DNA of 64,000 nucleotides from Alphaproteobacteria bacterium. Its GTDB lineage: Bacteria > Pseudomonadota > Alphaproteobacteria > MPNO01 > UBA830. The notes beneath the pieces were generated by a model. The model ran no database searches. It saw nothing but the letters and a program-made list of their open reading frames with translations, and had not been told where the DNA came from. Shown one piece after another: positions 1-64,000 of the stretch (positions within the stretch are counted from its first letter, which is position 1; each line of letters begins with the position of its first letter). Both the position numbers and the translations under genes were made by a program. The DNA lies in assembly GCA_964291215.2 (NCBI GenBank), contig OZ219790.1:960001-1024000 (forward strand), in the 5' to 3' direction.

Positions 1-1665
1 CGAGAATACGAACAGAAACGGCACAAAATAGGCTGTCCACCCAAATTTCATCGCGGCGAAGCCGGTTGCCATCGGATCCGCCTTGGTAAGAGTGGAGGCA
101 GCGAAGGCGGCAAGCGCAATCGGCGGCGTGATCATGGACATCATGCCAAAATAAAGAATGAAGAAATGGGCCGGGATGTCGGCAACACCGGACTCGATGA
201 TGGCGGGAGCAATGAGTGCGCCAAGTAGCACGTAAATCGCGAGCGTTGGCATACCCATGCCGAGTACGATGCAGATGACTGCTGCGATCAGCAGCAGCAC
301 TAGCTGCTGCTCACCTGCCAGTTCCACCAGTGCAAAAGTCAGCGCAAAGCCGAGACCGGTGAGATTGAGGATGCCGATGACGAAACCAGCGGTAGCCGTG
401 ATCATCAGAAGCTCGATTACCACCCGGCCTGTTCTCCAGAGCACACCATAAAGGTCGGCCAGGCGCAGCCGCTCGCCGCGATAGCTTCGGACGAACGAAA
501 TTGCGAGTGACGCGGTCGCGTAGATCGCCGCCCGTTCGGGCGGAAGATTGAGTTCGAACAGGGTGTAGATCAGTACCGCAAAAGGAAGCATGAAGTGCCA
601 GCCCTCACGCAGGACATCGAGGGCCCGCGGCATATCCTCCTCTAGGAAAGTGATCTGTTCCTTGGCCGCGATGAGATCGACCTGGATGAAGACCGCAAAA
701 TAGTAGAGCAGCGACGGGACAATCGCCGCAAGGACGATCTCGGCGTAGGGAATCTCGAGCATTTCCGCCATCAGAAACGCGGCAGCCCCCATGATCGGTG
801 GCATGAACTGGCCGCCAGTGGATGCTATGGCCTCTATCGCTCCGGCATGGGTGGCGCGGTAGCCCGCCTTGCGCATCAGGGGGATGGTAATGATTCCGGT
901 GGTCACTACATTGGATACGGCGGTGCCAGAAATGGTGCCGAAGAGGCCGGATGCCACGACGGAGATCTTGGCGGCGCCACCACGGCGGCGGCCAACAGTC
1001 GCCATCGCAATGTCGGTGAAGAACGTTCCACCGCCGGCTTGCATCAGCACCTGCCCGAACAGGATAAACATGATGACGATGGTGGTACCAACCTGGAGCG
1101 GAATTCCAAACAACGCGTTGGTGTTGAAACCCATGTTGACCGCAAGCTGCCAGAGCTCGACGCGCGAGCCCACGAGCTGGCCCGGAACCAAATGCCCGAG
1201 AGGTGCGTAAAGAATGAAGACGCCCGCAACACATAGCATGACATAGCCCGCGGACCGCCTCAGCCCGTCAATAATCAAACCCATAAGGACAGCACCGATT
1301 GCGACTCCGAGATCGGTGCTACCTCCGAGCCCGCCCTTGTCACGCAGATAGAGGAAATTGGCGGCAACGTAGGACAGTACGGCAAGCGAAAGGAGAACGA
1401 GGAGCACATCGTACCATGGCACCCGGCCCTCTTCACTGCGGTTGAAGCGGACGGACAGGAAGACGACCGCCAGTGCCAGCGCCATGATCGCGGCGTAATA
1501 CTGCTCGTTGACGAAGGCCAAGCCAAGATCCTGGAACAGGTCGACGTTCCAGAGAACGGCGATGACGGTCATGAAGGCTGACAGGCCGCGCCATATCACG
1601 CGCGCCCATGGTTGGATTCGATCGCCTGTTTCCGGCTCGGGCGTCGTGATGGCGTCAGTGGTCAT
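1..1665 (-). CDS. TRAP transporter 4TM/12TM fused permease (3' end runs off window)
   Basis: Manual translation from ATG at 1665: MTTDAITTPEP..., with motifs GLFGTISGTAVSNVVTTG and ASTGGQFMPPIMGAAAFLMAE. Absent from the ORF track, presumably because its stop lies outside the window. Confidence 0.9.
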   Translation of the reverse strand, partial: MTTDAITTPEPETGDRIQPWARVIWRGLSAFMTVIAVLWNVDLFQDLGLAFVNEQYYAAIMALALAVVFLSVRFNRSEEGRVPWYDVLLVLLSLAVLSYVAANFLYLRDKGGLGGSTDLGVAIGAVLMGLIIDGLRRSAGYVMLCVAGVFILYAPLGHLVPGQLVGSRVELWQLAVNMGFNTNALFGIPLQVGTTIVIMFILFGQVLMQAGGGTFFTDIAMATVGRRRGGAAKISVVASGLFGTISGTAVSNVVTTGIITIPLMRKAGYRATHAGAIEAIASTGGQFMPPIMGAAAFLMAEMLEIPYAEIVLAAIVPSLLYYFAVFIQVDLIAAKEQITFLEEDMPRALDVLREGWHFMLPFAVLIYTLFELNLPPERAAIYATASLAISFVRSYRGERLRLADLYGVLWRTGRVVIELLMITATAGFVIGILNLTGLGFALTFALVELAGEQQLVLLLIAAVICIVLGMGMPTLAIYVLLGALIAPAIIESGVADIPAHFFILYFGMMSMITPPIALAAFAASTLTKADPMATGFAAMKFGWTAYFVPFLFVFS

Positions 1666-1760
1666 GGAGCGAACATATACACCAATCGGAGCCGAAAGCG
1701 ATTGTCCGGGCACCGGTTCGACACCATGCGCAGGAGTGATCGACGGTGCTCGAGTAGTTA

Positions 1761-2202
1761 GTGCCCGCGCGGAAATGACCGTTTTGGCTGAGATTCCGGC
1801 AAAATTTCTGGTTTGATCGCCCTTCCGGGTCCCGCTCCGTTTTCGGGGGGATTTCTGCTGATTCGCAGCGGTATCAGGGCTCTTCCAGCCGAGAAGCCGG
1901 ACGAGCGGCTCCGTTCCCGCTCCCGGCGGGTTTCGCGGGTGGGGTAGGGACGCCGCCGTCAGGCGGCGCGTTTTCGTCGTCGTCGGGCCCGTCTGTGCAA
2001 CAGCAGGCGGTGGACATTGAAGACGACCATGGACAGCGCCACCATCCGCGCAAAGCCGTCCGCCCCACAGGACCCGGTCCATGCCGCGTTGCTCAAGATT
2101 GTTGATCGCCGACTCCACGGCCGGATGCTGTCGGCGCATCTCCCGGAACGTCGGGTCAGCTTCCCGTTCCCGGTCCGCCCGACCAGGCTTTCCCTTCTTC
2201 GG
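1761..2202 (-). mobile_element. ISNCY (ISDol1-like) element, 3' remnant
   Basis: Reverse complement is near-identical to 30280-30713; end GTGCCCGCGCGGAAA; truncated next to the ISKra4 copy. Confidence 0.8.
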
Positions 2203-2227
2203 TAGCGCGTTGTGATCCCTTGTGATC

Positions 2228-3735
2228 GGGTGAGACTCTCGTATGGCACGGTTGCAGGCTCAGTACCACTTGTTCATCTCATGCGGCCAGTGCCGGGGTG
2301 TGATTTGGGCTGATGTTGTCGTTGGCCGGTGCGTCGTCTGCACCAATCATGGCCGTCCACGCGCTCTCGAAGCGGCCGGATTCGAGCAGGGCGCGGAAGG
2401 CGATTGTCCGCCGACGATGAGCCAGCGCATGCCGGAGCGTTTCATGCGCTGTGTGACAAGGGTCTTGTTTGCCGCCTCGACAATTCCCGAGCCGGTTGCT
2501 TCAGCGCGTGGTAGCGCATGCGGTGGCGATGCTTGCGAAAGAAGGACAGTTCCCTGTCGATGTCGGCCCGTTGGCGCCGCAGTGTCGCGAAGGTGGCGCA
2601 GCGCCCGGATCACCCTGTCGATGCCGCGGGGGTCGTGACGCAGGATCTCGCGGTACTTCTCGAACCAGTGGGGCACCGCTGCATGGTCGGCCGCCACGCG
2701 CAGATGCTCGCAGGCATACCTCGGTTTCGGGCTCAAGACCCCCGAGGAAGGTCCAGTTGTCGGCGGCGGCGTCGGCGATGGCGCTGATCTCGGGACGTCT
2801 CCGTTTGATATGCGCGACTTCGCTTGCGAGCTGCGCCTTCAGTGTGCACTTTCGGCCCTCGGGCATGCGGCCGAGACAGACGGTCTTCAGGCGCTCACCG
2901 TCGGCGTCGTGGAAGGAGACCGTGCCGCAGGCCGCCTCACGCCAGCAGGCCTCGGAACGGCCGTCCTCGCCGGCCCGCAGCGCCACCATGACGCCGTCCA
3001 GCGAGGCGGTGACCGCGTCCTGCGGGATGTCCTCCGCTTCCCGGATGTCATCCAGGGGGGCCGAGACTTTCCCGGCGCTCCTGCATGGTCAGGCGCTGCA
3101 AGGTGCTGGCGTCATGGCGCCGAGCTTGCCGAACAACGCCTCCGCTGCCGCCCATCATCATCAGCCCAAGCCGCCGGCCGTGTCAGCTAGTCGTCGACGA
3201 GGCTTTCGTCCACCGGCATCAGCGACCGGCAGCGCGCGCCGGTGCGGCACGCCGAAAGGTCACCGGGCGAGGTCATCATCGTCTTCGGCGCCCCATCTCT
3301 GCCCGTCCCGCTCGATCCGGAGCGCACCGTCGTCCCGGGCCTCGGCACCCGGGATCTCGCAGCGCGTACACGCTCTCACGCACCCGCCGCTCCGTTTCCT
3401 CAAAGGCCTCGGCAGAGCGCTGCGAACCGAGTTGCCGATGACAAACCGCGGTTATCTGCGTGACCGCCTCGACAACCCGAGGCGGCAAGCCGGAAATATC
3501 GATCGACGCGGAAGGCTGCGAAACTGACATGCGAGCGCTCCTGATGCTGTGGATTGTCACCAATATCATATCGCATCTTGCGGTGCAGAGCGTTCCCACC
3601 TCTACCGCTCGGCCCGTGACAAAATCCTGTCCTGAAACGGGCGATTGTCACGAAAACCCGTTTTTGCTGCTGCCTCGCGACCACATAACCGCGTTAAATC
3701 AATGGCTTGCATTCGCCATACGAGAACTGCACCCC
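2228..3735 (-). mobile_element. ISKra4-family IS, degenerate copy A
   Basis: Fragments SLDGVMV, ADAAADNW and GSGIVEAANKTLVTQRMKRSGMRW lie in different frames; imperfect IRs GGGTG...CTCGTATGGC; homologous to 45917-47434. Confidence 0.85.
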
Positions 3736-4475
3736 GGAGAGGCGGCGGAGATTCGCAACGCCGCCGTGAGCGGCGAGGTCGAGTGCCGCTGCCACGGGCG
3801 CAACTTCATGGTCGCGGAGATGCGGCTGCTGCGCGAACTGACGATCACGGAGCGGACCCCATCGCCCGCGCCTTCTGCCGCCGCCAGCCCCGAAGCTGAT
3901 CACGTCGGACACCAAGCCGCTGCTCGACGCCCCGAAGACCCTCGACGAGCTCCGCCCGCTGATACTACCTCGGATACACGCGCCTGGTCGGCGCGCAGAT
4001 GCGCTACGCGGTCCATGACCGGAACGGCGAGCCGCTGCTCGGCTTCTCGACCGCCGCATGGAGCGCGCGCTGCAACACCCCGCCCGTGCCCTGCAAGACC
4101 TTGGTCGAGGTCCCGCGCCATAGCGTCTGCAGGGCCGCGGGCCGGATCCGCGTCGGAACAACCAGCGGGCGCGGCCGCCACGACCGACATGACAGAAGCC
4201 GAAGAAGGACATCTGGCCCGCTCCGCAAGGACTGGAAGCAGACCCTTAATCGCTGAACCCTGCAACCGGCACAGGATGACGCTCAGCTCCTCCTCCGCAG
4301 CGCCGGGACAAAGCGCAACCAATGCGGAAAACACGGCATGGCGCCAGTGCCCGCCAACCTCACCGCGCATCCCGCCCAGCGGTGCACGAAACCGCTCCGG
4401 ATGACGCTGGAACTCCCTGACAAAAGCCCGTCAAACGGACGAAAACAACAACACCTCACCGCACGAACGAACGCT
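3736..4475 (+). mobile_element. Degenerate DUF4338-domain element with IS66-like end (GTAAGCGTTCGTTCGTGC on minus)
   Basis: MRYAVHDRNGEPLLGFSTAAW resembles DUF4338; the same terminus recurs at 9586 and 32279. Confidence 0.6.
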
Positions 4476-4480
4476 CCCCC

Positions 4481-5068
4481 TGCTGCAACCGGTTCAACCG
4501 CTGGCGCAAGAAGGGAGTCTGGGATCAATTGATGGATACGATAGTGGAGGCTCACGACGGCAATGTGCAGATGATCGATAGTTCGAGCGTCCGGATTCAC
4601 CAGCATGCGGCGGGATCAAAAAAGGGGGGGGCGGATCGTTGCATGGGCCGTTCCCGTGGCGGACTGACCACGAAGATCCACGCCGTGTCGGACGTTACCG
4701 GCCTGCCGGTCCGCTATGACCTCAGCCTCGGCCAAGCACATGACACCACGGCCGCCGGCGCCATGCTGGCGCCCCTGCCGCCCGACAGTTTCCTCGTCGC
4801 CGACAAGGCCTATGACGCCAAATGGATCCGTGACCTGATCGAACATCACAATGCCGTCCCGATCATCCCCGACCGAGAAGGCGCGAAGACCAGGCACGCC
4901 TTCTCCAAATCCTTGTATCGATTGCGAAACCGGATCGAACGCGCCTTCAACAAGCTCAAGCAGTTCCGACGCATCGCCACCCGCTACAAAAAGCTCGCTG
5001 CCAACCTCCTCGCCATGATCAAGATCGCCACTGTCAGGCTCTGGCTACGCGCTTATGAGTCCACGGCC
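4481..5068 (+). mobile_element. IS5-family (IS427-like) transposase, 5'-truncated but internally clean
   Basis: NRFNRW...IDSSSVRIHQHAAG..GRSRGGLTTKIH..ADKAYD..RNRIERAFNKLKQFRRIATRY; A/G run at ~4618-4631; end GAGTCCACGGCC. Confidence 0.9.
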
Positions 5069-5069
5069 A

Positions 5070-5507
5070 CTAATCAGTGGTCAGGAACCGCCAGCCTACT
5101 TTTTTGGCAAGCCGCTTCGCGAACCCTTTGGTAATTTTCCCCCACGCATTGCAGTGGGCGTGGTCGCTGGGTTTAGGGTCCCATCCCACCTTGAGGTCGA
5201 CTTGTCGAAGCTCGACTACCGGGAAACAGGCGACGGCATCAAACCGGCCCTCACCCCATTGGTCGACACTCTTACCGATGCACTTCAGTATCTTCTTTAC
5301 GGCAAGTGACATGCCTTGATGCTTGTCGCTGGAAGGGCGAAATGCACCCGAAGATATCCGGCGCTTGCCGGTGTTGCGGTCGCAGATAATGTGCTGCCGT
5401 GGAATGCCGCGCAGCAAGGTGTCACCCGCATGAATCTGCGGATGGTCATGCGGAATTACTTCCCCTTCATCATCCAGCGGAGAGGGACACGTGGGTGCGC
5501 AGCCCAT
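5070..5507 (-). CDS. Hypothetical protein, putative ADP-ribosyltransferase-like toxin
   Basis: 145-aa ORF; ATG directly follows the upstream TAG (TAGATG); motifs LLR..., SSGAF, GMSL, DHAH. Function is inferred. Confidence 0.6.
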   Translation of the reverse strand: MGCAPTCPSPLDDEGEVIPHDHPQIHAGDTLLRGIPRQHIICDRNTGKRRISSGAFRPSSDKHQGMSLAVKKILKCIGKSVDQWGEGRFDAVACFPVVELRQVDLKVGWDPKPSDHAHCNAWGKITKGFAKRLAKKVGWRFLTTD

Positions 5508-6254
5508 CTAACGGCGCAACGCTCGGAACAGGCACGAGATCTTCGCAAGGTCGTGCAGACTGTCAATAGGGGCCTCGACGATGCTTCCATCGTCAGTGCG
5601 TTCGTGGTGTAAGGAGGTGGCACAGTCAGGGGCAATTTCGACCTCGATTTCATGGACGCCGACATACCATTCCAGCTGCAGCCCCCCGTTCGAGAGCGGA
5701 ACCACATCCGGCCTGAACGTCGTATGCCTACCGATCGCGTCCAAGAGGCAAAGTACGTGTTTTGCGATGTCGGGCAGGACCGCGATCCCGTCGTAGCCAT
5801 CCCATCCAGCCTCAAGTCTGGTGAACTCATTGATAGTTGCACGGGACCGCTCCGTGAGCGTCTCGATCGGAGCAGGTTCCGCCCACTCGAACGGGAACAA
5901 GACACTCGACTCCGTAAGGCGTGTCGGAAGATTACCCCAAGTTTCTTCTCCCGTCGATGCACCAAGTGTACGGTTCGACCCCGAGGCAGCCTCTTTGAAC
6001 AGTCGAGGCACTTCCGCAAACATCAGAGCGAGGTCGTGGGTCGGGCTCTCCCCCTCCCCGGAACGGAACCGCCAAACAGGGTCGTTAGTGGCGTCGGTCC
6101 AATCAGTGTCAACATTTCGATCAGCTGACACGGGCGCAGGGGAGGCATTGAGCAATCGTGAATAGGACCTCTTTTGCTGCCCTAGCTTAACGGACCGGTG
6201 AAACCCCTGCTCGGGAGCGTTCGATGTGGACAGTATCGCGAGCATGTTATCCAT
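5508..6254 (-). CDS. Conserved hypothetical protein (GWDGY...PLSNGGLQLEW C-terminal domain), putative antitoxin/adaptor
   Basis: 248-aa ORF overlapping the upstream stop (ATGGATAA); N-terminus looks low-structure, C-terminus looks like a compact domain. Confidence 0.65.
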   Translation of the reverse strand: MDNMLAILSTSNAPEQGFHRSVKLGQQKRSYSRLLNASPAPVSADRNVDTDWTDATNDPVWRFRSGEGESPTHDLALMFAEVPRLFKEAASGSNRTLGASTGEETWGNLPTRLTESSVLFPFEWAEPAPIETLTERSRATINEFTRLEAGWDGYDGIAVLPDIAKHVLCLLDAIGRHTTFRPDVVPLSNGGLQLEWYVGVHEIEVEIAPDCATSLHHERTDDGSIVEAPIDSLHDLAKISCLFRALRR

Positions 6255-6920
6255 GATCCCTTCGATCTAGGTTCTCAATCAGGTCATGGGCACCACGCCA
6301 GAGCCTCCTCAGCATGTCCTTCATTTCATTGTCATCGGGCATCCGCGCCTCGGGGACATGAAGATTGGCACTCAGGAACACTTTTGTGGTTTCGGCGACC
6401 TGCAATCTGGGCTCCAGCGTGATTGTCCATTGCCAACCTTCCTCATGTGCAAACAGCTTTCCGGCTCCACCCACATGTGTCCATCGTTCGTTCAACTCGT
6501 TCGCGCGGACGAAAAGACGCCGACCCAAATAGGTGCGTGCGGCCTCTCCAGAGTCCTGATCGTAGACCATGTCGATGTTGAAGCCGAAGGCCGCAGGACT
6601 TTCCTCCTGCAGGTTAGTGTTGGTGGCGGCCAAGCCTGCCAACCGCACGACCGATTCCACATCATCGACTTGCCCAGGATACTCCCGTACCACTCGCGTA
6701 GTGTGCTTGGCTGTTTCCACGAACATGCGATCGCGCGGGATCGTCAGTCGGCGGCCTTGGCTGGGAGTAGATTGAGTTGGGTCGAGGGCCAGTCCGACCT
6801 CGGTGATGATCTCTGATTCGAGGGTGGCGCGAATGCGACGATCTCGTTGTCGGTCCTGAGTAGCTGAAGACCGAGAAACACAGCGTTGATCGAGAGGACA
6901 TCTTGGACAGTTGTTGCCAT
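6247..6920 (-). pseudogene. TIGR04255-like protein with a 1-bp frameshift near 6830
   Basis: RBS AGGGAAG precedes ATG at 6920 (MATTVQDVLSINAVFLG...IVAF). Adding one C at TTC|GCGCC joins it to RATLESEII...AFGFNIDMVY...FLSANLH. Confidence 0.55.
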
Positions 6921-7013
6921 CACGCTTCCCTGTGACAGGCTCCAGTTGCGCACACTTTGATGCCGAGTGTAGGATTTCCAGAGGCCAAATGCAATGGAGC
7001 GCAGGATCGTTTT

Positions 7014-7310
7014 CAGGTGTTTCCCACGCTGCATTCAATTTTGCTGTCTTCTGCTGTCCGGAGGTTTCACGGCGTGCCGGGTTTTCTGGCTTCGGGGCCG
7101 TCCGCGGTCGTCGCCGGCGGCGTTACCGGCGCGTGGGCGGGCTGTTTTCGGGATGTGGGCGGCGTCCGGGAATCGGCCGGACACCATTGGCGCTCAGGGC
7201 CGGGCTGCGACGGCTTCCCGGCGGTCGAGCCGCCGCCGTGTTTCGGCGAGGTTCTCGCGTCGGTTGGCGAAGATCACCGCGAGCGCGATGTTATCGAAGC
7301 TGGCGCGGTT
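7014..7310 (-). mobile_element. ISAs1-family element, 3' remnant
   Basis: Matches 38700-39003 reverse-complemented; end CAGGTGTTTCCCACGCTGCATTC. Confidence 0.8.
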
Positions 7311-7827
7311 GATTACGCAACCTGATGTCTGGAAATTGTCGTGAAGCTCTCAGTCATCGAGCTGTTCCCATTCGATCTTGGTTTCGGTTTCCCATTTTTC
7401 GTCGATGAGGACCGCGGTTGAGAGGCGCTCCAACGAGGCGAGGTTCGGAAAGACCCTGACTTTGGAGGTGCGCCGCTTGAGCTCTTGCTGGATCGGTCGC
7501 TCGATGCCGTTCGAGGTTCGCATACGCTTGTGGTGAGCATCGGGCAAGGTGAAGACAGCGAGCCCCGCATTCTTTTCCAGCCAGGAAGCCCGGATGCTTG
7601 TCGCGATAGCTGGCCACGAGGGCGCCCAGTTCAGCCTCGGCGGTTTGGAGTGAGGACGCATGGCTCCGAGCTGTTTTCCAATACGTTTCCTGATGTCGTT
7701 GTTCGGTGCACGGCGTTTTGCGCCAAGTGGAACTGGCAGCGCTGCCACGTCGCCGCGCCCAGCACCGCGCGTCGTGCCGCTTTCAGCCCGGCATCCGAGA
7801 CGATGAAGGTCGTACCATGTAGGGCTA
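7311..7827 (-). mobile_element. IS256-family element, 3' remnant
   Basis: Near-duplicate of 8181-8690; RTSNGIERPIQQELKRRTSKVRVFPN; cut at CTAG by IS5. Confidence 0.85.
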
Positions 7828-8180
7828 GGTTGTGGACTCAAATAATTGGTTTGCGATTCTGCGGAGCAAGAATCGGCTGGCAGCCAGTTGCACGGCGGAG
7901 AGGAAGTTCCTTGTCATAACGGGTGGCGACCCGTCGGAACTCCTTGATCTTACCGAAGAACCGCTCGACCAGGTTGCGCATCCTGTAGACCTCGCGGTCG
8001 AGCGGTCGTGGCAATGTCCGGTTGGATTTCATGACCGCGGTTGCTCCTGCTGTCTCGATTAGGTCGAGAATGGCGTCGGTGTCGTAGGCCTTGTCGCCGA
8101 CCACCGTCTCGCCATGCCCGAGGTCGGCGAGAAGCGCCTCCGCCTGCGCGCAGTCGGCCGCCTGGCCCGGGGTCAGGAAC
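7828..8180 (-). mobile_element. IS5-family remnant (degenerate)
   Basis: GDKAYDTDAI...RNLVERFFGKIKEFRRVATRYDK; end GGTTGTGGACTCA at CTAG. Confidence 0.85.
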
Positions 8181-9410
8181 GATTACGCAACCTGATGTCT
8201 GGAAATTGTCGTGAAGCTGATCGAGCTGTTCCCATTTGATCTTGGTTTCGGTTTTCCATTTTTCGTCGATGAGGACCGCGGTTGAGAGGCGCTCCAACGA
8301 GGCGAGGTTTGGAAAGACCCTGACTTTGGAGGTGCGCCGCTTGAGCTCTTGCTGGATCGGTCGCTCGATGCCGTTCGAGGTTCGCATACGTTTGTGGTGA
8401 GCATCGGGCAAGGTGAAGACAGCGAGCCCCGCATTCTTTTCCAGCCAGGAAGCCTGGATGCTTGTCGCGATAGCTGGCCACGAGGGCGCCCAGTTCAGCC
8501 TCGGCGGTTTGGAGTGAGGAGGCGTGGCTCTGAGCTGTTTTCCAATACGTTTCCTGATGTCGTTGTTCGGTGCACGGCGTTTTGCGCCAAGTGGAACTGG
8601 CAGCGCTGCCATGTCGCCGCGCCCAGCACCGCGCGTCGTGCCGCTTTCAGCCCGGCATCCGAGACGATGAAGGTCGTACCATGCAGGGCTAGCAAGCTTT
8701 CCAGGAAGGCTCTCCAATGGACCTCAGCCTCGGAGAGCGCCACAGAGAGCCCCAGAACGTGCCTGCAGCCCCTATTCCGATGGCCGAGAGCACTGCGACA
8801 TCGCGCACAACGCCGTCATGGCGGGCTTTTTCATAGCGCGCATCCAGGATCAGGTATTTCATCAGGGGCCGGTTGCGCGGCGAGTTCTTCGTCGAGCAAC
8901 CTGGTGGCCCCCTGAGAAGAGGACAGGCTCCCGAACTCGCGCATTACATCCTGCCGCGTGGAAACACCCTTGATGTACATCTCGGCTACGGCGCGAGAAG
9001 ATCGCTGGCCGCGTTCAAGCGACTGGGGGGGGGTCGTCCCCGTGACCGTTTGGCACCTGAACGGTAACAGTGGGGGTGTCGATCCGCTTGTAGCCGTTGG
9101 CCCTGTCGTTCCGGTGTCCGGTGGCCCGCTTTCAAGTGCTGCTCGCGCTCGATTTACATCGCAAGCTCGAAAAGCTGACCAAAGATCCGCCCCAGATCCG
9201 TTGCTCCGTTTGCGATCAGATGTTCCAAAACGGCCTCAATCGTCGTAGTGTGTCGCAGGTCCATTCGCTTCCTCCATGAATGTTTACAGCTCCATGGGAT
9301 AGCACGATGGCACCGCGTTTCACTGGGGGGGGGGGGGGCTAGCCCCCCCCCCCCCCAACGCCTCAAAGCGCAAACCTCAGACAAATTTCCAGACATCAAG
9401 TTACAGTACC
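8181..9410 (-). mobile_element. IS256-family IS, end-to-end but degenerate
   Basis: IRs GATTACGCAACCTGATGTCTGGAAATT / GGTACTGTAACTTGATGTCTGGAAATT; fragments EMYIKGVSTR, SEAEVHWRAFLESL, WQRCQFHLAQNA. Confidence 0.85.
9325..9356. repeat. Perfect palindrome G14-CTAG-C14 in the IS256 5' region
   Basis: Read directly from the sequence; the related copy at 21671-21690 has only G6. Confidence 0.9.
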
Positions 9411-9586
9411 ACCGCAAAAAACACCACCGCACACCAATGCGGAAAACACGGCATCGCGCCAGTGCCAGCCAACCTCACCGCGCATCCCGGCGCACGAAAC
9501 CGCTCCGGATGACGCTGGAACTCCCTGACAAAAGCCCTTCAAACGGACGAAAACAACAACACCTCACTGCACGAACGAACGCTTAC
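9411..9586 (+). mobile_element. Second remnant of the DUF4338/IS66-like element end
   Basis: Homologous to 4315-4475; ends GCACGAACGAACGCTTAC. Confidence 0.7.
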
Positions 9587-10711
9587 TAGTGTTATGTCAG
9601 CAATGATATGTCGTACATTTGGTGCTAGACTGTCCGTCCATTCGGGATGGAGGTCGGAGTATGAAACGCTACGTGGTGACCCTGGACGAACGGGCAGAAC
9701 TTTCGGAGATCAAGGGCTCGCATCTGTCGCAAAAGGTAATCAACGCCCTGCTCAACTGCGACGAGGGCGCGTTCAATGAATGCCAGATGACCGGGAAGGT
9801 CATTGCCGAGATTCTGCGCATCAGCATGCGCAAAGTAGACCGGGTGAAGAAGCGTTTCGAGGGGCTGGAGGCGGCATTGGGTGGCCGGCAAGGACGCCGT
9901 CCTACCTACATGCGAAAAGCCGACGGCACCTTCGAGGCGCGTGGCTCTGAGTTGTGGTGAACCGCCTGAGGGTTACGCGCAATGGTCGTTGCGGCTGCTG
10001 GCCGACCGCGTTGTTGAACTTGGTTACGCCGTGTCACACGAGACGGTGCGGCGTGTTCTAAAAAAACTGCCTCAAGCCATGGCAGCGGGTTGGGTGGGTG
10101 ATTCTTCCTCAAGGGAATGCCGACTTCGCCGCGGCGAAGGTGCTCGATGTCTATCGCCGTCCCGCCGCCTTCCCCGTGGTCTGCATGGACGAAACGCCCC
10201 CCGACCGGCGAGACACGGCAACCGATCGCCATGGCGCCGGGACGGTCAGCACGTAACGACTACGAGTATCGACGTTGCGGCACCTGCAACGTCTTCACGG
10301 AACCCCTGGCCGGCAAGCGCATGACCAAGGTAACCGAGCGCAAGATCGACTGGGCGCAGTTCCTGGCCGACATCGCCGGGCGCTACCAGAATGCTACCAC
10401 CATCACCCTAGTGATGGACAATCTCAACACTCCCCGGCGCCTTCTATGAGGCCTACCCGCCGGACGAGGCCTTGTGGGACCGCTTCGAGTTCGTCTACAC
10501 CCCCAAGCACGGCAGTTGGCTGAACGTGGTCGAACTCAACGTCATGATCCGCCTGAACCGCCGCATCGACTGCATCGAGGTGTTACGCCGGGAAGTTGCC
10601 GCCTGGCAGGCGACCGCATCCAGGCCAAGGTGGATTGGCAGTTCACCACCGACGATGCCCGTGTGAAACTCAAACATTTTTATCCGACATTTTATGAATG
10701 ACAAGACGCTA
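9587..10711 (+). mobile_element. IS630-family IS, degenerate
   Basis: TA-flanked IRs TAGTGTTATGTCA / TGACAAGACGCTA; MKRYVVTL, WSLRLLADRVVEL, LVMDNLNT, YTPKHGSWLN. Confidence 0.9.
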
Positions 10712-10890
10712 GTTATCAGTAGGACAACCGCTATACACGAAAATCTGCAGCTAACTCGTCTCGCCTCTGAAGCAAACGCCTTGCCTCGTGCATGAACTAC
10801 CAACACTCCGAGCAATACATCTTTGTCCACAACCGACAGACGCGCGAACTGTTCGGAACCTTCTACATGCTAGCGGTTGAAGTATTTGGC

Positions 10891-11030
10891 GCAACTTGCG
10901 GCGGGCGCTGCCGCTCAAGCGCCGCTCGGGCCAAATTCCGATTGCACGACAGCTCTCATCGCCTGACGGTTCGAGCGGTCAGGAAATCCAGTTGGGGCGC
11001 ACTTTGGCGTGTGGTTTGACACCCGACGCA
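10891..11030 (-). repeat. ~140-bp conserved non-coding element, copy 1
   Basis: Shares a 28-bp identical block plus GAGCGGTCAGGAA and CACCCGACGCA with 45389-45533. Confidence 0.75.
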
Positions 11031-11143
11031 CTTGTCATAACGGCTATGCTGGAGCCCCGTTGACACTTGCACGGGCAATCCTCGCAGCAGGCACAGCGGC
11101 CGTTACACCATAAGGCCGCTCCGGCAGGAAACAAAAGCAGGCT

Positions 11144-11845
11144 TCAGACGCCTAGATACCGGTGCTGGATTTCCTCGTTGTCCCGCAGTTCCCCCGAATC
11201 GCCATCCCAGACGACCCGGCCGCGCTCGACGATAAAGTGCCTATCACCAATTCTGGTCAAGGCGTCGACATTCTTGTCGATGACCAGAATTGACTGGCCA
11301 AGCGCCTTGAGGCCTTCCAGACACTTCCAGATTTCCTCGCGGATCAGCGGCGCCAGCCCTTCGGTCGCCTCGTCCAGAATCAGCAACTTCGGATTAGTCA
11401 TGAGGGCGCGCCCTATCGCCAACATCTGCTGTTCGCCGCCGGAGAGCTGGTTACCCATGTTGTTCAGGCGATTGGCAAGATTGGGAAACAACTCGAGTAT
11501 GCGTTCAAGGGTCCATGGATCGCGCGCGCCCGACCGATTATCCGCGGTCGCAACGAGATTTTCACGCACGGTAAGATTGGGAAACACTTGGCGGCCCTCG
11601 GGGACGATGCCCATCCCCAGCTTGGCAATCTTGTAATCCGCCAGATCGCGGGTCTCCTCGCCTTGGAACAGTACGGATCCGGCATGTGCCCGTACCATCC
11701 CCATGATGGTGCGAATCGTCGTCGTCTTGCCCATGCCGTTGCGGCCCAGCAGGGTCACGACCTCGCCATCGTTGATCGAGAACGACATGCCGAAGAGCAC
11801 CTGGCTCTGGCCATAGGAAGCCTCAAGATCCCGTACCTCAAGCAT
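11144..11845 (-). CDS. livF: Branched-chain amino acid-type ABC transporter ATPase (LivF-like)
   Basis: GRNGMGKTT, LSGGEQQMLAIGRALM; start MLEVRDL at 11845. Confidence 0.92.
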   Translation of the reverse strand: MLEVRDLEASYGQSQVLFGMSFSINDGEVVTLLGRNGMGKTTTIRTIMGMVRAHAGSVLFQGEETRDLADYKIAKLGMGIVPEGRQVFPNLTVRENLVATADNRSGARDPWTLERILELFPNLANRLNNMGNQLSGGEQQMLAIGRALMTNPKLLILDEATEGLAPLIREEIWKCLEGLKALGQSILVIDKNVDALTRIGDRHFIVERGRVVWDGDSGELRDNEEIQHRYLGV

Positions 11846-12602
11846 CTGCCGCGACCTTATCCTCGCCCAGATAGGCGGCGCGAACCTCGGCATTGCCGCG
11901 TATTTCGGCAGGCGTGCCCGTTGCGATCGCGCGGCCATATACCAGTACCGTGACCCGGTCTGCAATGCTGAACACGGTATCCATGTCGTGCTCGATGAGG
12001 ACCATCGAATAGCCGCCCTTGATCCCGTTCAGGAACCCGCGCATGCGTTCCGATTCTTCCTGTCCCATTCCCGCAGTCGGCTCGTCGAGCAACAGGAGTT
12101 TGGGTCCGGTCGCCAACGCCATGGCAATCTCCAGCTGGCGTTGCTCGCCGTGGGCGAGATTGCCTGCCAGCACCAGTGCACGGTCGGCGAGCCCGACATC
12201 GGCAAGTATTTTTCGTGCCGGGTCAGTCAGGACTGGATCCGTCGCGGCGTATCTCCAGAACCGGAAACTGTGCCCGGCATGGGCCTGGATCGACAGCGCG
12301 ACATTCTCCAGCGCGGTAAAATCGCGAAACACGCTGGTGACCTGGAATGACCTCGCCAGGCCGACATGGGAGCGCTGCGGCGCGGACAGGTTGTTGATGA
12401 CCCGGCCGTCGAAGACGATCCTGCCGGAGTCCGGTGCCATCATCCCCGACAGCTGCGCAACGAGGGTCGTCTTGCCGGCACCGTTGGGACCGATGACAGC
12501 ATGGATCTCTCCCGGCTCGACGTCGAAGTAAAGGTCTTCGGTCGCCGTGACGCCGCCGAATGCCTTGTTCAGTCCCTCGACCCTGAGGATCGGTTCACTC
12601 AT
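11838..12602 (-). CDS. livG: ABC transporter ATPase (LivG-like)
   Basis: GPNGAGKTT, LLLLDEPTAGM, IEHDMD, AYLG. Confidence 0.92.
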   Translation of the reverse strand: MSEPILRVEGLNKAFGGVTATEDLYFDVEPGEIHAVIGPNGAGKTTLVAQLSGMMAPDSGRIVFDGRVINNLSAPQRSHVGLARSFQVTSVFRDFTALENVALSIQAHAGHSFRFWRYAATDPVLTDPARKILADVGLADRALVLAGNLAHGEQRQLEIAMALATGPKLLLLDEPTAGMGQEESERMRGFLNGIKGGYSMVLIEHDMDTVFSIADRVTVLVYGRAIATGTPAEIRGNAEVRAAYLGEDKVAADA

Positions 12603-13545
12603 TCGAGATGTCCTCCCGCCCCGGCAGCAGGCCCCACAGCCCGCGCTTGGCAAAAAGAACCAGCAGGATCAGGAGCGGTCCGAAATAGAACTGCCAGTGC
12701 TCCGTGAAATCGGAAAGGTATTCCTCGACCATCAGGTAAGCGAATGCGCCGAAAAGCGGACCGAACAGCGTTCCCATGCCGCCGACCATGACCATGATCA
12801 TTAACTCGCCCGACCGGAACCAGTGCATGTATTCGGGGGTGAGAAATTCCGTATAGTTGCCGAGGAGGAAGCCTGCTATGCCGCAGACCACGCCCGCGAT
12901 CGTGAAGGCCGCCAGACGGTACCTGAAGGTCGGGAAGCCGATCGCCTGCATGCGCGCGTCATTGGAACTCGACCCCCGGACCACCATGCCAAACCGCGAG
13001 TTGATGATCTTCCACAGGAGGATCGTGAGCACGGTCAGCGCACCGAGAATCAGGTAGTACATGTTCCAGGATTCGCTCAGATCGAAAAATGAGAAGAACT
13101 CGCTGCGGCTGTCGATCGGCAGCCCGTCATCGCCGCCATACTCCTCGAGGCTGATGCCGAGAAAATAGAACATCTGGGCCAGAGCGAATGTGATCATGAT
13201 GAAGTAGATGCCGGTCGTGCGCAGCGAGATCAGCCCCAAGAGCGCCGCGATCGCCGCGCAGCCAAACATGCAGACGAGAAGCTGAATCCAACCGTTCGTC
13301 ACCTCGTAATAGGCAAGGATGCCGACCGCATAGGTTCCAAGCCCGAGATAGAGCGCGTGGCCGAAACTGATCATCGCGCCGTATCCAAGAATAAAGTCCA
13401 GACTCATCGCCGCAATGGCGAAAATCATCACGCGCGCGATCAGATCGACGTAGAAGGGCTCGTTGATCATCTCCGCAATCGGCGGCAGCAGCGCCAGGAC
13501 CAGAAAGCAGATCAGCAGGAAGGAAAGCTTGAGACGACTGAGCAT
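12595..13545 (-). CDS. livM: ABC permease (LivM-like)
   Basis: SFGHALYLGLG, YFIMITFALAQM, GGMGTLFGP. Confidence 0.92.
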   Translation of the reverse strand: MLSRLKLSFLLICFLVLALLPPIAEMINEPFYVDLIARVMIFAIAAMSLDFILGYGAMISFGHALYLGLGTYAVGILAYYEVTNGWIQLLVCMFGCAAIAALLGLISLRTTGIYFIMITFALAQMFYFLGISLEEYGGDDGLPIDSRSEFFSFFDLSESWNMYYLILGALTVLTILLWKIINSRFGMVVRGSSSNDARMQAIGFPTFRYRLAAFTIAGVVCGIAGFLLGNYTEFLTPEYMHWFRSGELMIMVMVGGMGTLFGPLFGAFAYLMVEEYLSDFTEHWQFYFGPLLILLVLFAKRGLWGLLPGREDISNE

Positions 13546-13549
13546 GGGG

Positions 13550-14473
13550 TCAACCGGTACGCGCAGGGAACAGCCCCTGCGGCTTGAAGAACAGGATGAT
13601 TGCCATCAGGATGTAGACCAGCATCGACGCGAGAGCCGGGCCGGCTGTCTGCGCCGCTTCCGAGGACACCACCTCGAGCATGAAGACGGGCAGGATCGAG
13701 CGCCCGACGGTCTCGAAAATGCCGACGATCACCGACGCGACCAAGGCGCCCCGGATCGAGCCGATGCCGCCAATGACGATGACGACAAAAGCGAAGATCA
13801 GCATTTCCTCACCCATGCCGCTTTCCACCGAAATAAGCGGCGCCGCCATCAGGCCGGCAAGGCCCGCAAAGACGGCGCCGAGTCCGAAGACGACGGTGTA
13901 GAGGAAACGGATGTTGATGCCGAGCGCGCCCACCATCGAACGGTTGCTGGCTCCGGCGCGTATGAGCATGCCTAGCCGGGTGCGGGTAATCATCCAGTAA
14001 AGGGCCCCGGCCACGACGATGCCAACGCCAATGACAATGAGACGGTAGACCGGATAGGGGGCGTCTGGCAGGATCTCGACATTGCCGCTGAGCCAGGCCG
14101 GCAGCGTCAACGGCAGCGCCTCGACACCCCAGACCAAGCGCACGAGTTCATTAAAGAAGAGGATGAGCCCGAACGTCGCCAGCACCTGATCCATGTGGTC
14201 GCGCTCATACATGGTTCTGAGCACCACGAGTTCAATGATGATGCCGACAAGGAGCAGCACCGGCACCATCAGCACGAGTGCCACCAGCAGACTTCCCGTC
14301 CAGCCGAAGAACGTCGACGCGAAATAGGCGCCAACCATGTAGAGTGAGCCGTGGGCGAGATTCACCACGTTCATGATCCCGAGGACCAGCGTGAGGCCGG
14401 CGGAAATCAGGAACAGGAACACACCGAACTGGATCCCGTTCAGAAATTGCTCAACGACCAACAGGAAACTCAT
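13550..14473 (-). CDS. livH: ABC permease (LivH-like)
   Basis: GLTLVLGIMNVVNLAHGS, VIVIGGIGSIRGA. Confidence 0.92.
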   Translation of the reverse strand: MSFLLVVEQFLNGIQFGVFLFLISAGLTLVLGIMNVVNLAHGSLYMVGAYFASTFFGWTGSLLVALVLMVPVLLLVGIIIELVVLRTMYERDHMDQVLATFGLILFFNELVRLVWGVEALPLTLPAWLSGNVEILPDAPYPVYRLIVIGVGIVVAGALYWMITRTRLGMLIRAGASNRSMVGALGINIRFLYTVVFGLGAVFAGLAGLMAAPLISVESGMGEEMLIFAFVVIVIGGIGSIRGALVASVIVGIFETVGRSILPVFMLEVVSSEAAQTAGPALASMLVYILMAIILFFKPQGLFPARTG

Positions 14474-14551
14474 CTACGTCACCACGATTGTGTCAGGCGA
14501 AAGGGTTGGGGCTGGCGAAGGATGCGAGACAGGCAGGAAGCCTGACAGGCA

Positions 14552-14579
14552 CGGGGAGAATCCCGGAGGATTCTCCCCG
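14552..14579 (-). terminator. 12-bp stem-loop after the binding-protein gene (attenuator or mRNA stabiliser)
   Basis: CGGGGAGAATCC-CGGA-GGATTCTCCCCG; no U-tract. Confidence 0.55.
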
Positions 14580-14602
14580 CAACGCAGTGTTGGCGCAGCA
14601 GC

Positions 14603-15784
14603 TTACCACTTCATCTTGCACTTCGTGTGGTGGCTGTCCTTGGCCTGCGCAAAGACCTTGCTGCGCGTGACGATGGTCGGCTTGCCGTCCGGACCGTTCA
14701 CGACCTCGCGTTTCCAGTAGTCCTGGATCGGGCTGTGGTTCACGTTGTACGAGAACTTGCCGCGCGGCGACTCGATAGCGGCCGTCCGCATCGCGTTGCG
14801 GATGGCGTCGTGATTCTTGAGGTCGCCATCGGCGCCGCGAACGCCGAGATCGATCAGCAACGCGCCGTCATAGCCCTGCACCGAGAAGTTCGACGGGTGG
14901 TGCCCGTACTTCTTGATGTAGTCCTTGATGAAGCGCTGATTGGCCGGGTTCTTGGACTGGTGGTTCCAGAAATTGGTGTGATAGCTGCCAACCGCATTCT
15001 GGCCGTGGGCGGCGAGCGTGCCGAAATCCACGGTGAACACGGTATAGAGCTTGACTTCCTTGTCGAGGCCAGCCGCCTTGTACTGCTTCATGAAGGAAAC
15101 GCCCATGGCACCCGGAAGAAACGCGAAGATGGCGCCGGGCTTGATCGCGCGAATCTGCGAGATTTCGGCCTGCCAGTCGCTCTGCCCGAGCTTGTAGAGG
15201 ATCTTGCCCTTGGTCGGCTTCTTATACTGCCGGTTGAACCCGGCCAGCATGTCCTTGCCGGCCTGATAGTTGGCCGAAAGCTCGAACACATCCTCGATGC
15301 CCTCGTCGCGCATCAGCTTGCCCATCGCCTCCGGCATCATGTCGTTGTTCCAGCCCGAGCGGAAGAAATACGGATTGCAGTTCTTGCCGTCCATGCCGGA
15401 CCAGCCCGCATTGGTGCTGATTAAGAAGGTCTCGGCCCTGAAGGCCTGCTTCCACACCGCGGCGAGTATGTTGGACCAAGTGATGCCGGCGATGAAGTGC
15501 ACCCTGTCCTTCTTGATGAATTCATTCACGACCTGGCGCCCGACATCGGGTTTGTGCTGGTCGTCCTTCTTGACGATCTCGGGCTTCAGCCCTCCGAGCT
15601 TTCCGCCAAGATGGTCTTCGACGGCCAGCATGAACCCTTCCCATTGATACCTACCAAATATTCCTCGCCCGCCGGAGAACCCATTGATGAAACCGACCTT
15701 CACACCTTCGGCAAAGGACGGCGATGCGCCGGGCGCGACAGCGAGAACCGCTGCGGCGGCGACGCCCCAAAGAAGCTTCTTCAT
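14603..15784 (-). CDS. ABC substrate-binding protein (Peripla_BP_6, aromatic-acid-binding type)
   Basis: Signal peptide MKKLLWGVAAAAVLA; DDQHKPDVG, NYQAGKDMLAGF, SPRGKF. Confidence 0.88.
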   Translation of the reverse strand: MKKLLWGVAAAAVLAVAPGASPSFAEGVKVGFINGFSGGRGIFGRYQWEGFMLAVEDHLGGKLGGLKPEIVKKDDQHKPDVGRQVVNEFIKKDRVHFIAGITWSNILAAVWKQAFRAETFLISTNAGWSGMDGKNCNPYFFRSGWNNDMMPEAMGKLMRDEGIEDVFELSANYQAGKDMLAGFNRQYKKPTKGKILYKLGQSDWQAEISQIRAIKPGAIFAFLPGAMGVSFMKQYKAAGLDKEVKLYTVFTVDFGTLAAHGQNAVGSYHTNFWNHQSKNPANQRFIKDYIKKYGHHPSNFSVQGYDGALLIDLGVRGADGDLKNHDAIRNAMRTAAIESPRGKFSYNVNHSPIQDYWKREVVNGPDGKPTIVTRSKVFAQAKDSHHTKCKMKW

Positions 15785-15940
15785 GATATTTGTCCCAGAA
15801 GTTTGTACGGTGTACGGGAAATCCCATGGAAACGTACTACAAGTCCGGCTACCATGCAAAATCGTTGCGTTGCCGTTCCGCACACCCGATCCTCGCAGCC
15901 GACAACGGACGCCCGGTCGATCAAAAGGAAACATGCCGGA

Positions 15941-16429
15941 ATGAACCGCCACGTACGCACCCTCCTATCCCGGATCCTGGCCGGCCCGCCGCGGTGCCCG
16001 GTCATGTCCGCCGACTTCGGGGGTGACGACGGAGCGCGCCTGCTCGCCGACATGCGCGCCTGCCTCGACGACGAAAGCGTCGTCGGCACGACGCAGCGCG
16101 CCAACGCGCTTGCGGACCTCTATCATCGGCTCGCGCCGCCAGGGCAGGCGCGATTCGTCGCTATCGTCGGCGCGCTTGGCGATCGCTCCGGGACGGCCGG
16201 CGGCGGCCTGTCGGAACCCGGCGCCTTTGCCCGGATGGAAGAGCTCGAACTGTTCGGACGGGCATCCAGCAAGCTCGCCCTCCTCGAGAGCCTCGAGCCA
16301 CCGCGACGCAGACTGCTGCAACTGTTCGCCGCGACTGCAAGGGGCCGCGAGATTCTGAATGGAATGCGCCGGTACGCCGATACCGGACTTTCCGCCGAGA
16401 TCGACAGGATACTCAAGACGGGCCCATGA
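15941..16429 (+). CDS. Stand-alone protein resembling the malonyl-CoA decarboxylase N-terminal helical domain
   Basis: RANALADLYHRL..GQARF and LEPPRRRLLQLF..GREILNGMR resemble MCD_N. Confidence 0.5.
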   Translation: MNRHVRTLLSRILAGPPRCPVMSADFGGDDGARLLADMRACLDDESVVGTTQRANALADLYHRLAPPGQARFVAIVGALGDRSGTAGGGLSEPGAFARMEELELFGRASSKLALLESLEPPRRRLLQLFAATARGREILNGMRRYADTGLSAEIDRILKTGP

Positions 16430-16451
16430 CAGGCCGCCGGCGGCGGACGGG

Positions 16452-17465
16452 TCAGGTTACGGCCCGCACTGCCAGCCTCAGCGTCTCAAGAATGTCGAAC
16501 ATTCTCGCGACGTAGTGGGTGCGATCCCGAAACCCGCCGGCCCCGGACTCCCGGAGCGCAACATTTGCGGCCTCGACCAGCCGCCGGAGCCGCCGGTGAT
16601 GAATGCCGAGCAGCCGCTGAACCGGATCGGCAACGACGCCTGCGAACGCGGCCAGGAGCGACATCGCAACCAGGAGCGCCACCGTCATCGCGAAGACCAT
16701 CGAGAGTGACGCGTCGACAGGGAACGCGGCTTGCCAGACGCGGCCCATCGCCGCGCCGAGCGGGAACGCGTCGATGGCCGCTTGCCGGGCCTGCAGAGCC
16801 GCCAGCGACGGTCCGAGGGAAAAGGCCGTCGGCGTCAGTTGATGCAACAGGACAAGACCCGCCGCCGCGGAGATGCATGCGGTCGTGATCTCTGCCGCCG
16901 GAGTGCGGGCGCTAACATAGTGCGCAAGGTCGGCCGCAAGCCCCGCCCCGACCACCTCGCCCCTGTGGGTGTCGAACGTCTCGCAGAGCCTCACCGATGC
17001 GGCGGCAAGCGGGGATTCTGCAGCGCCTTCATCGCCGGATCCATCCGCTGCCGCATCGCGCTCTCCCAGCACCGCACGAACGGCACGCCCAGCATCCCCG
17101 GCACCCAACAGCTCGATGCGGACCAGACGTTCGACCTCGCGCTCGACATCGGTCCGGAATTGCGTGGGAAGACGTTCCACCGACGCCGTCAGACCAGCTG
17201 CGCCGATCCTGCCGGCAAGAAAGGTAGCGGCAGCCTTGATCAGATGCGGTACGGCAAGGAAGAGGTTCGCCGGCGCACGCAGGAGGTCGAGGCCGAGCGC
17301 CGCTCGATGGATGCGAAGAGTTCCGCGGAAGCTAAAATGCCGGTCAACGAACCCGTCGACGCGACCGTGGCAGGCCTCGACGTAACTGTCGATGAACAGG
17401 TCAAAGACGTGTTCCGCTTCGGCATCGCCGGATGCCACCGCCTCCCCGCCGCGTGTTTCGTTCAT
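16452..17465 (-). CDS. DUF6635-like membrane protein
   Basis: RVDGFVDRHFSFRGTLRIHRAALGLDLLRAPAN; GVVADPVQRLLGIHHRRL. Confidence 0.7.
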   Translation of the reverse strand: MNETRGGEAVASGDAEAEHVFDLFIDSYVEACHGRVDGFVDRHFSFRGTLRIHRAALGLDLLRAPANLFLAVPHLIKAAATFLAGRIGAAGLTASVERLPTQFRTDVEREVERLVRIELLGAGDAGRAVRAVLGERDAAADGSGDEGAAESPLAAASVRLCETFDTHRGEVVGAGLAADLAHYVSARTPAAEITTACISAAAGLVLLHQLTPTAFSLGPSLAALQARQAAIDAFPLGAAMGRVWQAAFPVDASLSMVFAMTVALLVAMSLLAAFAGVVADPVQRLLGIHHRRLRRLVEAANVALRESGAGGFRDRTHYVARMFDILETLRLAVRAVT

Positions 17466-17683
17466 GGCCCCGAACCTGATGCAAGCGCAACGCCCAGCTG
17501 CTTCCCGCAGCCCACAACATACATCGGCCGGCCGGCGCCCGAAACCGCCGCCGCACTTGGCGCCGACACGGAATCGGCTTGCCCGCTTGCAAACCGACCC
17601 CGTGGACGCCACGCTGAGCGGAAAGGCTCAGGGAGCGGGTCCGGCGTGGTAGCAGACCCGCGAATTTCACAGGAGAATAGAAG

Positions 17684-18682
17684 ATGCTTGACGCAGCCAT
17701 CATCGGCCTCGGCTGGTGGGGAAAGATCCTGACGCAGACCCTGTTCGCGAGCAGCAAGATCCGGGTCGTGCGCCTGTTCGATGTCGACGCCGACGCCGGC
17801 CAGGCGTTCGCTGGCGATCACGGCATCAGGTTCGCCGAGAGCTTCGAGGCGATCCTCGAAGACGATGCCGTCGGCGCCGTCATTCTCGCGACGCCGCATT
17901 CGCTCCACGAGCAGCAGATCATCGCGGCAGCGCGGGCGGACAAGCACGTCTTCTGCGAGAAGCCGCTTTGCCTCGACCGCGCGTCGGCGGTCAGGGCCCT
18001 CGACGCCGTCCGCGAGGCCGGCGTCCGGATCGCGATCGGCCACGAGCGGCGCTTCGAGCCGCCGATCATGAAGGCCGCCAGTCTCATGCGCGAAGGGCGG
18101 CTCGGCGCGCCGATGCACATAGAAGGGAATTTCAGCCACGACATCTTCACGGCGCTCGACGCCGACAACTGGCGCATGAACTCGAGCGAGAGCCCGGCCG
18201 GCGGGCTTACGGCGACCCTGATCCATCTCATGGATCTCTCGATCAGCCTCTTCGGCCAGCCCGAGCAGGTCCGCGCATCGTGCGAATGCCACGGCGGCGT
18301 CGTCACCAACGGCGACACGCTCTCCGCCCATGTCCGGTTTGCCGGTGGCCGCACGGCGACGCTGAACGCGTTGACCCACACTCCGTTCTTTTCGAGATTC
18401 GCCATCTTCGGCGCCGAGGGATGGGCGGAAGTGCGCGACAAGGCCCATGTCCAGACCCCCGAGGGCTGGTTCCTCACCACTTGCTTCAAAGACGAGAATC
18501 CGTCCACCGAGGAGTTCGCCGCCACAACCCCGGTACTCTCGAACCTCGAGGCCTTTGCCGATGCCGTCGCCGGCGCAGTGCCCTATCCCAACACGCCCAA
18601 ACAGATGACCATGAACGTGTCGCTCCTCGAAGCAATCGTGAAGTCGAACGCTTCCGGCAGGGTCGAGGAGGTAGAGCGTTGA
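17684..18682 (+). CDS. Gfo/Idh/MocA-family oxidoreductase
   Basis: GLGWWG, ATPHSLH, KHVFCEKP; RBS AGGAG. Confidence 0.92.
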   Translation: MLDAAIIGLGWWGKILTQTLFASSKIRVVRLFDVDADAGQAFAGDHGIRFAESFEAILEDDAVGAVILATPHSLHEQQIIAAARADKHVFCEKPLCLDRASAVRALDAVREAGVRIAIGHERRFEPPIMKAASLMREGRLGAPMHIEGNFSHDIFTALDADNWRMNSSESPAGGLTATLIHLMDLSISLFGQPEQVRASCECHGGVVTNGDTLSAHVRFAGGRTATLNALTHTPFFSRFAIFGAEGWAEVRDKAHVQTPEGWFLTTCFKDENPSTEEFAATTPVLSNLEAFADAVAGAVPYPNTPKQMTMNVSLLEAIVKSNASGRVEEVER

Positions 18683-18706
18683 GCGCCGACGCGGGGCCGC
18701 GCCGGC

Positions 18707-19348
18707 TCAGGCGGCGCGGCTCACGTCCGGACGGGCGTCAACGGCGTCATACCACCGCGTGACGTTCGGGCAGTCATCGGTGACGGCAAGCCGTCGCGAG
18801 GTCCCGAAGGCGATCGCGCAATAGGCGGTGATGTCGGCGAACGAGAAGCGATCGCCGACGATGAATTCGCGACCTTCGAGTTGGGTGTCCAGCTTGGAGA
18901 AGAAAAGCCCGAGCCGAAACTGGCCGCGTTCGGCGAGTTCCGGTATCTGCGGGACTTCGTTCGCGTATCCGGCCACGCCACGGCCGGCAAAGGCCTTGTG
19001 GGTGTTGCGGAAATACTCGGACACTGCCATCAGACCCTCCCATTCGGCCACGCGGTCCCACATCTCGATCTGAGCGGCTTCCTTGGCGTCGCGGCCCATG
19101 AGCGGGTTGTTCGGGTAGCAAGCCTCGAGGTACCGACAGATCGCCGGCGCTTCTGCGATCCAGTCGCCGTCATCGAGTTCCAGAAGCGGCACCCGGCGAT
19201 GTGGAAACCGGTGGCAAAAATCGGGGCTGAGCCGCGACGGATTCTCCGAGTCGCCCGCGTTGACGATCTCGATGTCGATTCCCTTCTCGGCCACGAAAAT
19301 CGTTGCGCGCCTGGGATTGGGGGCCATCGGCCAGTTATAGAGCTTCAT
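18707..19348 (-). CDS. Glutathione S-transferase family protein
   Basis: APNPRR..EKGI, VPLLELDDG, GDRFSFADITA. Confidence 0.9.
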   Translation of the reverse strand: MKLYNWPMAPNPRRATIFVAEKGIDIEIVNAGDSENPSRLSPDFCHRFPHRRVPLLELDDGDWIAEAPAICRYLEACYPNNPLMGRDAKEAAQIEMWDRVAEWEGLMAVSEYFRNTHKAFAGRGVAGYANEVPQIPELAERGQFRLGLFFSKLDTQLEGREFIVGDRFSFADITAYCAIAFGTSRRLAVTDDCPNVTRWYDAVDARPDVSRAA

Positions 19349-20357
19349 CGGCGGTCTCCGCTTGTATCAGCCTGTTGAGCAGGGTTCGCGCCTGGATCAC
19401 CGGCGCATCGGCATTGACGTCGATGCGCCGAGACGGCAGCGCTGCCTCCCGCGAGGCCTGCAGCGCCTCGACGATCTCGACATCCTCGGCGAATATGCGG
19501 GAAAATTCTGCCTTGCGGGCGACCGCAGCATCCTCGTCCGCGGGGGCACCGCCAACCGACCAGAAATAGTGGCAGCTGCCTGCCGTCTCCGGCGTCATGA
19601 AGTGCATCGTGTGCAGGGTCATGCCGCGGGACCGGTCACCCTTCTCCGCCCCGGTTCCCGCGAGCGCGCATCCGATGTCGAAAGCGCAGAGAGACGGCGG
19701 ACTGAAGTCCCAGATCAGCCAGCGGTCGACATTGTCGCGGGTGCCGAGCGCCCGGGCAAAGGTCGGTGACGGAATGACATCCATCATCCAGCGTTCAGCC
19801 CTGACGCCCCCCGCCGTGCGCCGCACCTTGGGCGGCGTGTCGGTAATCGCGCTTGAGCCCAGCGTATCAGGATGAACGAACGGCGCGTGGGTGTTGTCGA
19901 GTTGGATGTCGATGAGCAGTTCATAGGCGCATTCGACGTGCCGGTACTGCTCGACCACGGCCCATTCCGGATTCTCGCGCCAGGTCAAGTCGGGGATCAG
20001 ACCGGTATCGGCGCGGCCCGGATCTCCCATCCAGATCCAAAGCCAGCCATGACGCTCGGTCAAAGGATAGCTGTGGACGCGCGCGCCGCGCGGAACGCGG
20101 GTCTGGCCGGGTACCCGCACGCAGGTGCCGGCGGAATCAAATTCGAGACCGTGATAGCCGCATTGCAGCCGCTCCCCGGTCACCTGCCCGAGCGACAGCG
20201 GTAAGCCCCGATGGCAGCAGCGATCGGCGAGCGCGGCCACAGTTCCCCACCCATCACGGAACAGTACCACGGGTTCGCCGAGAAAGGTCCGTCCCAAGGG
20301 CGCGGCCCCGACCTCCGATGGCTGCGCCGCGATGTACCAAGTGTTACGAAGATACAT
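19335..20357 (-). CDS. Rieske non-heme iron oxygenase subunit (VanA-like O-demethylase)
   Basis: CCHR...CGYHG Rieske motif; DNTHAPFVH; start MYLRNTWY. Confidence 0.9.
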   Translation of the reverse strand: MYLRNTWYIAAQPSEVGAAPLGRTFLGEPVVLFRDGWGTVAALADRCCHRGLPLSLGQVTGERLQCGYHGLEFDSAGTCVRVPGQTRVPRGARVHSYPLTERHGWLWIWMGDPGRADTGLIPDLTWRENPEWAVVEQYRHVECAYELLIDIQLDNTHAPFVHPDTLGSSAITDTPPKVRRTAGGVRAERWMMDVIPSPTFARALGTRDNVDRWLIWDFSPPSLCAFDIGCALAGTGAEKGDRSRGMTLHTMHFMTPETAGSCHYFWSVGGAPADEDAAVARKAEFSRIFAEDVEIVEALQASREAALPSRRIDVNADAPVIQARTLLNRLIQAETADEAL

Positions 20358-20499
20358 GACGTGGGCTTCCCGCCGTCTTGGACCGCAGCGTCCCGGGTTT
20401 GGCGCCGCAGGAGAACGTCGGGGATTATAGCGAATAGTCCCGGCCACGATGATTCTTGGTTTTCCCGGCCCGTGGGGATTTATGGGCATCGGGCTGACG

Positions 20500-20712
20500 C
20501 CCGCCGGATGCTCGACGACAAGGCGGGGCCGTCATCACGGTCACCCCGCCTGCATCGGCCAGACTTGCGCGGAGTACAGCGCCATTGGCGCTGCCAACCG
20601 GATGGCGCAAGCGACCTTCAAGTGCGTGGCCTGCGGCCATGCGGACAACACTGCGGCAAACATTGAGGTCGGGGCCCGGCACAACTGCGCGGAGAGGGCG
20701 TGACCGTTGGGC
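20500..20712 (+). pseudogene. tnpB: TnpB (IS200/IS605) C-terminal zinc-ribbon remnant
   Basis: QTCAEY...NRMAQATFKCVACGHADNTAANI. Confidence 0.7.
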
Positions 20713-21611
20713 TGGGGATTGGCCGAACGGGAGTACGGCCGCAGCACGCACCCGGACGACAGGATCAGGCGCCGGATCGCGCAGATGGGCGCGGCCTGGA
20801 CCCGGCGTCTCGGCGAGCACCTACCGGCGATCTTCCCGGGGCACACAGAACAGGTGGCGACCTACCGGTTGCTGTCCAACGAGGCGGTGAGGATGGAGTA
20901 CATACTGGATTCGCATGTCGAGCAGACGGTGGAGCGGTGCCGCGCCGAGCGGCTAGTGCTGGCCGTGCAAGACACGACCACGCTGAACTACGACGGCCTG
21001 TCGGGGACATCGGGCCTCGACGACCTCGCCGGTGGCGGCAAGGGCACCTCGGGCATCCTGGCCCATGTCGGCATGGCGGTGAACGCGGTCGGACGGCCGC
21101 TCGGGATGTTCGATGCGGACGCGGACTTCTGCCAGGCTGAGGGCAAGGACAGTGTCCGCTGGATCGCCGGTCTCGACCGGGCGCAGGAACTTGCGCGCGC
21201 CTGTCCGCATACCCGCGTCGTGACGGTCTGCGACCGGGAAGGCGACTTCCGGGAGATGAACTCGCGGGCCGAGGAGACCGGGGCGTCACTGCTGATCCGG
21301 GCGAGCCAGGGAACGCAGCGCCGGGTGGCGCTGCCTTCGGGCGACGACGCAGACCTCTGGGACCACGTGCTGGAAACGGACCCCGTCGGAAGGCGCCGGA
21401 TCGTGGTTCCCGCCTGCGGCGGCCGAACCGCAGGAAGGGCCGCAAGGCGAAGCTGACGCTGCGCTGCGCGCCCGTGGACCTGCTTGCCCCGAAAGACCGG
21501 GCGGGCGAGGGGCCGATTCGCGTGATCGCGGTCTCTGCTCTCGAGGAAAACCCGCCCCGTCGCGGCGGGAAAGAAGGGCGAGCCGCTGCACTGGATGTTG
21601 CTGACCACCGA
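20713..21611 (+). mobile_element. IS4-family (IS50/Tn5-like) transposase fragment
   Basis: WAEREYG, YRLLSN, LAVQDTTTLNY, VCDREGD, LHWMLLTT; only about two frameshifts, near 21420 and 21570. Confidence 0.88.
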
Positions 21612-21621
21612 GGGGGGGGGG

Positions 21622-21689
21622 GGTACTGTAACTTGATGTCTGGAAATTTGTCTGAGGTTTGCGCTTTGAGGCGTTTCACTGGGGGGCTA
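21622..21689 (+). mobile_element. IS256 left-end remnant
   Basis: Matches the reverse complement of 9340-9410. Confidence 0.8.
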
Positions 21690-22903
21690 GTAGTCCACCG
21701 GCATTGTATTGATGGTTTTTTGTGGGTAGTATTTTCGTGTCGGCGTTCGTTGGAATCTGGACAGTGCCGATATCCACACGGGCAAGATGCCGAACAGGCA
21801 GGCAGCCCCATGCGCAGGTCCGGACAACGGGCATGCCCGCAGGTCTTCGGCGCAATGACAGGAGCAGCGCATATGGCCAACTCTCGGGGCAGGAAGCTCT
21901 ACCGGGTGACCCTTTCAGCGCAGGAGCGCCGGGATCTGAAGGCGATTGTCGACGGCACCGGGGCTGCCTGGCGCCGGACACAAATCCTGATGCTGAGGGG
22001 GCGCTTGTCGATGCCGACATTGCGCAAGGGCTGGGCATCGGCACGGCGACGGTCGAGCGCTTGCGCAAGCGCTGCGTCCTGGAGAAGCTGGACGCCGCCC
22101 TCAGCCGCAAGGAGCAGGTGAACCGCCGGCCAAAACGGGGGCGATGGAGGCGAAGCTGGTCTCGTCCCCGCCCGAGGGCTGTGGACGCTGAAGCTGCTCG
22201 CCGGCCGTCTGGTGGAGATCGTCGAGCGCATTTCGGAAGAGACGGTCAGGAAGACGCTAAAAAAAGAGATCAAGCCGTGGCTGAACTGGTGCATTCCACC
22301 GCACCGGAGCGCACAGTTCGTGGCGGCGGACGTGCTTGACATTTGTCAGCGGGACTTTGCCAGGGACGAGGTGCTGAGACCAGCCGGCAGCAGACGAAGG
22401 ACCCCCCCCCCCCGTCCTCCGGTCAGCCGGAGGTGGTCGACTATGAATATGAGCGCAACGGCACGGCCAACCTCTTCATGGCCTTTGCGCCCAACGAGAA
22501 CTGGCGCACGGTGAAAGTCACCGACCGCCGCGGGACTGGGCGCACTTCATCCGGGAGCTTGCCGACGACCATTTCCCCGACAAGAAGATCGTGCTGGACA
22601 ATCTGAACACGCACAGTCACTGTATGAAGCCTTCGAGCCCGAGGAGGCGGGTACGAAAGCGGTTCGAGTTTCGCTATACGCCAAAGCATGGAAGCTGGCT
22701 CAACATGGCCGAGATCGGTGCGCTGTCGTGGCAATGCCTTCGGCGACGCATTCCCGACCGCGACACCATGCTGCGGGAGACCGTGGCGTGGGTGGAACGG
22801 CGCAATGCGGCCGATGTCACTGTCGACTGGCGTTTCACGACGAAGGATGCCCGGACGAAACTGAAGTCTCTATATCCGTCAATCCAATAATGCCAGACTA
22901 CTA
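21688..22903 (+). mobile_element. IS630-family IS (second subfamily), degenerate
   Basis: IRs TAGTAGTC..GGCATT; DYEYERNGTANLF, LDNLNTH, YTPKHGSWLNMAE. Confidence 0.9.
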
Positions 22904-24412
22904 GTTGGGTTCTGATTGGTCGTAGTGCTCGTTGATGATGTCTGCGGCTTTTCCGTCGAGGGCGATCTGGGTGGCGACGAGTGGGTTGTAGCCGAGTGCG
23001 GCCATGGAGGTGAGGTAGCTTGAGCCCCGGCACCATGCTTTTGCGTGGAGCGGAAGCATCCGGACACCTTGACCTTTGCCATCCTGATCTTCTGTTCTCC
23101 GGCATTGTTGGTGAATCTGACGTCGGGGTCGTCTGTGAAGCGCAGGTTTTCGTGTTTCACGAGACGTTCGTGCAGGTTGTGCGCGTCGGACTTGCGTCCA
23201 CGTTTTCCTTTCGGCGGCGGCGGGATGTCGGGCAGTTCCCTGGCGCCCTGATGGTGCGGTAGCGCTTGCGCCCGGCGTCGTTCAGGGTTTTGGATGCGCT
23301 CTTGTTGACCTTGTGGCAGACCTCGCGGAGCAGGCTCTTCATCAGTCGCGCGGTAGCCTCGACGACAAAGGTCAGTTCGCGCAGCAGGTGGCTGCCACAC
23401 AGCTGGTGGCTACACTGGCCCATGTACGAGGCCCAGGACGTCCTTGTAGCACGGGCCGATCTCTTGCCCGCGCTTGCGGTGCGGGAACTTGCACGTCAGG
23501 GTCCCACGACATGAAACCACTTGCTGTTGATCCGAAATCATCGACATCGGGCGTTGCAGGAGGTACGCCACGGCGGCCTCCTCCCATGACGCATCGTGAA
23601 AGCATAGCTGAGGCAGGTTGCCTCGGAGAGCTTGATGCCGGAGATCGCCTGCACGAGCGCGACGGCACGGCGCAGGGACAGCATCTGGGCGACCAGCAGG
23701 TTGATGACGAGAGCCTGGATGCCGATGCCGTACTGCACGGGATGTTGTCGGGGAACCGGCCCTTGGTCCGGGCCTTGCACTTCGGACATTCCTTGATCTC
23801 GGCGCGGCGCTCGACGACCTCGAACACGATGTCGTGCGGCGCTCCCGATCGATGGGGCCGTCGATGTCGGTGCCGCAGGCGTCGCAGGCCGCGACCGTCT
23901 CCTCGACGATGATCTTGCGCAGGTTGTCGCCCATCTGCCGGTTCGGCTTCGGGCCGTTGCTCCCGGCACGCTCTTGTCCGTCTGTGACGGCGGCAGACCG
24001 GAGTTCCGGCTCGTGCGTGGTCTTCTCCAGAAGGACGACGATGATGATGTCGAGTAGGATGACGAGGACGCGGATGACGGCCTCTTCCGCCACTTTGCCG
24101 GCCGCACGCAGCGCCACGATCTTGGCCGCTTCGAACTCCTCGCGCGCCGCCCGTCGCCATCACCCGGCCTTGCGCTTCATCAGCGCGCCGCTTCCGAGAT
24201 GCGTTTCCACATACAGATCATGCGGGGGCTGGAGCCCCGAAAGCAGCTGGCACAGCCCGCTCGTCGCCTTCGATCCAAAGTAGCCCACTGGCGGTCCCCG
24301 TCGTTCTCGATGACCACCACTAAACGAATCGGCCTGCAGTGTCAAATCTCCACGAAAACCCGTTCGTTGCTCTACCCCGACATCAAGCTGGAACCAGGGG
24401 GTGAGCAGTTAC
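22901..24412 (-). mobile_element. IS66-family (ISBst12-like) copy 1 with methyltransferase remnant
   Basis: End GTAACTGCTCACCCC; HQLCGSHLLREL, FTNNAGEQKIRMAKVKVSGCFRS; other end clipped by IS630. Confidence 0.88.
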
Positions 24413-25058
24413 GTACGTTAGATTGATAGATCCCGGACCATGTCTTCCTGTCGTCATCGTCTCGTCTCCTTCAGGCGAAAGCCCATCTGCAGCGCCCGTC
24501 GACCGCCGGAGAAGGCGCACGACGGGGCGGCAGGTCACTGAAGGATGAGAGTTGGAGCCGCAGCCCCTGGAGGGCCGCGACAGGGATCGTGCCAGAGAAA
24601 GCTGATCCGCCCGCAAGGCCGTCCTGTCGCCGGCGCGGCGTGCGCGCTCTCGCGCGCTGCCCGGTAACCTGTTCATCTGGCCGCGCCCGGCGTTCCTCCG
24701 GAGAGGACGCACGGGCGGGGAAGACAGCAGTCAGGCAGGAGCGGCTCTCCCGAAGGCGACCCGGCAGACCGGCGCCGGAAGCCGGCAAATGCAAGACATG
24801 AAGAAGCGCGAGGCGCGATTCTACACCGTGTTTGAGCCGCGGAAGTCAAGTCCGGATACACCCGTCGCTACGATGGCGCAGAACCAGTAACCCGTTGCGC
24901 AGCCCCGCACAAGCCGCCCGGACGCCGATTGTCCCGACCTGTTGCATCCGTGCCACAGCCCGCAGCCGAAGGGCTCCCGCACGCCGAGCCTGCGCCGTTT
25001 CTGCCCCCTCCGGCTGGCGCTCTGTTCGGCGTTTCTCGCATAACTCTGGCTCGGCGCG

Positions 25059-27428
25059 TCAGCCGACGAAGTCGAAATCGGCCTCGGTCAGTTGCGACGC
25101 CTGGACCCCCTCCAGGGTGACAGTCCCCGACCACCAGGTAATGATAGCGCCGCTGTCGGTCTGCCGGATATCGAGGTCGTCGAAGCCGAGTTCCGAGTCG
25201 ACCGAATAGAAGGCGATTTGGTCCCTCACGAGCCTCCCGTGATCGAAATCGAGGATCGTGTCGTCGCCACCATACGTGAATCCGAACCGGTCGCTGAGGC
25301 CCGCGCGGCCCCGGAGCGTGTCATCGCCCATGCTGTCGTCGAGTATCAAGTGGGGCTCGTATAATTCGACCGGGACGTGGGCAAAGACATCAGCCTTGCT
25401 CAGTTGCCACGTCTGAATCCCCTTCAGGGTGATGGTCCCCAAGGACCAGGTGATGACGGCGTCACTGCCGGACTGCCGGATCTCAAGGTCGTCGAAGCGG
25501 TACTCCCCATCGACCGAGCCGAGGACGATGTAGTCCGTCCCGTCCTCAAAGTCGAGGATCGTGTCGTCGCCGCCATCCTTGAATCCCCACTTGCTGGCGT
25601 AGCCCTCCGTTCCGAAAACAAAATAGTCGTTGCCCTCCCCGCCCCGGAGCGTGTCATTGCCCAGACCGCCCGAGAGCCAATCCCAGCCTTTGCCGCCTTC
25701 CAGCAGGTCGTCACCGTCACGACCTCTCAGCGTGTCGCTGCCATCGCCGCCCCAGAGCTCATCGTCACCCGAGTTGCCGCGGAGGTGGTCTTTCCCCGCG
25801 CCGCCATAGATCTTGTCATCACCTTTTCGACCGTAGAGCTTGTCGTCACCCGAGTTGCCGTAGATCGTGTCGTCGCACGCGGTGCCAAAGATCGACTCGG
25901 CGCCTGCACCGCCATGAATGGTCTCACCGCAGACCTCAGCGTCGTCGAGGGGGTTGCCGCCGTCGTTGTCATTGTCGAGGGGGTTGCCGCCGTCGTTGTC
26001 GTCGTCGAGGGGGTTGCCGCCATCGTTGTCGTCGTCGAGGGGGTTGCCGCCATCGTTGTCGTCGTCGAGGGGGTTGCCGCCATCGTTGTCGTCGTCGAGG
26101 GGGTTGCCGCCATCGTTGTCGTCGTCGCTCGTACTGGCGCCGTAAGCGGCCTTTTCGTGATCGTCGCCGCCAGAAGGCAGGATGAAGTCGTCCTCGCCGA
26201 GGGACGCCGCCGACACGCCCGACAGCCTGATCGTGTCGCCGCCGCCGCCGTAGCGAATGACGGTATCGGTGCCGTCCTGCTCGATGACCAGCGCCGCGAA
26301 TCCGCCGGACTCGCCGTCGAGGCGAATCCGGTCGCCGGCTCCGAAGTCGGTGATCGTGTCGTGGCCGTCTCCCGCCACGAACACGAAGGTGTCGGCGCCC
26401 TTGCCGCCCCCCAGCGTGTCATCGCCCGCGCCGCCGCGCAGGGTGTCGGCACCCCTGGCGCCGCGCAGCGTGTCGTCGCCCGCGCCGCCGTCCAGCGTGT
26501 CGTTGCCCTTGCCGCCCCCCAGCGTATCGTCGCCAGCCCCGCCGGTCAGCGTGTCGGCGCCCAGGCCGCCATAGAGGAGGTCGTCGCCGGCCCCGCCGGT
26601 CAGCGTGTCGGCGCCCCCGTAGCCACGCAGGGTGTCGTCGCCGGCCCCGCCGGTGAGCGTGTCCGCGTCCTTGCTACCCTTCAGCACCTCGCCGCCAGAA
26701 GGCCCGCCGCTCGAGGCGTCGCCGGACGTGCCCTCCGGCGGCGCGCCCTGTGCAAGAGCGTCCTCGCCGCCGCCCTCCGGCGGGGCTGCCTCGACGGGAA
26801 GGAACCGGAAGTCGTCCGCGCCAAGGGAGGCCGCCGTCACGCCCTCCAGCTTGATCGTGTCGCCGTCGCCGTAGCGGATGACGGTATAGAAGCCCTTCTG
26901 CTCGATCACCAGATCCCCGAAACCGCCGGACACCCCGGCAATCTCGATGATGTCGCCAGCCTCGAAATCGCCGATGTAATCGGCCCCGTCGCCGACCGCG
27001 AACGCAAAGACGTCATGGCCACTGCCGCCATAGAGCGAGTCCGCGCCCCGGCCGCCGGTCAGCCTGTCGGCGCCCCGGCCGCCTTCCAGACGGTCGTTGC
27101 CCGCACCGCCATCCACCGTGTCGTCCCCGTCGCCGCCATAGAGCGTGTCGTTGTCCGTGCCGCCGTCCAGCGTGTCGTCGCCAGCACCGCCGTCCAGCAC
27201 ATCGTCGCCAGCACCGCCGTCCAGCGTGTCATCGTCCGAACTGCCGGGGTTCATGAGGAGAAAGTCCGCGTCGGCACCCGGGCTTGCGGTTCCGCCCGTC
27301 AGCGTGTCGTCGCCAGCGCCGCCCGTCAGGATGTCGTCTCCGAGGCCGCCTTTCAGGATGTCATTGCCGAGGCCACCCGTCAGGGTGTCGTCGTCGGCGC
27401 CGCCGGTCCGGGAAATATTCTGTGTCAT
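25059..27428 (-). CDS. RTX-type calcium-binding repeat protein (probable T1SS substrate)
   Basis: 789 aa, many GGxGDDxL nonapeptides, no signal peptide, C-terminus ...EADFDFVG. Confidence 0.9.
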   Translation of the reverse strand: MTQNISRTGGADDDTLTGGLGNDILKGGLGDDILTGGAGDDTLTGGTASPGADADFLLMNPGSSDDDTLDGGAGDDVLDGGAGDDTLDGGTDNDTLYGGDGDDTVDGGAGNDRLEGGRGADRLTGGRGADSLYGGSGHDVFAFAVGDGADYIGDFEAGDIIEIAGVSGGFGDLVIEQKGFYTVIRYGDGDTIKLEGVTAASLGADDFRFLPVEAAPPEGGGEDALAQGAPPEGTSGDASSGGPSGGEVLKGSKDADTLTGGAGDDTLRGYGGADTLTGGAGDDLLYGGLGADTLTGGAGDDTLGGGKGNDTLDGGAGDDTLRGARGADTLRGGAGDDTLGGGKGADTFVFVAGDGHDTITDFGAGDRIRLDGESGGFAALVIEQDGTDTVIRYGGGGDTIRLSGVSAASLGEDDFILPSGGDDHEKAAYGASTSDDDNDGGNPLDDDNDGGNPLDDDNDGGNPLDDDNDGGNPLDDDNDGGNPLDNDNDGGNPLDDAEVCGETIHGGAGAESIFGTACDDTIYGNSGDDKLYGRKGDDKIYGGAGKDHLRGNSGDDELWGGDGSDTLRGRDGDDLLEGGKGWDWLSGGLGNDTLRGGEGNDYFVFGTEGYASKWGFKDGGDDTILDFEDGTDYIVLGSVDGEYRFDDLEIRQSGSDAVITWSLGTITLKGIQTWQLSKADVFAHVPVELYEPHLILDDSMGDDTLRGRAGLSDRFGFTYGGDDTILDFDHGRLVRDQIAFYSVDSELGFDDLDIRQTDSGAIITWWSGTVTLEGVQASQLTEADFDFVG
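25941..26120 (-). repeat. Six tandem 30-bp repeats encoding DDDNDGGNPL
   Basis: Read directly from the sequence. Confidence 0.95.
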
Positions 27429-27577
27429 CGCGCTCTCTCCTCAACATATGGGTTTCCATCGCAGGGCCATGACGGCATTGCCTCGCCGAAAGGCCGGTTC
27501 CGCCCACCAAGCCGCCCACTCGCAGAACGCATCCTACCCGGCGCATCCGGCCGTTGCAACCGAATTCGGCCCGGTGG

Positions 27578-27754
27578 CACGGTGATCCCGCGCTGCTAAT
27601 CCGGCGACGACTGGCGAGATTTTCTCAGTTTGCGTCGCGCTGCAATCGTGCCGCCAAGGCTCGATGGGACCTTCTTGGCACGAAAATTGCGATCAAGGAG
27701 GCGATCTGTGATGAGCCGAGCCCCAACGCATTCGGATTTCGCGTCTCTGAATTA
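27578..27754 (+). mobile_element. ~190-bp MITE, copy 1 (right end clipped by ISNCY)
   Basis: Homologous to 34023-34215 (inverted) and 52899-53091. Confidence 0.85.
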
Positions 27755-28117
27755 GTGCCTGCGAAAAAAACATAAAATCGCTTGATTTTTTTGTAGAATC
27801 CTGATATAGAGGGGATGAAGAATCTCGCTTTGGGGTAGGAATTGGACGATCAGACCGGAAATCCACCGGATTTTCGGAAAACTTCGCGAGAATTGCCATG
27901 CGAAACGTTCCGCAGCTGGAATTGGGCCAGGTTGCGATCGAGAAGATCGATCTCAGCAAAGACTCGCGGGATGACATGCGCGGGATTCAGCACGTGTATG
28001 CCGACCCGGCTGTTCAAGATCCTGGAGGAGGGGACCCTTCCGAGAGTGTCCCACAGGAAAGCGCGTCCCGGCGTTGTGGAAGATTCTGGTGTCCTGAAGC
28101 AGAGCTTGGGGTATGAC

Positions 28118-29493
28118 CTTATATGACTAGGTTTTGTCCCCTTGATGATGAAATCATCCACAGCAGTTGGGGGCGGGAAAATGTGGATCTGTGGGAGAGC
28201 TATGGTTGCAGAGAGATTCCGCTCCCCTGAGCGAACACGCACAGGGGAGCGGGGATCAAACGATCTCCGCGGAGGTTGCCGTTTTGACCTTGACAGAGCC
28301 GCGACCGAGTGTGGTCGGCCAACCTCCCTTGACGTCCCTCGCTGGATGCTTGGGTTTGAACCCGTATCATCGTAAGGCGAGGAGCAAGGGACGATGGTCA
28401 AGATAGTAGCAGGGGTCAGCAAGGCCAGTCTGGACATCTGGCGCATTGTTTTGCGAACGACGCCACGGGCAGGTGGCTTCGCGGCCTCGGGGTGAGCCGG
28501 GTGGTGGGCGACAGGCCGCTATCACCGCAAGGTTCACCAGTGTCTTCATGACCGGGGCTTCGAGGTTATTCTCGTCAACCCGTTGCGGGCGCTTCGCCGA
28601 GGCGATGGGCCATCTGGCCAAAACCGACCGCGTCAACGCCAAGATCGGCTGGGCGATCTTGAGCCTGTGGCTCCGCCTTCCTCAAGAGCCTGGAGGATCT
28701 CTTGGTGCCGCGCTTGTCGACGCCAAGCAGGTGGCAGATGAGGTGGATGGCGAGACCGTCACAAGGGCCTCGGCGGCCGATCTCAATGATCGCATTGCCG
28801 GCGCGGCGATCAAAGCGGTGATCGCCGGTGATCCCGAGCAGAGGTACGCCATCCTGACCTCGATCCCCGGTCCGGTGACCGCCGCGGCCCTTCTGGATGC
28901 CCGAACTCGGCAGCGTCGGCAGCCTTGATCGGGGTGGCGCCGATGGCCAACGACCACGGTGCTCGGCACATCCGTGGCGGGCGCCGAAGGCCACGCGATC
29001 TCCTGGCCGCAACCGGCACGCTTCAACGCGAACCTGGTGCGCCTCAAGACTGCCGGCAAGGCCCACAAGGTCGCGATTGTCGCCGTGATGCGCAAGCTCT
29101 GGCGAACACCCTGCTGCGACAGCAGCGTTGCCTGAAGCACCGGTGAGTGAGCGAAGGAGACACGGCCCTCACCCCTGCCGAGAGCGCGATCGGGACTGTC
29201 TCGACAGTCTCCCTCTACGACACGACTTGGGGAGAATGTCTGCAGATCATCGTCGAGGCCGACATCGAGGAGACCGAACCGCCTTGGGACACCTGGAACC
29301 CAATTGACGACGGTCACGTGCCCGGGGACGGCAAGGTAGCCGCGTTCACGTGACCAATGGACGGCAACCCGCCGCCGGGACCACAAGCTTCATGTCGCCT
29401 CGCTCGCAGAGCAAACCCCACACCGCTTGTGGACAACCACAGAAAACATCACCGCAGACACCCGCAAAAACCTTGCCAAGAAACATGGATGCT
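28118..29493 (+). mobile_element. IS110-family element copy 1 (CT core, bridge-RNA left end, degenerate recombinase)
   Basis: Removal restores ISNCY codons GAC-CT|C-GAT (GYDLDHLHE); fragments VSKASLD, AKTDRVNAK, ILTSIPG, KVAIVAVMRKL. Confidence 0.85.
28250..28385 (+). ncRNA. Putative IS110 bridge RNA (target and donor binding loops)
   Basis: Two stem/internal-loop units; TTTGACCT matches the target flank, TGGATGCT matches the element right end, GTAAG is complementary to the left end. Boundaries approximate. Confidence 0.7.
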
Positions 29494-30727
29494 CGATCAT
29501 CTGCACGAACTGGTGAACGAGACGGTTCGCAAGTTCCTGGACCACGGCGATATCCGGGACAACACGAGGTACAGCTATCGGACGGTGCTGGAGAACGTGA
29601 GCCATCTGACGCCGGAAGTGCTGGAGAAGGTATCGCAGCTGGTGGCTGAGAGCGGCCATGCGATGGTCCGCAAGAGCAAGTCGGACGGGTCCTTTGCGGG
29701 GCCGCTGCGATTCGTTCGTGGTGCACTACCCGACGGACGTCAACCTGCTGTGGGATGCGATGCGTTGTCTGGTGCGCGGCCGTGTTCGCGGGGGTGGCGG
29801 CAGTGGCAGCATCGGAGTCGCGGGAAGCGCTTTCAGAAGGTTTCCGGCGGGCCTCTTCGGAGGATGGTACCTCGACGACAGCCGGGAGTTGGAGCGCAGG
29901 AGACGGTTTCGGCACTTGTGGAGAAGGGCGTCGGGGCCTCCAGGATTCACAAGATCCAATCGTATCTCAACCATGCCCGCCGGCAGATCGACCAAGTAGA
30001 CCGCCGCCTAAGGCGAGAAGATCCCGCAGGAAGAGAGGGTGTTTTCGATCTTCGAGGAGCGCTGGTGCGTGAAGGGCAAGTGCCGGTGGCCGTGCTGGAG
30101 GACCAGCACGGCTTCCTCCTGCACCACCGGATCCTGTGGGAGGGCAGTGACGTGGACCATGCGGTGCCCATGATCCAGGAAGCACAGGCTCGCTTCCCCG
30201 ATCTGCGCCTGTGCAGTTTCGATCGCGGGTTCCACAACCCCTCCAACCGGATTGCACTGGACGAGTTGCTGGACGCGCTGCCGAAGAAGGGAAAGCCTGG
30301 TCGGGCGGACCGGGAAGCTGAGACGACGTTCCGGGAGATGCGCCGACAGCATCCGGCCGTGGAGTCGGCGATCAATAATCTTGAGCAACGCGGCATGGAC
30401 CGGGTCCTGTGGGGCGGACGGCTTTGCGCGGATGGTGGCGCTGTCCATGGTGGCCTTCAATGTCCACCGCCTGCTGTTGCACGGACGGGCCCGACGACGA
30501 CGAAAACGCGCCGCCTGACGGCGGCGTCCCTCCACCCCACCCACCCGCCGGGAGCGGGAACGGAGCCGCTCGTCCGGCTTCTCGGCTGGAAGAGCCCTGA
30601 TACCGTCGCGAATCAGCAGGAATCCCCCCGAAAACGGAGCGGGACCCGGAAGGGCGATCAAACCAGAAATTTCGCCGGAATCTCAGCTAAAACGGTCATT
30701 TCCGCGCGGGCACGAATTACCAAAATA

Positions 30728-32228
30728 GTATCTACTCACCCCTTGTTGGGTTCTGATTGGCCATAGTGCTCGTTGATGATGTCTGCGGCTTTTCCGTCGA
30801 AGGCGATCTGGGTGGCGACGAGTGGGTTGTAGCCGAGTGCGGCCATGGAGGTGAGGTAGCTTGAGCCCCGGCACCATGCTTTTGCGTGGAGCGGAAGCAT
30901 CCGGACACCTTGACCTTTGCCATCCTGATCTTCTGTTCTCCGGCATTGTTGGTGAAGCTGACGTCGGGGTCGTCTGTGAAGCGCAGGTTTTCGTGTTTCA
31001 CGAGACGTTCGTGCAGGTTGTGCGCGTCGGACTTGCGTCCACGTTTTCCTTTCGGCGGCGGCGGGATGTCGGGCAGTTCCCTGGCGCCCTGATGGTGCGG
31101 TAGCGCTTGCGCCCGGCGTCGTTCAGGGTCTTGGATGCGCTCTTGTTGACCTTGTGGCAGACCTCGCGGAGCAGGCTCTTCATCAGTCGCGCGGTAGCCT
31201 CGACGACAAAGGTCAGTTCGCGCAGCAGGTGGCTGCCGCACAGCTGGTGGCTACACTGGCCCATGTACGAGGCCCAGGACGCCCTTGTAGCACGGGCCGA
31301 TCTCTTGCCCGCGCTTGCGGTGCGGGAACTTGCACGTCAGGGTCCCACGACATGGAGCCACTTGCTGTTGATCCGAAATCGTCGACATCGGGCGTTGCAG
31401 GAGGTGCGCCACGGCGGCCTCCTCCCATGACGCATCGTGAAAGCATAGCTGAGGCAGGTTGCCTCGGAGAGCTTGATGCCGGAGATCGCCTGCACGAGCG
31501 CGACGGCACGGCGCAGGGACAGCATCTGGGCGACCAGCAGGTTGATGACGAGGGCCTGGATGCCGTACTGCACGGGATGTTGTCGGGGAACCGGCCCCGG
31601 GCCTTGCACTTCGGGCATTCCTCGGCGCGGCGCTCGACGACCTCGAACACGATGTCGTGCGGCGCTCCCGATCGACGACGCCGTCGATGTCGGCGCCGCA
31701 GGCGTCGCAGGCCGCGACCGTCTCCTCGACGATGATCTTGCGCAGGTTGTCGCCCATCTGCTGGTTCGGCTTCGGGCCGTTGCTCCCGGCACGCTCTTGT
31801 CCGTCTGTGACGGCGGCAGACCGGAGTTCCGGCTCGTGCGTGGTCTTCTCCAGAAGGACGACGATGAGGATGTCGAGCAGGGTGACGAGGACGCGGATGA
31901 CGGCCTCTTCCGCCACCTTGCCGGCAGCGCCGCGGTCTTGGCCGCTTCGAACTCCTCGCGCGCCGCCCGTCGCCATCACCCGGCCTTGCGCTTCATCAGC
32001 GCGCCGTCTCCCGGATGCGTTTCCACATACAGATCATGCGGAGGCTGGAGCCCCGGAAGCAGCTGGCACAGCCTGCTCGTCGCCTTCGATCCAAAGTAGC
32101 ACACTGGCGGTCCTCGTCGTTTTCGATGACCACCACTAAGCGAATCGGCCTGCAATGTCAAATCTCCACGTAAACCCGTTCGTTACTCTACCCCGACATC
32201 AAGCCAGAACCAGGGGATGAGCAGTTAC
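30728..32228 (-). mobile_element. IS66-family copy 2
   Basis: Ends GTATCTACTCACCCC / GAGCAGTTAC; 8-bp TSD CCAAAATA. Confidence 0.92.
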
Positions 32229-32323
32229 CCAAAATAAACCTCAGCGCAGATCGTCACCACCGCACGAACGAACGCTTACGTGATAAGCTTCAAAGCGTGG
32301 CACAATATCGCTCGAGGTGAAAA

Positions 32324-34018
32324 ATGACCGGCTGGGATGTCATAGTCGTCGGAGGCGGATCGGCGGGCGCCGTGATCGCAAGCCGGCTGAGCGAGGATCC
32401 GGCGCGGCGCGTGCTGCTCGTCGAGGCCGGGCGCGATACCCCGCCGGGACGCGAGGGCACCGAGGTCCGCGACCCGTTCTACCGGGCGGTCTACCACAGG
32501 CGCAATACCTGGCCCGGCCTAGCCGTCCAGTGGCAGCCCCTTCCCCACAACGACCCCGATTCCGTGCCGGCGATGCCATACGACCAGGCATGCGTTCTCG
32601 GCGGCGGCTCATCGGTCAACGCCATGGTCGCGATTCGCGGGATCGAGGAGGATTTCAGGCAATGGGTCGGAATGGGGGCAGCGGGCTGGGGCTGGGACGA
32701 TGTCCTTCCCTATTACCGGCGCCTCGAGACGGACACCGACTTCGGGGACCACCCGCTGCACGGCAATGACGGTCCGGTCTCGATCCGCCGCCACCACCGC
32801 GACGAGTGGCCCGGCTTCAGCGACGCGATCGCTACCGAACTTCACCGCCACGGCTTCGACCATGTACCAGACATGAACGTCGCGCCGCGCGACGGCGTGT
32901 GCTCGGTCGCCATGACCAACACGCCACATCTGCGGCAGTCGACGGCGACAACCTACCTGACCGAGGATGTGCGCGGCCGCGGCAATCTCGAGATCCGCAC
33001 CGGCAGCCGCGTCGAGCGCCTGTCCTTCGATGGCCGCAACTGCTCCGGAATCGTCGTCCAATCGGACGGAACCACGGAAACCCTGGCCGCTTCCGAGACC
33101 ATCGTCTGCGCCGGCGCCCTGCAATCGCCGGCGCTGCTCCTGCGCTCCGGCATCGGCCCGGCGGCAGAACTCCAGACTCTCGGACTCGATGTCGTTGCCG
33201 ACCGACCCGGCGTCGGCCGCAACCTCCATGAGCATCCGACCTGCATTCTCGCCGCCCATCTCCGCTACAACGGAATGCAAAATGCCAGCCTTCGCGCGGC
33301 CGCAAACACAGCGCTCCGCCATTCGTCGGGGCTCAAAGGCTGCCCTCCCCACGATCTCTACATGGGGATTGCGAACAAGGTCAGCTGGCATCCGCTCGGG
33401 CTGCGCACCGGCGCCGCGATCGTGAGCGTCGTCAAGCCGTTTTCCCGCGGCACGGTCACTCTGAAGAGCGCGAACCCGGCCGAAAACCCGCGCGTGGCGT
33501 TCCATGTCATGGAAGATGAACGCGACCTCGCGCGCATGAAGGCGGGAATGCGTCTGTTCCACGATGTGCTCCGGAGTCCGGCGGTCCGGCGCGTGACGAC
33601 CGAGCTCTTCGCCGCCACGTTTTCCGCCCGCGTGCGCACACTCAACCGTGAGACCAGAGGCAACTGGTGGAAGGCGTTCGCAGCATCGCTGCTGCTTGAG
33701 TTGCCGGGTCCCGCCCGGCGCGCGGCCCTCTACGGCCTGGTCGCCCCGGGAAGCAGGCTCGACGCCATATTCGCCAGCGATGAAACGCTCGAAGACTGGA
33801 TTCGCGCCAACTGCCGCGGCTTTTTCCATCCGGTCGGCACCTGCAGGATTGGCGACGCGGGAGACGGCCTCGCTGTCGTCGATCCGGCCGGCCGCGTTTA
33901 TGGCGTTGAGCGCCTGCGGGTTGCCGACGCCTCGATAATGCCCGTCATCGTAAGCGCCAACACCAACCTCACCGCGATCATGATCGGCGAGAAGATTGCC
34001 GACGCCGCACGGGCATAG
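32324..34018 (+). CDS. GMC-family flavin oxidoreductase
   Basis: GGGSAG, LGGGSSVNAM, HPVGTC, ADASIMP..SANTN. Confidence 0.93.
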   Translation: MTGWDVIVVGGGSAGAVIASRLSEDPARRVLLVEAGRDTPPGREGTEVRDPFYRAVYHRRNTWPGLAVQWQPLPHNDPDSVPAMPYDQACVLGGGSSVNAMVAIRGIEEDFRQWVGMGAAGWGWDDVLPYYRRLETDTDFGDHPLHGNDGPVSIRRHHRDEWPGFSDAIATELHRHGFDHVPDMNVAPRDGVCSVAMTNTPHLRQSTATTYLTEDVRGRGNLEIRTGSRVERLSFDGRNCSGIVVQSDGTTETLAASETIVCAGALQSPALLLRSGIGPAAELQTLGLDVVADRPGVGRNLHEHPTCILAAHLRYNGMQNASLRAAANTALRHSSGLKGCPPHDLYMGIANKVSWHPLGLRTGAAIVSVVKPFSRGTVTLKSANPAENPRVAFHVMEDERDLARMKAGMRLFHDVLRSPAVRRVTTELFAATFSARVRTLNRETRGNWWKAFAASLLLELPGPARRAALYGLVAPGSRLDAIFASDETLEDWIRANCRGFFHPVGTCRIGDAGDGLAVVDPAGRVYGVERLRVADASIMPVIVSANTNLTAIMIGEKIADAARA

Positions 34019-34022
34019 AAGG

Positions 34023-34215
34023 CACGACGATCCCATGCTAATTCGGAGACGCGAAATCCGAATGCGTTGGGGCTCGGCTCATCACAGATCGCCTCCTTGA
34101 TCGCAATTTTCGTGCCGAGAAGGCCCCATCGAGTCTTGGCGGCACGATTGCAGCGCGACGCAAACTGAGAAAATCTCGCCAGTCGTCGCCGGATTAGCAG
34201 CGTGGGATCACCGTG
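34023..34215 (-). mobile_element. MITE copy 2 with 10-bp target duplication
   Basis: Ends CACGACGATCCCA / TGGGATCACCGTG; flanks GCATAGAAGG and GCATAGCAGG. Confidence 0.88.
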
Positions 34216-34235
34216 GCATAGCAGGGGACAGTATC

Positions 34236-35132
34236 ATGGCACGAATCGCGTTTATCGGCCTCGGCAACATGGGCAAGCCGATGTCGGCCAATCTCGTCAA
34301 GGCCGGGCATGAGGTGCGCGGTCACGACATCGTCGAGAGCAAGATCGAGGACGCCGCCCGCAACGGCGTCCTGCCCGCCACATCGAACAGAGAAGCGGCC
34401 GAAAGCGCGGATTTCGTGTTCACGATGCTCCCCACGGGCAGGGAAGTCCGCGAAGTGCTCGTCGATGTCGACCGGATACTGGATTTAACAGGCGACCGAA
34501 CGATAGTCGTCGACTCCTCGACCACCGATCTCGAGAGTACCGACTACATCCACAAAGCGGCCGTCGAACGCGGCGTCGCCCTCGTCGATTCGCCGGTATC
34601 CGGAGGCATGTCGGGCGCTGAGGCCGCCACGCTGACATTCATGGCCGGGGGAGATGCGGCGGCGGTTGACCGCGCCGAACCGCTGTTCATGGCGATGGGA
34701 CGGAAACTCGTCCGAGCGGGCGGGCCGAGCGCGGGCCAGGCGGTCAAGGTGTGCAACAACATGCTGCTCGGGATCTCGATGGTCGGCGCATGCGAGGCCC
34801 TCGTGCTCGGCGAGGCGGCCGGCGTCGACCGCCAGGTCCTGTTCGACGTCATGTCCACATCGACCGGAAGCTGCTGGTCGATCAACCACAACTGCCCGAT
34901 CCCGGGAGTGGTCCCAACTGCGCCGGCAAACAACAACTACCAACCGGGTTTCACGGCGCGGCTGATGCTGAAGGATCTCTCGCTGGCTCGCGAAGCGGCG
35001 CTCAAGACCGGGGCGGCTACGCCGCTCGGCGAGCATGCCCGTGCGCTTTACGAGAAATTCTGCGAGGAACGCGACAGCGAGCGGGATTTCTCGGCAATGA
35101 TCGGCATGTTGCGGGACATGCGGCAGGCCTAA
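34236..35132 (+). CDS. mmsB: 3-hydroxyisobutyrate dehydrogenase
   Basis: FIGLGNMG, DSPVSGG, TLTFMAGG, KVCNNMLLGISM, CPIPG. Confidence 0.92.
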   Translation: MARIAFIGLGNMGKPMSANLVKAGHEVRGHDIVESKIEDAARNGVLPATSNREAAESADFVFTMLPTGREVREVLVDVDRILDLTGDRTIVVDSSTTDLESTDYIHKAAVERGVALVDSPVSGGMSGAEAATLTFMAGGDAAAVDRAEPLFMAMGRKLVRAGGPSAGQAVKVCNNMLLGISMVGACEALVLGEAAGVDRQVLFDVMSTSTGSCWSINHNCPIPGVVPTAPANNNYQPGFTARLMLKDLSLAREAALKTGAATPLGEHARALYEKFCEERDSERDFSAMIGMLRDMRQA

Positions 35133-35399
35133 CGACAATCCTGCAATCCCCACCGGATCCCGGTCGCGTCAGATGCTGGTGTATCTCCGGCCTGGCGCGA
35201 AGATCCGGGACCGGCTGCCCGGCCGGTTTCCCGCGCAGGCACGAAGATACCGGCCGATGCGTACGCCCCGGTGTCGCTCCCGACGCGCCGGCCGGGATCA
35301 TCACGAGAGTGATGGAATACGGCGCTCGGGCAGACGCCCGATGGCAGGGAGGCAGCTGTTTTCGCTGCTTTCGTTCCAGAGCCCGGTCCGCCCATGTTT

Positions 35400-35978
35400 A
35401 CGCTTGTTGGCATCGTCCATGGTCACGATCAGATCCCACCACTGGTCAGGAACCCACTCATCGCTAGACCCATCCTGGTGCAGCATCATTCCAACCATCG
35501 GGCGGCGGGGCCGCTTGCGTCGATGAGCTCCACGGCGGGGTGCGGGCTGAATCCGACCGCGGCTTTGCAACGTCAGACGGACCCAGTTGTAGCTCCGAGT
35601 GAAACCGTGGGGTTCCACCAGCTTTTCGTGGAAATGTTTCGGGGTGTAATCCCAGTACTGCGTGTCGAACAACCTTGGCATTTCCGTAACCGTATCGGTC
35701 GGACCACGGTTGTTGGCGAGTTTGCAAGACGGCGGTCATACAGACCTTCCGCACCGTCCGCTTCAAAGCGATCCTCCCAACGCCGGACAGTGCGTATGGA
35801 TACCCCCAATATCTCCACAGCCTGCTCCTGCGTCAGCTTGCCTGCGGTACGTTTCGAATACACATCTTCGAACTTTCTGTAACACTTCTGCTTGGTTCAT
35901 CGCGCCTCCTTTCGGGAGCGCGAAGATGCTGGACAGATCGCTTGTTACATCGACCGGACAGATCGCACGTTAGCGACA
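35400..35978 (-). mobile_element. IS1202-group (IS481-like ISNCY) 5' remnant
   Basis: TGT end with repeated GCGATCTGTCC; HRRKRPRRPMVGMMLHQDGS, LIVTMDDA. Confidence 0.8.
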
Positions 35979-35985
35979 GGCGAAG

Positions 35986-38900
35986 CAGGTTGATCTTACG
36001 CTAAATTCTGTTTGATTTTTCAAGGCAGCACCTGGGTTTAGGGGGGCGAGGAGATTTTTTTACAGTTTTCGCTGGCTTTCCTGCACTGGAGTTGTCATGG
36101 TGCGGGGATGTCGGTTCACAAGCACATCGCGTCCTGTCCGATTCACGTCGCAGCTCCGGAAGGGTCTGTCCGAGCGTCCCCGGACATGGTAACGTGATCG
36201 TCGTCAATCGAGTTCCAGGTGTCCCGTCCACAAGCCGCGCGGCGTCTCCTCGATGTCGGCCTCGACGATGATCTGCAGACATTCTCCCCAAGCCGTGTCG
36301 TAGAGGGAGGCTGTCGAGACAGTTCCGATAGTGCTCCTGCACCGCACCGAGCCACCGCATCGCACCAGCGTTGCGCACGGGAACGATGGGGCTTTCGGTG
36401 GTGGAGGTGGGGGCCTTGCGGCGCGCGGCGCTGCCTCTCGGCAGGGCCGTGTCTCCTTCGCTCACTCACCGGTGCTTCAGGCAACGCTACTGTCGCAGCA
36501 AGGTGTTCGCCAGAGCTTGCGCATCACGGCGACGATTGCGACCTTGCTTGCCGGCAGTCTTGAGGCGCACCAGGTCCGCGTTGAAGCGTGCCGGTTGCGG
36601 CCAGGAGATCGCGTGGCCTTCGGCGCCCGCCACGGATGTGCCGAGCACCGTGGTCGTTGGCGCCACCCCGATCAAGGCTGCCGACGCTGCCGAGTTCGGG
36701 CATCCAGAAGGGCCGCGGCGGTCACCGGATCGAGGTCAGGATGGCGTAGCTCTGCTCGGGATCACCGGCGATCACCGCTTTGATCGCCGCACCGGCGATC
36801 ATCGAGATCGGCCGCCGAGGCCCTTGTGACGGTCTCGCCATCCACCTCATCTGCCACGCGTCGACAAGCGCGCCACCAGGAGATCCTCCAGGTTCTTGAG
36901 GAAGGCGGAGCCACAGGCTCACCGTGCCGATCTTGGCGTCGACGCGGTTGGCCCATCGCCTCGGCGAAGCGCCCGCAACGGGTTGACGAGGATAACCTCG
37001 AAGCTCCGGTCATGAAGACACTGGTGAACCTTGCGGTGATAGCGGCCTGTCGCCCACCACCCGGCTCACCCCGAGGCCACCTGCCCGCCAGCTCGTGGCG
37101 TCGTTCGCAAAACAATGCGCCAGATGTCCAGACTGGCTGACCCCTGCTACTAGCTTGACCATCGCTCCTCGCCTTGTGATGATACGGGTTCAAACCCAAG
37201 CATCCAGCGAGGGACGTCAAGGGAGGTTGCCAAACTCGGACGCGGCTCTGTCAAGGTCGAAACGGCAACCTCCGCGGAGATCGTTTGATCCCCTGTGCGT
37301 GTTCGCGCAGGGGAGCGGAATCTCTCTGCAACCATGGACCGGACGCTCTCCCACAGATCCACATTTTCCCGCCCCCAACCGCTGTGGATGATTTCATCAT
37401 CAAGGGGACAAAACCTTGTCATACAAGGTCGAGGTTCGCGAAGCCTGAGGAGCGTCCGCTGCGTTGATGGACGACTATCTCGGGTTTCGCCGTCTGGCGG
37501 GGCTGCGCCATGTTGCGTCCTTCAGGGGGCAGTGGTCTGGCCGGGTCCTTCAAGTGCCGCGACCGGTGGCTGGAAGCCGGAGCAGCAGTGGCTTGATCTG
37601 ACAACACGCGACTGCTTGCGGCGCCGGGAACGTTTCCGAACCTTGCCTCCTTCTTTCTTGCGACGCGGCGGCTGGCCGACGACTGGGCCTGCGGCCACCA
37701 GGTGGCGGAGACGTTCTGCGATCCGGCGTGTTTTGCGGGCACAAGGCGGCGGGCTGGAGTGCCAGGGGGGGTGCCCGTGCCAACGGGCGCTGCACCGACC
37801 CCCATGGCAAGGAGATTTTCGTTGTGCGGCGCGACGGTTGCTGTCGCAGGCGCTGCGGTGGTGCCGCCTGACTCCTCGCTCCCCGGGGTTCCGAGGTGAT
37901 GCGTTCGCTGCACGACGAGCTGGCGGCGATCGAGGACTTCCGCCGCGCAGGAAGCACACGGTGTGCTCACGTTCTCGCCGAGCTTGCGAACATGAAAGGC
38001 AGCTGCGCAGTTTGCGCGGTCGCTGTCCCGGGACGAGCTCGAGGCCATCGGCGGAACCCGAGGACGGGGTTGCGCGAGCCGCCCTCCAAGGCGACCCTCC
38101 ACCGGGCAGTCGATCGACCCCGAGGCGCTCGAGGACATGCTCGGGCGCCGGCTCGCCCGGGCACTTGCCGCCGACGGCAAGCGCATCCGCGGCGCCAACC
38201 GCAACGGCCGCCACGAGATCGTGGCCCTCACGCCTCCGGCGCACCCTTCGCGCCGTTGAACTTCGACGACGGCGAGCCGGCGGCCACCTCATCGAGCGCG
38301 CTGATATCCGCGGCAAGGTGATCACCCGCACGACGCCGGCGACGCTGATCACCCGGCGCTGCGGCGCAGACTATGTCTTCCCGGTCAAGGGCGCCCGAAA
38401 CCTTCGACGGCATCGACTGGGAGCCAGCGGTCGCTTCAAGGAGGCAAGGCCCGCCTCGAGCAGCGATCGATACGTGCCGCTCAAGGGCTTGATCAACCAC
38501 CCCGGCAGATCGCCCGCATCAAGCGCTGCCGCGAACCGCTGGGAAAGAGCGCCAGCGGCGCAGCGAGCGGCAACGACTGTACATCATCACCTCGCTCGAT
38601 GCGCAACACGCGTCGCCAGAGGAACTGCTGCGGCCGCGGGCCGTGGAAAACATGAACCACCGAGACTGCGTCTTCGGCGAAGACGCCTGCCTGACCCGCA
38701 AACCGCGCCAGCCTCAACAACATCGCGCTCGCGGTGATCTTCGCCAACCGACGCGAGAGCCTCGCCGAAACACGGCTGCAGCTCAACCACCGGGAAGCCG
38801 TCGCAGCCCTGAGCGCCAATGGTGTCCGGCCGATTCCCGGACGCCGCCCACATCCCGCCCACATCCCGAAAACAACCCGCCCACGCGCCGATAACGCCGC

Positions 38901-39003
38901 CGGCGACGACCGCGGACGGCTCCGAGGCCGGAAAACCCGGCACGCTGTGAAACCTCCGGACAGCGGAAGACAGCAAAATTGAATGCAGCGTGGGAAACAC
39001 CTG
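35986..39003 (+). mobile_element. ISAs1-family element with DUF4338 N-terminal region, degenerate, nested IS110
   Basis: Imperfect IRs CAGGT...ACGCT..ATTC; flanks CAGGCGAAG / CAGGCGAAAG; DGKRIRGA, ADYVFPVKG, VENMNHRDCVFGEDAC. Confidence 0.8.
36027..37427 (-). mobile_element. IS110-family element copy 2 (probably chimeric 3' end)
   Basis: Homologous to copy 1 over the left end and recombinase; CT core at 37426-37427; right end diverges. Confidence 0.8.
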
Positions 39004-39013
39004 CAGGCGAAAG

Positions 39014-39197
39014 CAGGACCATTCTGTTGTCGCGGTCGGCGGCGGACAACCGCGTCAGAGTGGCCGTTCTTGAAGTTGGTGGCACCGTCTCAAGGTCGGA
39101 ACCGGCATATCGACAACGAAATCCGCTCCCGAATGGACCTCCAGATCTGCCTACAACACTCCCTCGTCGGACGAAACCGGACAAAAGAAGAGCCCTG
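39014..39197. mobile_element. 184-bp ISAs1-type MITE
   Basis: Ends CAGGACCATTCTGTTGTC / GACAAAAGAAGAGCCCTG; perfect 10-bp TSD CAGGCGAAAG. Confidence 0.8.
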
Positions 39198-39215
39198 CAG
39201 GCGAAAGCCCGGTAT

Positions 39216-39250
39216 TTGACAAAAGAAATATCTATGTTATATCTTATAGT
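39216..39250 (+). promoter_or_regulatory. Sigma70 promoter overlapped by an NsrR-like 11-1-11 box
   Basis: TTGACA followed by AAGAAATATCTATGTTATATCTT. Confidence 0.55.
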
Positions 39251-39255
39251 GATGG

Positions 39256-40875
39256 GTATCTACTCACCCCTAGTTGGGTTCTGATTGGTCGTAGTGCTCG
39301 TTGATGATGTCTGCGGCTTTTCCGTCGAGGGCGATCTGGGTTGCGACGTGATGATTGTAGCCGAGTGCGGCCATGGAGGTGAGGTAGCTTGAGCCCCGGC
39401 ACCATGCTTTTGCGTGGAGCGGAAGCATCCGGACACCTTGACCTTTGCCATCCTGATCTTCTGTTCTCCGGCATTGTTGGTGAAGCTGACATCGGGGTCG
39501 TCTGTGAAGCGCAGGTTTTCGTGTTTCACGAGACGTTCGTGCAGGTTGTGCGCGTTTGCGTCCACGTTTTCCTTTCGTCGGGATGTCGGGCAGTTCCTTG
39601 GCGCCCTGATGGTGCGGTAGCGCTTGCGCCCGGCGTCGTTCAGGGTCTTGGATGCGCTCTTGTTGACCTTGTGGCAGACCTCGCGGAGCAGGCTCTTCAT
39701 CAGTCGCGCGGTAGCCTCGACGACAAAGGTCAGTTCGCGCAGCAGGTGGCTACCGCACAGCTGGTGGCTACACTGGCCCATGTACGAGGCCCAGGACGCC
39801 CTTGTAACACGGGATGATGCCGATCTCTTGCCTCCCGGCCGCGCTTGCGGTGCGGGAACTTGCACGTCAGGGTCCCACGACATGGAGCCACTTGCTGTTG
39901 ATCCGAAATCGTCGACATCGGGCGTTGCAGGAGGTGCGCCACGGCGGCCTCCTCCCATGACGCATCGTGAAAGCATAGCCGAGGCAGGTTGCCTCGGAGA
40001 GCTTGATGCCGGAGATCGCCTGCACGAGCGCGACGGCGCAGGGACAGCATTTGGGCGACCAGCAGGTTGATGACGAGGGCCTGAATGCCGATGCCGTACT
40101 GCACGGGATGTTGTCGGGGAACCGGCCCTTGGTTCGGGCCTTGCACTTCGGGCATTCCTTGATCTCGACGCGGCGCTCGACGACCTCGAACACGATGTCG
40201 TGCGGCACTCCCGATCGACGGGGCCGTCGATGTCAGCGCCGCAGGCGTCGCAGGCCGCGACCGTCTCCTCGACGATAGTCTTGCGCAGGTTGTCGCCCAT
40301 CTGCCGGTTCGGCTTCGGGCCCTTGCCGTTGCTCCCGGCATGCTTCGCGCTCTCGTCCTTGTCCGTCTGTGACGACGGCAGACCGGAGTTCCGGCTCGTG
40401 CGTGGTCTTCTCCAGAAGGACGACGATGAGGATGTCGAGCAGGATGACGAAGACGCGGATCACGGCCTCTTCCGCCACCTTGCCGGCAGCGCCGCGATCC
40501 GGGTCTTGGCCGCTTCGAACTCCTCGCGCGCCGCGTTGACCGTCGCCATCACCCGGCCTCGACGGTCATGATCGTCGCAAGCATCGCTTGGCGCTCGCCC
40601 GGCGGCATCTTCCGGTACTCCGCCGCCCGGCCTTGCGCTTCATCAGCACGCCGCCTCCGAGATGCGTTTCCACATACAGATCATGCGGGGGCTGGAGCCC
40701 CGGAAGCAGCTGGCACAGCCCGCTCGTCGCCTTCGATCTAAAGTAGCCCACTGGCGATCCTCGTCGTTCTCGATTACCACCACTAAACGAATCGGCCTGC
40801 AGTGTCAAATCTCCACGAAAACCCGTTCATTACTCTACCCCGACATCAAGCCGAAACCAGAGGGTGAGCAGTTAC
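39256..40875 (-). mobile_element. IS66-family copy 3 (least deleted)
   Basis: Both ends present; 8-bp TSD AGTGATGG. Confidence 0.92.
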
Positions 40876-40946
40876 AGTGATGGATAATGCTGTGTCCCGT
40901 CATGTTGGTGTGTCTAGGGAGGAGCGCATCCAACAGGAGAAAGACC

Positions 40947-41232
40947 ATGGGAACCGCCATGAAGACGCTGCCGTAGAGTGTCGTGTGCTACCGCAGGTCG
41001 CCGGACTTCGGCGAAGGATCGATCCCGGAAAGCCTGCAGTCTTCGCACCGGACCAATGCTAGGACCTGGGCGCGGATCGTCATCCTGGAAGGACGGCTGC
41101 GCTACCGCATCCTGGAGCCCGACATCTCGAAAACCGAGCTCCGCCCAACGAGCCGGGATCGTCGAACCCAAGGTCGCGCATGCGGTCGAGGCCAAAGGCA
41201 AGGTCCGGTTCTTCGTCGAGTTTTATCGCTGA
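40947..41232 (+). pseudogene. DUF1971 (TehB N-terminal-like) protein pseudogene
   Basis: MKTLP*SVVCYRRSPDF..HRTNARTWARIVILEGRLRY, then frameshift to GIVEPKVAHAVE..RFFVEFYR. Confidence 0.75.
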
Positions 41233-41290
41233 CAGCGAGCGTTGCGACGCGGCCCGGCCAGGGGTCGGCGCTCGCGCCGGGAGAAGGATC

Positions 41291-42490
41291 ATAAGCGCCG
41301 ACATATCGAACCGGACCCGCCTCGAATGGCGCCGCCGCTACGCGGGACCATACTTTCTGAGCGAGGGCTTCCGCCCTCTGTTTCTGCTCTCCGGGCTCTG
41401 GGCAACGCTATCCGTTCCCCTCTGGCTCGGTGTCTGGACAGGCGAGATTCCCTATTCCGGCCTGTTCACTCCGGCGGCGTGGCACGTTCACGAGATGGTT
41501 TTCGGTTACGTCGGGGCCGCGCTCGCCGGGTTCGTTCTGACCGCGGTGCCGAACTGGACCGGCCGCCTGCCGGTACGCGGGATCCCGCTGGCGCTGATGG
41601 CCCTTGCCTGGATCTCCGGCCGGGCCGCCGTCTGGTGGAGCGCGGAGACCGGGCCGGTTCCCGCGGCACTGGCGGATCTTGCGTTCCTGAGCGCGCTCGC
41701 GGCACTGGTCGCCAACGAGATCGTGGCCGGCCGTAACTGGCGCAACCTGCCGGTGCTCGCCGGACTGGTCGCAATGGTCGCAGCCAACGCTCTGTTTCAT
41801 GTGTCGGCGACAGGGCCAGCCGGTCTCGGAGACTCGGCCAGGCGGCTCTCCATCGCCGTTATCGCCATGCTTCTGGCCTTGATCGGTGGACGCGTCGTGC
41901 CGAGCTTCACGCGCAACTGGTTCGCGAAACACTCGGGGCCGCGCATTGCCACCCCGATGGACCGGTTCGATCGGGCGGCCCTCGCGGCGACGGCGCTCGC
42001 GCTTGCCATCTGGGCGGCGGCGGGATCGTCCGTCGTCTGCGGCGTCCTGCTGTCGATCTCGGGCACGCTGAATCTGGCGCGACTGGCACGCTGGCGAGGC
42101 TGGAACGCAGCTGCCGAACCACTCGTGACGGTGCTGCATGCCGGTTACCTGTGGCTTGCGCTCGGCCTCGGTCTGCTCGGACTGTCGATGCTATCGGACC
42201 GGATACCCGAACCGCTGGCGCTGCATGTCCTCTCGATCGGCGCCTTCGGCACCATGACACTGGCAGTCATGACCCGCACGGTGCTCGGCCATACCGGGCG
42301 GGTGCTCCGCGCCGGGCCTTCAACGGTGGCTATCTACGGCCTGGCAACGCTCGCGGTACTCGCCCGCGCAATGTTCGAGATCGTGCCGGACACGATCCTG
42401 CTCTGGGCGGCCGGCGCTAGCTGGTCGCTCGCTTTCGCACTGTTCACGGGCATCTATGCGCCGATGCTGCTGCGGCCGCGCAAGGTGTGA
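41291..42490 (+). CDS. nnrS: NnrS-family membrane protein (expected start codon reads ATA)
   Basis: GFRPLFL, WHVHEMVFGY, LTAVPNWTG, MTRTVLGHTGR; RBS GGAGAAGGA precedes ATA at 41291. Confidence 0.85.
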   Translation: MSADISNRTRLEWRRRYAGPYFLSEGFRPLFLLSGLWATLSVPLWLGVWTGEIPYSGLFTPAAWHVHEMVFGYVGAALAGFVLTAVPNWTGRLPVRGIPLALMALAWISGRAAVWWSAETGPVPAALADLAFLSALAALVANEIVAGRNWRNLPVLAGLVAMVAANALFHVSATGPAGLGDSARRLSIAVIAMLLALIGGRVVPSFTRNWFAKHSGPRIATPMDRFDRAALAATALALAIWAAAGSSVVCGVLLSISGTLNLARLARWRGWNAAAEPLVTVLHAGYLWLALGLGLLGLSMLSDRIPEPLALHVLSIGAFGTMTLAVMTRTVLGHTGRVLRAGPSTVAIYGLATLAVLARAMFEIVPDTILLWAAGASWSLAFALFTGIYAPMLLRPRKV

Positions 42491-42542
42491 TGTCGGCCGA
42501 TCATGCCCGCCCGTTTCCGCTCGTAGGCAACCCGGCGCCCGA

Positions 42543-43061
42543 TCAGAAGGACGCTCCGGTGCTCGGCTTCAGGTCCTGGCGCCGCACCGCCCGCTCCGGG
42601 AGGGTGGGAAGCACCGGGCCGCGAACCGCGCCGTGCGGCGGCCCGGCTCCAAAGAAGTCGTGTTCGCCCGGCATGATGTCGGCCAGCGTGTATCGGTCGA
42701 GGGTGGCAATAAAAGACGCCAGCGCCTCGTTCAAAACACTCGGCAGCCGACAAGTTCCAGTGATGACGCATCCGTTATCGGAACCGAAACACTCGACCAG
42801 CGCGAAATCCGGTTCGGTCGCGCGCGCCAAGGCACCAAGGTTTATGTCTTGCGACGGCCGCGCTAGCGCAAATCCTCCGGTTCGACCGCGTACGCCACGC
42901 AGATAGCCGGTCCGGGTCAGGCGGTTTACGATCTTCATCAGGTGGCCACGCGACAGGCCGTAGAACTCCGCCGTTTCCTCAATGGTGACGAGACGGTCGC
43001 CGGAAGCGCAAGCATACATAAGCGTGCGCAGCGCGTAGTCGAAGAAGGCAGTCAAGCGCAA
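42543..43061 (-). CDS. Rrf2-family regulator, NsrR-like
   Basis: (M)RLTAFFDYALRTLMY, HLMKIVNRL, LVECF...C....C; TTG start. Confidence 0.88.
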   Translation of the reverse strand: MRLTAFFDYALRTLMYACASGDRLVTIEETAEFYGLSRGHLMKIVNRLTRTGYLRGVRGRTGGFALARPSQDINLGALARATEPDFALVECFGSDNGCVITGTCRLPSVLNEALASFIATLDRYTLADIMPGEHDFFGAGPPHGAVRGPVLPTLPERAVRRQDLKPSTGASF

Positions 43062-43135
43062 GATTGTCTGCCAGTTAGGACGGGTCTGCATACCATGAAG
43101 CAACTCCATCAAGCCAACGGTCATGTTATCGGAAA

Positions 43136-43158
43136 ATGATGCATCTGGCATTCATCTT
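43136..43158. promoter_or_regulatory. NsrR-like operator upstream of the Rrf2 gene
   Basis: ATGATGCATCTGGCATTCATCTT resembles the NsrR consensus AAGATGCATTTnAAATGCATCTT. Confidence 0.65.
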
Positions 43159-43163
43159 TTCCT

Positions 43164-43779
43164 GTATCTACTCACCCCTAGTTGGGTTCTGATTGGTCGT
43201 AGTGCTCGTTGATGATGTCTGCGGCTTTTCCGTCGAGGGCGATCTGGGTGGCGACGTGATGATTGTAGCCGAGTGCGGCCATGGAGGTGAGGTAGCTTGA
43301 GCCCCGGCACCATGCTTTTGCGTGGAGCGGAAGCATCCGGACACCTTGACCTTTGCCATCCTGATCTTCTGTTCTCCGGCATTGTTGGTGAAGCTGACGT
43401 CGGGGTTGTCTATGAAGCGCAGGTTTTCGTGTTTCACGAGACGTTCGTGCAGGTTGTGCGCGTTTGCGATGCGTTTTCCTTTCGTCGGGATGTCAGGCAG
43501 TTCCTTGGCGCCCTGAGTGAGGGTGGTGCGGTAGCGCCCGGCCTCGTTCAGGGTCCTGGATGCGCTCTTGTTGACCTTGTGGCAGACCTCGCGGAGCAAG
43601 CTCTTCATCAGTCGCGCGGCAGCCTCGACGACGAAGGTCAGTTCGCGCAGCAGGTGGCTGCCGCACAACTGGTGGCTACACTGCCATGTACGAGGCCCAG
43701 GACGCCCTTGTAGCACGGGCCGATCTCTTGCCCGCGCTTGCGGTGCGGGAACTTGCACGTCCCGACGACATGGAGCCAC
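43164..43779 (-). mobile_element. IS66-family copy 4 (3' half only)
   Basis: Right end GTATCTACTCACCCC; fused without an IS end to the MmeI-like gene. Confidence 0.85.
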
Positions 43780-44524
43780 GCGCCAGGTCTTCGTCGAGCG
43801 TCGCCGCGCGCTCGTCCTCCGGCGTATCGAGCACCTCGAACAGTTGCGCGAGCCATGGCCCGAGATCGGCCCCGTTCTCGCCGGTGCGCGTTTCGATGAA
43901 GTCGAGAAAGATGTCGCGCGGCTCGAACACCCCGGTGTCGTCGGCGAACATGCAGAACACTACCCGCACGAGGAAGCGTTCCAGATCGTGCCCCTGGTGC
44001 CCGGCATCGGCGAGAGCATCGTGCAGCCGCCCGACCAGCTCGGCAGCTTCGATGTTCGCCGGGTCCTGGTCCCGGAACGTCCGGCGCTGCACGCCCAGGA
44101 TGAAGCCGAACGACTCGACATGCGCGGGCAGGTCCGCCAGCGGGAAGACAACGGTCTCCCGCTCGTCGAGATCATGAAGCTCGAAGGTCTGAAAGTCGCT
44201 CACCAGGATGAAGCGCGGGCGCTCGCGGTCCGGCAGCGCTTCGAAATACTCCCCGGCCTGTTCGTACGCCTTGCGGAGATCGCGCCCGGCGCTCTTCTGC
44301 TCGACGAGCAGCACGCCCGGCCAGAACAGGTCGATGAAGCCCGAACGGTTATCCAGCTTCGCGACATGCGCCTCGTAGCGGGCAACGTTACGCCGCCGCA
44401 CACCGAACACATCGAAGAAGGCGTTGTAGAAGCTCTGCGTCTCGCCCTTCTCATAGGCCGCATCGCACCACTCTTCGGCGAAGGCTGCCGCCCGCGCCCG
44501 CACCTCGTTCCACGACAGGCGCAT
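43780..44524 (-). pseudogene. Type IIL (MmeI-like) restriction-modification enzyme, N-terminal part only
   Basis: EKGETQSFYNAFF, GFIDLFWPGVLLVEQKS, FCMFADDTGVF; truncated before the MTase domain. Confidence 0.88.
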
Positions 44525-44561
44525 CAGTCAGACCCGACCGTACCGACGGCGGAAGCCTCGA

Positions 44562-44876
44562 TCATGCGTGCAGCGCACCCGCACGCCGTCCGGCGGCAAC
44601 CCGGTCCCGACGCGCCTGTGCAAGCTCGTAGCTCGCCTGCATCCGCATCCAGTGTTCGGCGGTTCCCCAGCCGATATCCTCCAGCGCCAGCGCCATGTAG
44701 GCCGACACCCCCGCCTTGCCGTTCAGCAAGCGCGACAGCGTTCCGCGCTCGCAGCCGAGCCGAGCCGCCGTCCCGATCACGTTCCAGCCCACATCGTCCA
44801 TGCTCTTGCGGATGAGTTCGCCTAGGTGCGGCGGGTTCAGCATCGGGCCGACGCGGTCTCCTGCAATATCGTTCAT
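44562..44876 (-). CDS. higA: HigA-family antitoxin
   Basis: NPPHLGELI, LSRLLNGKAGVS..MAL, WMRMQASYEL. Confidence 0.9.
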   Translation of the reverse strand: MNDIAGDRVGPMLNPPHLGELIRKSMDDVGWNVIGTAARLGCERGTLSRLLNGKAGVSAYMALALEDIGWGTAEHWMRMQASYELAQARRDRVAAGRRAGALHA

Positions 44877-44893
44877 GGTCACACTCCCTCCGG

Positions 44894-45160
44894 TCAGTGA
44901 TAGTCGATCAGGTCCACGGCCTCGCCGTCCTCGAAGCAGAACACCACGCGCCAGTTGCCCGAAACGCGGACGCTCCACTGGCCTGCACGGTCGCCCTTCA
45001 GAGGATGCAGCCGGAAACCCGGCGCGTCGGCGTCGCGCGGATACGCCGCCTCTTGCAGCCGAAACAGGATGCGCTTCAGCCGTGGTGCGAGCGCGGCGGG
45101 CACCCGTGCTGGATTGTCCCGCTCGTGCAGCGCCCGCAGTCCCTTGTGCCTGATCTTCAT
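44894..45160 (-). CDS. higB: HigB/RelE-family toxin
   Basis: RHKGL, RLHPLKGDRAGQWSVRVSGNWRVVF, DYH. Confidence 0.9.
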   Translation of the reverse strand: MKIRHKGLRALHERDNPARVPAALAPRLKRILFRLQEAAYPRDADAPGFRLHPLKGDRAGQWSVRVSGNWRVVFCFEDGEAVDLIDYH

Positions 45161-45388
45161 GATTTACTATGGCGCGCCACGCTACGCGCCGCAAGCGTCC
45201 GCCGTGTCGCCGCGTTCAGCGACAATGCTGCGGAGCGGTAACGGAAGCGTCCCGGCCCGCACCACCGCCGACGGTACGGGCCGGGCGAATGACGCCGCCG
45301 ATGAACGGGACTTCGCACATTGATCTGTTCCCTCGTGCTTCCTATAGTGCCGCTCGGAAGCTGCGCGGCGGTTCGGAGGACTGTCTCC

Positions 45389-45533
45389 GCAAGTGCGCGG
45401 CGGGCGCTGCCGCTCAAGCGCCGCCCGGGCTGTGAATGCCGATGGCACAACGGCTTGCATCGCCCGACGGGTAGAGCGGTCAGGAAGCACGATTGGAACG
45501 CCCTTCGGCGCGTCGGTTGTCACACCCGACGCA
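45389..45533 (-). repeat. ~140-bp conserved non-coding element, copy 2
   Basis: Diverged homologue of 10891-11030. Confidence 0.75.
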
Positions 45534-45600
45534 GCCGAGATGACGTCAGCCCTTGCCTGCTCCGCGCCACCTTCGAACACCTACCGCAGAGGACAGGAAC

Positions 45601-45852
45601 ATGGCTGAACCGACGGAAATCCAGGGTATCGGCGCGATGTCCTTCGAAGACGCGCTTGCCGAGCTTGAGGAAATCGTCACCGTCCTCGAAAGCGGCTCCG
45701 GCAAACTCGAGGAATCGATTGCAGCTTATGAGCGCGGCGCCCGCCTTAAGGCGCATTGCGAGGCACGGCTGAAGGCAGCGCAGCAGAGGGTCGAGAAAAT
45801 CTCGCTCGGCGCCGACGGCACCGTTTCCACCGAACCCATGAACGATGGGTGA
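45601..45852 (+). CDS. xseB: Exodeoxyribonuclease VII small subunit
   Basis: MSFEDALAELEEIV..LEESIAAYERG..HCEARL. Confidence 0.95.
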   Translation: MAEPTEIQGIGAMSFEDALAELEEIVTVLESGSGKLEESIAAYERGARLKAHCEARLKAAQQRVEKISLGADGTVSTEPMNDG

Positions 45853-45916
45853 CGCCACCGTTTCCGGACCGTCCCGGCGTACTCGAATTTTTTCTGCGCG
45901 GACGAACAGTCTCTGA

Positions 45917-47434
45917 GGGTGGGAGTTTCGTATGGCACAGTTGCAGGCTCAGTTCCATTTGTTCATCTCATGCGGCCAGTGCCGGGGGGTGATTGGGGCT
46001 GATGTTGTCGTTGGCCGGTGCGTCGTCTGCACCGAATCATGGCCGTCCACGCGCTCTCGAAGCGGTCGAGCAGGGCGCGGAAGGTGACTGTCCGCCGACG
46101 ATGCGCCGGCGCATGCCGGAGCGTTTCATGCGCTGTGTGACAAGGGTCTTGTTTGCCGCCTCGACAATTCCCGAGCCGGTTGCTTCAGCGCGTGGTAGCG
46201 CATGCGGTGGCGATGCTTGCGGAAGAAGGCCGGTTCCCTGTCGATGTTGGCGCCGCGGTGTCGCGAAGGTGGCGCAGCGCCCGGATCACCCTGTCGATGC
46301 CGCGGGGGTCGTGACGCAGGATCTCGCGGTACTTCTCGAACCAGTGGGGCAGTGCTGCATGGTCGGCCGCCACGCGCAGATGCTCGCAGGCATGCCAAAA
46401 GTCGATCACCTCGGTTTCGGGCTCGAGACCCCCGAGGAAGGTCCAGTTGTCGGCGGCGGCGACGATGGCGCTGATCTCGGGACGCCTCCGCCTGATATGC
46501 GCGACCTCGCTTGCGAGCTGCGCCTTCAGCGTGCACTTTCGGCCCTCGGGCATGCGGCCAAGACAGACGGTCTTCAGGCGCTCACCGTCGTGGAAGGAGA
46601 CCGTGCCACAGGCCGCCTCTCGCGCCAGCAGGCCTCGGAACGGCCGTCCTCGCCGGCCCGCAGCGCCACCATGACACCGTCCAGCGAGGCGGTGACCGCG
46701 TCCTGCGGGATGTCCTCCGCTTCCCGGATGTCGGGGCCGAGACTTTCCCGGCGCTCCTGCGCATGGTCAGGCGCTGCAAGGTGCTCACAGACGGCGTCAT
46801 GGCGCCGAGCTTGCCGAAGAACGCCTCCGCTGCCGCCCATCATCATCAGCCCAAGCCGCCGGCCGTGTCAGCTAGTCGTCGACGAGGCTTTCGTCCACCG
46901 GCATCAGCGACCGGCAGCGCGCGCCGGTGCGGTAGCGCGCACGCCGAAAGGTCACCGGGCGAGGTCATCATCGTCTTCGGCGCCACACGGAACCATCTCT
47001 GCCCGTCCCGCTCGATCCGGGGCGCACCGTCGTCCCGGGCCTCGGCACCCGGGATCTCGCAGCGCGTACACGCTCTCACGCACCCGTCGCTCCGTTTCCT
47101 CAAAGGCCTCGGCAGAGCGCTGCGAACCGAGTTGCTGATGACAAACTGCGGTTATCTGCGTGACCGCCTCGACAACCCGAGGCGGCAAGCCGGAAATATC
47201 GATCGACGCGGAAGGCTGCGAAACTGACATGCGAGCGCTCCTGATGCTGTGGATTGTCACCGATATCATCTCGCATCTTGCGGTGCAGAGCGTTCCCACC
47301 TCCACCGCTCGGCCCGTGACAAAATCCTGTCCTGAAACGGGCGATCGTCACGAAAATCCGTTTTCGCCGCTGCCTTGCAACCACACAACCGTGTTAAGTC
47401 AATGACTTGCATTCGCCATATGAAAACTGCCCCC
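45917..47434 (-). mobile_element. ISKra4-family IS, degenerate copy B
   Basis: Homologous to 2228-3735; flanks GTCTCTGA / GTATCTGA (8-bp TSD, 1 mismatch). Confidence 0.88.
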
Positions 47435-47662
47435 GTATCTGACGCCCGATTCGCGCCCCGTCAGCAAAAGCGCCTGCACGATGATCCAGATCCCTGCGAA
47501 CGGTCCGTCGCCGCCCGCATCACGGTCTTTGAGTGAGACCGGATTGACCGTCCGGTCGACCGCCCGCAAGATGACCCACCCGAGCGACAACCATCCAGGC
47601 CCGACCAGGGTGCCCGCAGGGCATCTGCGCCGCCAGCCATGCGGGCGCCGGGAACAGCAGCC

Positions 47663-48400
47663 GTGAAGCGAAAGCCCGATGCTCTGCTCGTAGAGCGCGG
47701 ACTGGCGCAAGATTTGCGCGAAGCCCGCGCCCTCATTTTAGCCGGACGGATCTATTCGGGCACACGCCGGGTCAACAAGCCGGGCATTGCGATCGACGGG
47801 GACGCCGAACTCGAGGTTCGGCACAACACCCATCCATGGGTATCCCGGGGCGGCGTCAAGCTCGATCACGGTCTCGCAAGATTCAGAATCGAGGTCGCCG
47901 GCGCAACCGCCCTCGACATCGGTACCTCAACCGGCGGATTTACCCATGTCCTGCTCGAACGCGGCGCGAGGCTCGTCTACGCCGTGGATGTCGGCTACGG
48001 CCAGCTGCACTGGTCGCTCCGCACCGATTCCCGGGTCGCGGTGCTCGACCGAACCAATGCCCGGTACCTGAACGGAGACCAGATTTCGGAACCGGTCGAC
48101 ATCGTCGTGTGCGACGCGAGCTTCATCGGCCTGACGACGGTCCTGCCGGCAGCCCTCGCCCTGACCGCGCAGGGCGCCCGGCTCTGCGCGCTGATCAAAC
48201 CACAGTTCGAAGTTGACCGGGCAGATGTCGCCAAAGGTGGAATCGTCGCGGATTCGGCCCTTCACGAAGAGGTCTGCGCGCGAATCGGTTCGTGGATCTC
48301 GGCCCAGCCCGGCTGGTGCCTCCTCGGCATCGAGCAGAGCCCGGTCACGGGCAGTGCCGGCAACACCGAATTTCTCATGGGCGCGGCAAAGGACGGCTGA
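47663..48400 (+). CDS. tlyA: TlyA-family rRNA methyltransferase
   Basis: WVSRGGVKL, LDIGTSTGGFT, VDVGYGQL, LIKPQFE. Confidence 0.93.
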   Translation: MKRKPDALLVERGLAQDLREARALILAGRIYSGTRRVNKPGIAIDGDAELEVRHNTHPWVSRGGVKLDHGLARFRIEVAGATALDIGTSTGGFTHVLLERGARLVYAVDVGYGQLHWSLRTDSRVAVLDRTNARYLNGDQISEPVDIVVCDASFIGLTTVLPAALALTAQGARLCALIKPQFEVDRADVAKGGIVADSALHEEVCARIGSWISAQPGWCLLGIEQSPVTGSAGNTEFLMGAAKDG

Positions 48401-48421
48401 GCCGCCCGTCGCGGCGGCACG

Positions 48422-49492
48422 CTATCCGCACTGTGCGCGGTGGCGGAGCAGGTGATCAGCGAGCACGCAAGCCACCATCGCCTCGCCGACCGGCACCCCG
48501 CGAATGCCGACACAGGGATCATGCCGTCCCCGGGTGGCGATGTCCGCATCCCGACCGCGGGTCGTCACGGTGCGCCGCTGAGTGGTGATCGAACTTGTCG
48601 GCTTAACAACAAACCGGACCACAATGTCCTGGCCGGTGGAGATGCCGCCGAGAATCCCGCCGGCTTGGTTGGAAAGAAACCCGACCTCTCCGTCCTGCAT
48701 CCGCATCTCGTCGGCGTTCTCCTCGCCTGTCAGCGCGGCCGCGCCGAACCCAGCACCGATCTCGACGCCCTTGACCGCGTTGATGCCCATGAGCGCGCCC
48801 GCCAGGTCACTGTCGAGCTTGCCGTAGACAGGCGCACCGAGCCCCACGGGAACACCGGAGGCAACGATCTCAATGACCGCACCGATGGAGCTTCCTTCCC
48901 TGCGCACCTCGTCAAGATAGGACTCCCACACTTTCGCGGTCCGCGAATCGGGGCACCAGAACGGGTTACGGCCGGTCTCGGCCCAACTCCAGCGCGACCG
49001 GTCGACAGCAAGCTCACCCATCTGGACCATGGCGCCGCGTATGCGAACGCGGCGCCCGAGTATCTTGCGCGCAATGCCGCCTGCGGCGACCCGACACGCG
49101 GTTTCGCGGGCAGAAGCCCGCCCGCCGCCCCGGTAGTCGCGGAGCCCGTACTTCGTCCAGTAAGTGTAGTCCGCGTGTCCGGGACGGAACAGGTCCTTGA
49201 TAGCCGAGTAGTCGCGCGAACGCGCGTCCTGGTTTCGGATCATCAGGCTGACGGGCGTTCCCGTGGTCCGTCCATCGAAGACGCCAGAGAGGATCTCGAC
49301 CTGATCGGGCTCGCGGCGCTGGGTAACGAAACGCGAACTTCCGGGTTTGCGGCGATCGAGCCATGTCTGGATGTCCGGCTCCGAAAGCCGCAGCCCGGGC
49401 GGCACACCGTCGACCACGCATCCGATTGCCGGGCCGTGGCTCTCGCCCCAGGTCGTCAAGCGAAAGACATGGCCGAAGCTGTTGTGGGACAT
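48422..49492 (-). CDS. aroC: Chorismate synthase
   Basis: [29 protein letters not shown]. Confidence 0.97.
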
Positions 49493-49496
49493 GCGG

Positions 49497-50309
49497 CTAG
49501 ACGACGGAAATGTCGGGCGCGTCGACAGCCTTCATGCCGACAACATGGTAGCCGCTGTCGACGTGATGCACCTCACCCGTCACTCCGGCCGCCAGGTCCG
49601 AGAGCAGATAGGTGGCCGCGCCGCCGACATCGTCGATCGTCGTATTGCGCTTCAAGGGCGAGTTATAGGCATTCCACTTGAGAATGTAACGGAAATCGCC
49701 GATTCCGGAAGCTGCGAGGGTCTTGATCGGGCCGGCAGAGATCGCATTCACGCGAATGCCGTCTCCGCCGAGATCGGCGGCGATATATCTGACGCTGGCT
49801 TCGAGCGCGGCCTTGGCAAGACCCATGACATTGTAGTGCGGCATCACCCGCTCGGCACCGTGATAGGTCATGGTCAGCAGGCTGCCGCCATCCGTCATCA
49901 GCGGCGCGGCGCGGTGGCAGATTGCCGTAAACGAATAGCAAGAAACGTTCATCGTCAGGCTGAAGTTCTCGAGGCTCGTATCGACGTACCGCCCCTTCAG
50001 CTCGTCCTTGTCCGCAAAGGCAATGGCATGTACGAGGAAGTCGAGCCTCCCCCAGTCCGAACGGATCCTTTGGAACACGGCGTCCATGCTCGCCGCGTCT
50101 GTCACGTCACAGGACAGCACCAGCTCCGAGCTCACGGATGCAGCCAGCGGGCGCACCCGCTTCTCGACGGCCTCTCCCTGATAGGTAAAAGCCAGAGTCG
50201 CGCCATGTTCGGCGAGCGTCCGACTGATTCCCCAGGCGATCGAACGTTCGTTCGCGACGCCCATGATCAGGCCGCGCTTGCCCTGCATCAGACCATGTGC
50301 GTCCGCCAT
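49497..50309 (-). CDS. fabI: Enoyl-ACP reductase
   Basis: [31 protein letters not shown]. Confidence 0.96.
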
Positions 50310-50558
50310 TTCGTTCCCGATATTCCCAGAATTCGGAGTGACGACGATCGCGCACCCCCAGATTCCGGCATCCTACAGGATACGACCCAGTCGTCAAGCC
50401 GAGACGGTTGCCGGCAATGAGCGATCTGCTGCCGCAATCCGCCGTTTTTCCGTCCTGCAAAAGGCCGCCGACGCGCTTCCGATGGTGCTCCCGGACCAAA
50501 TCGCGGCAAGCCCGAACCTCCCCCACCGGAGCGATCCGGCCCGACAGCCCGGTCCTGC

Positions 50559-51581
50559 CTATACGCAGAGAGCCCGGTGGATGCGGAGAAGTTCGGGAAT
50601 GGTGGCGGGATCGCGCCGGCCGAAACCGCACTCGGTCGCGATATCGTAGGAGTCCACGAACCTATCGGCCGTCGCCATCCGGACGCGACTGCCCTCCACA
50701 CCGTCCGTGTAATGCACCAGGCCGAGGATAAGCCGGGTTTCTGCCGCCAAGCCGAGATTCGCAAGCGGCGCGAAATACGCGTCGTCAGCACGGCCGCGGG
50801 GCACCGGCATGTGGATGAAATCCACCCGCCGCGGCACACGCTCGACAATAGCGTTGGCGAAAGCGACCGACGTTCCCAGATCCTCGGGCTCGATCAGATG
50901 CTTGTGGCCGGGATCGCCGTAGCACAGGTGAATGCCGAACTCGGCCTCGTCGTCGACCAGCTGCGCAAGCCGCGCGATGCGCTCTATCGCGCCCTCTACG
51001 GGATCGTCATAGGGCAACTGTACGCCGCCGTCCGCGCCGACCACCTCCAGGCAGACATCGAGCTGGAGGCTCAGCCTCTCGGCAGGAATGCCCATGCGGA
51101 TCTTCTCGAGATCGCGCGCAAGGGCCGCCTCCACAGCCGGTTCCAAAAGCAGTTGTTCGTCCGCTTTGGCGTAAGAGAAGACCAGCGCCATCGGCGTCGG
51201 CACCGCGACCATGAAACGGCAGTCACCGCCGATGCTGCCTTTGCGCTGAAGCCGCGAAAACAGGGCAAACGATTCGAGTGCCACGTCGCCGTAGCCAAGT
51301 TCCCCGAGATCGATATCTTCGGGCGTAACGCCTACCGCGATCCCGAAGACCGGACGATCGACGCCGTCTCCGAATCGGGCATGATCGAGCCTGCCGACCA
51401 GTTCGAGCGCGCCGCACCGGGCGAACGTGGCGCGCTGCCAGCGAATCCAGTTGCTCCGCTCCCCGGTTTCGCCGTCCGGAATGCGCGGACACAGGTCGCC
51501 CAGACTGTCCGAAACCGTGGCAAACACGGTCTCGGCATCCGCGAGACTGACGCTTCCGACAAGATGCACCCGATGCTGCAC
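50559..51581 (-). CDS. MetE-C-terminal-like (cobalamin-independent methionine synthase-like) protein
   Basis: HLVGSV, PDGETGER, HLCYGD, ATECGFGR. Confidence 0.7.
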   Translation of the reverse strand: MQHRVHLVGSVSLADAETVFATVSDSLGDLCPRIPDGETGERSNWIRWQRATFARCGALELVGRLDHARFGDGVDRPVFGIAVGVTPEDIDLGELGYGDVALESFALFSRLQRKGSIGGDCRFMVAVPTPMALVFSYAKADEQLLLEPAVEAALARDLEKIRMGIPAERLSLQLDVCLEVVGADGGVQLPYDDPVEGAIERIARLAQLVDDEAEFGIHLCYGDPGHKHLIEPEDLGTSVAFANAIVERVPRRVDFIHMPVPRGRADDAYFAPLANLGLAAETRLILGLVHYTDGVEGSRVRMATADRFVDSYDIATECGFGRRDPATIPELLRIHRALCV

Positions 51582-51611
51582 CGGTCAGGTGTTCCGCAGC
51601 ACCATCCAGTC

Positions 51612-52082
51612 TCAGCCGACAATCTTCCACGTACCGTCCGGCTGGCGGCAGGCCGTACCATAGGCGCTCTCGGTCTGGCCGCCGATGGTGACCGTCTGCT
51701 GGTATTCGCGGCAATATCGTCCGGCCTGATTCTTGTAGGCCGGGCGGGCCGTGATCGTGCCGCTATTCCCGCTGTCCGGATTGCTCCAAGTCGATACCTG
51801 GCCACTCTTCGATTTCTCGAGCGCAGTCTGCGTCGTCCGTCGCATCGCCATGCGGTCGATATTGTCAAGTGATTTTCCGATCTCGCTGCCGACTATCGCG
51901 CCGGCAACGGCGCCGACAGCGGTCGCCGCCAACCTGCCCTTGCCCTTGCCGACGTTCGAGCCAAGCACGCCGCCGGCCACGGTGCCGAGAATGGCGCCGC
52001 CCGTCTGTTTCGGATTCTGGCATCCTGACAGCAGCAGGCCTGACACCACGAGGCATGGAATGAGGATCCTGAACGGTTTCAT
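51612..52082 (-). CDS. Glycine-zipper lipoprotein (Rickettsia 17-kDa antigen-like)
   Basis: Lipobox LSGC; WSNPDSGNSG; CREYQQ; ACRQPDGTW. Confidence 0.9.
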   Translation of the reverse strand: MKPFRILIPCLVVSGLLLSGCQNPKQTGGAILGTVAGGVLGSNVGKGKGRLAATAVGAVAGAIVGSEIGKSLDNIDRMAMRRTTQTALEKSKSGQVSTWSNPDSGNSGTITARPAYKNQAGRYCREYQQTVTIGGQTESAYGTACRQPDGTWKIVG

Positions 52083-52289
52083 GAGAGGTCGTCTCCTTCT
52101 TCGCCTGCCGGTCGAGGCGGCAGGCACAGTACCGTTGTCCGAACCCGGACCGGTCCGGCGGACCTTGCCCGGGAATGGGAATATAATTACATCAGGAAAC
52201 GCAGATGTCACCCTGATTTTCATGACACAGGGGTGGTGGTGCGTACGGACAACCCTTGACTGCACGCGCGGCGATACCCGGAGCGGGAG

Positions 52290-52883
52290 ATGACGGAGAA
52301 GCCTGTCGACAATCCCATCGACACGTTCCTCTCGTGGCTCGACGATGCCCGGCAATCGGAACCTGACGTGCACACGGCCATGACGCTCGCCACCGCCGAC
52401 AGGAGCGGCCGACCGTCGGCCCGCATGGTGCTGCTCAAGGAAGCCGACGCCCGGGGTTTCGTCTTCTACACCAATGCCGAGAGCCGCAAGGGTGAGGATC
52501 TCGCCGCCAACCCCCACGCGTCGCTCGTGTTTCACTGGAAATCCCTCAAACGCCAGGTGCGCATTGACGGCACGGTCGAACAGGTGACGGATGAGGAAGC
52601 CGACACCTACTTCGCGACACGTCCGCGCGGTAGCCAGATCGCGGCCTGGGCGTCGGACCAGTCCCGTCCAATCACGTCGCGTCTTGAACTGGAACGGAGA
52701 ATGGTGAGCTATACGGCGCGTTTCGGCGCCGGCGCCGTTCCGCGCCCGCCGCACTGGACCGGATACCGGGTCGTCCCTTCCCGCATCGAATTCTGGCAGA
52801 ACCGCGCCTTCCGGCTGCATGAACGGACCGTCTACACGCTCGCCGACGGCGGTCGCTGGCAAGTCGAGCACCTCTTTCCTTAG
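52290..52883 (+). CDS. pdxH: Pyridoxamine 5'-phosphate oxidase
   Basis: RMVLLK, FYTNAESRKG, ASDQS, EFWQ..FRLH. Confidence 0.96.
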   Translation: MTEKPVDNPIDTFLSWLDDARQSEPDVHTAMTLATADRSGRPSARMVLLKEADARGFVFYTNAESRKGEDLAANPHASLVFHWKSLKRQVRIDGTVEQVTDEEADTYFATRPRGSQIAAWASDQSRPITSRLELERRMVSYTARFGAGAVPRPPHWTGYRVVPSRIEFWQNRAFRLHERTVYTLADGGRWQVEHLFP

Positions 52884-52898
52884 CGTCGGCCGCCGCAC

Positions 52899-53091
52899 CA
52901 CGATGATCCCACGCTGCTAATTCGGCGACGACTGGCGAGATTTTTACAGTTTGCGTCGCGCTGCAATCGTGCCGCCAAGGCTCAATGGGACCTTCTCGGC
53001 ACAAAAATTGCGATCAAGGAGGCGATCTGTGATAACGCGAGCCCCAACGCATTCGGATTTCGCGTCTCCGAATTAGCATGGGATCGTCGTG
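52899..53091 (+). mobile_element. MITE copy 3
   Basis: IRs CACGATGATCCCA..TGCTAATTCGG / CCGAATTAGCATGGGATCGTCGTG. Confidence 0.88.
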
Positions 53092-53183
53092 GCACGGACG
53101 GCGCTTGCATCGACAGTCGATCGGCACCATTCTTCGTGCAGTCCGGTCGGCGTTACGTGGACGCCTACACGCAGGAGGCCACC

Positions 53184-54050
53184 ATGAGCTTCAAGACAAT
53201 ACTTGTTCCGCTGAGCGCGTCCGATGCCAGCGAGTCGGCATTGCAGACGGCGCTCCTCGTGGCGCAGCGATCACAGGCGCATATCGAGGCGATACATGTG
53301 CGGCCAGATCCCCGCGGCCTCATTCCCTATACCGGCGAGGGCATGGATGGCTCCATGATCGAGGAGATCATGGAAGCGACAGAGAGCGAAGGAACGCAAC
53401 GCGCCAGCCAGACGCGCGAGATGTTCGAATCGTTCTGCAGCGAACATTCCCTGAGAATGTCGAACACGCCACGAGCAGATGCCGGACTGACGGTATCCTG
53501 GCGCGAGGACTCCGGCCGCGAAGACGAGGTGATCGCGATGCGTGGCCGCCTGTACGACCTGATCATCGTCGGTCGGCCAATGGCCGCAACGCCGCTGCCC
53601 TCGCCCATAACCCTCGAGTCCGCGCTGCATGACAGCGGCCGTCCGATCCTCGTCGCGCCGCCCGATCCGCCGGAACATGTGGGCGATCATATCGCCATTG
53701 CCTGGGAGGCCAGCCCGGAAGCGGCGCGGACGATCGCGGTTTCCATCCAGGCCCTCGCCCAGGCCTCCAAGGTCACGGTGCTTTCGGCCAATCTTTCGCC
53801 GCCGCTTCCCCTGAAGGCCGAAGAGCTGGTCGACCGTCTCAAATGGCACGGCGTGGAGGCGGAAGTGTGGCCGTTCGATTCTGCGGTTACGGAACTCGGC
53901 GCGTCATATCTCAGGGAGGCGGCCGCCACCGGCGCCGACATGCTCGTCAAGGGCGCGTACTCTCAGAGCAGGCTGCGCCAGATGGTGCTCGGCGGCCGCA
54001 CCAGACATATTCTCAACCACGCGACCATTCCGGTTCTGCTGGCAAAGTAG
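53184..54050 (+). CDS. Universal stress protein (tandem Usp)
   Basis: KTILVPL, SGRPILV, GAYSQSRLRQMVLGG. Confidence 0.9.
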   Translation: MSFKTILVPLSASDASESALQTALLVAQRSQAHIEAIHVRPDPRGLIPYTGEGMDGSMIEEIMEATESEGTQRASQTREMFESFCSEHSLRMSNTPRADAGLTVSWREDSGREDEVIAMRGRLYDLIIVGRPMAATPLPSPITLESALHDSGRPILVAPPDPPEHVGDHIAIAWEASPEAARTIAVSIQALAQASKVTVLSANLSPPLPLKAEELVDRLKWHGVEAEVWPFDSAVTELGASYLREAAATGADMLVKGAYSQSRLRQMVLGGRTRHILNHATIPVLLAK

Positions 54051-54092
54051 CCGGCGGACCCGGCTCTTCCGGACGGCCCGCGCGACCGCTGG

Positions 54093-54647
54093 TCAGGACG
54101 CGAACTCGCCGCCGATCATCACGTAGCTCATGTCGACCTCGACATCGGACCGGTTGTCCCAGGCGTGCCAGTTGCCAAGCTGCACGACGACATCGCCGCG
54201 TCGTACCAGAACATCAGCTTCGTCGAGCACGAGATGCCGCTCGCCGCGGAGACAGAACCCGTAATCAACGGTAGGCGTCCGGTGCAGATTCCAGTGCCGC
54301 CCGCCTTCCTTCAGTTCGGATGCGCCGGTCCTGTTCATGGCGGCATGGCTTTCGCGGGCCGCCGCGGCATCGAGCGTTCTCTGTGCTGCCGGCGAGTGCA
54401 CCAGCCTCCAATGCGCACCCGCCGCGGGCGGCGAGTGGCTCAGCGGCTGTCCCGCCGGACTGCCGTCCGCATCCCCGACGATGACGACGGGTGCACTGGC
54501 GAACGTCCACATCTCGAAGAAGAAGGTTCCTGGGCTCCGAGGGCGTGCGTGGACATTGGGAGCCTCGCCGTCATGGAGGACATACGAACGTCCCCGGGCA
54601 TCGTTTCCAGTCACGACCCTTCGAACCGGCCTGTATTGCCTCGCCAT
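54093..54647 (-). CDS. Cupin-domain protein 3
   Basis: VRRVVTG, LHRTPTVDY, GDVVVQLGNWHAW. Confidence 0.85.
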   Translation of the reverse strand: MARQYRPVRRVVTGNDARGRSYVLHDGEAPNVHARPRSPGTFFFEMWTFASAPVVIVGDADGSPAGQPLSHSPPAAGAHWRLVHSPAAQRTLDAAAARESHAAMNRTGASELKEGGRHWNLHRTPTVDYGFCLRGERHLVLDEADVLVRRGDVVVQLGNWHAWDNRSDVEVDMSYVMIGGEFAS

Positions 54648-54672
54648 GGTCTGCCGCTCCCCAAAGTCCCGT

Positions 54673-55221
54673 TCACCCTTCGATGACCGCATCGTGGTGC
54701 GACAAGATCACGATGCACGGTGCGCCCGAGCGGTTGCTCCAGGCATGGTTGGCGCCGCGAAGTACGACCGTGTCCCCGGCTTGCAGGTGAACCTCTTCGA
54801 GATCGAGGACCAGAGTGATTTCGCCTTCGATGATGTAGCAGAAATCCAGTGTCGCGGTCTTCTGCATGTAGGGATGGCGTCCCTCGTGCCTGAGCGTGGA
54901 GGCGTCCGGAGACCCCATGATGTGAAAGTAATTGCGGACATCGTCATCCGAGATGTCGCGCCGATAACCCGATTCCGGAGGAAACTCGATCACGCGGCAC
55001 ACCGACCCGTCCGGCGGCGGTTCGATCGAGTGCGCCAGGTCCAGTGTTTCGCGGACGCCGCGAACGCGCGCCGGCGTCGAATCGGTAACCCATATCCTGG
55101 TTGCCGCAAAACCCGGGCGCGCCGGATCGAAACGGACATCGGGCGAAGGGCCGTCAGACAGCACGACGGCGTCCCCATTCTCGTTCTCGCCGGCGACGAT
55201 TCGCCGAATCGGCCTAACCAC
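54673..55221 (-). CDS. Cupin-domain protein 2
   Basis: IRRIVAG, MQKTATLDF, GDTVVLRGANHAW. Confidence 0.85.
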   Translation of the reverse strand: MVRPIRRIVAGENENGDAVVLSDGPSPDVRFDPARPGFAATRIWVTDSTPARVRGVRETLDLAHSIEPPPDGSVCRVIEFPPESGYRRDISDDDVRNYFHIMGSPDASTLRHEGRHPYMQKTATLDFCYIIEGEITLVLDLEEVHLQAGDTVVLRGANHAWSNRSGAPCIVILSHHDAVIEG

Positions 55222-55239
55222 TGCTCGATACTCCCAGTC

Positions 55240-55803
55240 TCAGGCGTCGAAGTCCGCCCCGATCATCACATACCCCATGAGGCTCTCGTCCGACCTGTTG
55301 GCCCACGCGTGATAATTGCCGAGCTGCACGCAGAAATCCCCCCGCACCATCGCCCGCTCGTCGCCGTCGAGTACCAAGGAACGCACACCGCATGCGACGA
55401 AACCGTAATCCACAGACCTTGTCTTGTGCATCCCCGACAGGCCGGCCTGCCGCCCGCCACGATCGCCGCGCCCGGTCTCGGGATCCTCGACGGGCGCCTT
55501 GAGTGGATGGGCATGCGGATCGTCCGCCAAGTCATAGCCGGGAGGCGCGGGAAATGACTCGACGAAGCGCAGAAACGCGCCGCGTTGCAGCGGATGGAGA
55601 TTGAACGGCGGTTCTCCACCGTCCCGACCGCCAGCAAGCCGGACCGGAATTTCTGGAAGGTACCACAACTCGGTCATGCCGCCCTCGGGGCGGGCCGGAT
55701 CGGGCCTGACGTTCGATGCGTTGCTGTCGTATAGCACGCGGGAACGGCCGCGGGAATCGCTGCCCACGACTACCCGCCGCATTGGCTTCGGTCCGTTGGT
55801 CAC
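55240..55803 (-). CDS. Cupin-domain protein 1
   Basis: MRRVVVG, MHKTRSVDY, GDFCVQLGNYHAW. Confidence 0.85.
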   Translation of the reverse strand: MTNGPKPMRRVVVGSDSRGRSRVLYDSNASNVRPDPARPEGGMTELWYLPEIPVRLAGGRDGGEPPFNLHPLQRGAFLRFVESFPAPPGYDLADDPHAHPLKAPVEDPETGRGDRGGRQAGLSGMHKTRSVDYGFVACGVRSLVLDGDERAMVRGDFCVQLGNYHAWANRSDESLMGYVMIGADFDA

Positions 55804-55864
55804 GCAGATCTCCCGGTATCCGGCCCCTGCATCCTCGCCAGCGAAACAGCGCGGGGCGGCAGGG

Positions 55865-56890
55865 CTACTTGATCAGTTCGCGTATCCTCGCGACGACTGC
55901 AGGCGGCGTGCTGATCAGTTGCGCCACGGCCTTTTCCACCTCTTCGCCGCTGCTCGGGGTGAGCTTCAGGTTCGATTTCTCGATCTCGGCCACGAAGCCC
56001 GGATCCTTCATCGTCTTGTCGAAGGCGCGCCGCAGGATCTCGACCCGCTCCGCAGGCACTCCGGGTGGCGCAAAGATCGACCTCCCCGTAAGTGACTGCA
56101 GCATCATGTATTCGAACACCTTGCGGTCGTCATCGTTCTTCGCGAGCTCCATCATCGTGGGCACGTCGGGAATCTCGGGCGATCTCGTCACGGCGTTCTG
56201 CACCAGGACATTGAGCGGATTCCTGCCGCCCTCGAACCAGTGCGGCGTCATGGCGCGGAAGTTCTGCAGTGTCGAGAAACTTCCCTCGACTTCGCCGCGC
56301 TCGATCGCAACCGCCCTGTCCCCACCCTTGTAGCCGAGCACGATCTTGAACTTGGTGCCGAGAAGCTTGTTGGACAGCGTCAGCATCTGGTAGATGGGCG
56401 AGCTCTTGCCCGAACCGCCCATTGTCGTGACACGTTGCATCGCGTCCTGGATCGTCTTCGTCTTCGAGGTGTGCCATGTGAACAGGACCGCGATGGAACG
56501 TTCCATGTTCCCGATCCAGTTGAGCTGGGTCGCGTCGTAGCGCACGGCCTTGGGCCGAAGGTGCTGGTTGATGGCAACCGGCATCAGCGGCATGCCGACG
56601 GCGGAACCGTCCTTGGGCGCGACATTGGCCGCCCAGTTGGTCATCTTGGTGCCGCCGGCGCCGGGCATATTGACGACGATCACGTTGGGTGTTCCGGGAA
56701 TGTGCTTGTCGTAGTACTTCGCAAACACGCGCCCGAAGAACGAATAGCCACCACCGGCGCCCGAGCCGACATAGAGGGTAACAGTCTTGCCCTTATAGAA
56801 ATCAGCAGCCGCGGTCGGTGTGAACACGGCAAGCACGGTGATGGCGGCAAGCGCCGTCGACAGCGCGGCGAATTTCTGCCCGAGTTTCAT
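55865..56890 (-). CDS. Tripartite tricarboxylate transporter substrate-binding protein (Bug/TctC-like)
   Basis: Signal peptide; FYKGKTV, NMPGAGG, PDVPT, APPGVP. Confidence 0.9.
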   Translation of the reverse strand: MKLGQKFAALSTALAAITVLAVFTPTAAADFYKGKTVTLYVGSGAGGGYSFFGRVFAKYYDKHIPGTPNVIVVNMPGAGGTKMTNWAANVAPKDGSAVGMPLMPVAINQHLRPKAVRYDATQLNWIGNMERSIAVLFTWHTSKTKTIQDAMQRVTTMGGSGKSSPIYQMLTLSNKLLGTKFKIVLGYKGGDRAVAIERGEVEGSFSTLQNFRAMTPHWFEGGRNPLNVLVQNAVTRSPEIPDVPTMMELAKNDDDRKVFEYMMLQSLTGRSIFAPPGVPAERVEILRRAFDKTMKDPGFVAEIEKSNLKLTPSSGEEVEKAVAQLISTPPAVVARIRELIK

Positions 56891-56969
56891 TTTCTCCTCC
56901 CATCCCGCTTACGTGTTTCTTGAACTTTCAGCGGTCGGGGGCTTGTACGGACATCAACCGCGTACGCAA

Positions 56970-58649
56970 TCATGCCATATTTTCCCACCGTGAGTGCAGG
57001 CTCGCGGGCACGCGGGCGGTCAGCACCTCAACCACAGTAGTGATCCCGTTTTCCACGTCTCGGATGGCGGCGGCAAGGCCAGCAGCGAGCCTGTCCGGGT
57101 GCTCGACGCGATGCGCCCTCGCGCCTAGCGCCCCGGCGAGCGGAACTATGTCGATCCCGCGATGGAATCTCGCATGCGCCAGGCGCGTGCTCGTTCCCCC
57201 ATCACGGTCGACGAACCGCCGGTTGTTTTTCACGATGATTAGCACGGGGGCGTCGTTGCGGACCGACGTCTCGACATCGAGCGCCGTCTCGTTGAAAGCT
57301 TCCTCACCGATCACCGCAATGACAAGCTTGTCGGGGTACGCCTTCTTGGCGCCCATCGCCGCTCCGATCGACCAGCCCATCGCGCTCTGCACCCCGAAAC
57401 CAAGAAACGACCTCGGCGTCGGGGCGACATAGTGCTGGGATGTCGTACCCCGCACTGTCCCGGCATCATGGAGAAGGATCGTCTGCGAGGGATCGACAAG
57501 TTTCGCCAGCTCACCGGTAACCCGGAACGGATTGAGCGGGATCTCGTCGGATCCGAGCAGCGGCGCCGAGACGTCAGCCCATTGTCTTTTCAGTCGCGCG
57601 ATCTCGGCATGACGCCCTTCGACGCGCTCGAAGCGTTCGGGCACCAGGATTTCCTCGGCTGTCCCGATCATCTGCCGCAGGACGATGCGGGCGTCGCCAA
57701 GGATGGCGACATCCGCAAGGCGATCCCGGTTGAGTTCACCCGGATCGGAATCGACCTGGATGTGCACGGTCCCGGGGGAAGGGTCTGCCCGCGTCGCATG
57801 CTGCTTGAAGCCGCAGCCGATGGTGAGGATCACGTCAGCGGATTCGGCCATCCTGGTGGCTGGCAGCGAACTGTAGGTAGCACGCACGAACCCCCCGATC
57901 CCGAGCGCCAACTCGTGATCCTCGGGAAAGGCGCTCTTGCCGTTCAGCGTCGTGGCAACCGGCAGCGACAGCATCTCGGCAAACCGCACAAGATCAGCGG
58001 TCGCTTCCGAAAACAGCACGCCCGCGCCGACATACACGTAAGGCCGTCGCGCATCGGCTATCAGCCGCACGGCTTCACGAAGCAAGGCCGGATCACCGCC
58101 GCTGCGGCTTCGTGGCTTCGAGCAGACCGGCACGTAATCGGCGGCGGGCGCGTCCATCCGCGCCACATCCACCGGAACACCGATGGCCACGGGGCCGGAG
58201 CGTCCGGTCCTCATGTGCATGAAGGCACGCCTCAGCACCCCGACGGTCTGTTCCGGAGCGGCAAGCAGGGTCGCCCATTTCGTGACCGGGCCGAACAGGT
58301 CGACAAACGGAATCTCCTTGGTCTGCCGGCTGGCGATCTGGGTCCGTTCGTTGTGCCCGGCAAGGAAAAGAACGGGCACGGAATCTCCCCAGCTGTTCAC
58401 CAGACCGCCCATCAGGTTGGCTGCCGCCGGACCCGCGTCGGAAAACGCCACCGCCGGCTCGCCGGTCGCGCGGGCATAGCCGTCGCAGATATCAAACGCA
58501 ACGCGTTCCTGACGCGCATACATGAGGGAGATCTCGGAGCACTCCGAGAGTCCGTCAAGCAGGGGACCGACCGACTGGCCCGACAGCCCGGCCGCAAGCG
58601 TCACGCCTTCGGCCACGAGGCAGCGGCTGATCAGCTCGGCGACGTTCAC
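56970..58649 (-). CDS. Thiamine diphosphate-dependent enzyme (acetolactate synthase-like family)
   Basis: RQERVA..DGYAR, GPAAAN, GEEAF...NN (variant GDG motif). Confidence 0.88.
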   Translation of the reverse strand: MNVAELISRCLVAEGVTLAAGLSGQSVGPLLDGLSECSEISLMYARQERVAFDICDGYARATGEPAVAFSDAGPAAANLMGGLVNSWGDSVPVLFLAGHNERTQIASRQTKEIPFVDLFGPVTKWATLLAAPEQTVGVLRRAFMHMRTGRSGPVAIGVPVDVARMDAPAADYVPVCSKPRSRSGGDPALLREAVRLIADARRPYVYVGAGVLFSEATADLVRFAEMLSLPVATTLNGKSAFPEDHELALGIGGFVRATYSSLPATRMAESADVILTIGCGFKQHATRADPSPGTVHIQVDSDPGELNRDRLADVAILGDARIVLRQMIGTAEEILVPERFERVEGRHAEIARLKRQWADVSAPLLGSDEIPLNPFRVTGELAKLVDPSQTILLHDAGTVRGTTSQHYVAPTPRSFLGFGVQSAMGWSIGAAMGAKKAYPDKLVIAVIGEEAFNETALDVETSVRNDAPVLIIVKNNRRFVDRDGGTSTRLAHARFHRGIDIVPLAGALGARAHRVEHPDRLAAGLAAAIRDVENGITTVVEVLTARVPASLHSRWENMA

Positions 58650-59275
58650 GGCGTTGTGGCGCCTTCGCCGGAACCGGGATCCCGGGCCGGAGCATGCTTG
58701 CCGATCTCCCACCCATGCGCGGAGAGATGGCGCTCTGCCGCTCCTATGGAGGGCGCTTCGAGTTCGGTGGCAAGAGTGTCGTTGACCCGATTGTAGAACC
58801 CGAACACACCGATCACGGAGAGCAGTTCCACGATCTGATCGGCACTGAAGTGACGGCGAAGTTCGGCGAAATCTTCATCACTCACCATGTTGGGGACCTG
58901 CACTGCGCACTGGGCAACCCGCAGTGCCACGCGCTCGGCCTCCGAGAACAGCGCGCTGGTCTCATAGCTCCACAGCGCGTCCTGCCTGTCCTCGGGAATT
59001 CCCATATCGACCCCCAACCGCACGGTGTGGGCCGCGCAGTAGCTGCATCCGGCAGACATGCTGACCATCTGGGAGATCAGGTTCTTGAGTTCCGCCGAAA
59101 GCGCTCCGGGCGCCATGACCGTCGCGCGCAGATGCATGAGCGCCTTGACGATCTCGGGTTTCCTGGCGAGCGTTCGCAACAGGTTCGGGACCTCGCCGCC
59201 GCGTCTCTCGACCACAACAAAGAGGTCCTCGAATTCGGGCATATCGTCCCGCGCCAGCGGTTCAAGTCTTGGCAC
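58646..59275 (-). CDS. CMD/AhpD-like protein
   Basis: GCSYCAAH, SEAERVAL, GFYNRVNDTLATELE. Confidence 0.88.
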   Translation of the reverse strand: MPRLEPLARDDMPEFEDLFVVVERRGGEVPNLLRTLARKPEIVKALMHLRATVMAPGALSAELKNLISQMVSMSAGCSYCAAHTVRLGVDMGIPEDRQDALWSYETSALFSEAERVALRVAQCAVQVPNMVSDEDFAELRRHFSADQIVELLSVIGVFGFYNRVNDTLATELEAPSIGAAERHLSAHGWEIGKHAPARDPGSGEGATTP

Positions 59276-59615
59276 TTCGTCCCCCAGACAGGTGGCATCG
59301 ACGGCCAGACAACTGCCAGTCTAGTGTGAATCGTACTTCGTCGGCCCGGGTGATGTAAAGCACGCGCCTTCGCAACCGCCGCGTACCGCCGCCGGGTCAT
59401 CCGACACCATCGGACAGCGGCGGCCAAACTTCTCGCGGGCCTGCCCCGGCGATTCGAACGGGCCGAACCGCGAGAGCGTGCTTGTCGGACGGGTCTGACG
59501 CCGGCACCTACTGTCCAGCACCCGGGACAGAGAGTGCGAACGGGATACGAAACCTGCTGCCCGCATCACGCCCGGCGTTTGGGCACTGCAAGCGGGGCTT
59601 GCAGGCCTCCGCCGG

Positions 59616-60827
59616 TCAGGCGGCAATCCGGATGGCTCGCCGTTCCCAAATCTCAGTGAGCGAATTCACGAGATGGGCGATGTCGGCGTCGCTGTGAAGA
59701 GGCGTCGGCGTCAGACGCAGCCTCTCGGTTCCCCTCGGGACAGTCGGGAAGTTGATGGGTTGCACATAGATCCTATACCGTTCGATCAACTCGTCGGTGA
59801 CCTGCTTGCAGACGACGGGATCACCGATCAGCAGCGGTACGATATGGGACGGCGAGTCCGTTACCGGAAGGCCGGCGTTGGCCAGCATGCACTTCAGCGT
59901 GGCCGCCCGTTCCTGATGCCGCTCGCGCTCGACGCTGCTCGACTTCAGATGCCGCACGCTGGCAAGGGCTCCGGCGGCAACAGCCGGCGGCAGCGCCGAG
60001 GTGAAGATGAAGCCCGAGGCGTAGCTCCGAACGAAGTCCACCATGGCGGCCGAGCCGGCAATGTAGCCGCCGACGACTCCGTAGGCCTTTGCGAGGGTTC
60101 CCTGGATCACGTCGAGGCGGTCCATAACGCCGTCGCGCTCGGCAATGCCGGCGCCACGCCGACCGTATAGACCCACCGCGTGAACCTCGTCCAGATAGGT
60201 CATGGCGCCGTACCTGTCGGCGAGGTCGCACACGGCGCATATCGGTGAGATACCCCCGTCCATCGAATAGATCGATTCGAATGCGACAACCTTGGGGCGG
60301 GAGGGCTCTATCGCGGCAAGTTTGCGTTCGAGGTCCTCAAGATCGTTATGGGCGAAGATGACCTTTTCCGCCCTGCTGTAACGGATTCCCGCAATCATCG
60401 ACGCGTGGTTGTCGGCGTCGGACAGAAGAACGCAACCCGGCATGTGGGATCCGATAGTGGCAAGCGCCGCCTCGTTGGCGACGTAACCCGAGGTGAAGAG
60501 CAGCGCCGCTTCGGTTCCGTGAAGATCGGCGAGTTCCTCCTCCAGCATCACGTGATAGTGCGTGGTCCCCGAAATGTTGCGCGTGCCACCAGCACCGGCG
60601 CCGACGCGGTCGATCGCCTCCTTCATGGCTTCCCGAACAACGGCATTTTGCCCCATGCCGAGATAGTCGTTCGAGCACCAAACCGTAACGTCACCCGAGA
60701 GCGCCGGCGCACGACTTGTCGCGCGCGGAAACGCGCCGACCCGGCGCTCAAGATCCGCGAAGACCCGATACCTGCCCTCGCTCCGGAGGTCCGCGATGCG
60801 ATCGGAGAAGAATTGTTCGTAATTCAT
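59616..60827 (-). CDS. hemA: 5-aminolevulinate synthase
   Basis: [33 protein letters not shown]. Confidence 0.97.
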
Positions 60828-61060
60828 CACACTGTTGCCTGCGATGGACCTGCCAGCAAAAACTTCCGATCGATCGCTCTCTCATTATACAACAAAATCA
60901 AGGCATCAAACCTCGGAATAAGCGACGTTCCGCCAGATGCGCCCGTAAACGGCCGGAGACCGGAAGCAGGCCCGCATGACCGTGCTGACGGCACCGATCA
61001 TCTTCAGCTCTCGCACGGCGGCAGTGCCGCGGTCCGGAAAACGGGCCTTGCATCTAGGAT

Positions 61061-62101
61061 TCAGCCGCCCGTAACGCTCATGTGGCGCGAGACGGCCGGC
61101 CGGGTACGGCGTCGGTCGATAGCGAAATCGTGCCCTTCGGGCTTGCGCCCGATGGCCTCATCAATCGCCTCCATGAGCAGCCCTTCCGATCCGCTTCTCA
61201 ACGGCCCACGCAGATCGGCGGCGTCCTCCTGGCCCAGGCACATATAGAGCGTACCGGTGCAGGTCAAACGCACCCGGTTGCAGGCTTCACAGAAATTGTG
61301 CGTCATCGGCGTGATGAAGCCGATGCGCCCCCCGGTCTCCGCGACCCGCATGTAGCGCGCCGGACCGCCGGTCGCATGGTCGCTGTCCTCAAGCGTCCAC
61401 CGTTTCCTGAGTTCGGCGCGCACCATCGACAGCGGCCAGTACTGGTCGAGACGCATCTCGCCGCCATTGCCATCGCCGAGTTCGCCGAGCGGCATGACCT
61501 CGATGAAGGTCAGGTCGAATCCCCGCTCGCCGCACCATGACACCAGGTCATGGATTTCATCGTCGTTGACGCCCCTGAGCGCAACGGCGTTGATCTTTAC
61601 CGCAAGGCCGGCCGAGACGGCGCCGTCAATGCCGCGCAGGACCTGCTCCAGTCGCCCCCAGCGAGTGATATGCGCGAACTTGTCCGGATCAAGCGTGTCG
61701 AGCGAAACGTTGACGCGCCGGACACCGGCAGCGAAGAGCCCCGCCGCATGGCGGTCCAGCTGGCTGGCGTTGGTGGTAAGCGTCAACTCGTCGAGGCCGC
61801 CGCCGTCGAGGTGACGCCCCAGGCGGTTGAACAGCCACATGATGTCGCGGCGCACCAGAGGTTCGCCACCGGTAACCCTGAGCTTGCGCACTCCGCGCCT
61901 GACGAAAGCGGTGCAGAGGCTGTCGAGTTCCTCGAGGCTGAGAACATCGGCCTTGGGCAAAAACGTCATATGCTCCGACATGCAGTACACGCAGCGGAAG
62001 TCGCATCGATCGGTCACGGACACACGCAGATAGGCCACGTGCCGACCGTAGGGATCTACCAGCGGCGGTGCCGCCAATGGTCCTAGAATGGCTGTATCCA
62101 T
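61061..62101 (-). CDS. moaA: GTP 3',8-cyclase
   Basis: [25 protein letters not shown]. Confidence 0.96.
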
Positions 62102-62454
62102 CACGTATCCTCTCCTGCCGGAGATGCAGGCCGACAAATTCCGCGCCCGAGCGGCGAATCCATGCCATGGAATATAGCGTCTGCCCGGGAAATTGAAAGG
62201 CAGCGGCCGGCGCCCGTTCGCCAGGGTCGGCGCCAGAGACCGGTCTGTAGTCACGGAAAACGCCTTCCGGCGCCGACGGCCGCGCCCCGAGCGGGCTTCG
62301 GTTCCCTTGTTCCGGCCGCTGGCAGGGTTAGAATACCGGGGTCAGAGTTCAGGCTCTCCGCAGGATACTTGCGCGGACCAGGCAAGTGCGGTCGACCGGA
62401 CCGAGTCATCGCAAAGCAACCGGTGCGGGACGCTCTCGGCCGAGGAGGAAGCGC

Positions 62455-63330
62455 ATGGGCGAGTCCGACTACATCATCGCTCCCCGGCCGCGCGACCCGA
62501 GGTTGACCGAGCGGGTCTCCGGCACCGACCATACGGGCAGTCCCGTTGAGACATCGGTAACCGTCGAACGTCCGCTCACGCTGTTTCTCAACAGCCGCGA
62601 GATCGTCACGCTGATGACGATCGGCGACTATCCCGAATGCCTCGCAGTCGGTTATCTCCTCAATCAGAACATGCTGCACGGAGACGACGCGATAACCGAA
62701 ATCGATCTCGACGAGGAGACGGAGGCGGTCGTCGTCCGCACGCGCGAGGAGACGGATTTCGAAGCCAAGCTGGCCAAGCAGACCCGCACGTCGGGCTGTG
62801 CGCTCGGCACCGTCTTCGGAGACATCATGGAGACCTTCGAGGATGTCGTGCTGGACCCTGCCGCCGTGATTCATACCTCCTGGCTCTACGCGCTGACCGC
62901 CCGGATCAACACCACTCCGAGTCTCTATCTCGAAGCGGGCGCCATTCACGGGTGCGTGTTGTGCGAACGCGACCGGCCGCTGATCTACATGGAGGATGTG
63001 GGCCGGCACAATGCCGTCGACAAGATCGCCGGCTACATGTATCTCAACGGCCTTGATGCCGCGGGCAAGATCTTCTACACTACGGGGCGCCTCACCAGCG
63101 AAATGGTGATCAAGACGGTGCAAATGCAGATCCCGGTGCTGATTTCGCGCTCCGGGTTCACCGCATGGGGCGTGACGCTGGCCCGCCAGGCCAACTTGAC
63201 GCTGATCGGCCGCGCCCGCGGCCGGCGCTTTGTCGCCCTGGCCGGCGCGGGACGCATCCTTCACGATGCCGACCCCGAAACCGTCGGCGAAGAATCTCGC
63301 GCGGTCGGGCGCAAGGCCGCCCCGGACTGA
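62455..63330 (+). CDS. fdhD: Formate dehydrogenase accessory sulfurtransferase
   Basis: ERPLTL, TSGCA, EDVGRHNAVDK, TGRLTSEMV. Confidence 0.95.
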   Translation: MGESDYIIAPRPRDPRLTERVSGTDHTGSPVETSVTVERPLTLFLNSREIVTLMTIGDYPECLAVGYLLNQNMLHGDDAITEIDLDEETEAVVVRTREETDFEAKLAKQTRTSGCALGTVFGDIMETFEDVVLDPAAVIHTSWLYALTARINTTPSLYLEAGAIHGCVLCERDRPLIYMEDVGRHNAVDKIAGYMYLNGLDAAGKIFYTTGRLTSEMVIKTVQMQIPVLISRSGFTAWGVTLARQANLTLIGRARGRRFVALAGAGRILHDADPETVGEESRAVGRKAAPD

Positions 63331-63333
63331 CAG

Positions 63334-63960
63334 GTGGTTGCCTCGGCGGCGCCCGACAATACGATATGCGGCCTGCTTCTTGCCGGCGGACGGTCCCGCC
63401 GCATGGAGGGACGCGACAAGGCGCTGCTCACGATTGCGGGGAAAACCCTTCTTCGCCATGTCATCGAGACGGTCGAGCCCCAGGTCGGATCCCTGGTGCT
63501 CAACACCAACGGCGACCCGAAGCAATACGCCAAGTTCGGCATACCGATCGCCGGCGATGTCGTGGAGGGCTTCGCTGGTCCACTGGCTGGCGTGCTGACC
63601 GGACTGGAATGGGCACGCGACAACGTTCCGGGTTGCCGCTGGGTAGCGAGCTTCGCTTGCGACGCACCGCTGATCCCGGCCGATCTCGTCTCCTGCCTCC
63701 TTGCAGCCACCGACGATGAAGGCGCCGACATGGCCTGTGCGCGTTCGACCGGACGCGACCACCCGGTCTTCGGTTTGTGGCCGATTCGACTCGCGGGCGA
63801 ACTACGTCACGCCGTTGTCGAAGAGGGTCTGCGCAAGGTCGACTCTTGGACTGGCCGCTACCGGCTGGCCCGGGCAGAGTTCGCGACCTCGCCGGTGGAC
63901 CCGTTCTTCAACATAAACCGGCCGGAAGACCTGTTGGCAGCGGAAGACCTGATGACCTGA
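63334..63960 (+). CDS. mobA: Molybdenum cofactor guanylyltransferase
   Basis: LAGGRSRRM..DK, GPLAG, CDAP, FFNINRPEDL. Confidence 0.95.
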   Translation: MVASAAPDNTICGLLLAGGRSRRMEGRDKALLTIAGKTLLRHVIETVEPQVGSLVLNTNGDPKQYAKFGIPIAGDVVEGFAGPLAGVLTGLEWARDNVPGCRWVASFACDAPLIPADLVSCLLAATDDEGADMACARSTGRDHPVFGLWPIRLAGELRHAVVEEGLRKVDSWTGRYRLARAEFATSPVDPFFNINRPEDLLAAEDLMT

Positions 63961-64000
63961 CCGCGCTTCCACATGTTGGACGGCCGGCATCCCGACTTCG

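Follow-up and report, generated by a model that had tools for sequence, protein, structure and literature searches.

Short deletions shared among insertion sequence copies of an alphaproteobacterium and their probable spread by deletion-biased conversion

The insertion sequences of an Alphaproteobacteria bacterium share deletions of 5–7 bp that outrank substitutions in frequency, and the probable cause is conversion between copies that is strongly biased to the deleted form. We analysed a 64,000-nt window of this genome (GCA_964291215.2 OZ219790.1:960001-1024000), with the feature of interest at positions 1761..47434; the genome (G000) is 99% complete, and repeats make up 34% of it. The original prediction held that a copy-number-dependent process cuts repeats and repairs each copy by end-joining, sparing unique DNA. 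Our results uphold the deletions themselves and their dependence on homologous partners, but do not support cutting and end-joining of each copy.

Deletions in repeats and in unique DNA

All six deletions named in the original prediction were found in place: at 2718, 3108 and 3293 in ISKra4 copy A, at 46066 and 46586 in ISKra4 copy B, and at 31559 in IS66 copy 2. Profile scans supported every element name (IS66, IS256, IS630, ISNCY, IS5, IS4, ISKra4, IS110, ISAs1 and MmeI), with IS66 recognized through an intact outgroup copy and with IS630 representing two families (E and F) rather than the single family proposed. The 12 window copies that span at least 60% of their element (18.4 kb in total) contain 229 deletions of 5–9 bp and 338 substitutions, in keeping with the predicted dense deletions accompanied by few substitutions.

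Copy A of ISKra4 (family G, nine near-full copies; 2228..3734, minus strand) carries 13 deletions, 12 of them shared, and 30 substitutions, and copy B (45917..47434, minus strand) carries 11 and 34. The IS66 family (A, 174 near-full copies) contributes four minus-strand copies, at 22901..24412 (27 deletions, 22 substitutions), 30728..32228 (31 and 26), 39256..40875 (24 and 29, plus an insert of 66–74 bp) and, in partial form, 43164..43779. The first IS110 copy (family H1, 58 copies) occupies 28117..29498 (35 and 15); the second, at 36209..37428 (36 and 35), lies inside family X, an ISAs1-like family of 26 copies with an element at 37427..39003 (28 and 48) and an end fragment at 7014..7310. An IS256 element (family B, 86 near-full copies) is present at 8181..9410 on the minus strand (22 and 20), along with a partial copy at 7311..7828 (minus strand) and a partial IS5 at 7825..8180 (family T, 13 near-full copies; minus strand). 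The two IS630 elements, both on the plus strand, are at 9586..10712 (family F, 41 copies; 14 and 30) and 21687..22904 (family E, 57 copies; 18 and 25). An ISNCY element (family S, ten near-full copies) at 29492..30719 on the plus strand has 15 deletions and 24 substitutions, and a fragment at 1755..2210 (minus strand) matches it at 94%. The 3′ part of a family Y element (22 near-full copies) lies at 3733..4475; neither Y nor family N was assigned to an IS family by the profile scans.

The size range of 2–14 bp given in the original prediction describes real deletions, but the spectrum is not flat: it peaks at 5–7 bp and dips at 2–4 bp (1-bp indels were left folded). Loss of one unit of a short repeat does occur, but rarely, in 12 of 320 gaps of 5–7 bp. 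Families have been shortened by 6–16% of their length.

Three dead fragments had been cited as single-copy controls. The window copies are indeed clean, but none is single-copy. The truncated IS5 (4479..5068, plus strand) has 34 private changes and 0 deletions of 5–9 bp, and is 6% diverged from three near-identical full copies elsewhere; the MmeI-like N-terminal fragment (43780..44806, minus strand), for which there are two such copies, shows 48 substitutions and 0 gaps relative to its paralogue; and the IS4 fragment (20713..21611, plus strand) is clean when compared with two shredded paralogues.

Core genes are intact as predicted, at 88–93% to the sister genome and with few gaps. Restriction to repeats is true only in degree: deletions are about 60 times denser there, but the same 5–7 bp size class occurs in unique DNA, where 878 kb holds 191 gaps of this class (roughly 0.2 per kb) versus 43 in the sister genome. 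Intact unique genes have 30 in-frame gaps of 6 bp versus 2 in the sister genome, and 8 versus 6 of 3 bp, so that a 6-bp preference is confined to this lineage. For 138 ‘disrupted’ unique genes the density is 0.22 deletions per kb, a rough value because these genes include gene-calling errors. Deletions in unique DNA lie no nearer to insertion sequences than substitutions do.

Sharing and frequency of the deletions

Nearly every window deletion of 5–14 bp (256 of 258) recurs exactly in another copy, and 78% of 856 deletion sites are common to more than one copy. Single deletion alleles are found in 62 of the 86 copies of one family and, for the IS66 deletion at 31559, in 69 of 174. Cutting and end-joining of each copy separately is not supported by these junctions, identical among many copies although most have little microhomology, nor by the finding that no single copy shows a burst of private deletions. 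All four combinations of presence and absence occur in 46–67% of deletion pairs, whatever the distance between them, and even for two sites 42 bp apart. Such mosaics are not explicable by any tree, and they point to recombination rather than recombination-independent recognition.

Frequency-matched substitutions are likewise near linkage equilibrium in families A, B, C, E, M and Y, with linkage raised only within about 30 bp; an early reading that only deletions are shuffled failed once frequencies were matched. The bases nearest to carried deletions still vary, with diversity at 62% of the total at 3–6 bp and 85% far away, and hitch-hiking is weaker near deletions than near substitutions, which counts against biased conversion. 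Copies less than 60 kb apart are not clearly more alike, except in family D.

Judged against outgroup sequence, the length differences are deletions, not insertions: the outgroup retains the sequence at 103 of 103 sites in A (IS66), 28 of 28 in E (IS630) and 49 of 51 in S (ISNCY). Refilling the gaps also extends the longest reading frame, from 209 to 412 amino acids in B and from 270 to 588 in D. Among 522 non-singleton deletions of 5–7 bp, 56% are present in more than half of copies, where the neutral expectation is 21%; the proportion is 44% in an outgroup-checked subset of 72. Outgroup-polarised substitutions reach this frequency in 8% of 261 and 25% of 113 cases, and deletions of 2–4 bp in 24% of 33, which is no excess. 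Some deletions have reached all sampled copies of a family. The outgroup has segments of 5–7 bp that the family reconstructions, built on up to 30 copies, lack: 5 in A, 1 in E and 13 in S. Gaps of at least 5 bp in the opposite direction number 0 (A) and 3 (S). Clades defined by shared flanks gave no polarity, as this approach is confounded by preferred insertion sites. The direction of the bias is likely, being read from the frequency spectra of non-independent sites rather than from conversion events seen directly.

Selection for copies whose transposase genes are broken or shortened might raise deletions in the same way, and active elements could be costly where repeats take up so much of the genome. 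However, in-frame 6-bp deletions rise as high as frameshifting deletions of 5 and 7 bp (54% and 58% above half), frameshifting deletions of 2 and 4 bp do not rise, and copies go on to accumulate 10–35 deletions long after the first break. Selection is already largely refuted by these patterns, and we consider it very improbable.

Greater age, which the original prediction had offered as an alternative, does not fit the neutral behaviour of substitutions within the same elements. A more elaborate version places a deletion-rich mutation episode in the family founders, after which dead copies multiplied in trans and were shuffled by unbiased conversion. Old alleles would then be the common ones, and the 17 shredded families, in which 0 copies are free of frameshifting deletions, suit this history. 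So does the excess of singletons among substitutions (56%), which indicates that the families are not at equilibrium. Yet no window insertion is present in genome G001, so the expansions postdate the split from it, and in all that time no more than 92 such gaps arose in 93 kb of unique non-coding DNA, compared with 5–19 deletions per kb in insertion sequence copies. The episode must also have hit 17 unrelated families alike while leaving the substitutions of the same elements unshifted to high frequency, and it does not predict the gradient towards element ends described below. We regard it as improbable, slightly more so than the pairing-triggered process considered in the next section.

Dependence on partner copies and the origin of deletions

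Deletion load rises with copy number, as predicted (rho 0.50 across 18 families); it is chiefly how deletions spread, rather than how they are made, that appears to depend on copy number. Deletions per copy-kb increase 16-fold from the end of an element inward (1.0, 4.7, 8.1, 11.6, 15.1 and 16.0), and shared substitutions show no fall toward the ends. Repeats of 184–193 bp are nearly spared despite having 46–107 copies: deletions of 5–7 bp are barely present in the 193-bp family P (107 copies; window copies at 27575..27755, 34023-34218 and 52898-53093), and occur in 0 copies of the 184-bp family Q (46 copies; 39013..39198). Copies rich in private substitutions have fewer shared deletions (rho −0.65 in family K and −0.55 in M), and diverged copies outside the pool remain clean.

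A gradient of this kind could be produced if assembly or polishing had exchanged alleles among copies and the errors lay only in interiors that uniquely anchored reads do not reach. The gradient flattens at 300–450 bp, much like a short-read insert size; whole copies are spanned by no read, and the run check described here covers one multi-deletion haplotype, from a run that is possibly the source sample. Mixing is unable to create sites, however, and the number of distinct deletion sites also drops toward the ends. A contig from run X11 matches the copy-specific haplotype at 3057-3183 in ISKra4 copy A letter for letter across two junctions, contrary to the consensus artefact raised in the original prediction, and its depth ratio of 2.64 agrees with the assembly 31-mer multiplicity of 2.52 (6.37 and 6.58 for a second piece). 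Four deletion alleles seen in runs occupy the same places in 28–34 assembly paralogues, the 6-bp preference of intact unique genes is specific to this lineage, and genome G002 repeats both the size peak and the mosaic. An artefact is accordingly given very little credence.

The mechanism that we favour has four steps. First, the lineage makes 5–7 bp deletions genome-wide and slowly, at about 0.02–0.055 per substitution. Second, to judge from the mosaic pattern, short tracts are swapped between copies, shuffling substitutions and deletions alike. Third, in a duplex between a copy with the deletion and one without it, the unmatched bases would form a loop: loops of 1–4 nt would be processed without bias by MutS/MutL, and loops of at least 5 nt would largely evade these proteins to be excised and sealed, so that the deletion wins on whichever strand the loop sits. 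Fourth, to judge from the frequency pattern, a deletion then rises through its family, in some cases to all sampled copies. According to the available text of PMC2504288, bacterial mismatch repair deals well with loops of up to about 4 nt but less well with those of 5–8 nt, loop-directed removal is known from yeast extracts, and the bacterial proteins for large loop repair are described as unidentified. Mismatch repair does not account for the steep drop above 7 bp.

The second process to be weighed is that the pairing of copies itself triggers new 5–7 bp deletions, through a putative nuclease acting in the manner of fungal repeat-induced point mutation (RIP), and that these are afterwards spread by conversion, whether ordinary or biased. 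The narrow 5–7 bp size is in its favour, as is the overlap of deletion sites, which is 1.4 times that expected at random (467 versus 326 of 942). Singleton deletions per singleton substitution are more frequent in interiors (0.05–0.09) than near ends (0.014–0.033) or in unique DNA, which suggests that deletion making may also depend on pairing. The low-copy bins (0.037–0.063) combine dead elements with duplicates that still function, and they leave out heavily gapped pairs of less than 82% identity. In family N, just 14 copies hold 29 deletion sites alongside 56 substitution sites, and three elements of 2–3 copies have lopsided numbers of short gaps (34 versus 5, 2 versus 13 and 3 versus 20); these cases fit pairing-triggered deletion, and biased conversion would need larger pools that have since vanished.

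Against this process, private deletions keep step with private substitutions, at a ratio of about 0.055 (0.05–0.08 in every bin), and come without bursts. Nothing strong emerged in the way of a junction motif, hairpin or GC bias at deletion sites, and neither diversity nor polymorphism is raised at deletion centres. Several of the overlapping ‘alleles’ differ by one neighbouring substitution only. We judge a pairing trigger unlikely. Junctions have 0–1 bp of microhomology at 61% of 942 deletion sites and at 60% of common ones, which argues against microhomology-mediated (alternative) end-joining as the main source; an excess of sites with at least 3 bp (21%, versus 8% at random) indicates that such joining may supply a minority of deletions. 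The pooled counts of 856 and 942 sites and the junction, linkage-equilibrium (including the rho values for K and M), miniature-repeat and 17-family figures include family L (12 young copies, 46 substitutions and 0 deletions of 5–9 bp), the reconstruction of which took in inserts from two diverged copies; L is excluded from the frequency-spectrum, private-deletion, end-gradient and window-sharing figures. Families C, K, M and O were only partly scanned by profile.

The candidate machinery of the original prediction, Argonaute with Ku/LigD, was not recovered. Piwi-domain proteins were found in 0 of 5 genus genomes (2 of 14 controls were positive, and very divergent short Argonautes could escape), Ku in 0 of 5 and ATP-dependent ligase in 0 of 6. 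Searches for RecT, endonuclease VII and SbcD above the cut-off found none. NucS had no match in G000, which, with deletions not centred on mismatches, argues against EndoMS/NucS mismatch cleavage. The genome has two CRISPR arrays, 0 of whose 111 spacers match it outside the arrays, and the spacers match the reconstructions only at chance level (13–17 bp), which argues against CRISPR self-targeting. MutS and MutL, the loss of which had been suggested as a check, are intact, as are RecA, RuvABC, RecG, PolA, RecJ and XseA. The genome G294, from another family, has RecA and at least 34 related copies that are not shredded, a point against the mechanism that we favour; the comparison with G000 yielded no gene that separates the two genomes.

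Relation to known systems

In fungi, RIP degrades repeats above a few hundred bases and largely spares unique DNA. The outcome here is similar, but RIP introduces fresh C-to-T changes copy by copy, whereas here existing deletions appear to be copied and substitutions look neutral. RIP proper is not supported, as C-to-T changes do not dominate: there are 0.7 deletions per substitution (729 copies), and singleton substitutions have an ordinary GC-to-AT bias of 74%. It is conceivable, although doubtful, that the genus has a homology-dependent anti-repeat system, in which one nuclease acting on paired copies both makes 5–7 bp deletions and excises loops of at least 5 nt. If so, any repeat longer than a few hundred bases would be driven extinct as a family. 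Such a system would be a bacterial equivalent of RIP that works through deletions and does without guide RNA, Argonaute and Ku.

Bacterial deletion bias and insertion sequence decay are usually seen as mutation and drift acting on each copy separately. Here a single deletion can spread family-wide, so that decay would be fastest in large families; this feedback could bring insertion sequence blooms to an end and accelerate genome reduction. Ages and trees of insertion sequences derived from such copies will mislead. Because the onset at 5 nt is sharp, genomes can be used to test the ill-defined loop-repair pathway of bacteria; about 850 sites in nature are available for this, as is a clean control genome with related unshredded elements.

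The 4/5-nt boundary is shared with large loop repair, for which the available text of PMC2504288 does not describe a family-wide drive. Bacterial pseudogenes, in the portion of PMC6054270 consulted, also show deletion bias in neutral DNA, partly at microhomologies and without Ku/LigD; deletion sizes there fit a power law in which multiples of three are over-represented, whereas here 5 and 7 bp nearly equal 6 bp and 3 bp is rare. By its title, Cordaux 2009 (cited in PMC3205602) reports that dead copies in Wolbachia exchange sequence by conversion, as here, but that conversion maintains them; here it appears to erode them.

The closest parallel is deletion-biased conversion in flies and primates. 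There, as is likely here, paralogues pass on deletions to one another more than insertions; neutral paralogues shrink together, and in primates the bias grows with indel length. The present case differs in being a bacterium, in involving families of 9–174 copies rather than pairs, in lacking bias at 2–4 bp, in a supply that peaks at 5–7 bp and in the 6–16% of length lost. The study of flies and primates also used a direct three-species test, in place of the frequency spectra read here. The literature searched, without most subscription papers and supplements, contained no report of deletion-biased gene conversion in bacteria.

Size and reality of the short deletions

The six deletions that the original prediction named are all present in the sequence, and the pattern it described is real, strong, odd and largely right, although the enzymes it proposed are absent. 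References were made for 20 repeat families of the source genome (G000), 18 of them refilled with minority segments (at most 30 copies each), and every copy covering at least 60% of its element was aligned. In 729 copies, a pooled count that leaves out the young family L, 15,219 deletions of 5–9 bp were counted against 21,356 substitutions, at 5–19 deletions per kb depending on the family. Deletions at a frequency of at least 0.25 number 10, 8, 2, 5, 103, 207, 134, 27 and 10 for sizes of 1–9 bp, and singletons 112, 19, 24, 20, 54, 71, 49, 20 and 16; a minor bump at 11–14 bp fits two adjacent events. This peak at 5–7 bp differs from the power law with an excess at multiples of three that PMC6054270 describes for ordinary bacterial pseudogenes. 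Junction microhomology of at least 3 bp is modestly raised (21% observed versus 8% random), and 61% of deletions have 0–1 bp.

An assembly artefact, an alternative the original prediction had allowed for, is contradicted at window 3057–3183, the stretch that the read support covers, as distinct from whole-copy haplotypes. Sequencing run X11, possibly from the source sample, yields a 127-bp contig with zero differences from this stretch, which occurs once in the assembly and contains two deletion junctions. Its depth relative to unique DNA is 2.64 (predicted 2.52), and a second X11 piece gives 6.37 (predicted 6.58). All four combinations of the two deletion sites are present among paralogues.

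Probable exchange between copies and climb to fixation

Exact recurrence in another copy was found for 256 of the 258 window deletions, so the junctions are shared rather than remade, contrary to the proposed cutting and end-joining of each copy; repeated cutting would hardly yield exact microhomology-free junctions in dozens of copies. The four-combination test is failed by 46–67% of deletion-site pairs. Frequency-matched substitutions are shuffled about equally (excess r2 of 0.14 versus 0.08, with six families close to the null), with added linkage confined to roughly 30 bp. As read from the aligned sequences, this mosaic of deletions and substitutions appears to be the product of short-tract exchange between copies.

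Related elements occur in 2 of 300 genomes of the class, one being G294, an outgroup from another family. This genome carries the sequence at the variable deletion sites of family A (IS66; 103 of 103), family E (28 of 28) and family S (49 of 51). It also holds 5–7 bp segments missing from the G000 reconstructions (A, five; E, one; S, thirteen), which are deletions that reached all sampled copies. Both genomes have IS66, IS630, ISNCY and a 193-bp miniature repeat (93–94% identical), pointing to exchange between distant lineages.

Among 522 non-singleton deletions of 5–7 bp, 56% are carried by a majority of copies, where a neutral spectrum predicts 21%. The corresponding share is 44% of 72 outgroup-checked deletions, 24% of 33 deletions of 2–4 bp, and 8% (A) or 25% (E) of outgroup-polarised substitutions. 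The fitted scaled bias is 20–100 for 5–7 bp and near zero for 2–4 bp and substitutions, with likelihoods that overstate certainty because sites share history. Longer deletions likewise fit positive values, so the bias begins at 5 bp and the supply peaks at 5–7 bp. In-frame and frameshifting sizes climb alike, a result that speaks against selection acting on the protein.

Deletion-biased conversion between copies is probably the cause of the shredding. The low genome-wide supply of 5–7 bp deletions, observed directly, would enter short tracts whose exchange is seen as a pattern; loops of at least 5 nt may escape MutS/MutL and then be excised, and deletions would climb family-wide to fixation, as their frequencies suggest. 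A 4/5-nt limit of bacterial mismatch repair on loops is stated in PMC2504288.

Copy number, flanking homology and exceptions

The load was predicted to be restricted to repeats; repeats are indeed enriched, but unique DNA also gains 5–9 bp gaps. In 878 kb of unique DNA, drawn from 1.16 Mb of the sister genome G001 (about 5.0 Mb in all), 191 such segments are missing in G000 versus 43 in G001, and tandem units account for just 16 of the 191. In intact unique genes (588 kb), the excess is of in-frame 6-bp gaps (30 versus 2 in the sister); in-frame 6-bp deletions have built up in working genes of the G000 lineage. Non-coding unique DNA has at most 0.018 gaps for each substitution of the lineage (92 gaps; 10,436 mismatches summed over the two lineages), and private events within IS copies run at 0.055 deletions per substitution (183/3,307; 710 copies). 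The realised family load of 0.7 is 10–40 times above those rates.

The predicted dependence on copy number holds: the pairwise ratio climbs with it (rho 0.50, p 0.035, 18 families; rho 0.67 after dropping family N). Large families have 0.14–0.68 gaps per mismatch and family L 0.07. Family L, a young IS66 family (L177; 12 copies about 99% alike), has no 5–9 bp deletion yet and is a natural starting point of the process; the transposase of the copy scanned is above its family cut-off. The window IS5 (4479–5068) has 34 private changes and no 5–9 bp deletion, where the supply rate predicts about 2 and the family rate more than 20. It is rare in the assembly (4–5 copies); its contigs in runs X11 and X13 reach 30 to 170 times unique depth, so other DNA in those samples must be rich in this IS5.

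The load also requires flanking homology. From 12–60 bp to more than 450 bp from the element end, deletions per copy-kb rise through 1.0, 4.7, 8.1, 11.6, 15.1 and 16.0 (11 families); along this axis shared substitutions go from 169 to 93 per kb, with the AT-richer ends a confounder. The 193-bp repeat (107 copies) has two shared 5–7 bp sites and a 184-bp repeat (46 copies) none.

Some elements sit badly with conversion. In three elements of 2–3 copies (L167/L168, L171/L172 and L173/L174), a heavily deleted copy contrasts with a nearly clean one. They are a group II intron, an ISNCY (L172 is still over its cut-off) and an IS91-like element, and they go unexplained without lost copies. Family N also counts against conversion, the singleton rate is higher in element interiors, and the drop beyond 7 bp has no explanation under conversion. 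For these reasons we retain, as an unlikely alternative, a RIP-like process in which pairing of copies itself triggers new 5–7 bp deletions.

Several elements are nested. Family D, a group II intron with 56 copies and reverse-transcriptase matches, occupies a single fixed position within family A (IS66); at that position IS66 copy 3 carries a 66–74 bp insert (window 40560–40625), possibly an intron remnant. IS110 family H1 (window 36209–37428) lies at one position in ISAs1-like families X and R, and family N, with 14 copies and a length of 2.1 kb, is found joined to a single site in family B (IS256).

Repair genes, lineage and known systems

The suggested enzymes, an Argonaute with Ku/LigD, lack a counterpart in G000 (6.15 Mb, 64% GC, two contigs, 99.3% complete): no Piwi, Ku or ATP-dependent ligase was found there, nor NucS, RecT or endonuclease VII. 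Loss of mutS/mutL was another suggestion; MutS and MutL have open frames, as do RecA, an AddA-like helicase-nuclease, RecJ, XseA, UvrD, RecQ, PolA, RuvABC, RecG, DnaQ and UvrA, and RecC, MutH, SbcB and SbcC have no match in the genome. The suggested Cas search finds two cas1 loci, and 0 of 111 spacers target the genome. The two CRISPR arrays beside cas1 genes lie at C1:574232–581236 and C2:2068463–2069591, with 95 spacers of 36–38 bp and 16 of 30 bp.

The window corresponds to C1:960001–1024000 in G000, whose aroC relatives are Alphaproteobacteria, and repeats make up 34% of the genome. G001, a draft at 92% identity (4-fold-site divergence 0.14), has the same core genes in the same order and none of the window insertions, so the repeat expansion postdates the split. 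One sponge metagenome run (X1) holds a relative about 95% alike, the sole habitat hint. Window 5070–7040 is a unique island of lower GC that G001 lacks, with a diverged version in run X12; Pfam and NCBIfam scans of its frames (263 and 252 aa) gave no match. Window 25059–27428 encodes a 789-aa RTX-type calcium-binding repeat protein, under all family cut-offs, with related copies elsewhere.

The deletion process is lineage-specific. In samples of 9–34 copies per family, G294 shows 0.012 gaps per mismatch for 34 ISNCY copies and 0.005 for 11 copies of IS66; a G002 family shows 0.062, with 8, 16 and 4 gaps of 5, 6 and 7 bp and 64% four-combination pairs, and two G004 families show 0.022 and 0.054 and no clear size peak.

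Gene conversion among dead IS copies has reportedly been described in a Wolbachia study. In the literature searched, mostly outside subscription journals, no bacterial counterpart with such a size window was found. Conversion between paralogues of flies and primates is deletion-biased, at about 3.4 deletions to each insertion (PMC3280953), and is of the same kind as that proposed here for the IS copies.

Follow-up and report, generated by a model that had tools for sequence, protein, structure and literature searches.

The window analysed here is a stretch of 64,000 nucleotides from an alphaproteobacterial genome of 6.15 Mb (contig OZ219790.1, assembly GCA_964291215.2). It contains three adjacent genes on the minus strand, which together form a cassette of approximately 1.9 kb. 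Gene 1 (6920-6247, minus strand) codes for a candidate regulator, either a chaperone or a sensor, and is frameshifted near 6829. Gene 2 (6254-5508, minus strand) codes for a candidate antitoxin of 248 aa, and gene 3 (5507-5070, minus strand) for a candidate toxin of 145 aa with a predicted ADP-ribosyltransferase (ART) fold. The overlap of gene 1 with gene 2 is ATGGATAA, and the TAG of gene 2 directly abuts the ATG of gene 3. This coupled arrangement had been described in a first-pass annotation of the DNA, along with the motifs LLR, SSGAF, GMSL and DHAH in gene 3 and GWDGY...GGLQLEW in gene 2, and all of these are present. A possible promoter on the minus strand is visible by eye at 6966..6994, consisting of a TTGC-type hexamer, a 17-nt spacer and a TACA-type hexamer. 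This element lies below the threshold of the scanner used, and the promoter and terminator scan of the cassette returned no sites. A similar promoter-like element stands upstream of gene 1 in the related locus L010.

The cassette is bordered by repeated DNA on both sides. An insertion-sequence remnant on the plus strand (4529..5068), presumably IS5-like, ends a few bases from the stop codon of gene 3. In the left flank, blastn matches in the genome reach 55 per 100-nt bin, with 3-4 beside gene 3. Upstream of the cassette, repeated, high-copy insertion-sequence debris occupies 7014..8950 (strand not assigned), and the right flank gives up to 117 matches per bin. Between these flanks, 5100-7000 is single copy in the 6.15-Mb genome, which bears out the description of the genes as stranded among such debris. 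The loose contig ends of public sequencing runs fall at 5065-5068, at the border between the remnant and gene 3. Within the upstream debris, a degenerate transposase element is found twice (7310-7850 and 8180-8950), apparently with the same broken frames. It has approximately 100 matches in the genome, and this decayed element may still spread.

The cassette genes had also been described as less GC-rich than core genes. This holds against the genome (57-58% versus 64%) and for GC3 (0.63-0.66 versus a median of 0.75, with equally low values in 12% of 2052 long ORFs), but the neighbouring ABC transport genes are at 58-62%, which leaves the effect modest. In comparison with the loci L009 and L010, dN/dS is 0.19-0.37 for the C-terminal piece of gene 1, the C-terminal domain of gene 2 and gene 3. 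This purifying selection indicates that the genes are real, that their arrangement is not due to chance and that the break in gene 1 is recent.

Gene 1 is not open in the window, as the shift near 6829 results in an N-terminal piece of 58 aa and a C-terminal piece of 195 aa; its homologs are 220-225 aa in length. Alleles were compared in the contigs of three public runs, X1, X2 and X3, all of which belong to one study and the first of which may be the source sample. The one-base frameshift of the window is carried by the contigs of two of the three runs (X1 and X2), which makes a sequencing error an unlikely origin. A programmed frameshift is likewise unlikely, as most homologs are in frame and the break in L009 is a different one. 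In X3, one extra base at the site of the frameshift leaves gene 1 open. The same run has an insertion behind 5566 that frameshifts gene 2, with the loss of its last ~18 residues, and its ART frame has three substitutions only. The local copy of the cassette is probably silent, since the frameshift removes the gene 1 protein and would uncouple the translation of genes 2 and 3. A high-depth contig of X2, which starts at 6246, tracks gene 3 and the C-terminal domain of gene 2 and diverges sharply in the N-terminal half of gene 2 (5887-6246). This divergence suggests that the upstream module has been swapped within the population.

The predicted ADP-ribosyltransferase and its upstream partner

Gene 3 has no match in Pfam, NCBIfam or PADLOC, and its family has no Pfam model. 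A profile of gene 3 searched against PDB sequences gives chance matches only, and in the ESM Atlas both gene 3 and the C-terminal domain of gene 2 find unnamed clusters only. With Foldseek alone, the structural model of gene 3 (pLDDT 84) has no ART match at E-values of up to 0.001. In the wider structure comparison, ART-fold proteins make up nearly all of the 50 matches listed for this model. The best is Tpt1 (Z 6.5, rmsd 3.3, 101 aligned residues), and further matches include KptA (Z 6.2), AvrPphF ORF2 (Z 5.7), Tse2 (Z 4.7), TreX, DarT and scabin. As every single Z value is middling, the evidence for the fold lies in the agreement across the list. An ART core fold is predicted for gene 3 from this agreement, as the first-pass annotation had proposed from the motifs.

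A profile search with an E-value of up to 0.001 returned a gene 3 family of 356 clusters at 50% identity. The alignment of the family holds 127 sequences, i.e., the query and 126 of the 150 listed, those omitted being mostly fragments and partial matches. R33 is kept in 124/127 sequences, and both S67 and H118 in 127/127. At the late catalytic strand, the 127 homologs have no conserved Glu and carry the invariant H118 instead, which places gene 3 outside the R-S-E clade of ARTs, for which a late-strand catalytic glutamate is the criterion. With this predicted fold and set of residues, gene 3 is quite likely to be a toxin, and one that would consume NAD+.

Gene 2 differs in the conservation of its two halves. 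Among 18 full-length members of its clade, the mean identity to the window's protein is 19% in the N-terminal half and 63% in the C-terminal half, which forms the conserved GWDGY...GGLQLEW domain. Pfam and NCBIfam give no meaningful family for gene 1, gene 2 or gene 3. At least 388 homologs of the C-terminal domain were found, with lengths of 62-254 aa. Following removal of a duplicate (L002), 29 ART loci were examined, three of which lack upstream DNA. Of the 26 others, 25 have the gene 2 domain immediately upstream of the ART, and in the remaining one, L045, the upstream gene is related to gene 2 by blastp (E 1e-11). The same pairing is found in 13 of the 14 loci that had no part in building the domain model.

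A reverse search with the gene 2 domain gave 15 matches in 401 class genomes, resulting in seven new loci. The downstream ORF matches the ART profile at E <=0.05 in four of the seven, at 0.12 and 0.99 in two, and not at all in one; an R..F..S..H pattern is visible by eye in most of these ORFs. Pairwise identities of the ART and gene 2 correlate across 31 loci (r 0.84), a co-divergence that the co-inheritance of adjacent genes could produce by itself. The pairing of the two genes across loci suggests that gene 2 is likely the antitoxin that neutralises gene 3.

A conserved gene order with a variable first slot

The fold of gene 1 was modelled on its intact homolog in L010 (pLDDT 76) and is predicted to consist of a strand-helix-strands-helix unit, repeated twice. 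The top Foldseek match of this model is TBP, with an E-value of about 1e-4. In VIA, the best structure matches come from McsB and from creatine and arginine kinases, with Z 8.6-8.8, next to TBP with Z 7.5-8.3, at an rmsd of 4-5. The guanidino kinase match is tied with TBP and has about 10% identity; owing to this tie, the safe wording for gene 1 is a large curved two-repeat sheet. An unnamed viral protein, A0A515MGR4, is also a good match to the model (TM 0.67). Neither gene 1 nor five proteins from the gene 1 slot of close loci has a SecB match in Pfam, NCBIfam or PADLOC, in agreement with the earlier remark that no SecB is recognisable here. SecB is also absent among the structure matches listed for the model, which are TBP, guanidino kinases and helix-grip proteins.

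These matches allow for a different reading of the cassette, in which gene 3 is not a self-toxin but acts directly on molecules of the invader, either as an NADase or by modifying the ends of nucleic acids in the manner of Tpt1. Gene 2 would then be its activator, and a degenerate enzyme of the guanidino-kinase fold may be encoded by gene 1. The kinases and McsB are the best rows of gene 1, Tpt1 and KptA are the best fold matches of gene 3, and in X3 an open ART frame coexists with a truncated gene 2. However, the 145 aa of gene 3 align only to the C-terminal NAD-binding half of Tpt1 (chain ~84-182), without the N-terminal RNA-binding domain of Tpt1/KptA, and the kinase match is tied with that of TBP. 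A near-obligate upstream partner also suits an antitoxin, and such a role for gene 3 is considered quite improbable.

Gene 1 had further been likened to TIGR04255. For the protein itself, the sequence searches lend this likeness no support: neither gene 1 nor its intact homologs have a match to the TIGR04255 model at its 30-bit cut-off, and comparisons of the gene 1 type by profile-profile, HMM and shallow-profile methods gave scores within or near those of shuffled controls, leaving any homology undetectable by profiles. It does hold for the position in the operon. At seven loci (L021, L022, L024, L038, L039, L044 and L049), a TIGR04255 protein above the cut-off occupies the first slot and is followed by the same two genes, and an annotated member holds this place on a plasmid. 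The window's own gene 1 type is found in L001, L009 and L010, and a second type in L011-L013 and L040. Other proteins of 235 aa occupy the slot in L025 and L043, and short proteins in L008 (weakly DUF3467) and L047. No kinship among these types could be made out from their sequences. A separate gene 1 is absent from L023, L042, L045, L046 and L048. In all three-gene loci examined, the candidate regulator is first and the ART last; thus the three genes do co-occur elsewhere in the same order, which the first-pass annotation had set as a test. From the predicted fold and the exchange of proteins in this slot, the chances are about even that gene 1 is an exchangeable regulator of the gene 2/gene 3 pair.

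The first gene can also be lost. Of the eight closest loci, three (the window, L009 and L012) combine a broken gene 1 with open frames for genes 2 and 3. The persistence of genes 2 and 3 where gene 1 is broken or absent is the main evidence against a strict chaperone addiction, which would require polarity in the coupled operon to account for loci with a broken gene 1. Both the broken and the absent state are explained if gene 1 is a sensor that is dispensable for neutralisation.

It could thus be proposed that the GWDGY protein and the ART form a self-sufficient two-gene toxin-antitoxin (TA) core, as in the two-gene system PDC-M32, with gene 1 as an optional activator or phage sensor. If gene 1 is unneeded for neutralisation, its loss merely disarms the system, which would fit the repeated finding of genes 2 and 3 without it. 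PDC-M32A has the same domain behind a different N-terminal part of 260 aa, and the C-terminal domain of gene 2 is conserved like a folded domain, whereas predicted CmdA consists of two helices and an unstructured tail. On the other hand, the translation of gene 1 is coupled and the gene shows purifying selection (dN/dS 0.19-0.25), and another triplet in this genome starts with a TIGR04255 gene, as would be expected of a general TA chaperone. Such a core with an optional first gene is considered rather unlikely.

The triplet in question (L071, G000:C2:3445388-3446137 and downstream) is the only locus, and a different one, that a search of the genome for TIGR04255 returned. The true TIGR04255 gene is coupled to genes for a 223-aa protein, the middle of which looks HTH-like by eye, and for one of 267 aa without a match to the ART profile. 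This non-ART arrangement is as would be seen with a general TA regulator.

Distribution and genomic neighbourhoods

The distribution of the ART is patchy. With a close profile it is found in 0/60 relatives, and with a wide profile in 4/400 phylum genomes and 10/400 class genomes; a second phylum draw, consisting largely of the same genomes, added one locus. The triplet is present in three of the four viral contigs retrieved. None of the 44 candidate stretches of a viral scan with a single ART query contains a relative, and one gene 2 query has no match in phage records. In one viral contig (L068:3207-4953) the triplet lies between genes that appear phage-tail-like by eye, in the manner of a moron. 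A triplet with an annotated TIGR04255 first gene is found on an actinobacterial plasmid with a MobF relaxase. The genome of the window itself holds another, divergent cassette that is built in the same way (L025:5703-7489, or G000:C2, about 2385.7-2387.5 kb). It is flanked by a phage integrase and a TrwC relaxase, and its middle protein ends in ELAA.

The neighbours of the cassettes were surveyed by a Pfam scan of 105 ORFs from 22 loci. Genes of type I restriction-modification (R-M) systems flank L023 and L049. PIN genes are found near L012, L024 and L043, SNF2 helicases near L043 and L046, and a GIY-YIG domain near L040. A resolvase lies beside L010, and transposases lie beside L009 and L040. 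At about seven loci (L021, L022, L038, L039, L042, L044 and L045), the neighbours are housekeeping genes. The type I R-M locus of L023 also holds a protein with an FRG domain and a long insert rich in Gly, Ser and Asp (L023:3466-4485).

It could be argued that the cassette serves mobile DNA as a module for addiction or stabilisation and has no part in phage defence, as copies adjoin the integrase and relaxase of L025, the resolvase and transposases just mentioned and the MobF relaxase of the plasmid. However, a total of two records turned up when 72,556 plasmids were searched with protein queries, many copies stand alone as islets in chromosomes, and the embedding of L023 among R-M genes fits defence. 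A role restricted to mobile DNA is therefore regarded as improbable. The hints at defence are a kinship to PDC-M32, the R-M neighbours at L023 and L049, the triplets on viral contigs and the patchy distribution. Against it are the many loci among housekeeping genes. On balance, it appears somewhat likely that the cassette functions in phage defence.

Relation to known systems and a possible mechanism

A check with PADLOC had been advised earlier. It gave no match for gene 3, and for gene 2 it gave a link that had been missed, as the C-terminal domain matches the PDC-M32A profile at positions 263-337 of 375 (E 2.6e-7). Weak matches to PDC-M32B are found in 12/127 ART homologs (best E 2.6e-4), to which the window's gene 3 does not belong. 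The gene order is the same, and L023, a true PDC-M32, was retrieved by the ART profile. In contrast to the cassette, PDC-M32 has two genes, with the 260-aa N-terminal region of M32A replacing a separate gene 1. The window's proteins also fall far under full-length scores, with ~75-90 C-terminal positions of the 375-aa M32A matched. By these profile matches, the cassette is related to PDC-M32 and is not a member of it. The PDCs are untested defence candidates (Payne et al., bioRxiv 10.1101/2024.01.29.577857), and M32 is not mentioned in the available part of the main text of that work. In the available part of the literature searched, PDC-M32 appears as a PADLOC call only (PMC12429752).

The available accounts of characterised TAC systems describe a SecB-like chaperone, the gene of which follows the TA pair. 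The cassette resembles these systems, and CmdTAC (PD-T4-9) in particular, in its three-gene operon, its predicted ART-fold effector and a middle protein with a variable arm of low predicted structure. Some relatives of gene 2 also have an AA tail, comparable to the LAA of CmdA, although the window's gene 2 has none. There are also differences. The order is reversed, with the candidate regulator first and the ART last. The effector has R33, S67 and H118 (R-S-H) and not the diphtheria-type H-Y-E triad, which in CmdT is given as H-Y-[E,D,Q] in the part of the source available (PMC11618068). In gene 2 the variable arm is N-terminal and the conserved domain C-terminal, whereas the ChAD of TAC systems is disordered and located at the C-terminal end of the antitoxin. 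The third protein of the cassette, 225 aa in length, is predicted to have a topology like that of TBP and does not match SecB. The suggestion that this may be a system distinct from CmdTAC is thus upheld. The cassette would be TAC-like in its logic and is not a TAC member, departing from the group in the order of the genes, the sequence match to SecB, the position of the ChAD and the triad of the toxin.

Another likeness is to Tse2, a type VI secretion toxin of Pseudomonas aeruginosa (Z 4.7, rmsd 3.5, 101 aligned residues, 17% identity to the gene 3 model). The predicted pocket of Tse2 is made up of R14, T79, S80 and H122 in the part of the source available (bioRxiv 10.64898/2026.06.15.732508). 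Gene 3 has the same Arg-Ser-His order, a comparison of order and not of residue register, and finding its substrate could thus help to explain Tse2. Unlike Tse2, the cassette is without secretion genes.

Azaca is also a three-gene system; it has no PADLOC match in the cassette and is not mentioned in the preprint checked. No description of the cassette family was found in a literature search that was mostly outside subscription papers, and TIGR04255 is not mentioned in the literature searched. Three-gene systems with non-SecB chaperones have reportedly been described by the Aravind group, which the search did not confirm and which could lower the novelty of the cassette. The three-gene systems of Aravind et al. 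2015, as summarised in the available part of PMC7159879, combine an ART toxin, a disordered antitoxin and SecB; the likeness to the cassette lies in the first two and in the presence of a third regulatory protein, and the difference in SecB being that third. The system is undescribed in the available parts of PMC4275035, PMC9503650, PMC8195603, PMC13069673 and PMC8262886, and likewise in those of bioRxiv 2026.10.19.760177, 2025.01.08.631726 and 2022.05.11.491447.

The mechanism of the cassette may follow the logic of CmdTAC. Gene 1, as a curved two-repeat beta-sheet, would bind the variable N-terminal arm of gene 2 and so hold or stabilise it, and the GWDGY domain of gene 2 would bind and neutralise the ART. 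A phage protein would displace or trigger gene 1. Gene 2 would then be degraded, a step for which several relatives carry a ClpX-type AA tail. The freed ART would modify nucleic acid or a component of translation, and the infection would be aborted.

A conserved operon of an ART-fold toxin, a GWDGY neutraliser and an exchangeable gene 1 regulator, which probably acts against phages, is the preferred explanation and is held at roughly even confidence. Against it stand the allele of X3, in which gene 2 is frameshifted near its end and the ART frame is open, the ALRR end of the window's gene 2 in place of AA, and the lack of a catalytic glutamate at the usual position in gene 3, as well as the middling Z values of the predicted folds (gene 3, 6.5; gene 1, up to 8.8) with the tie between TBP and the kinases. 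A broader proposal is that of a large and so far undescribed reversed-order, non-SecB class of TAC defence systems, in which TBP-like saddle proteins, including TIGR04255, would sense the phage and gate a GWDGY antitoxin degradable by ClpXP, releasing a Tse2/Tpt1-like R-S-H ART. This class is put forward tentatively and is doubtful at present. If true, the class would add to the SecB-like chaperones a second scaffold, with first genes that can be swapped, and enlarge the known range of bacterial phage sensing. It would also give roles to TIGR04255, as its first function, and to the candidate PDC-M32, unified in one class. Since the copy in the window is probably in decay, it is the family that is of value and not this allele.

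The C-termini of the gene 2 family bear on the proposed degradation step. CmdA ends in LAA, a ClpXP signal according to the part of the source available (PMC11618068). Of 120 gene 2 homologs, 16 have AA as their last residues, compared with 3.9% of 2619 long ORFs in the genome, in a set of sequences that are not independent of each other. An RR end is found in 25/120, mostly from the clade of the window, the gene 2 of which ends in ALRR. At loci of the TIGR type, AA ends are seen in 4/16 only. In L050:4896-6201 (NZ_CP014688.1), two tandem GWDG-like domains are followed by an annotated gene for the ClpXP adaptor SspB and there is no ART, an arrangement that is another hint of a ClpXP link. Downstream of the cassette in L009, at a distance of 3 kb, there is a clpX gene (L009:9521-10924), probably by coincidence.
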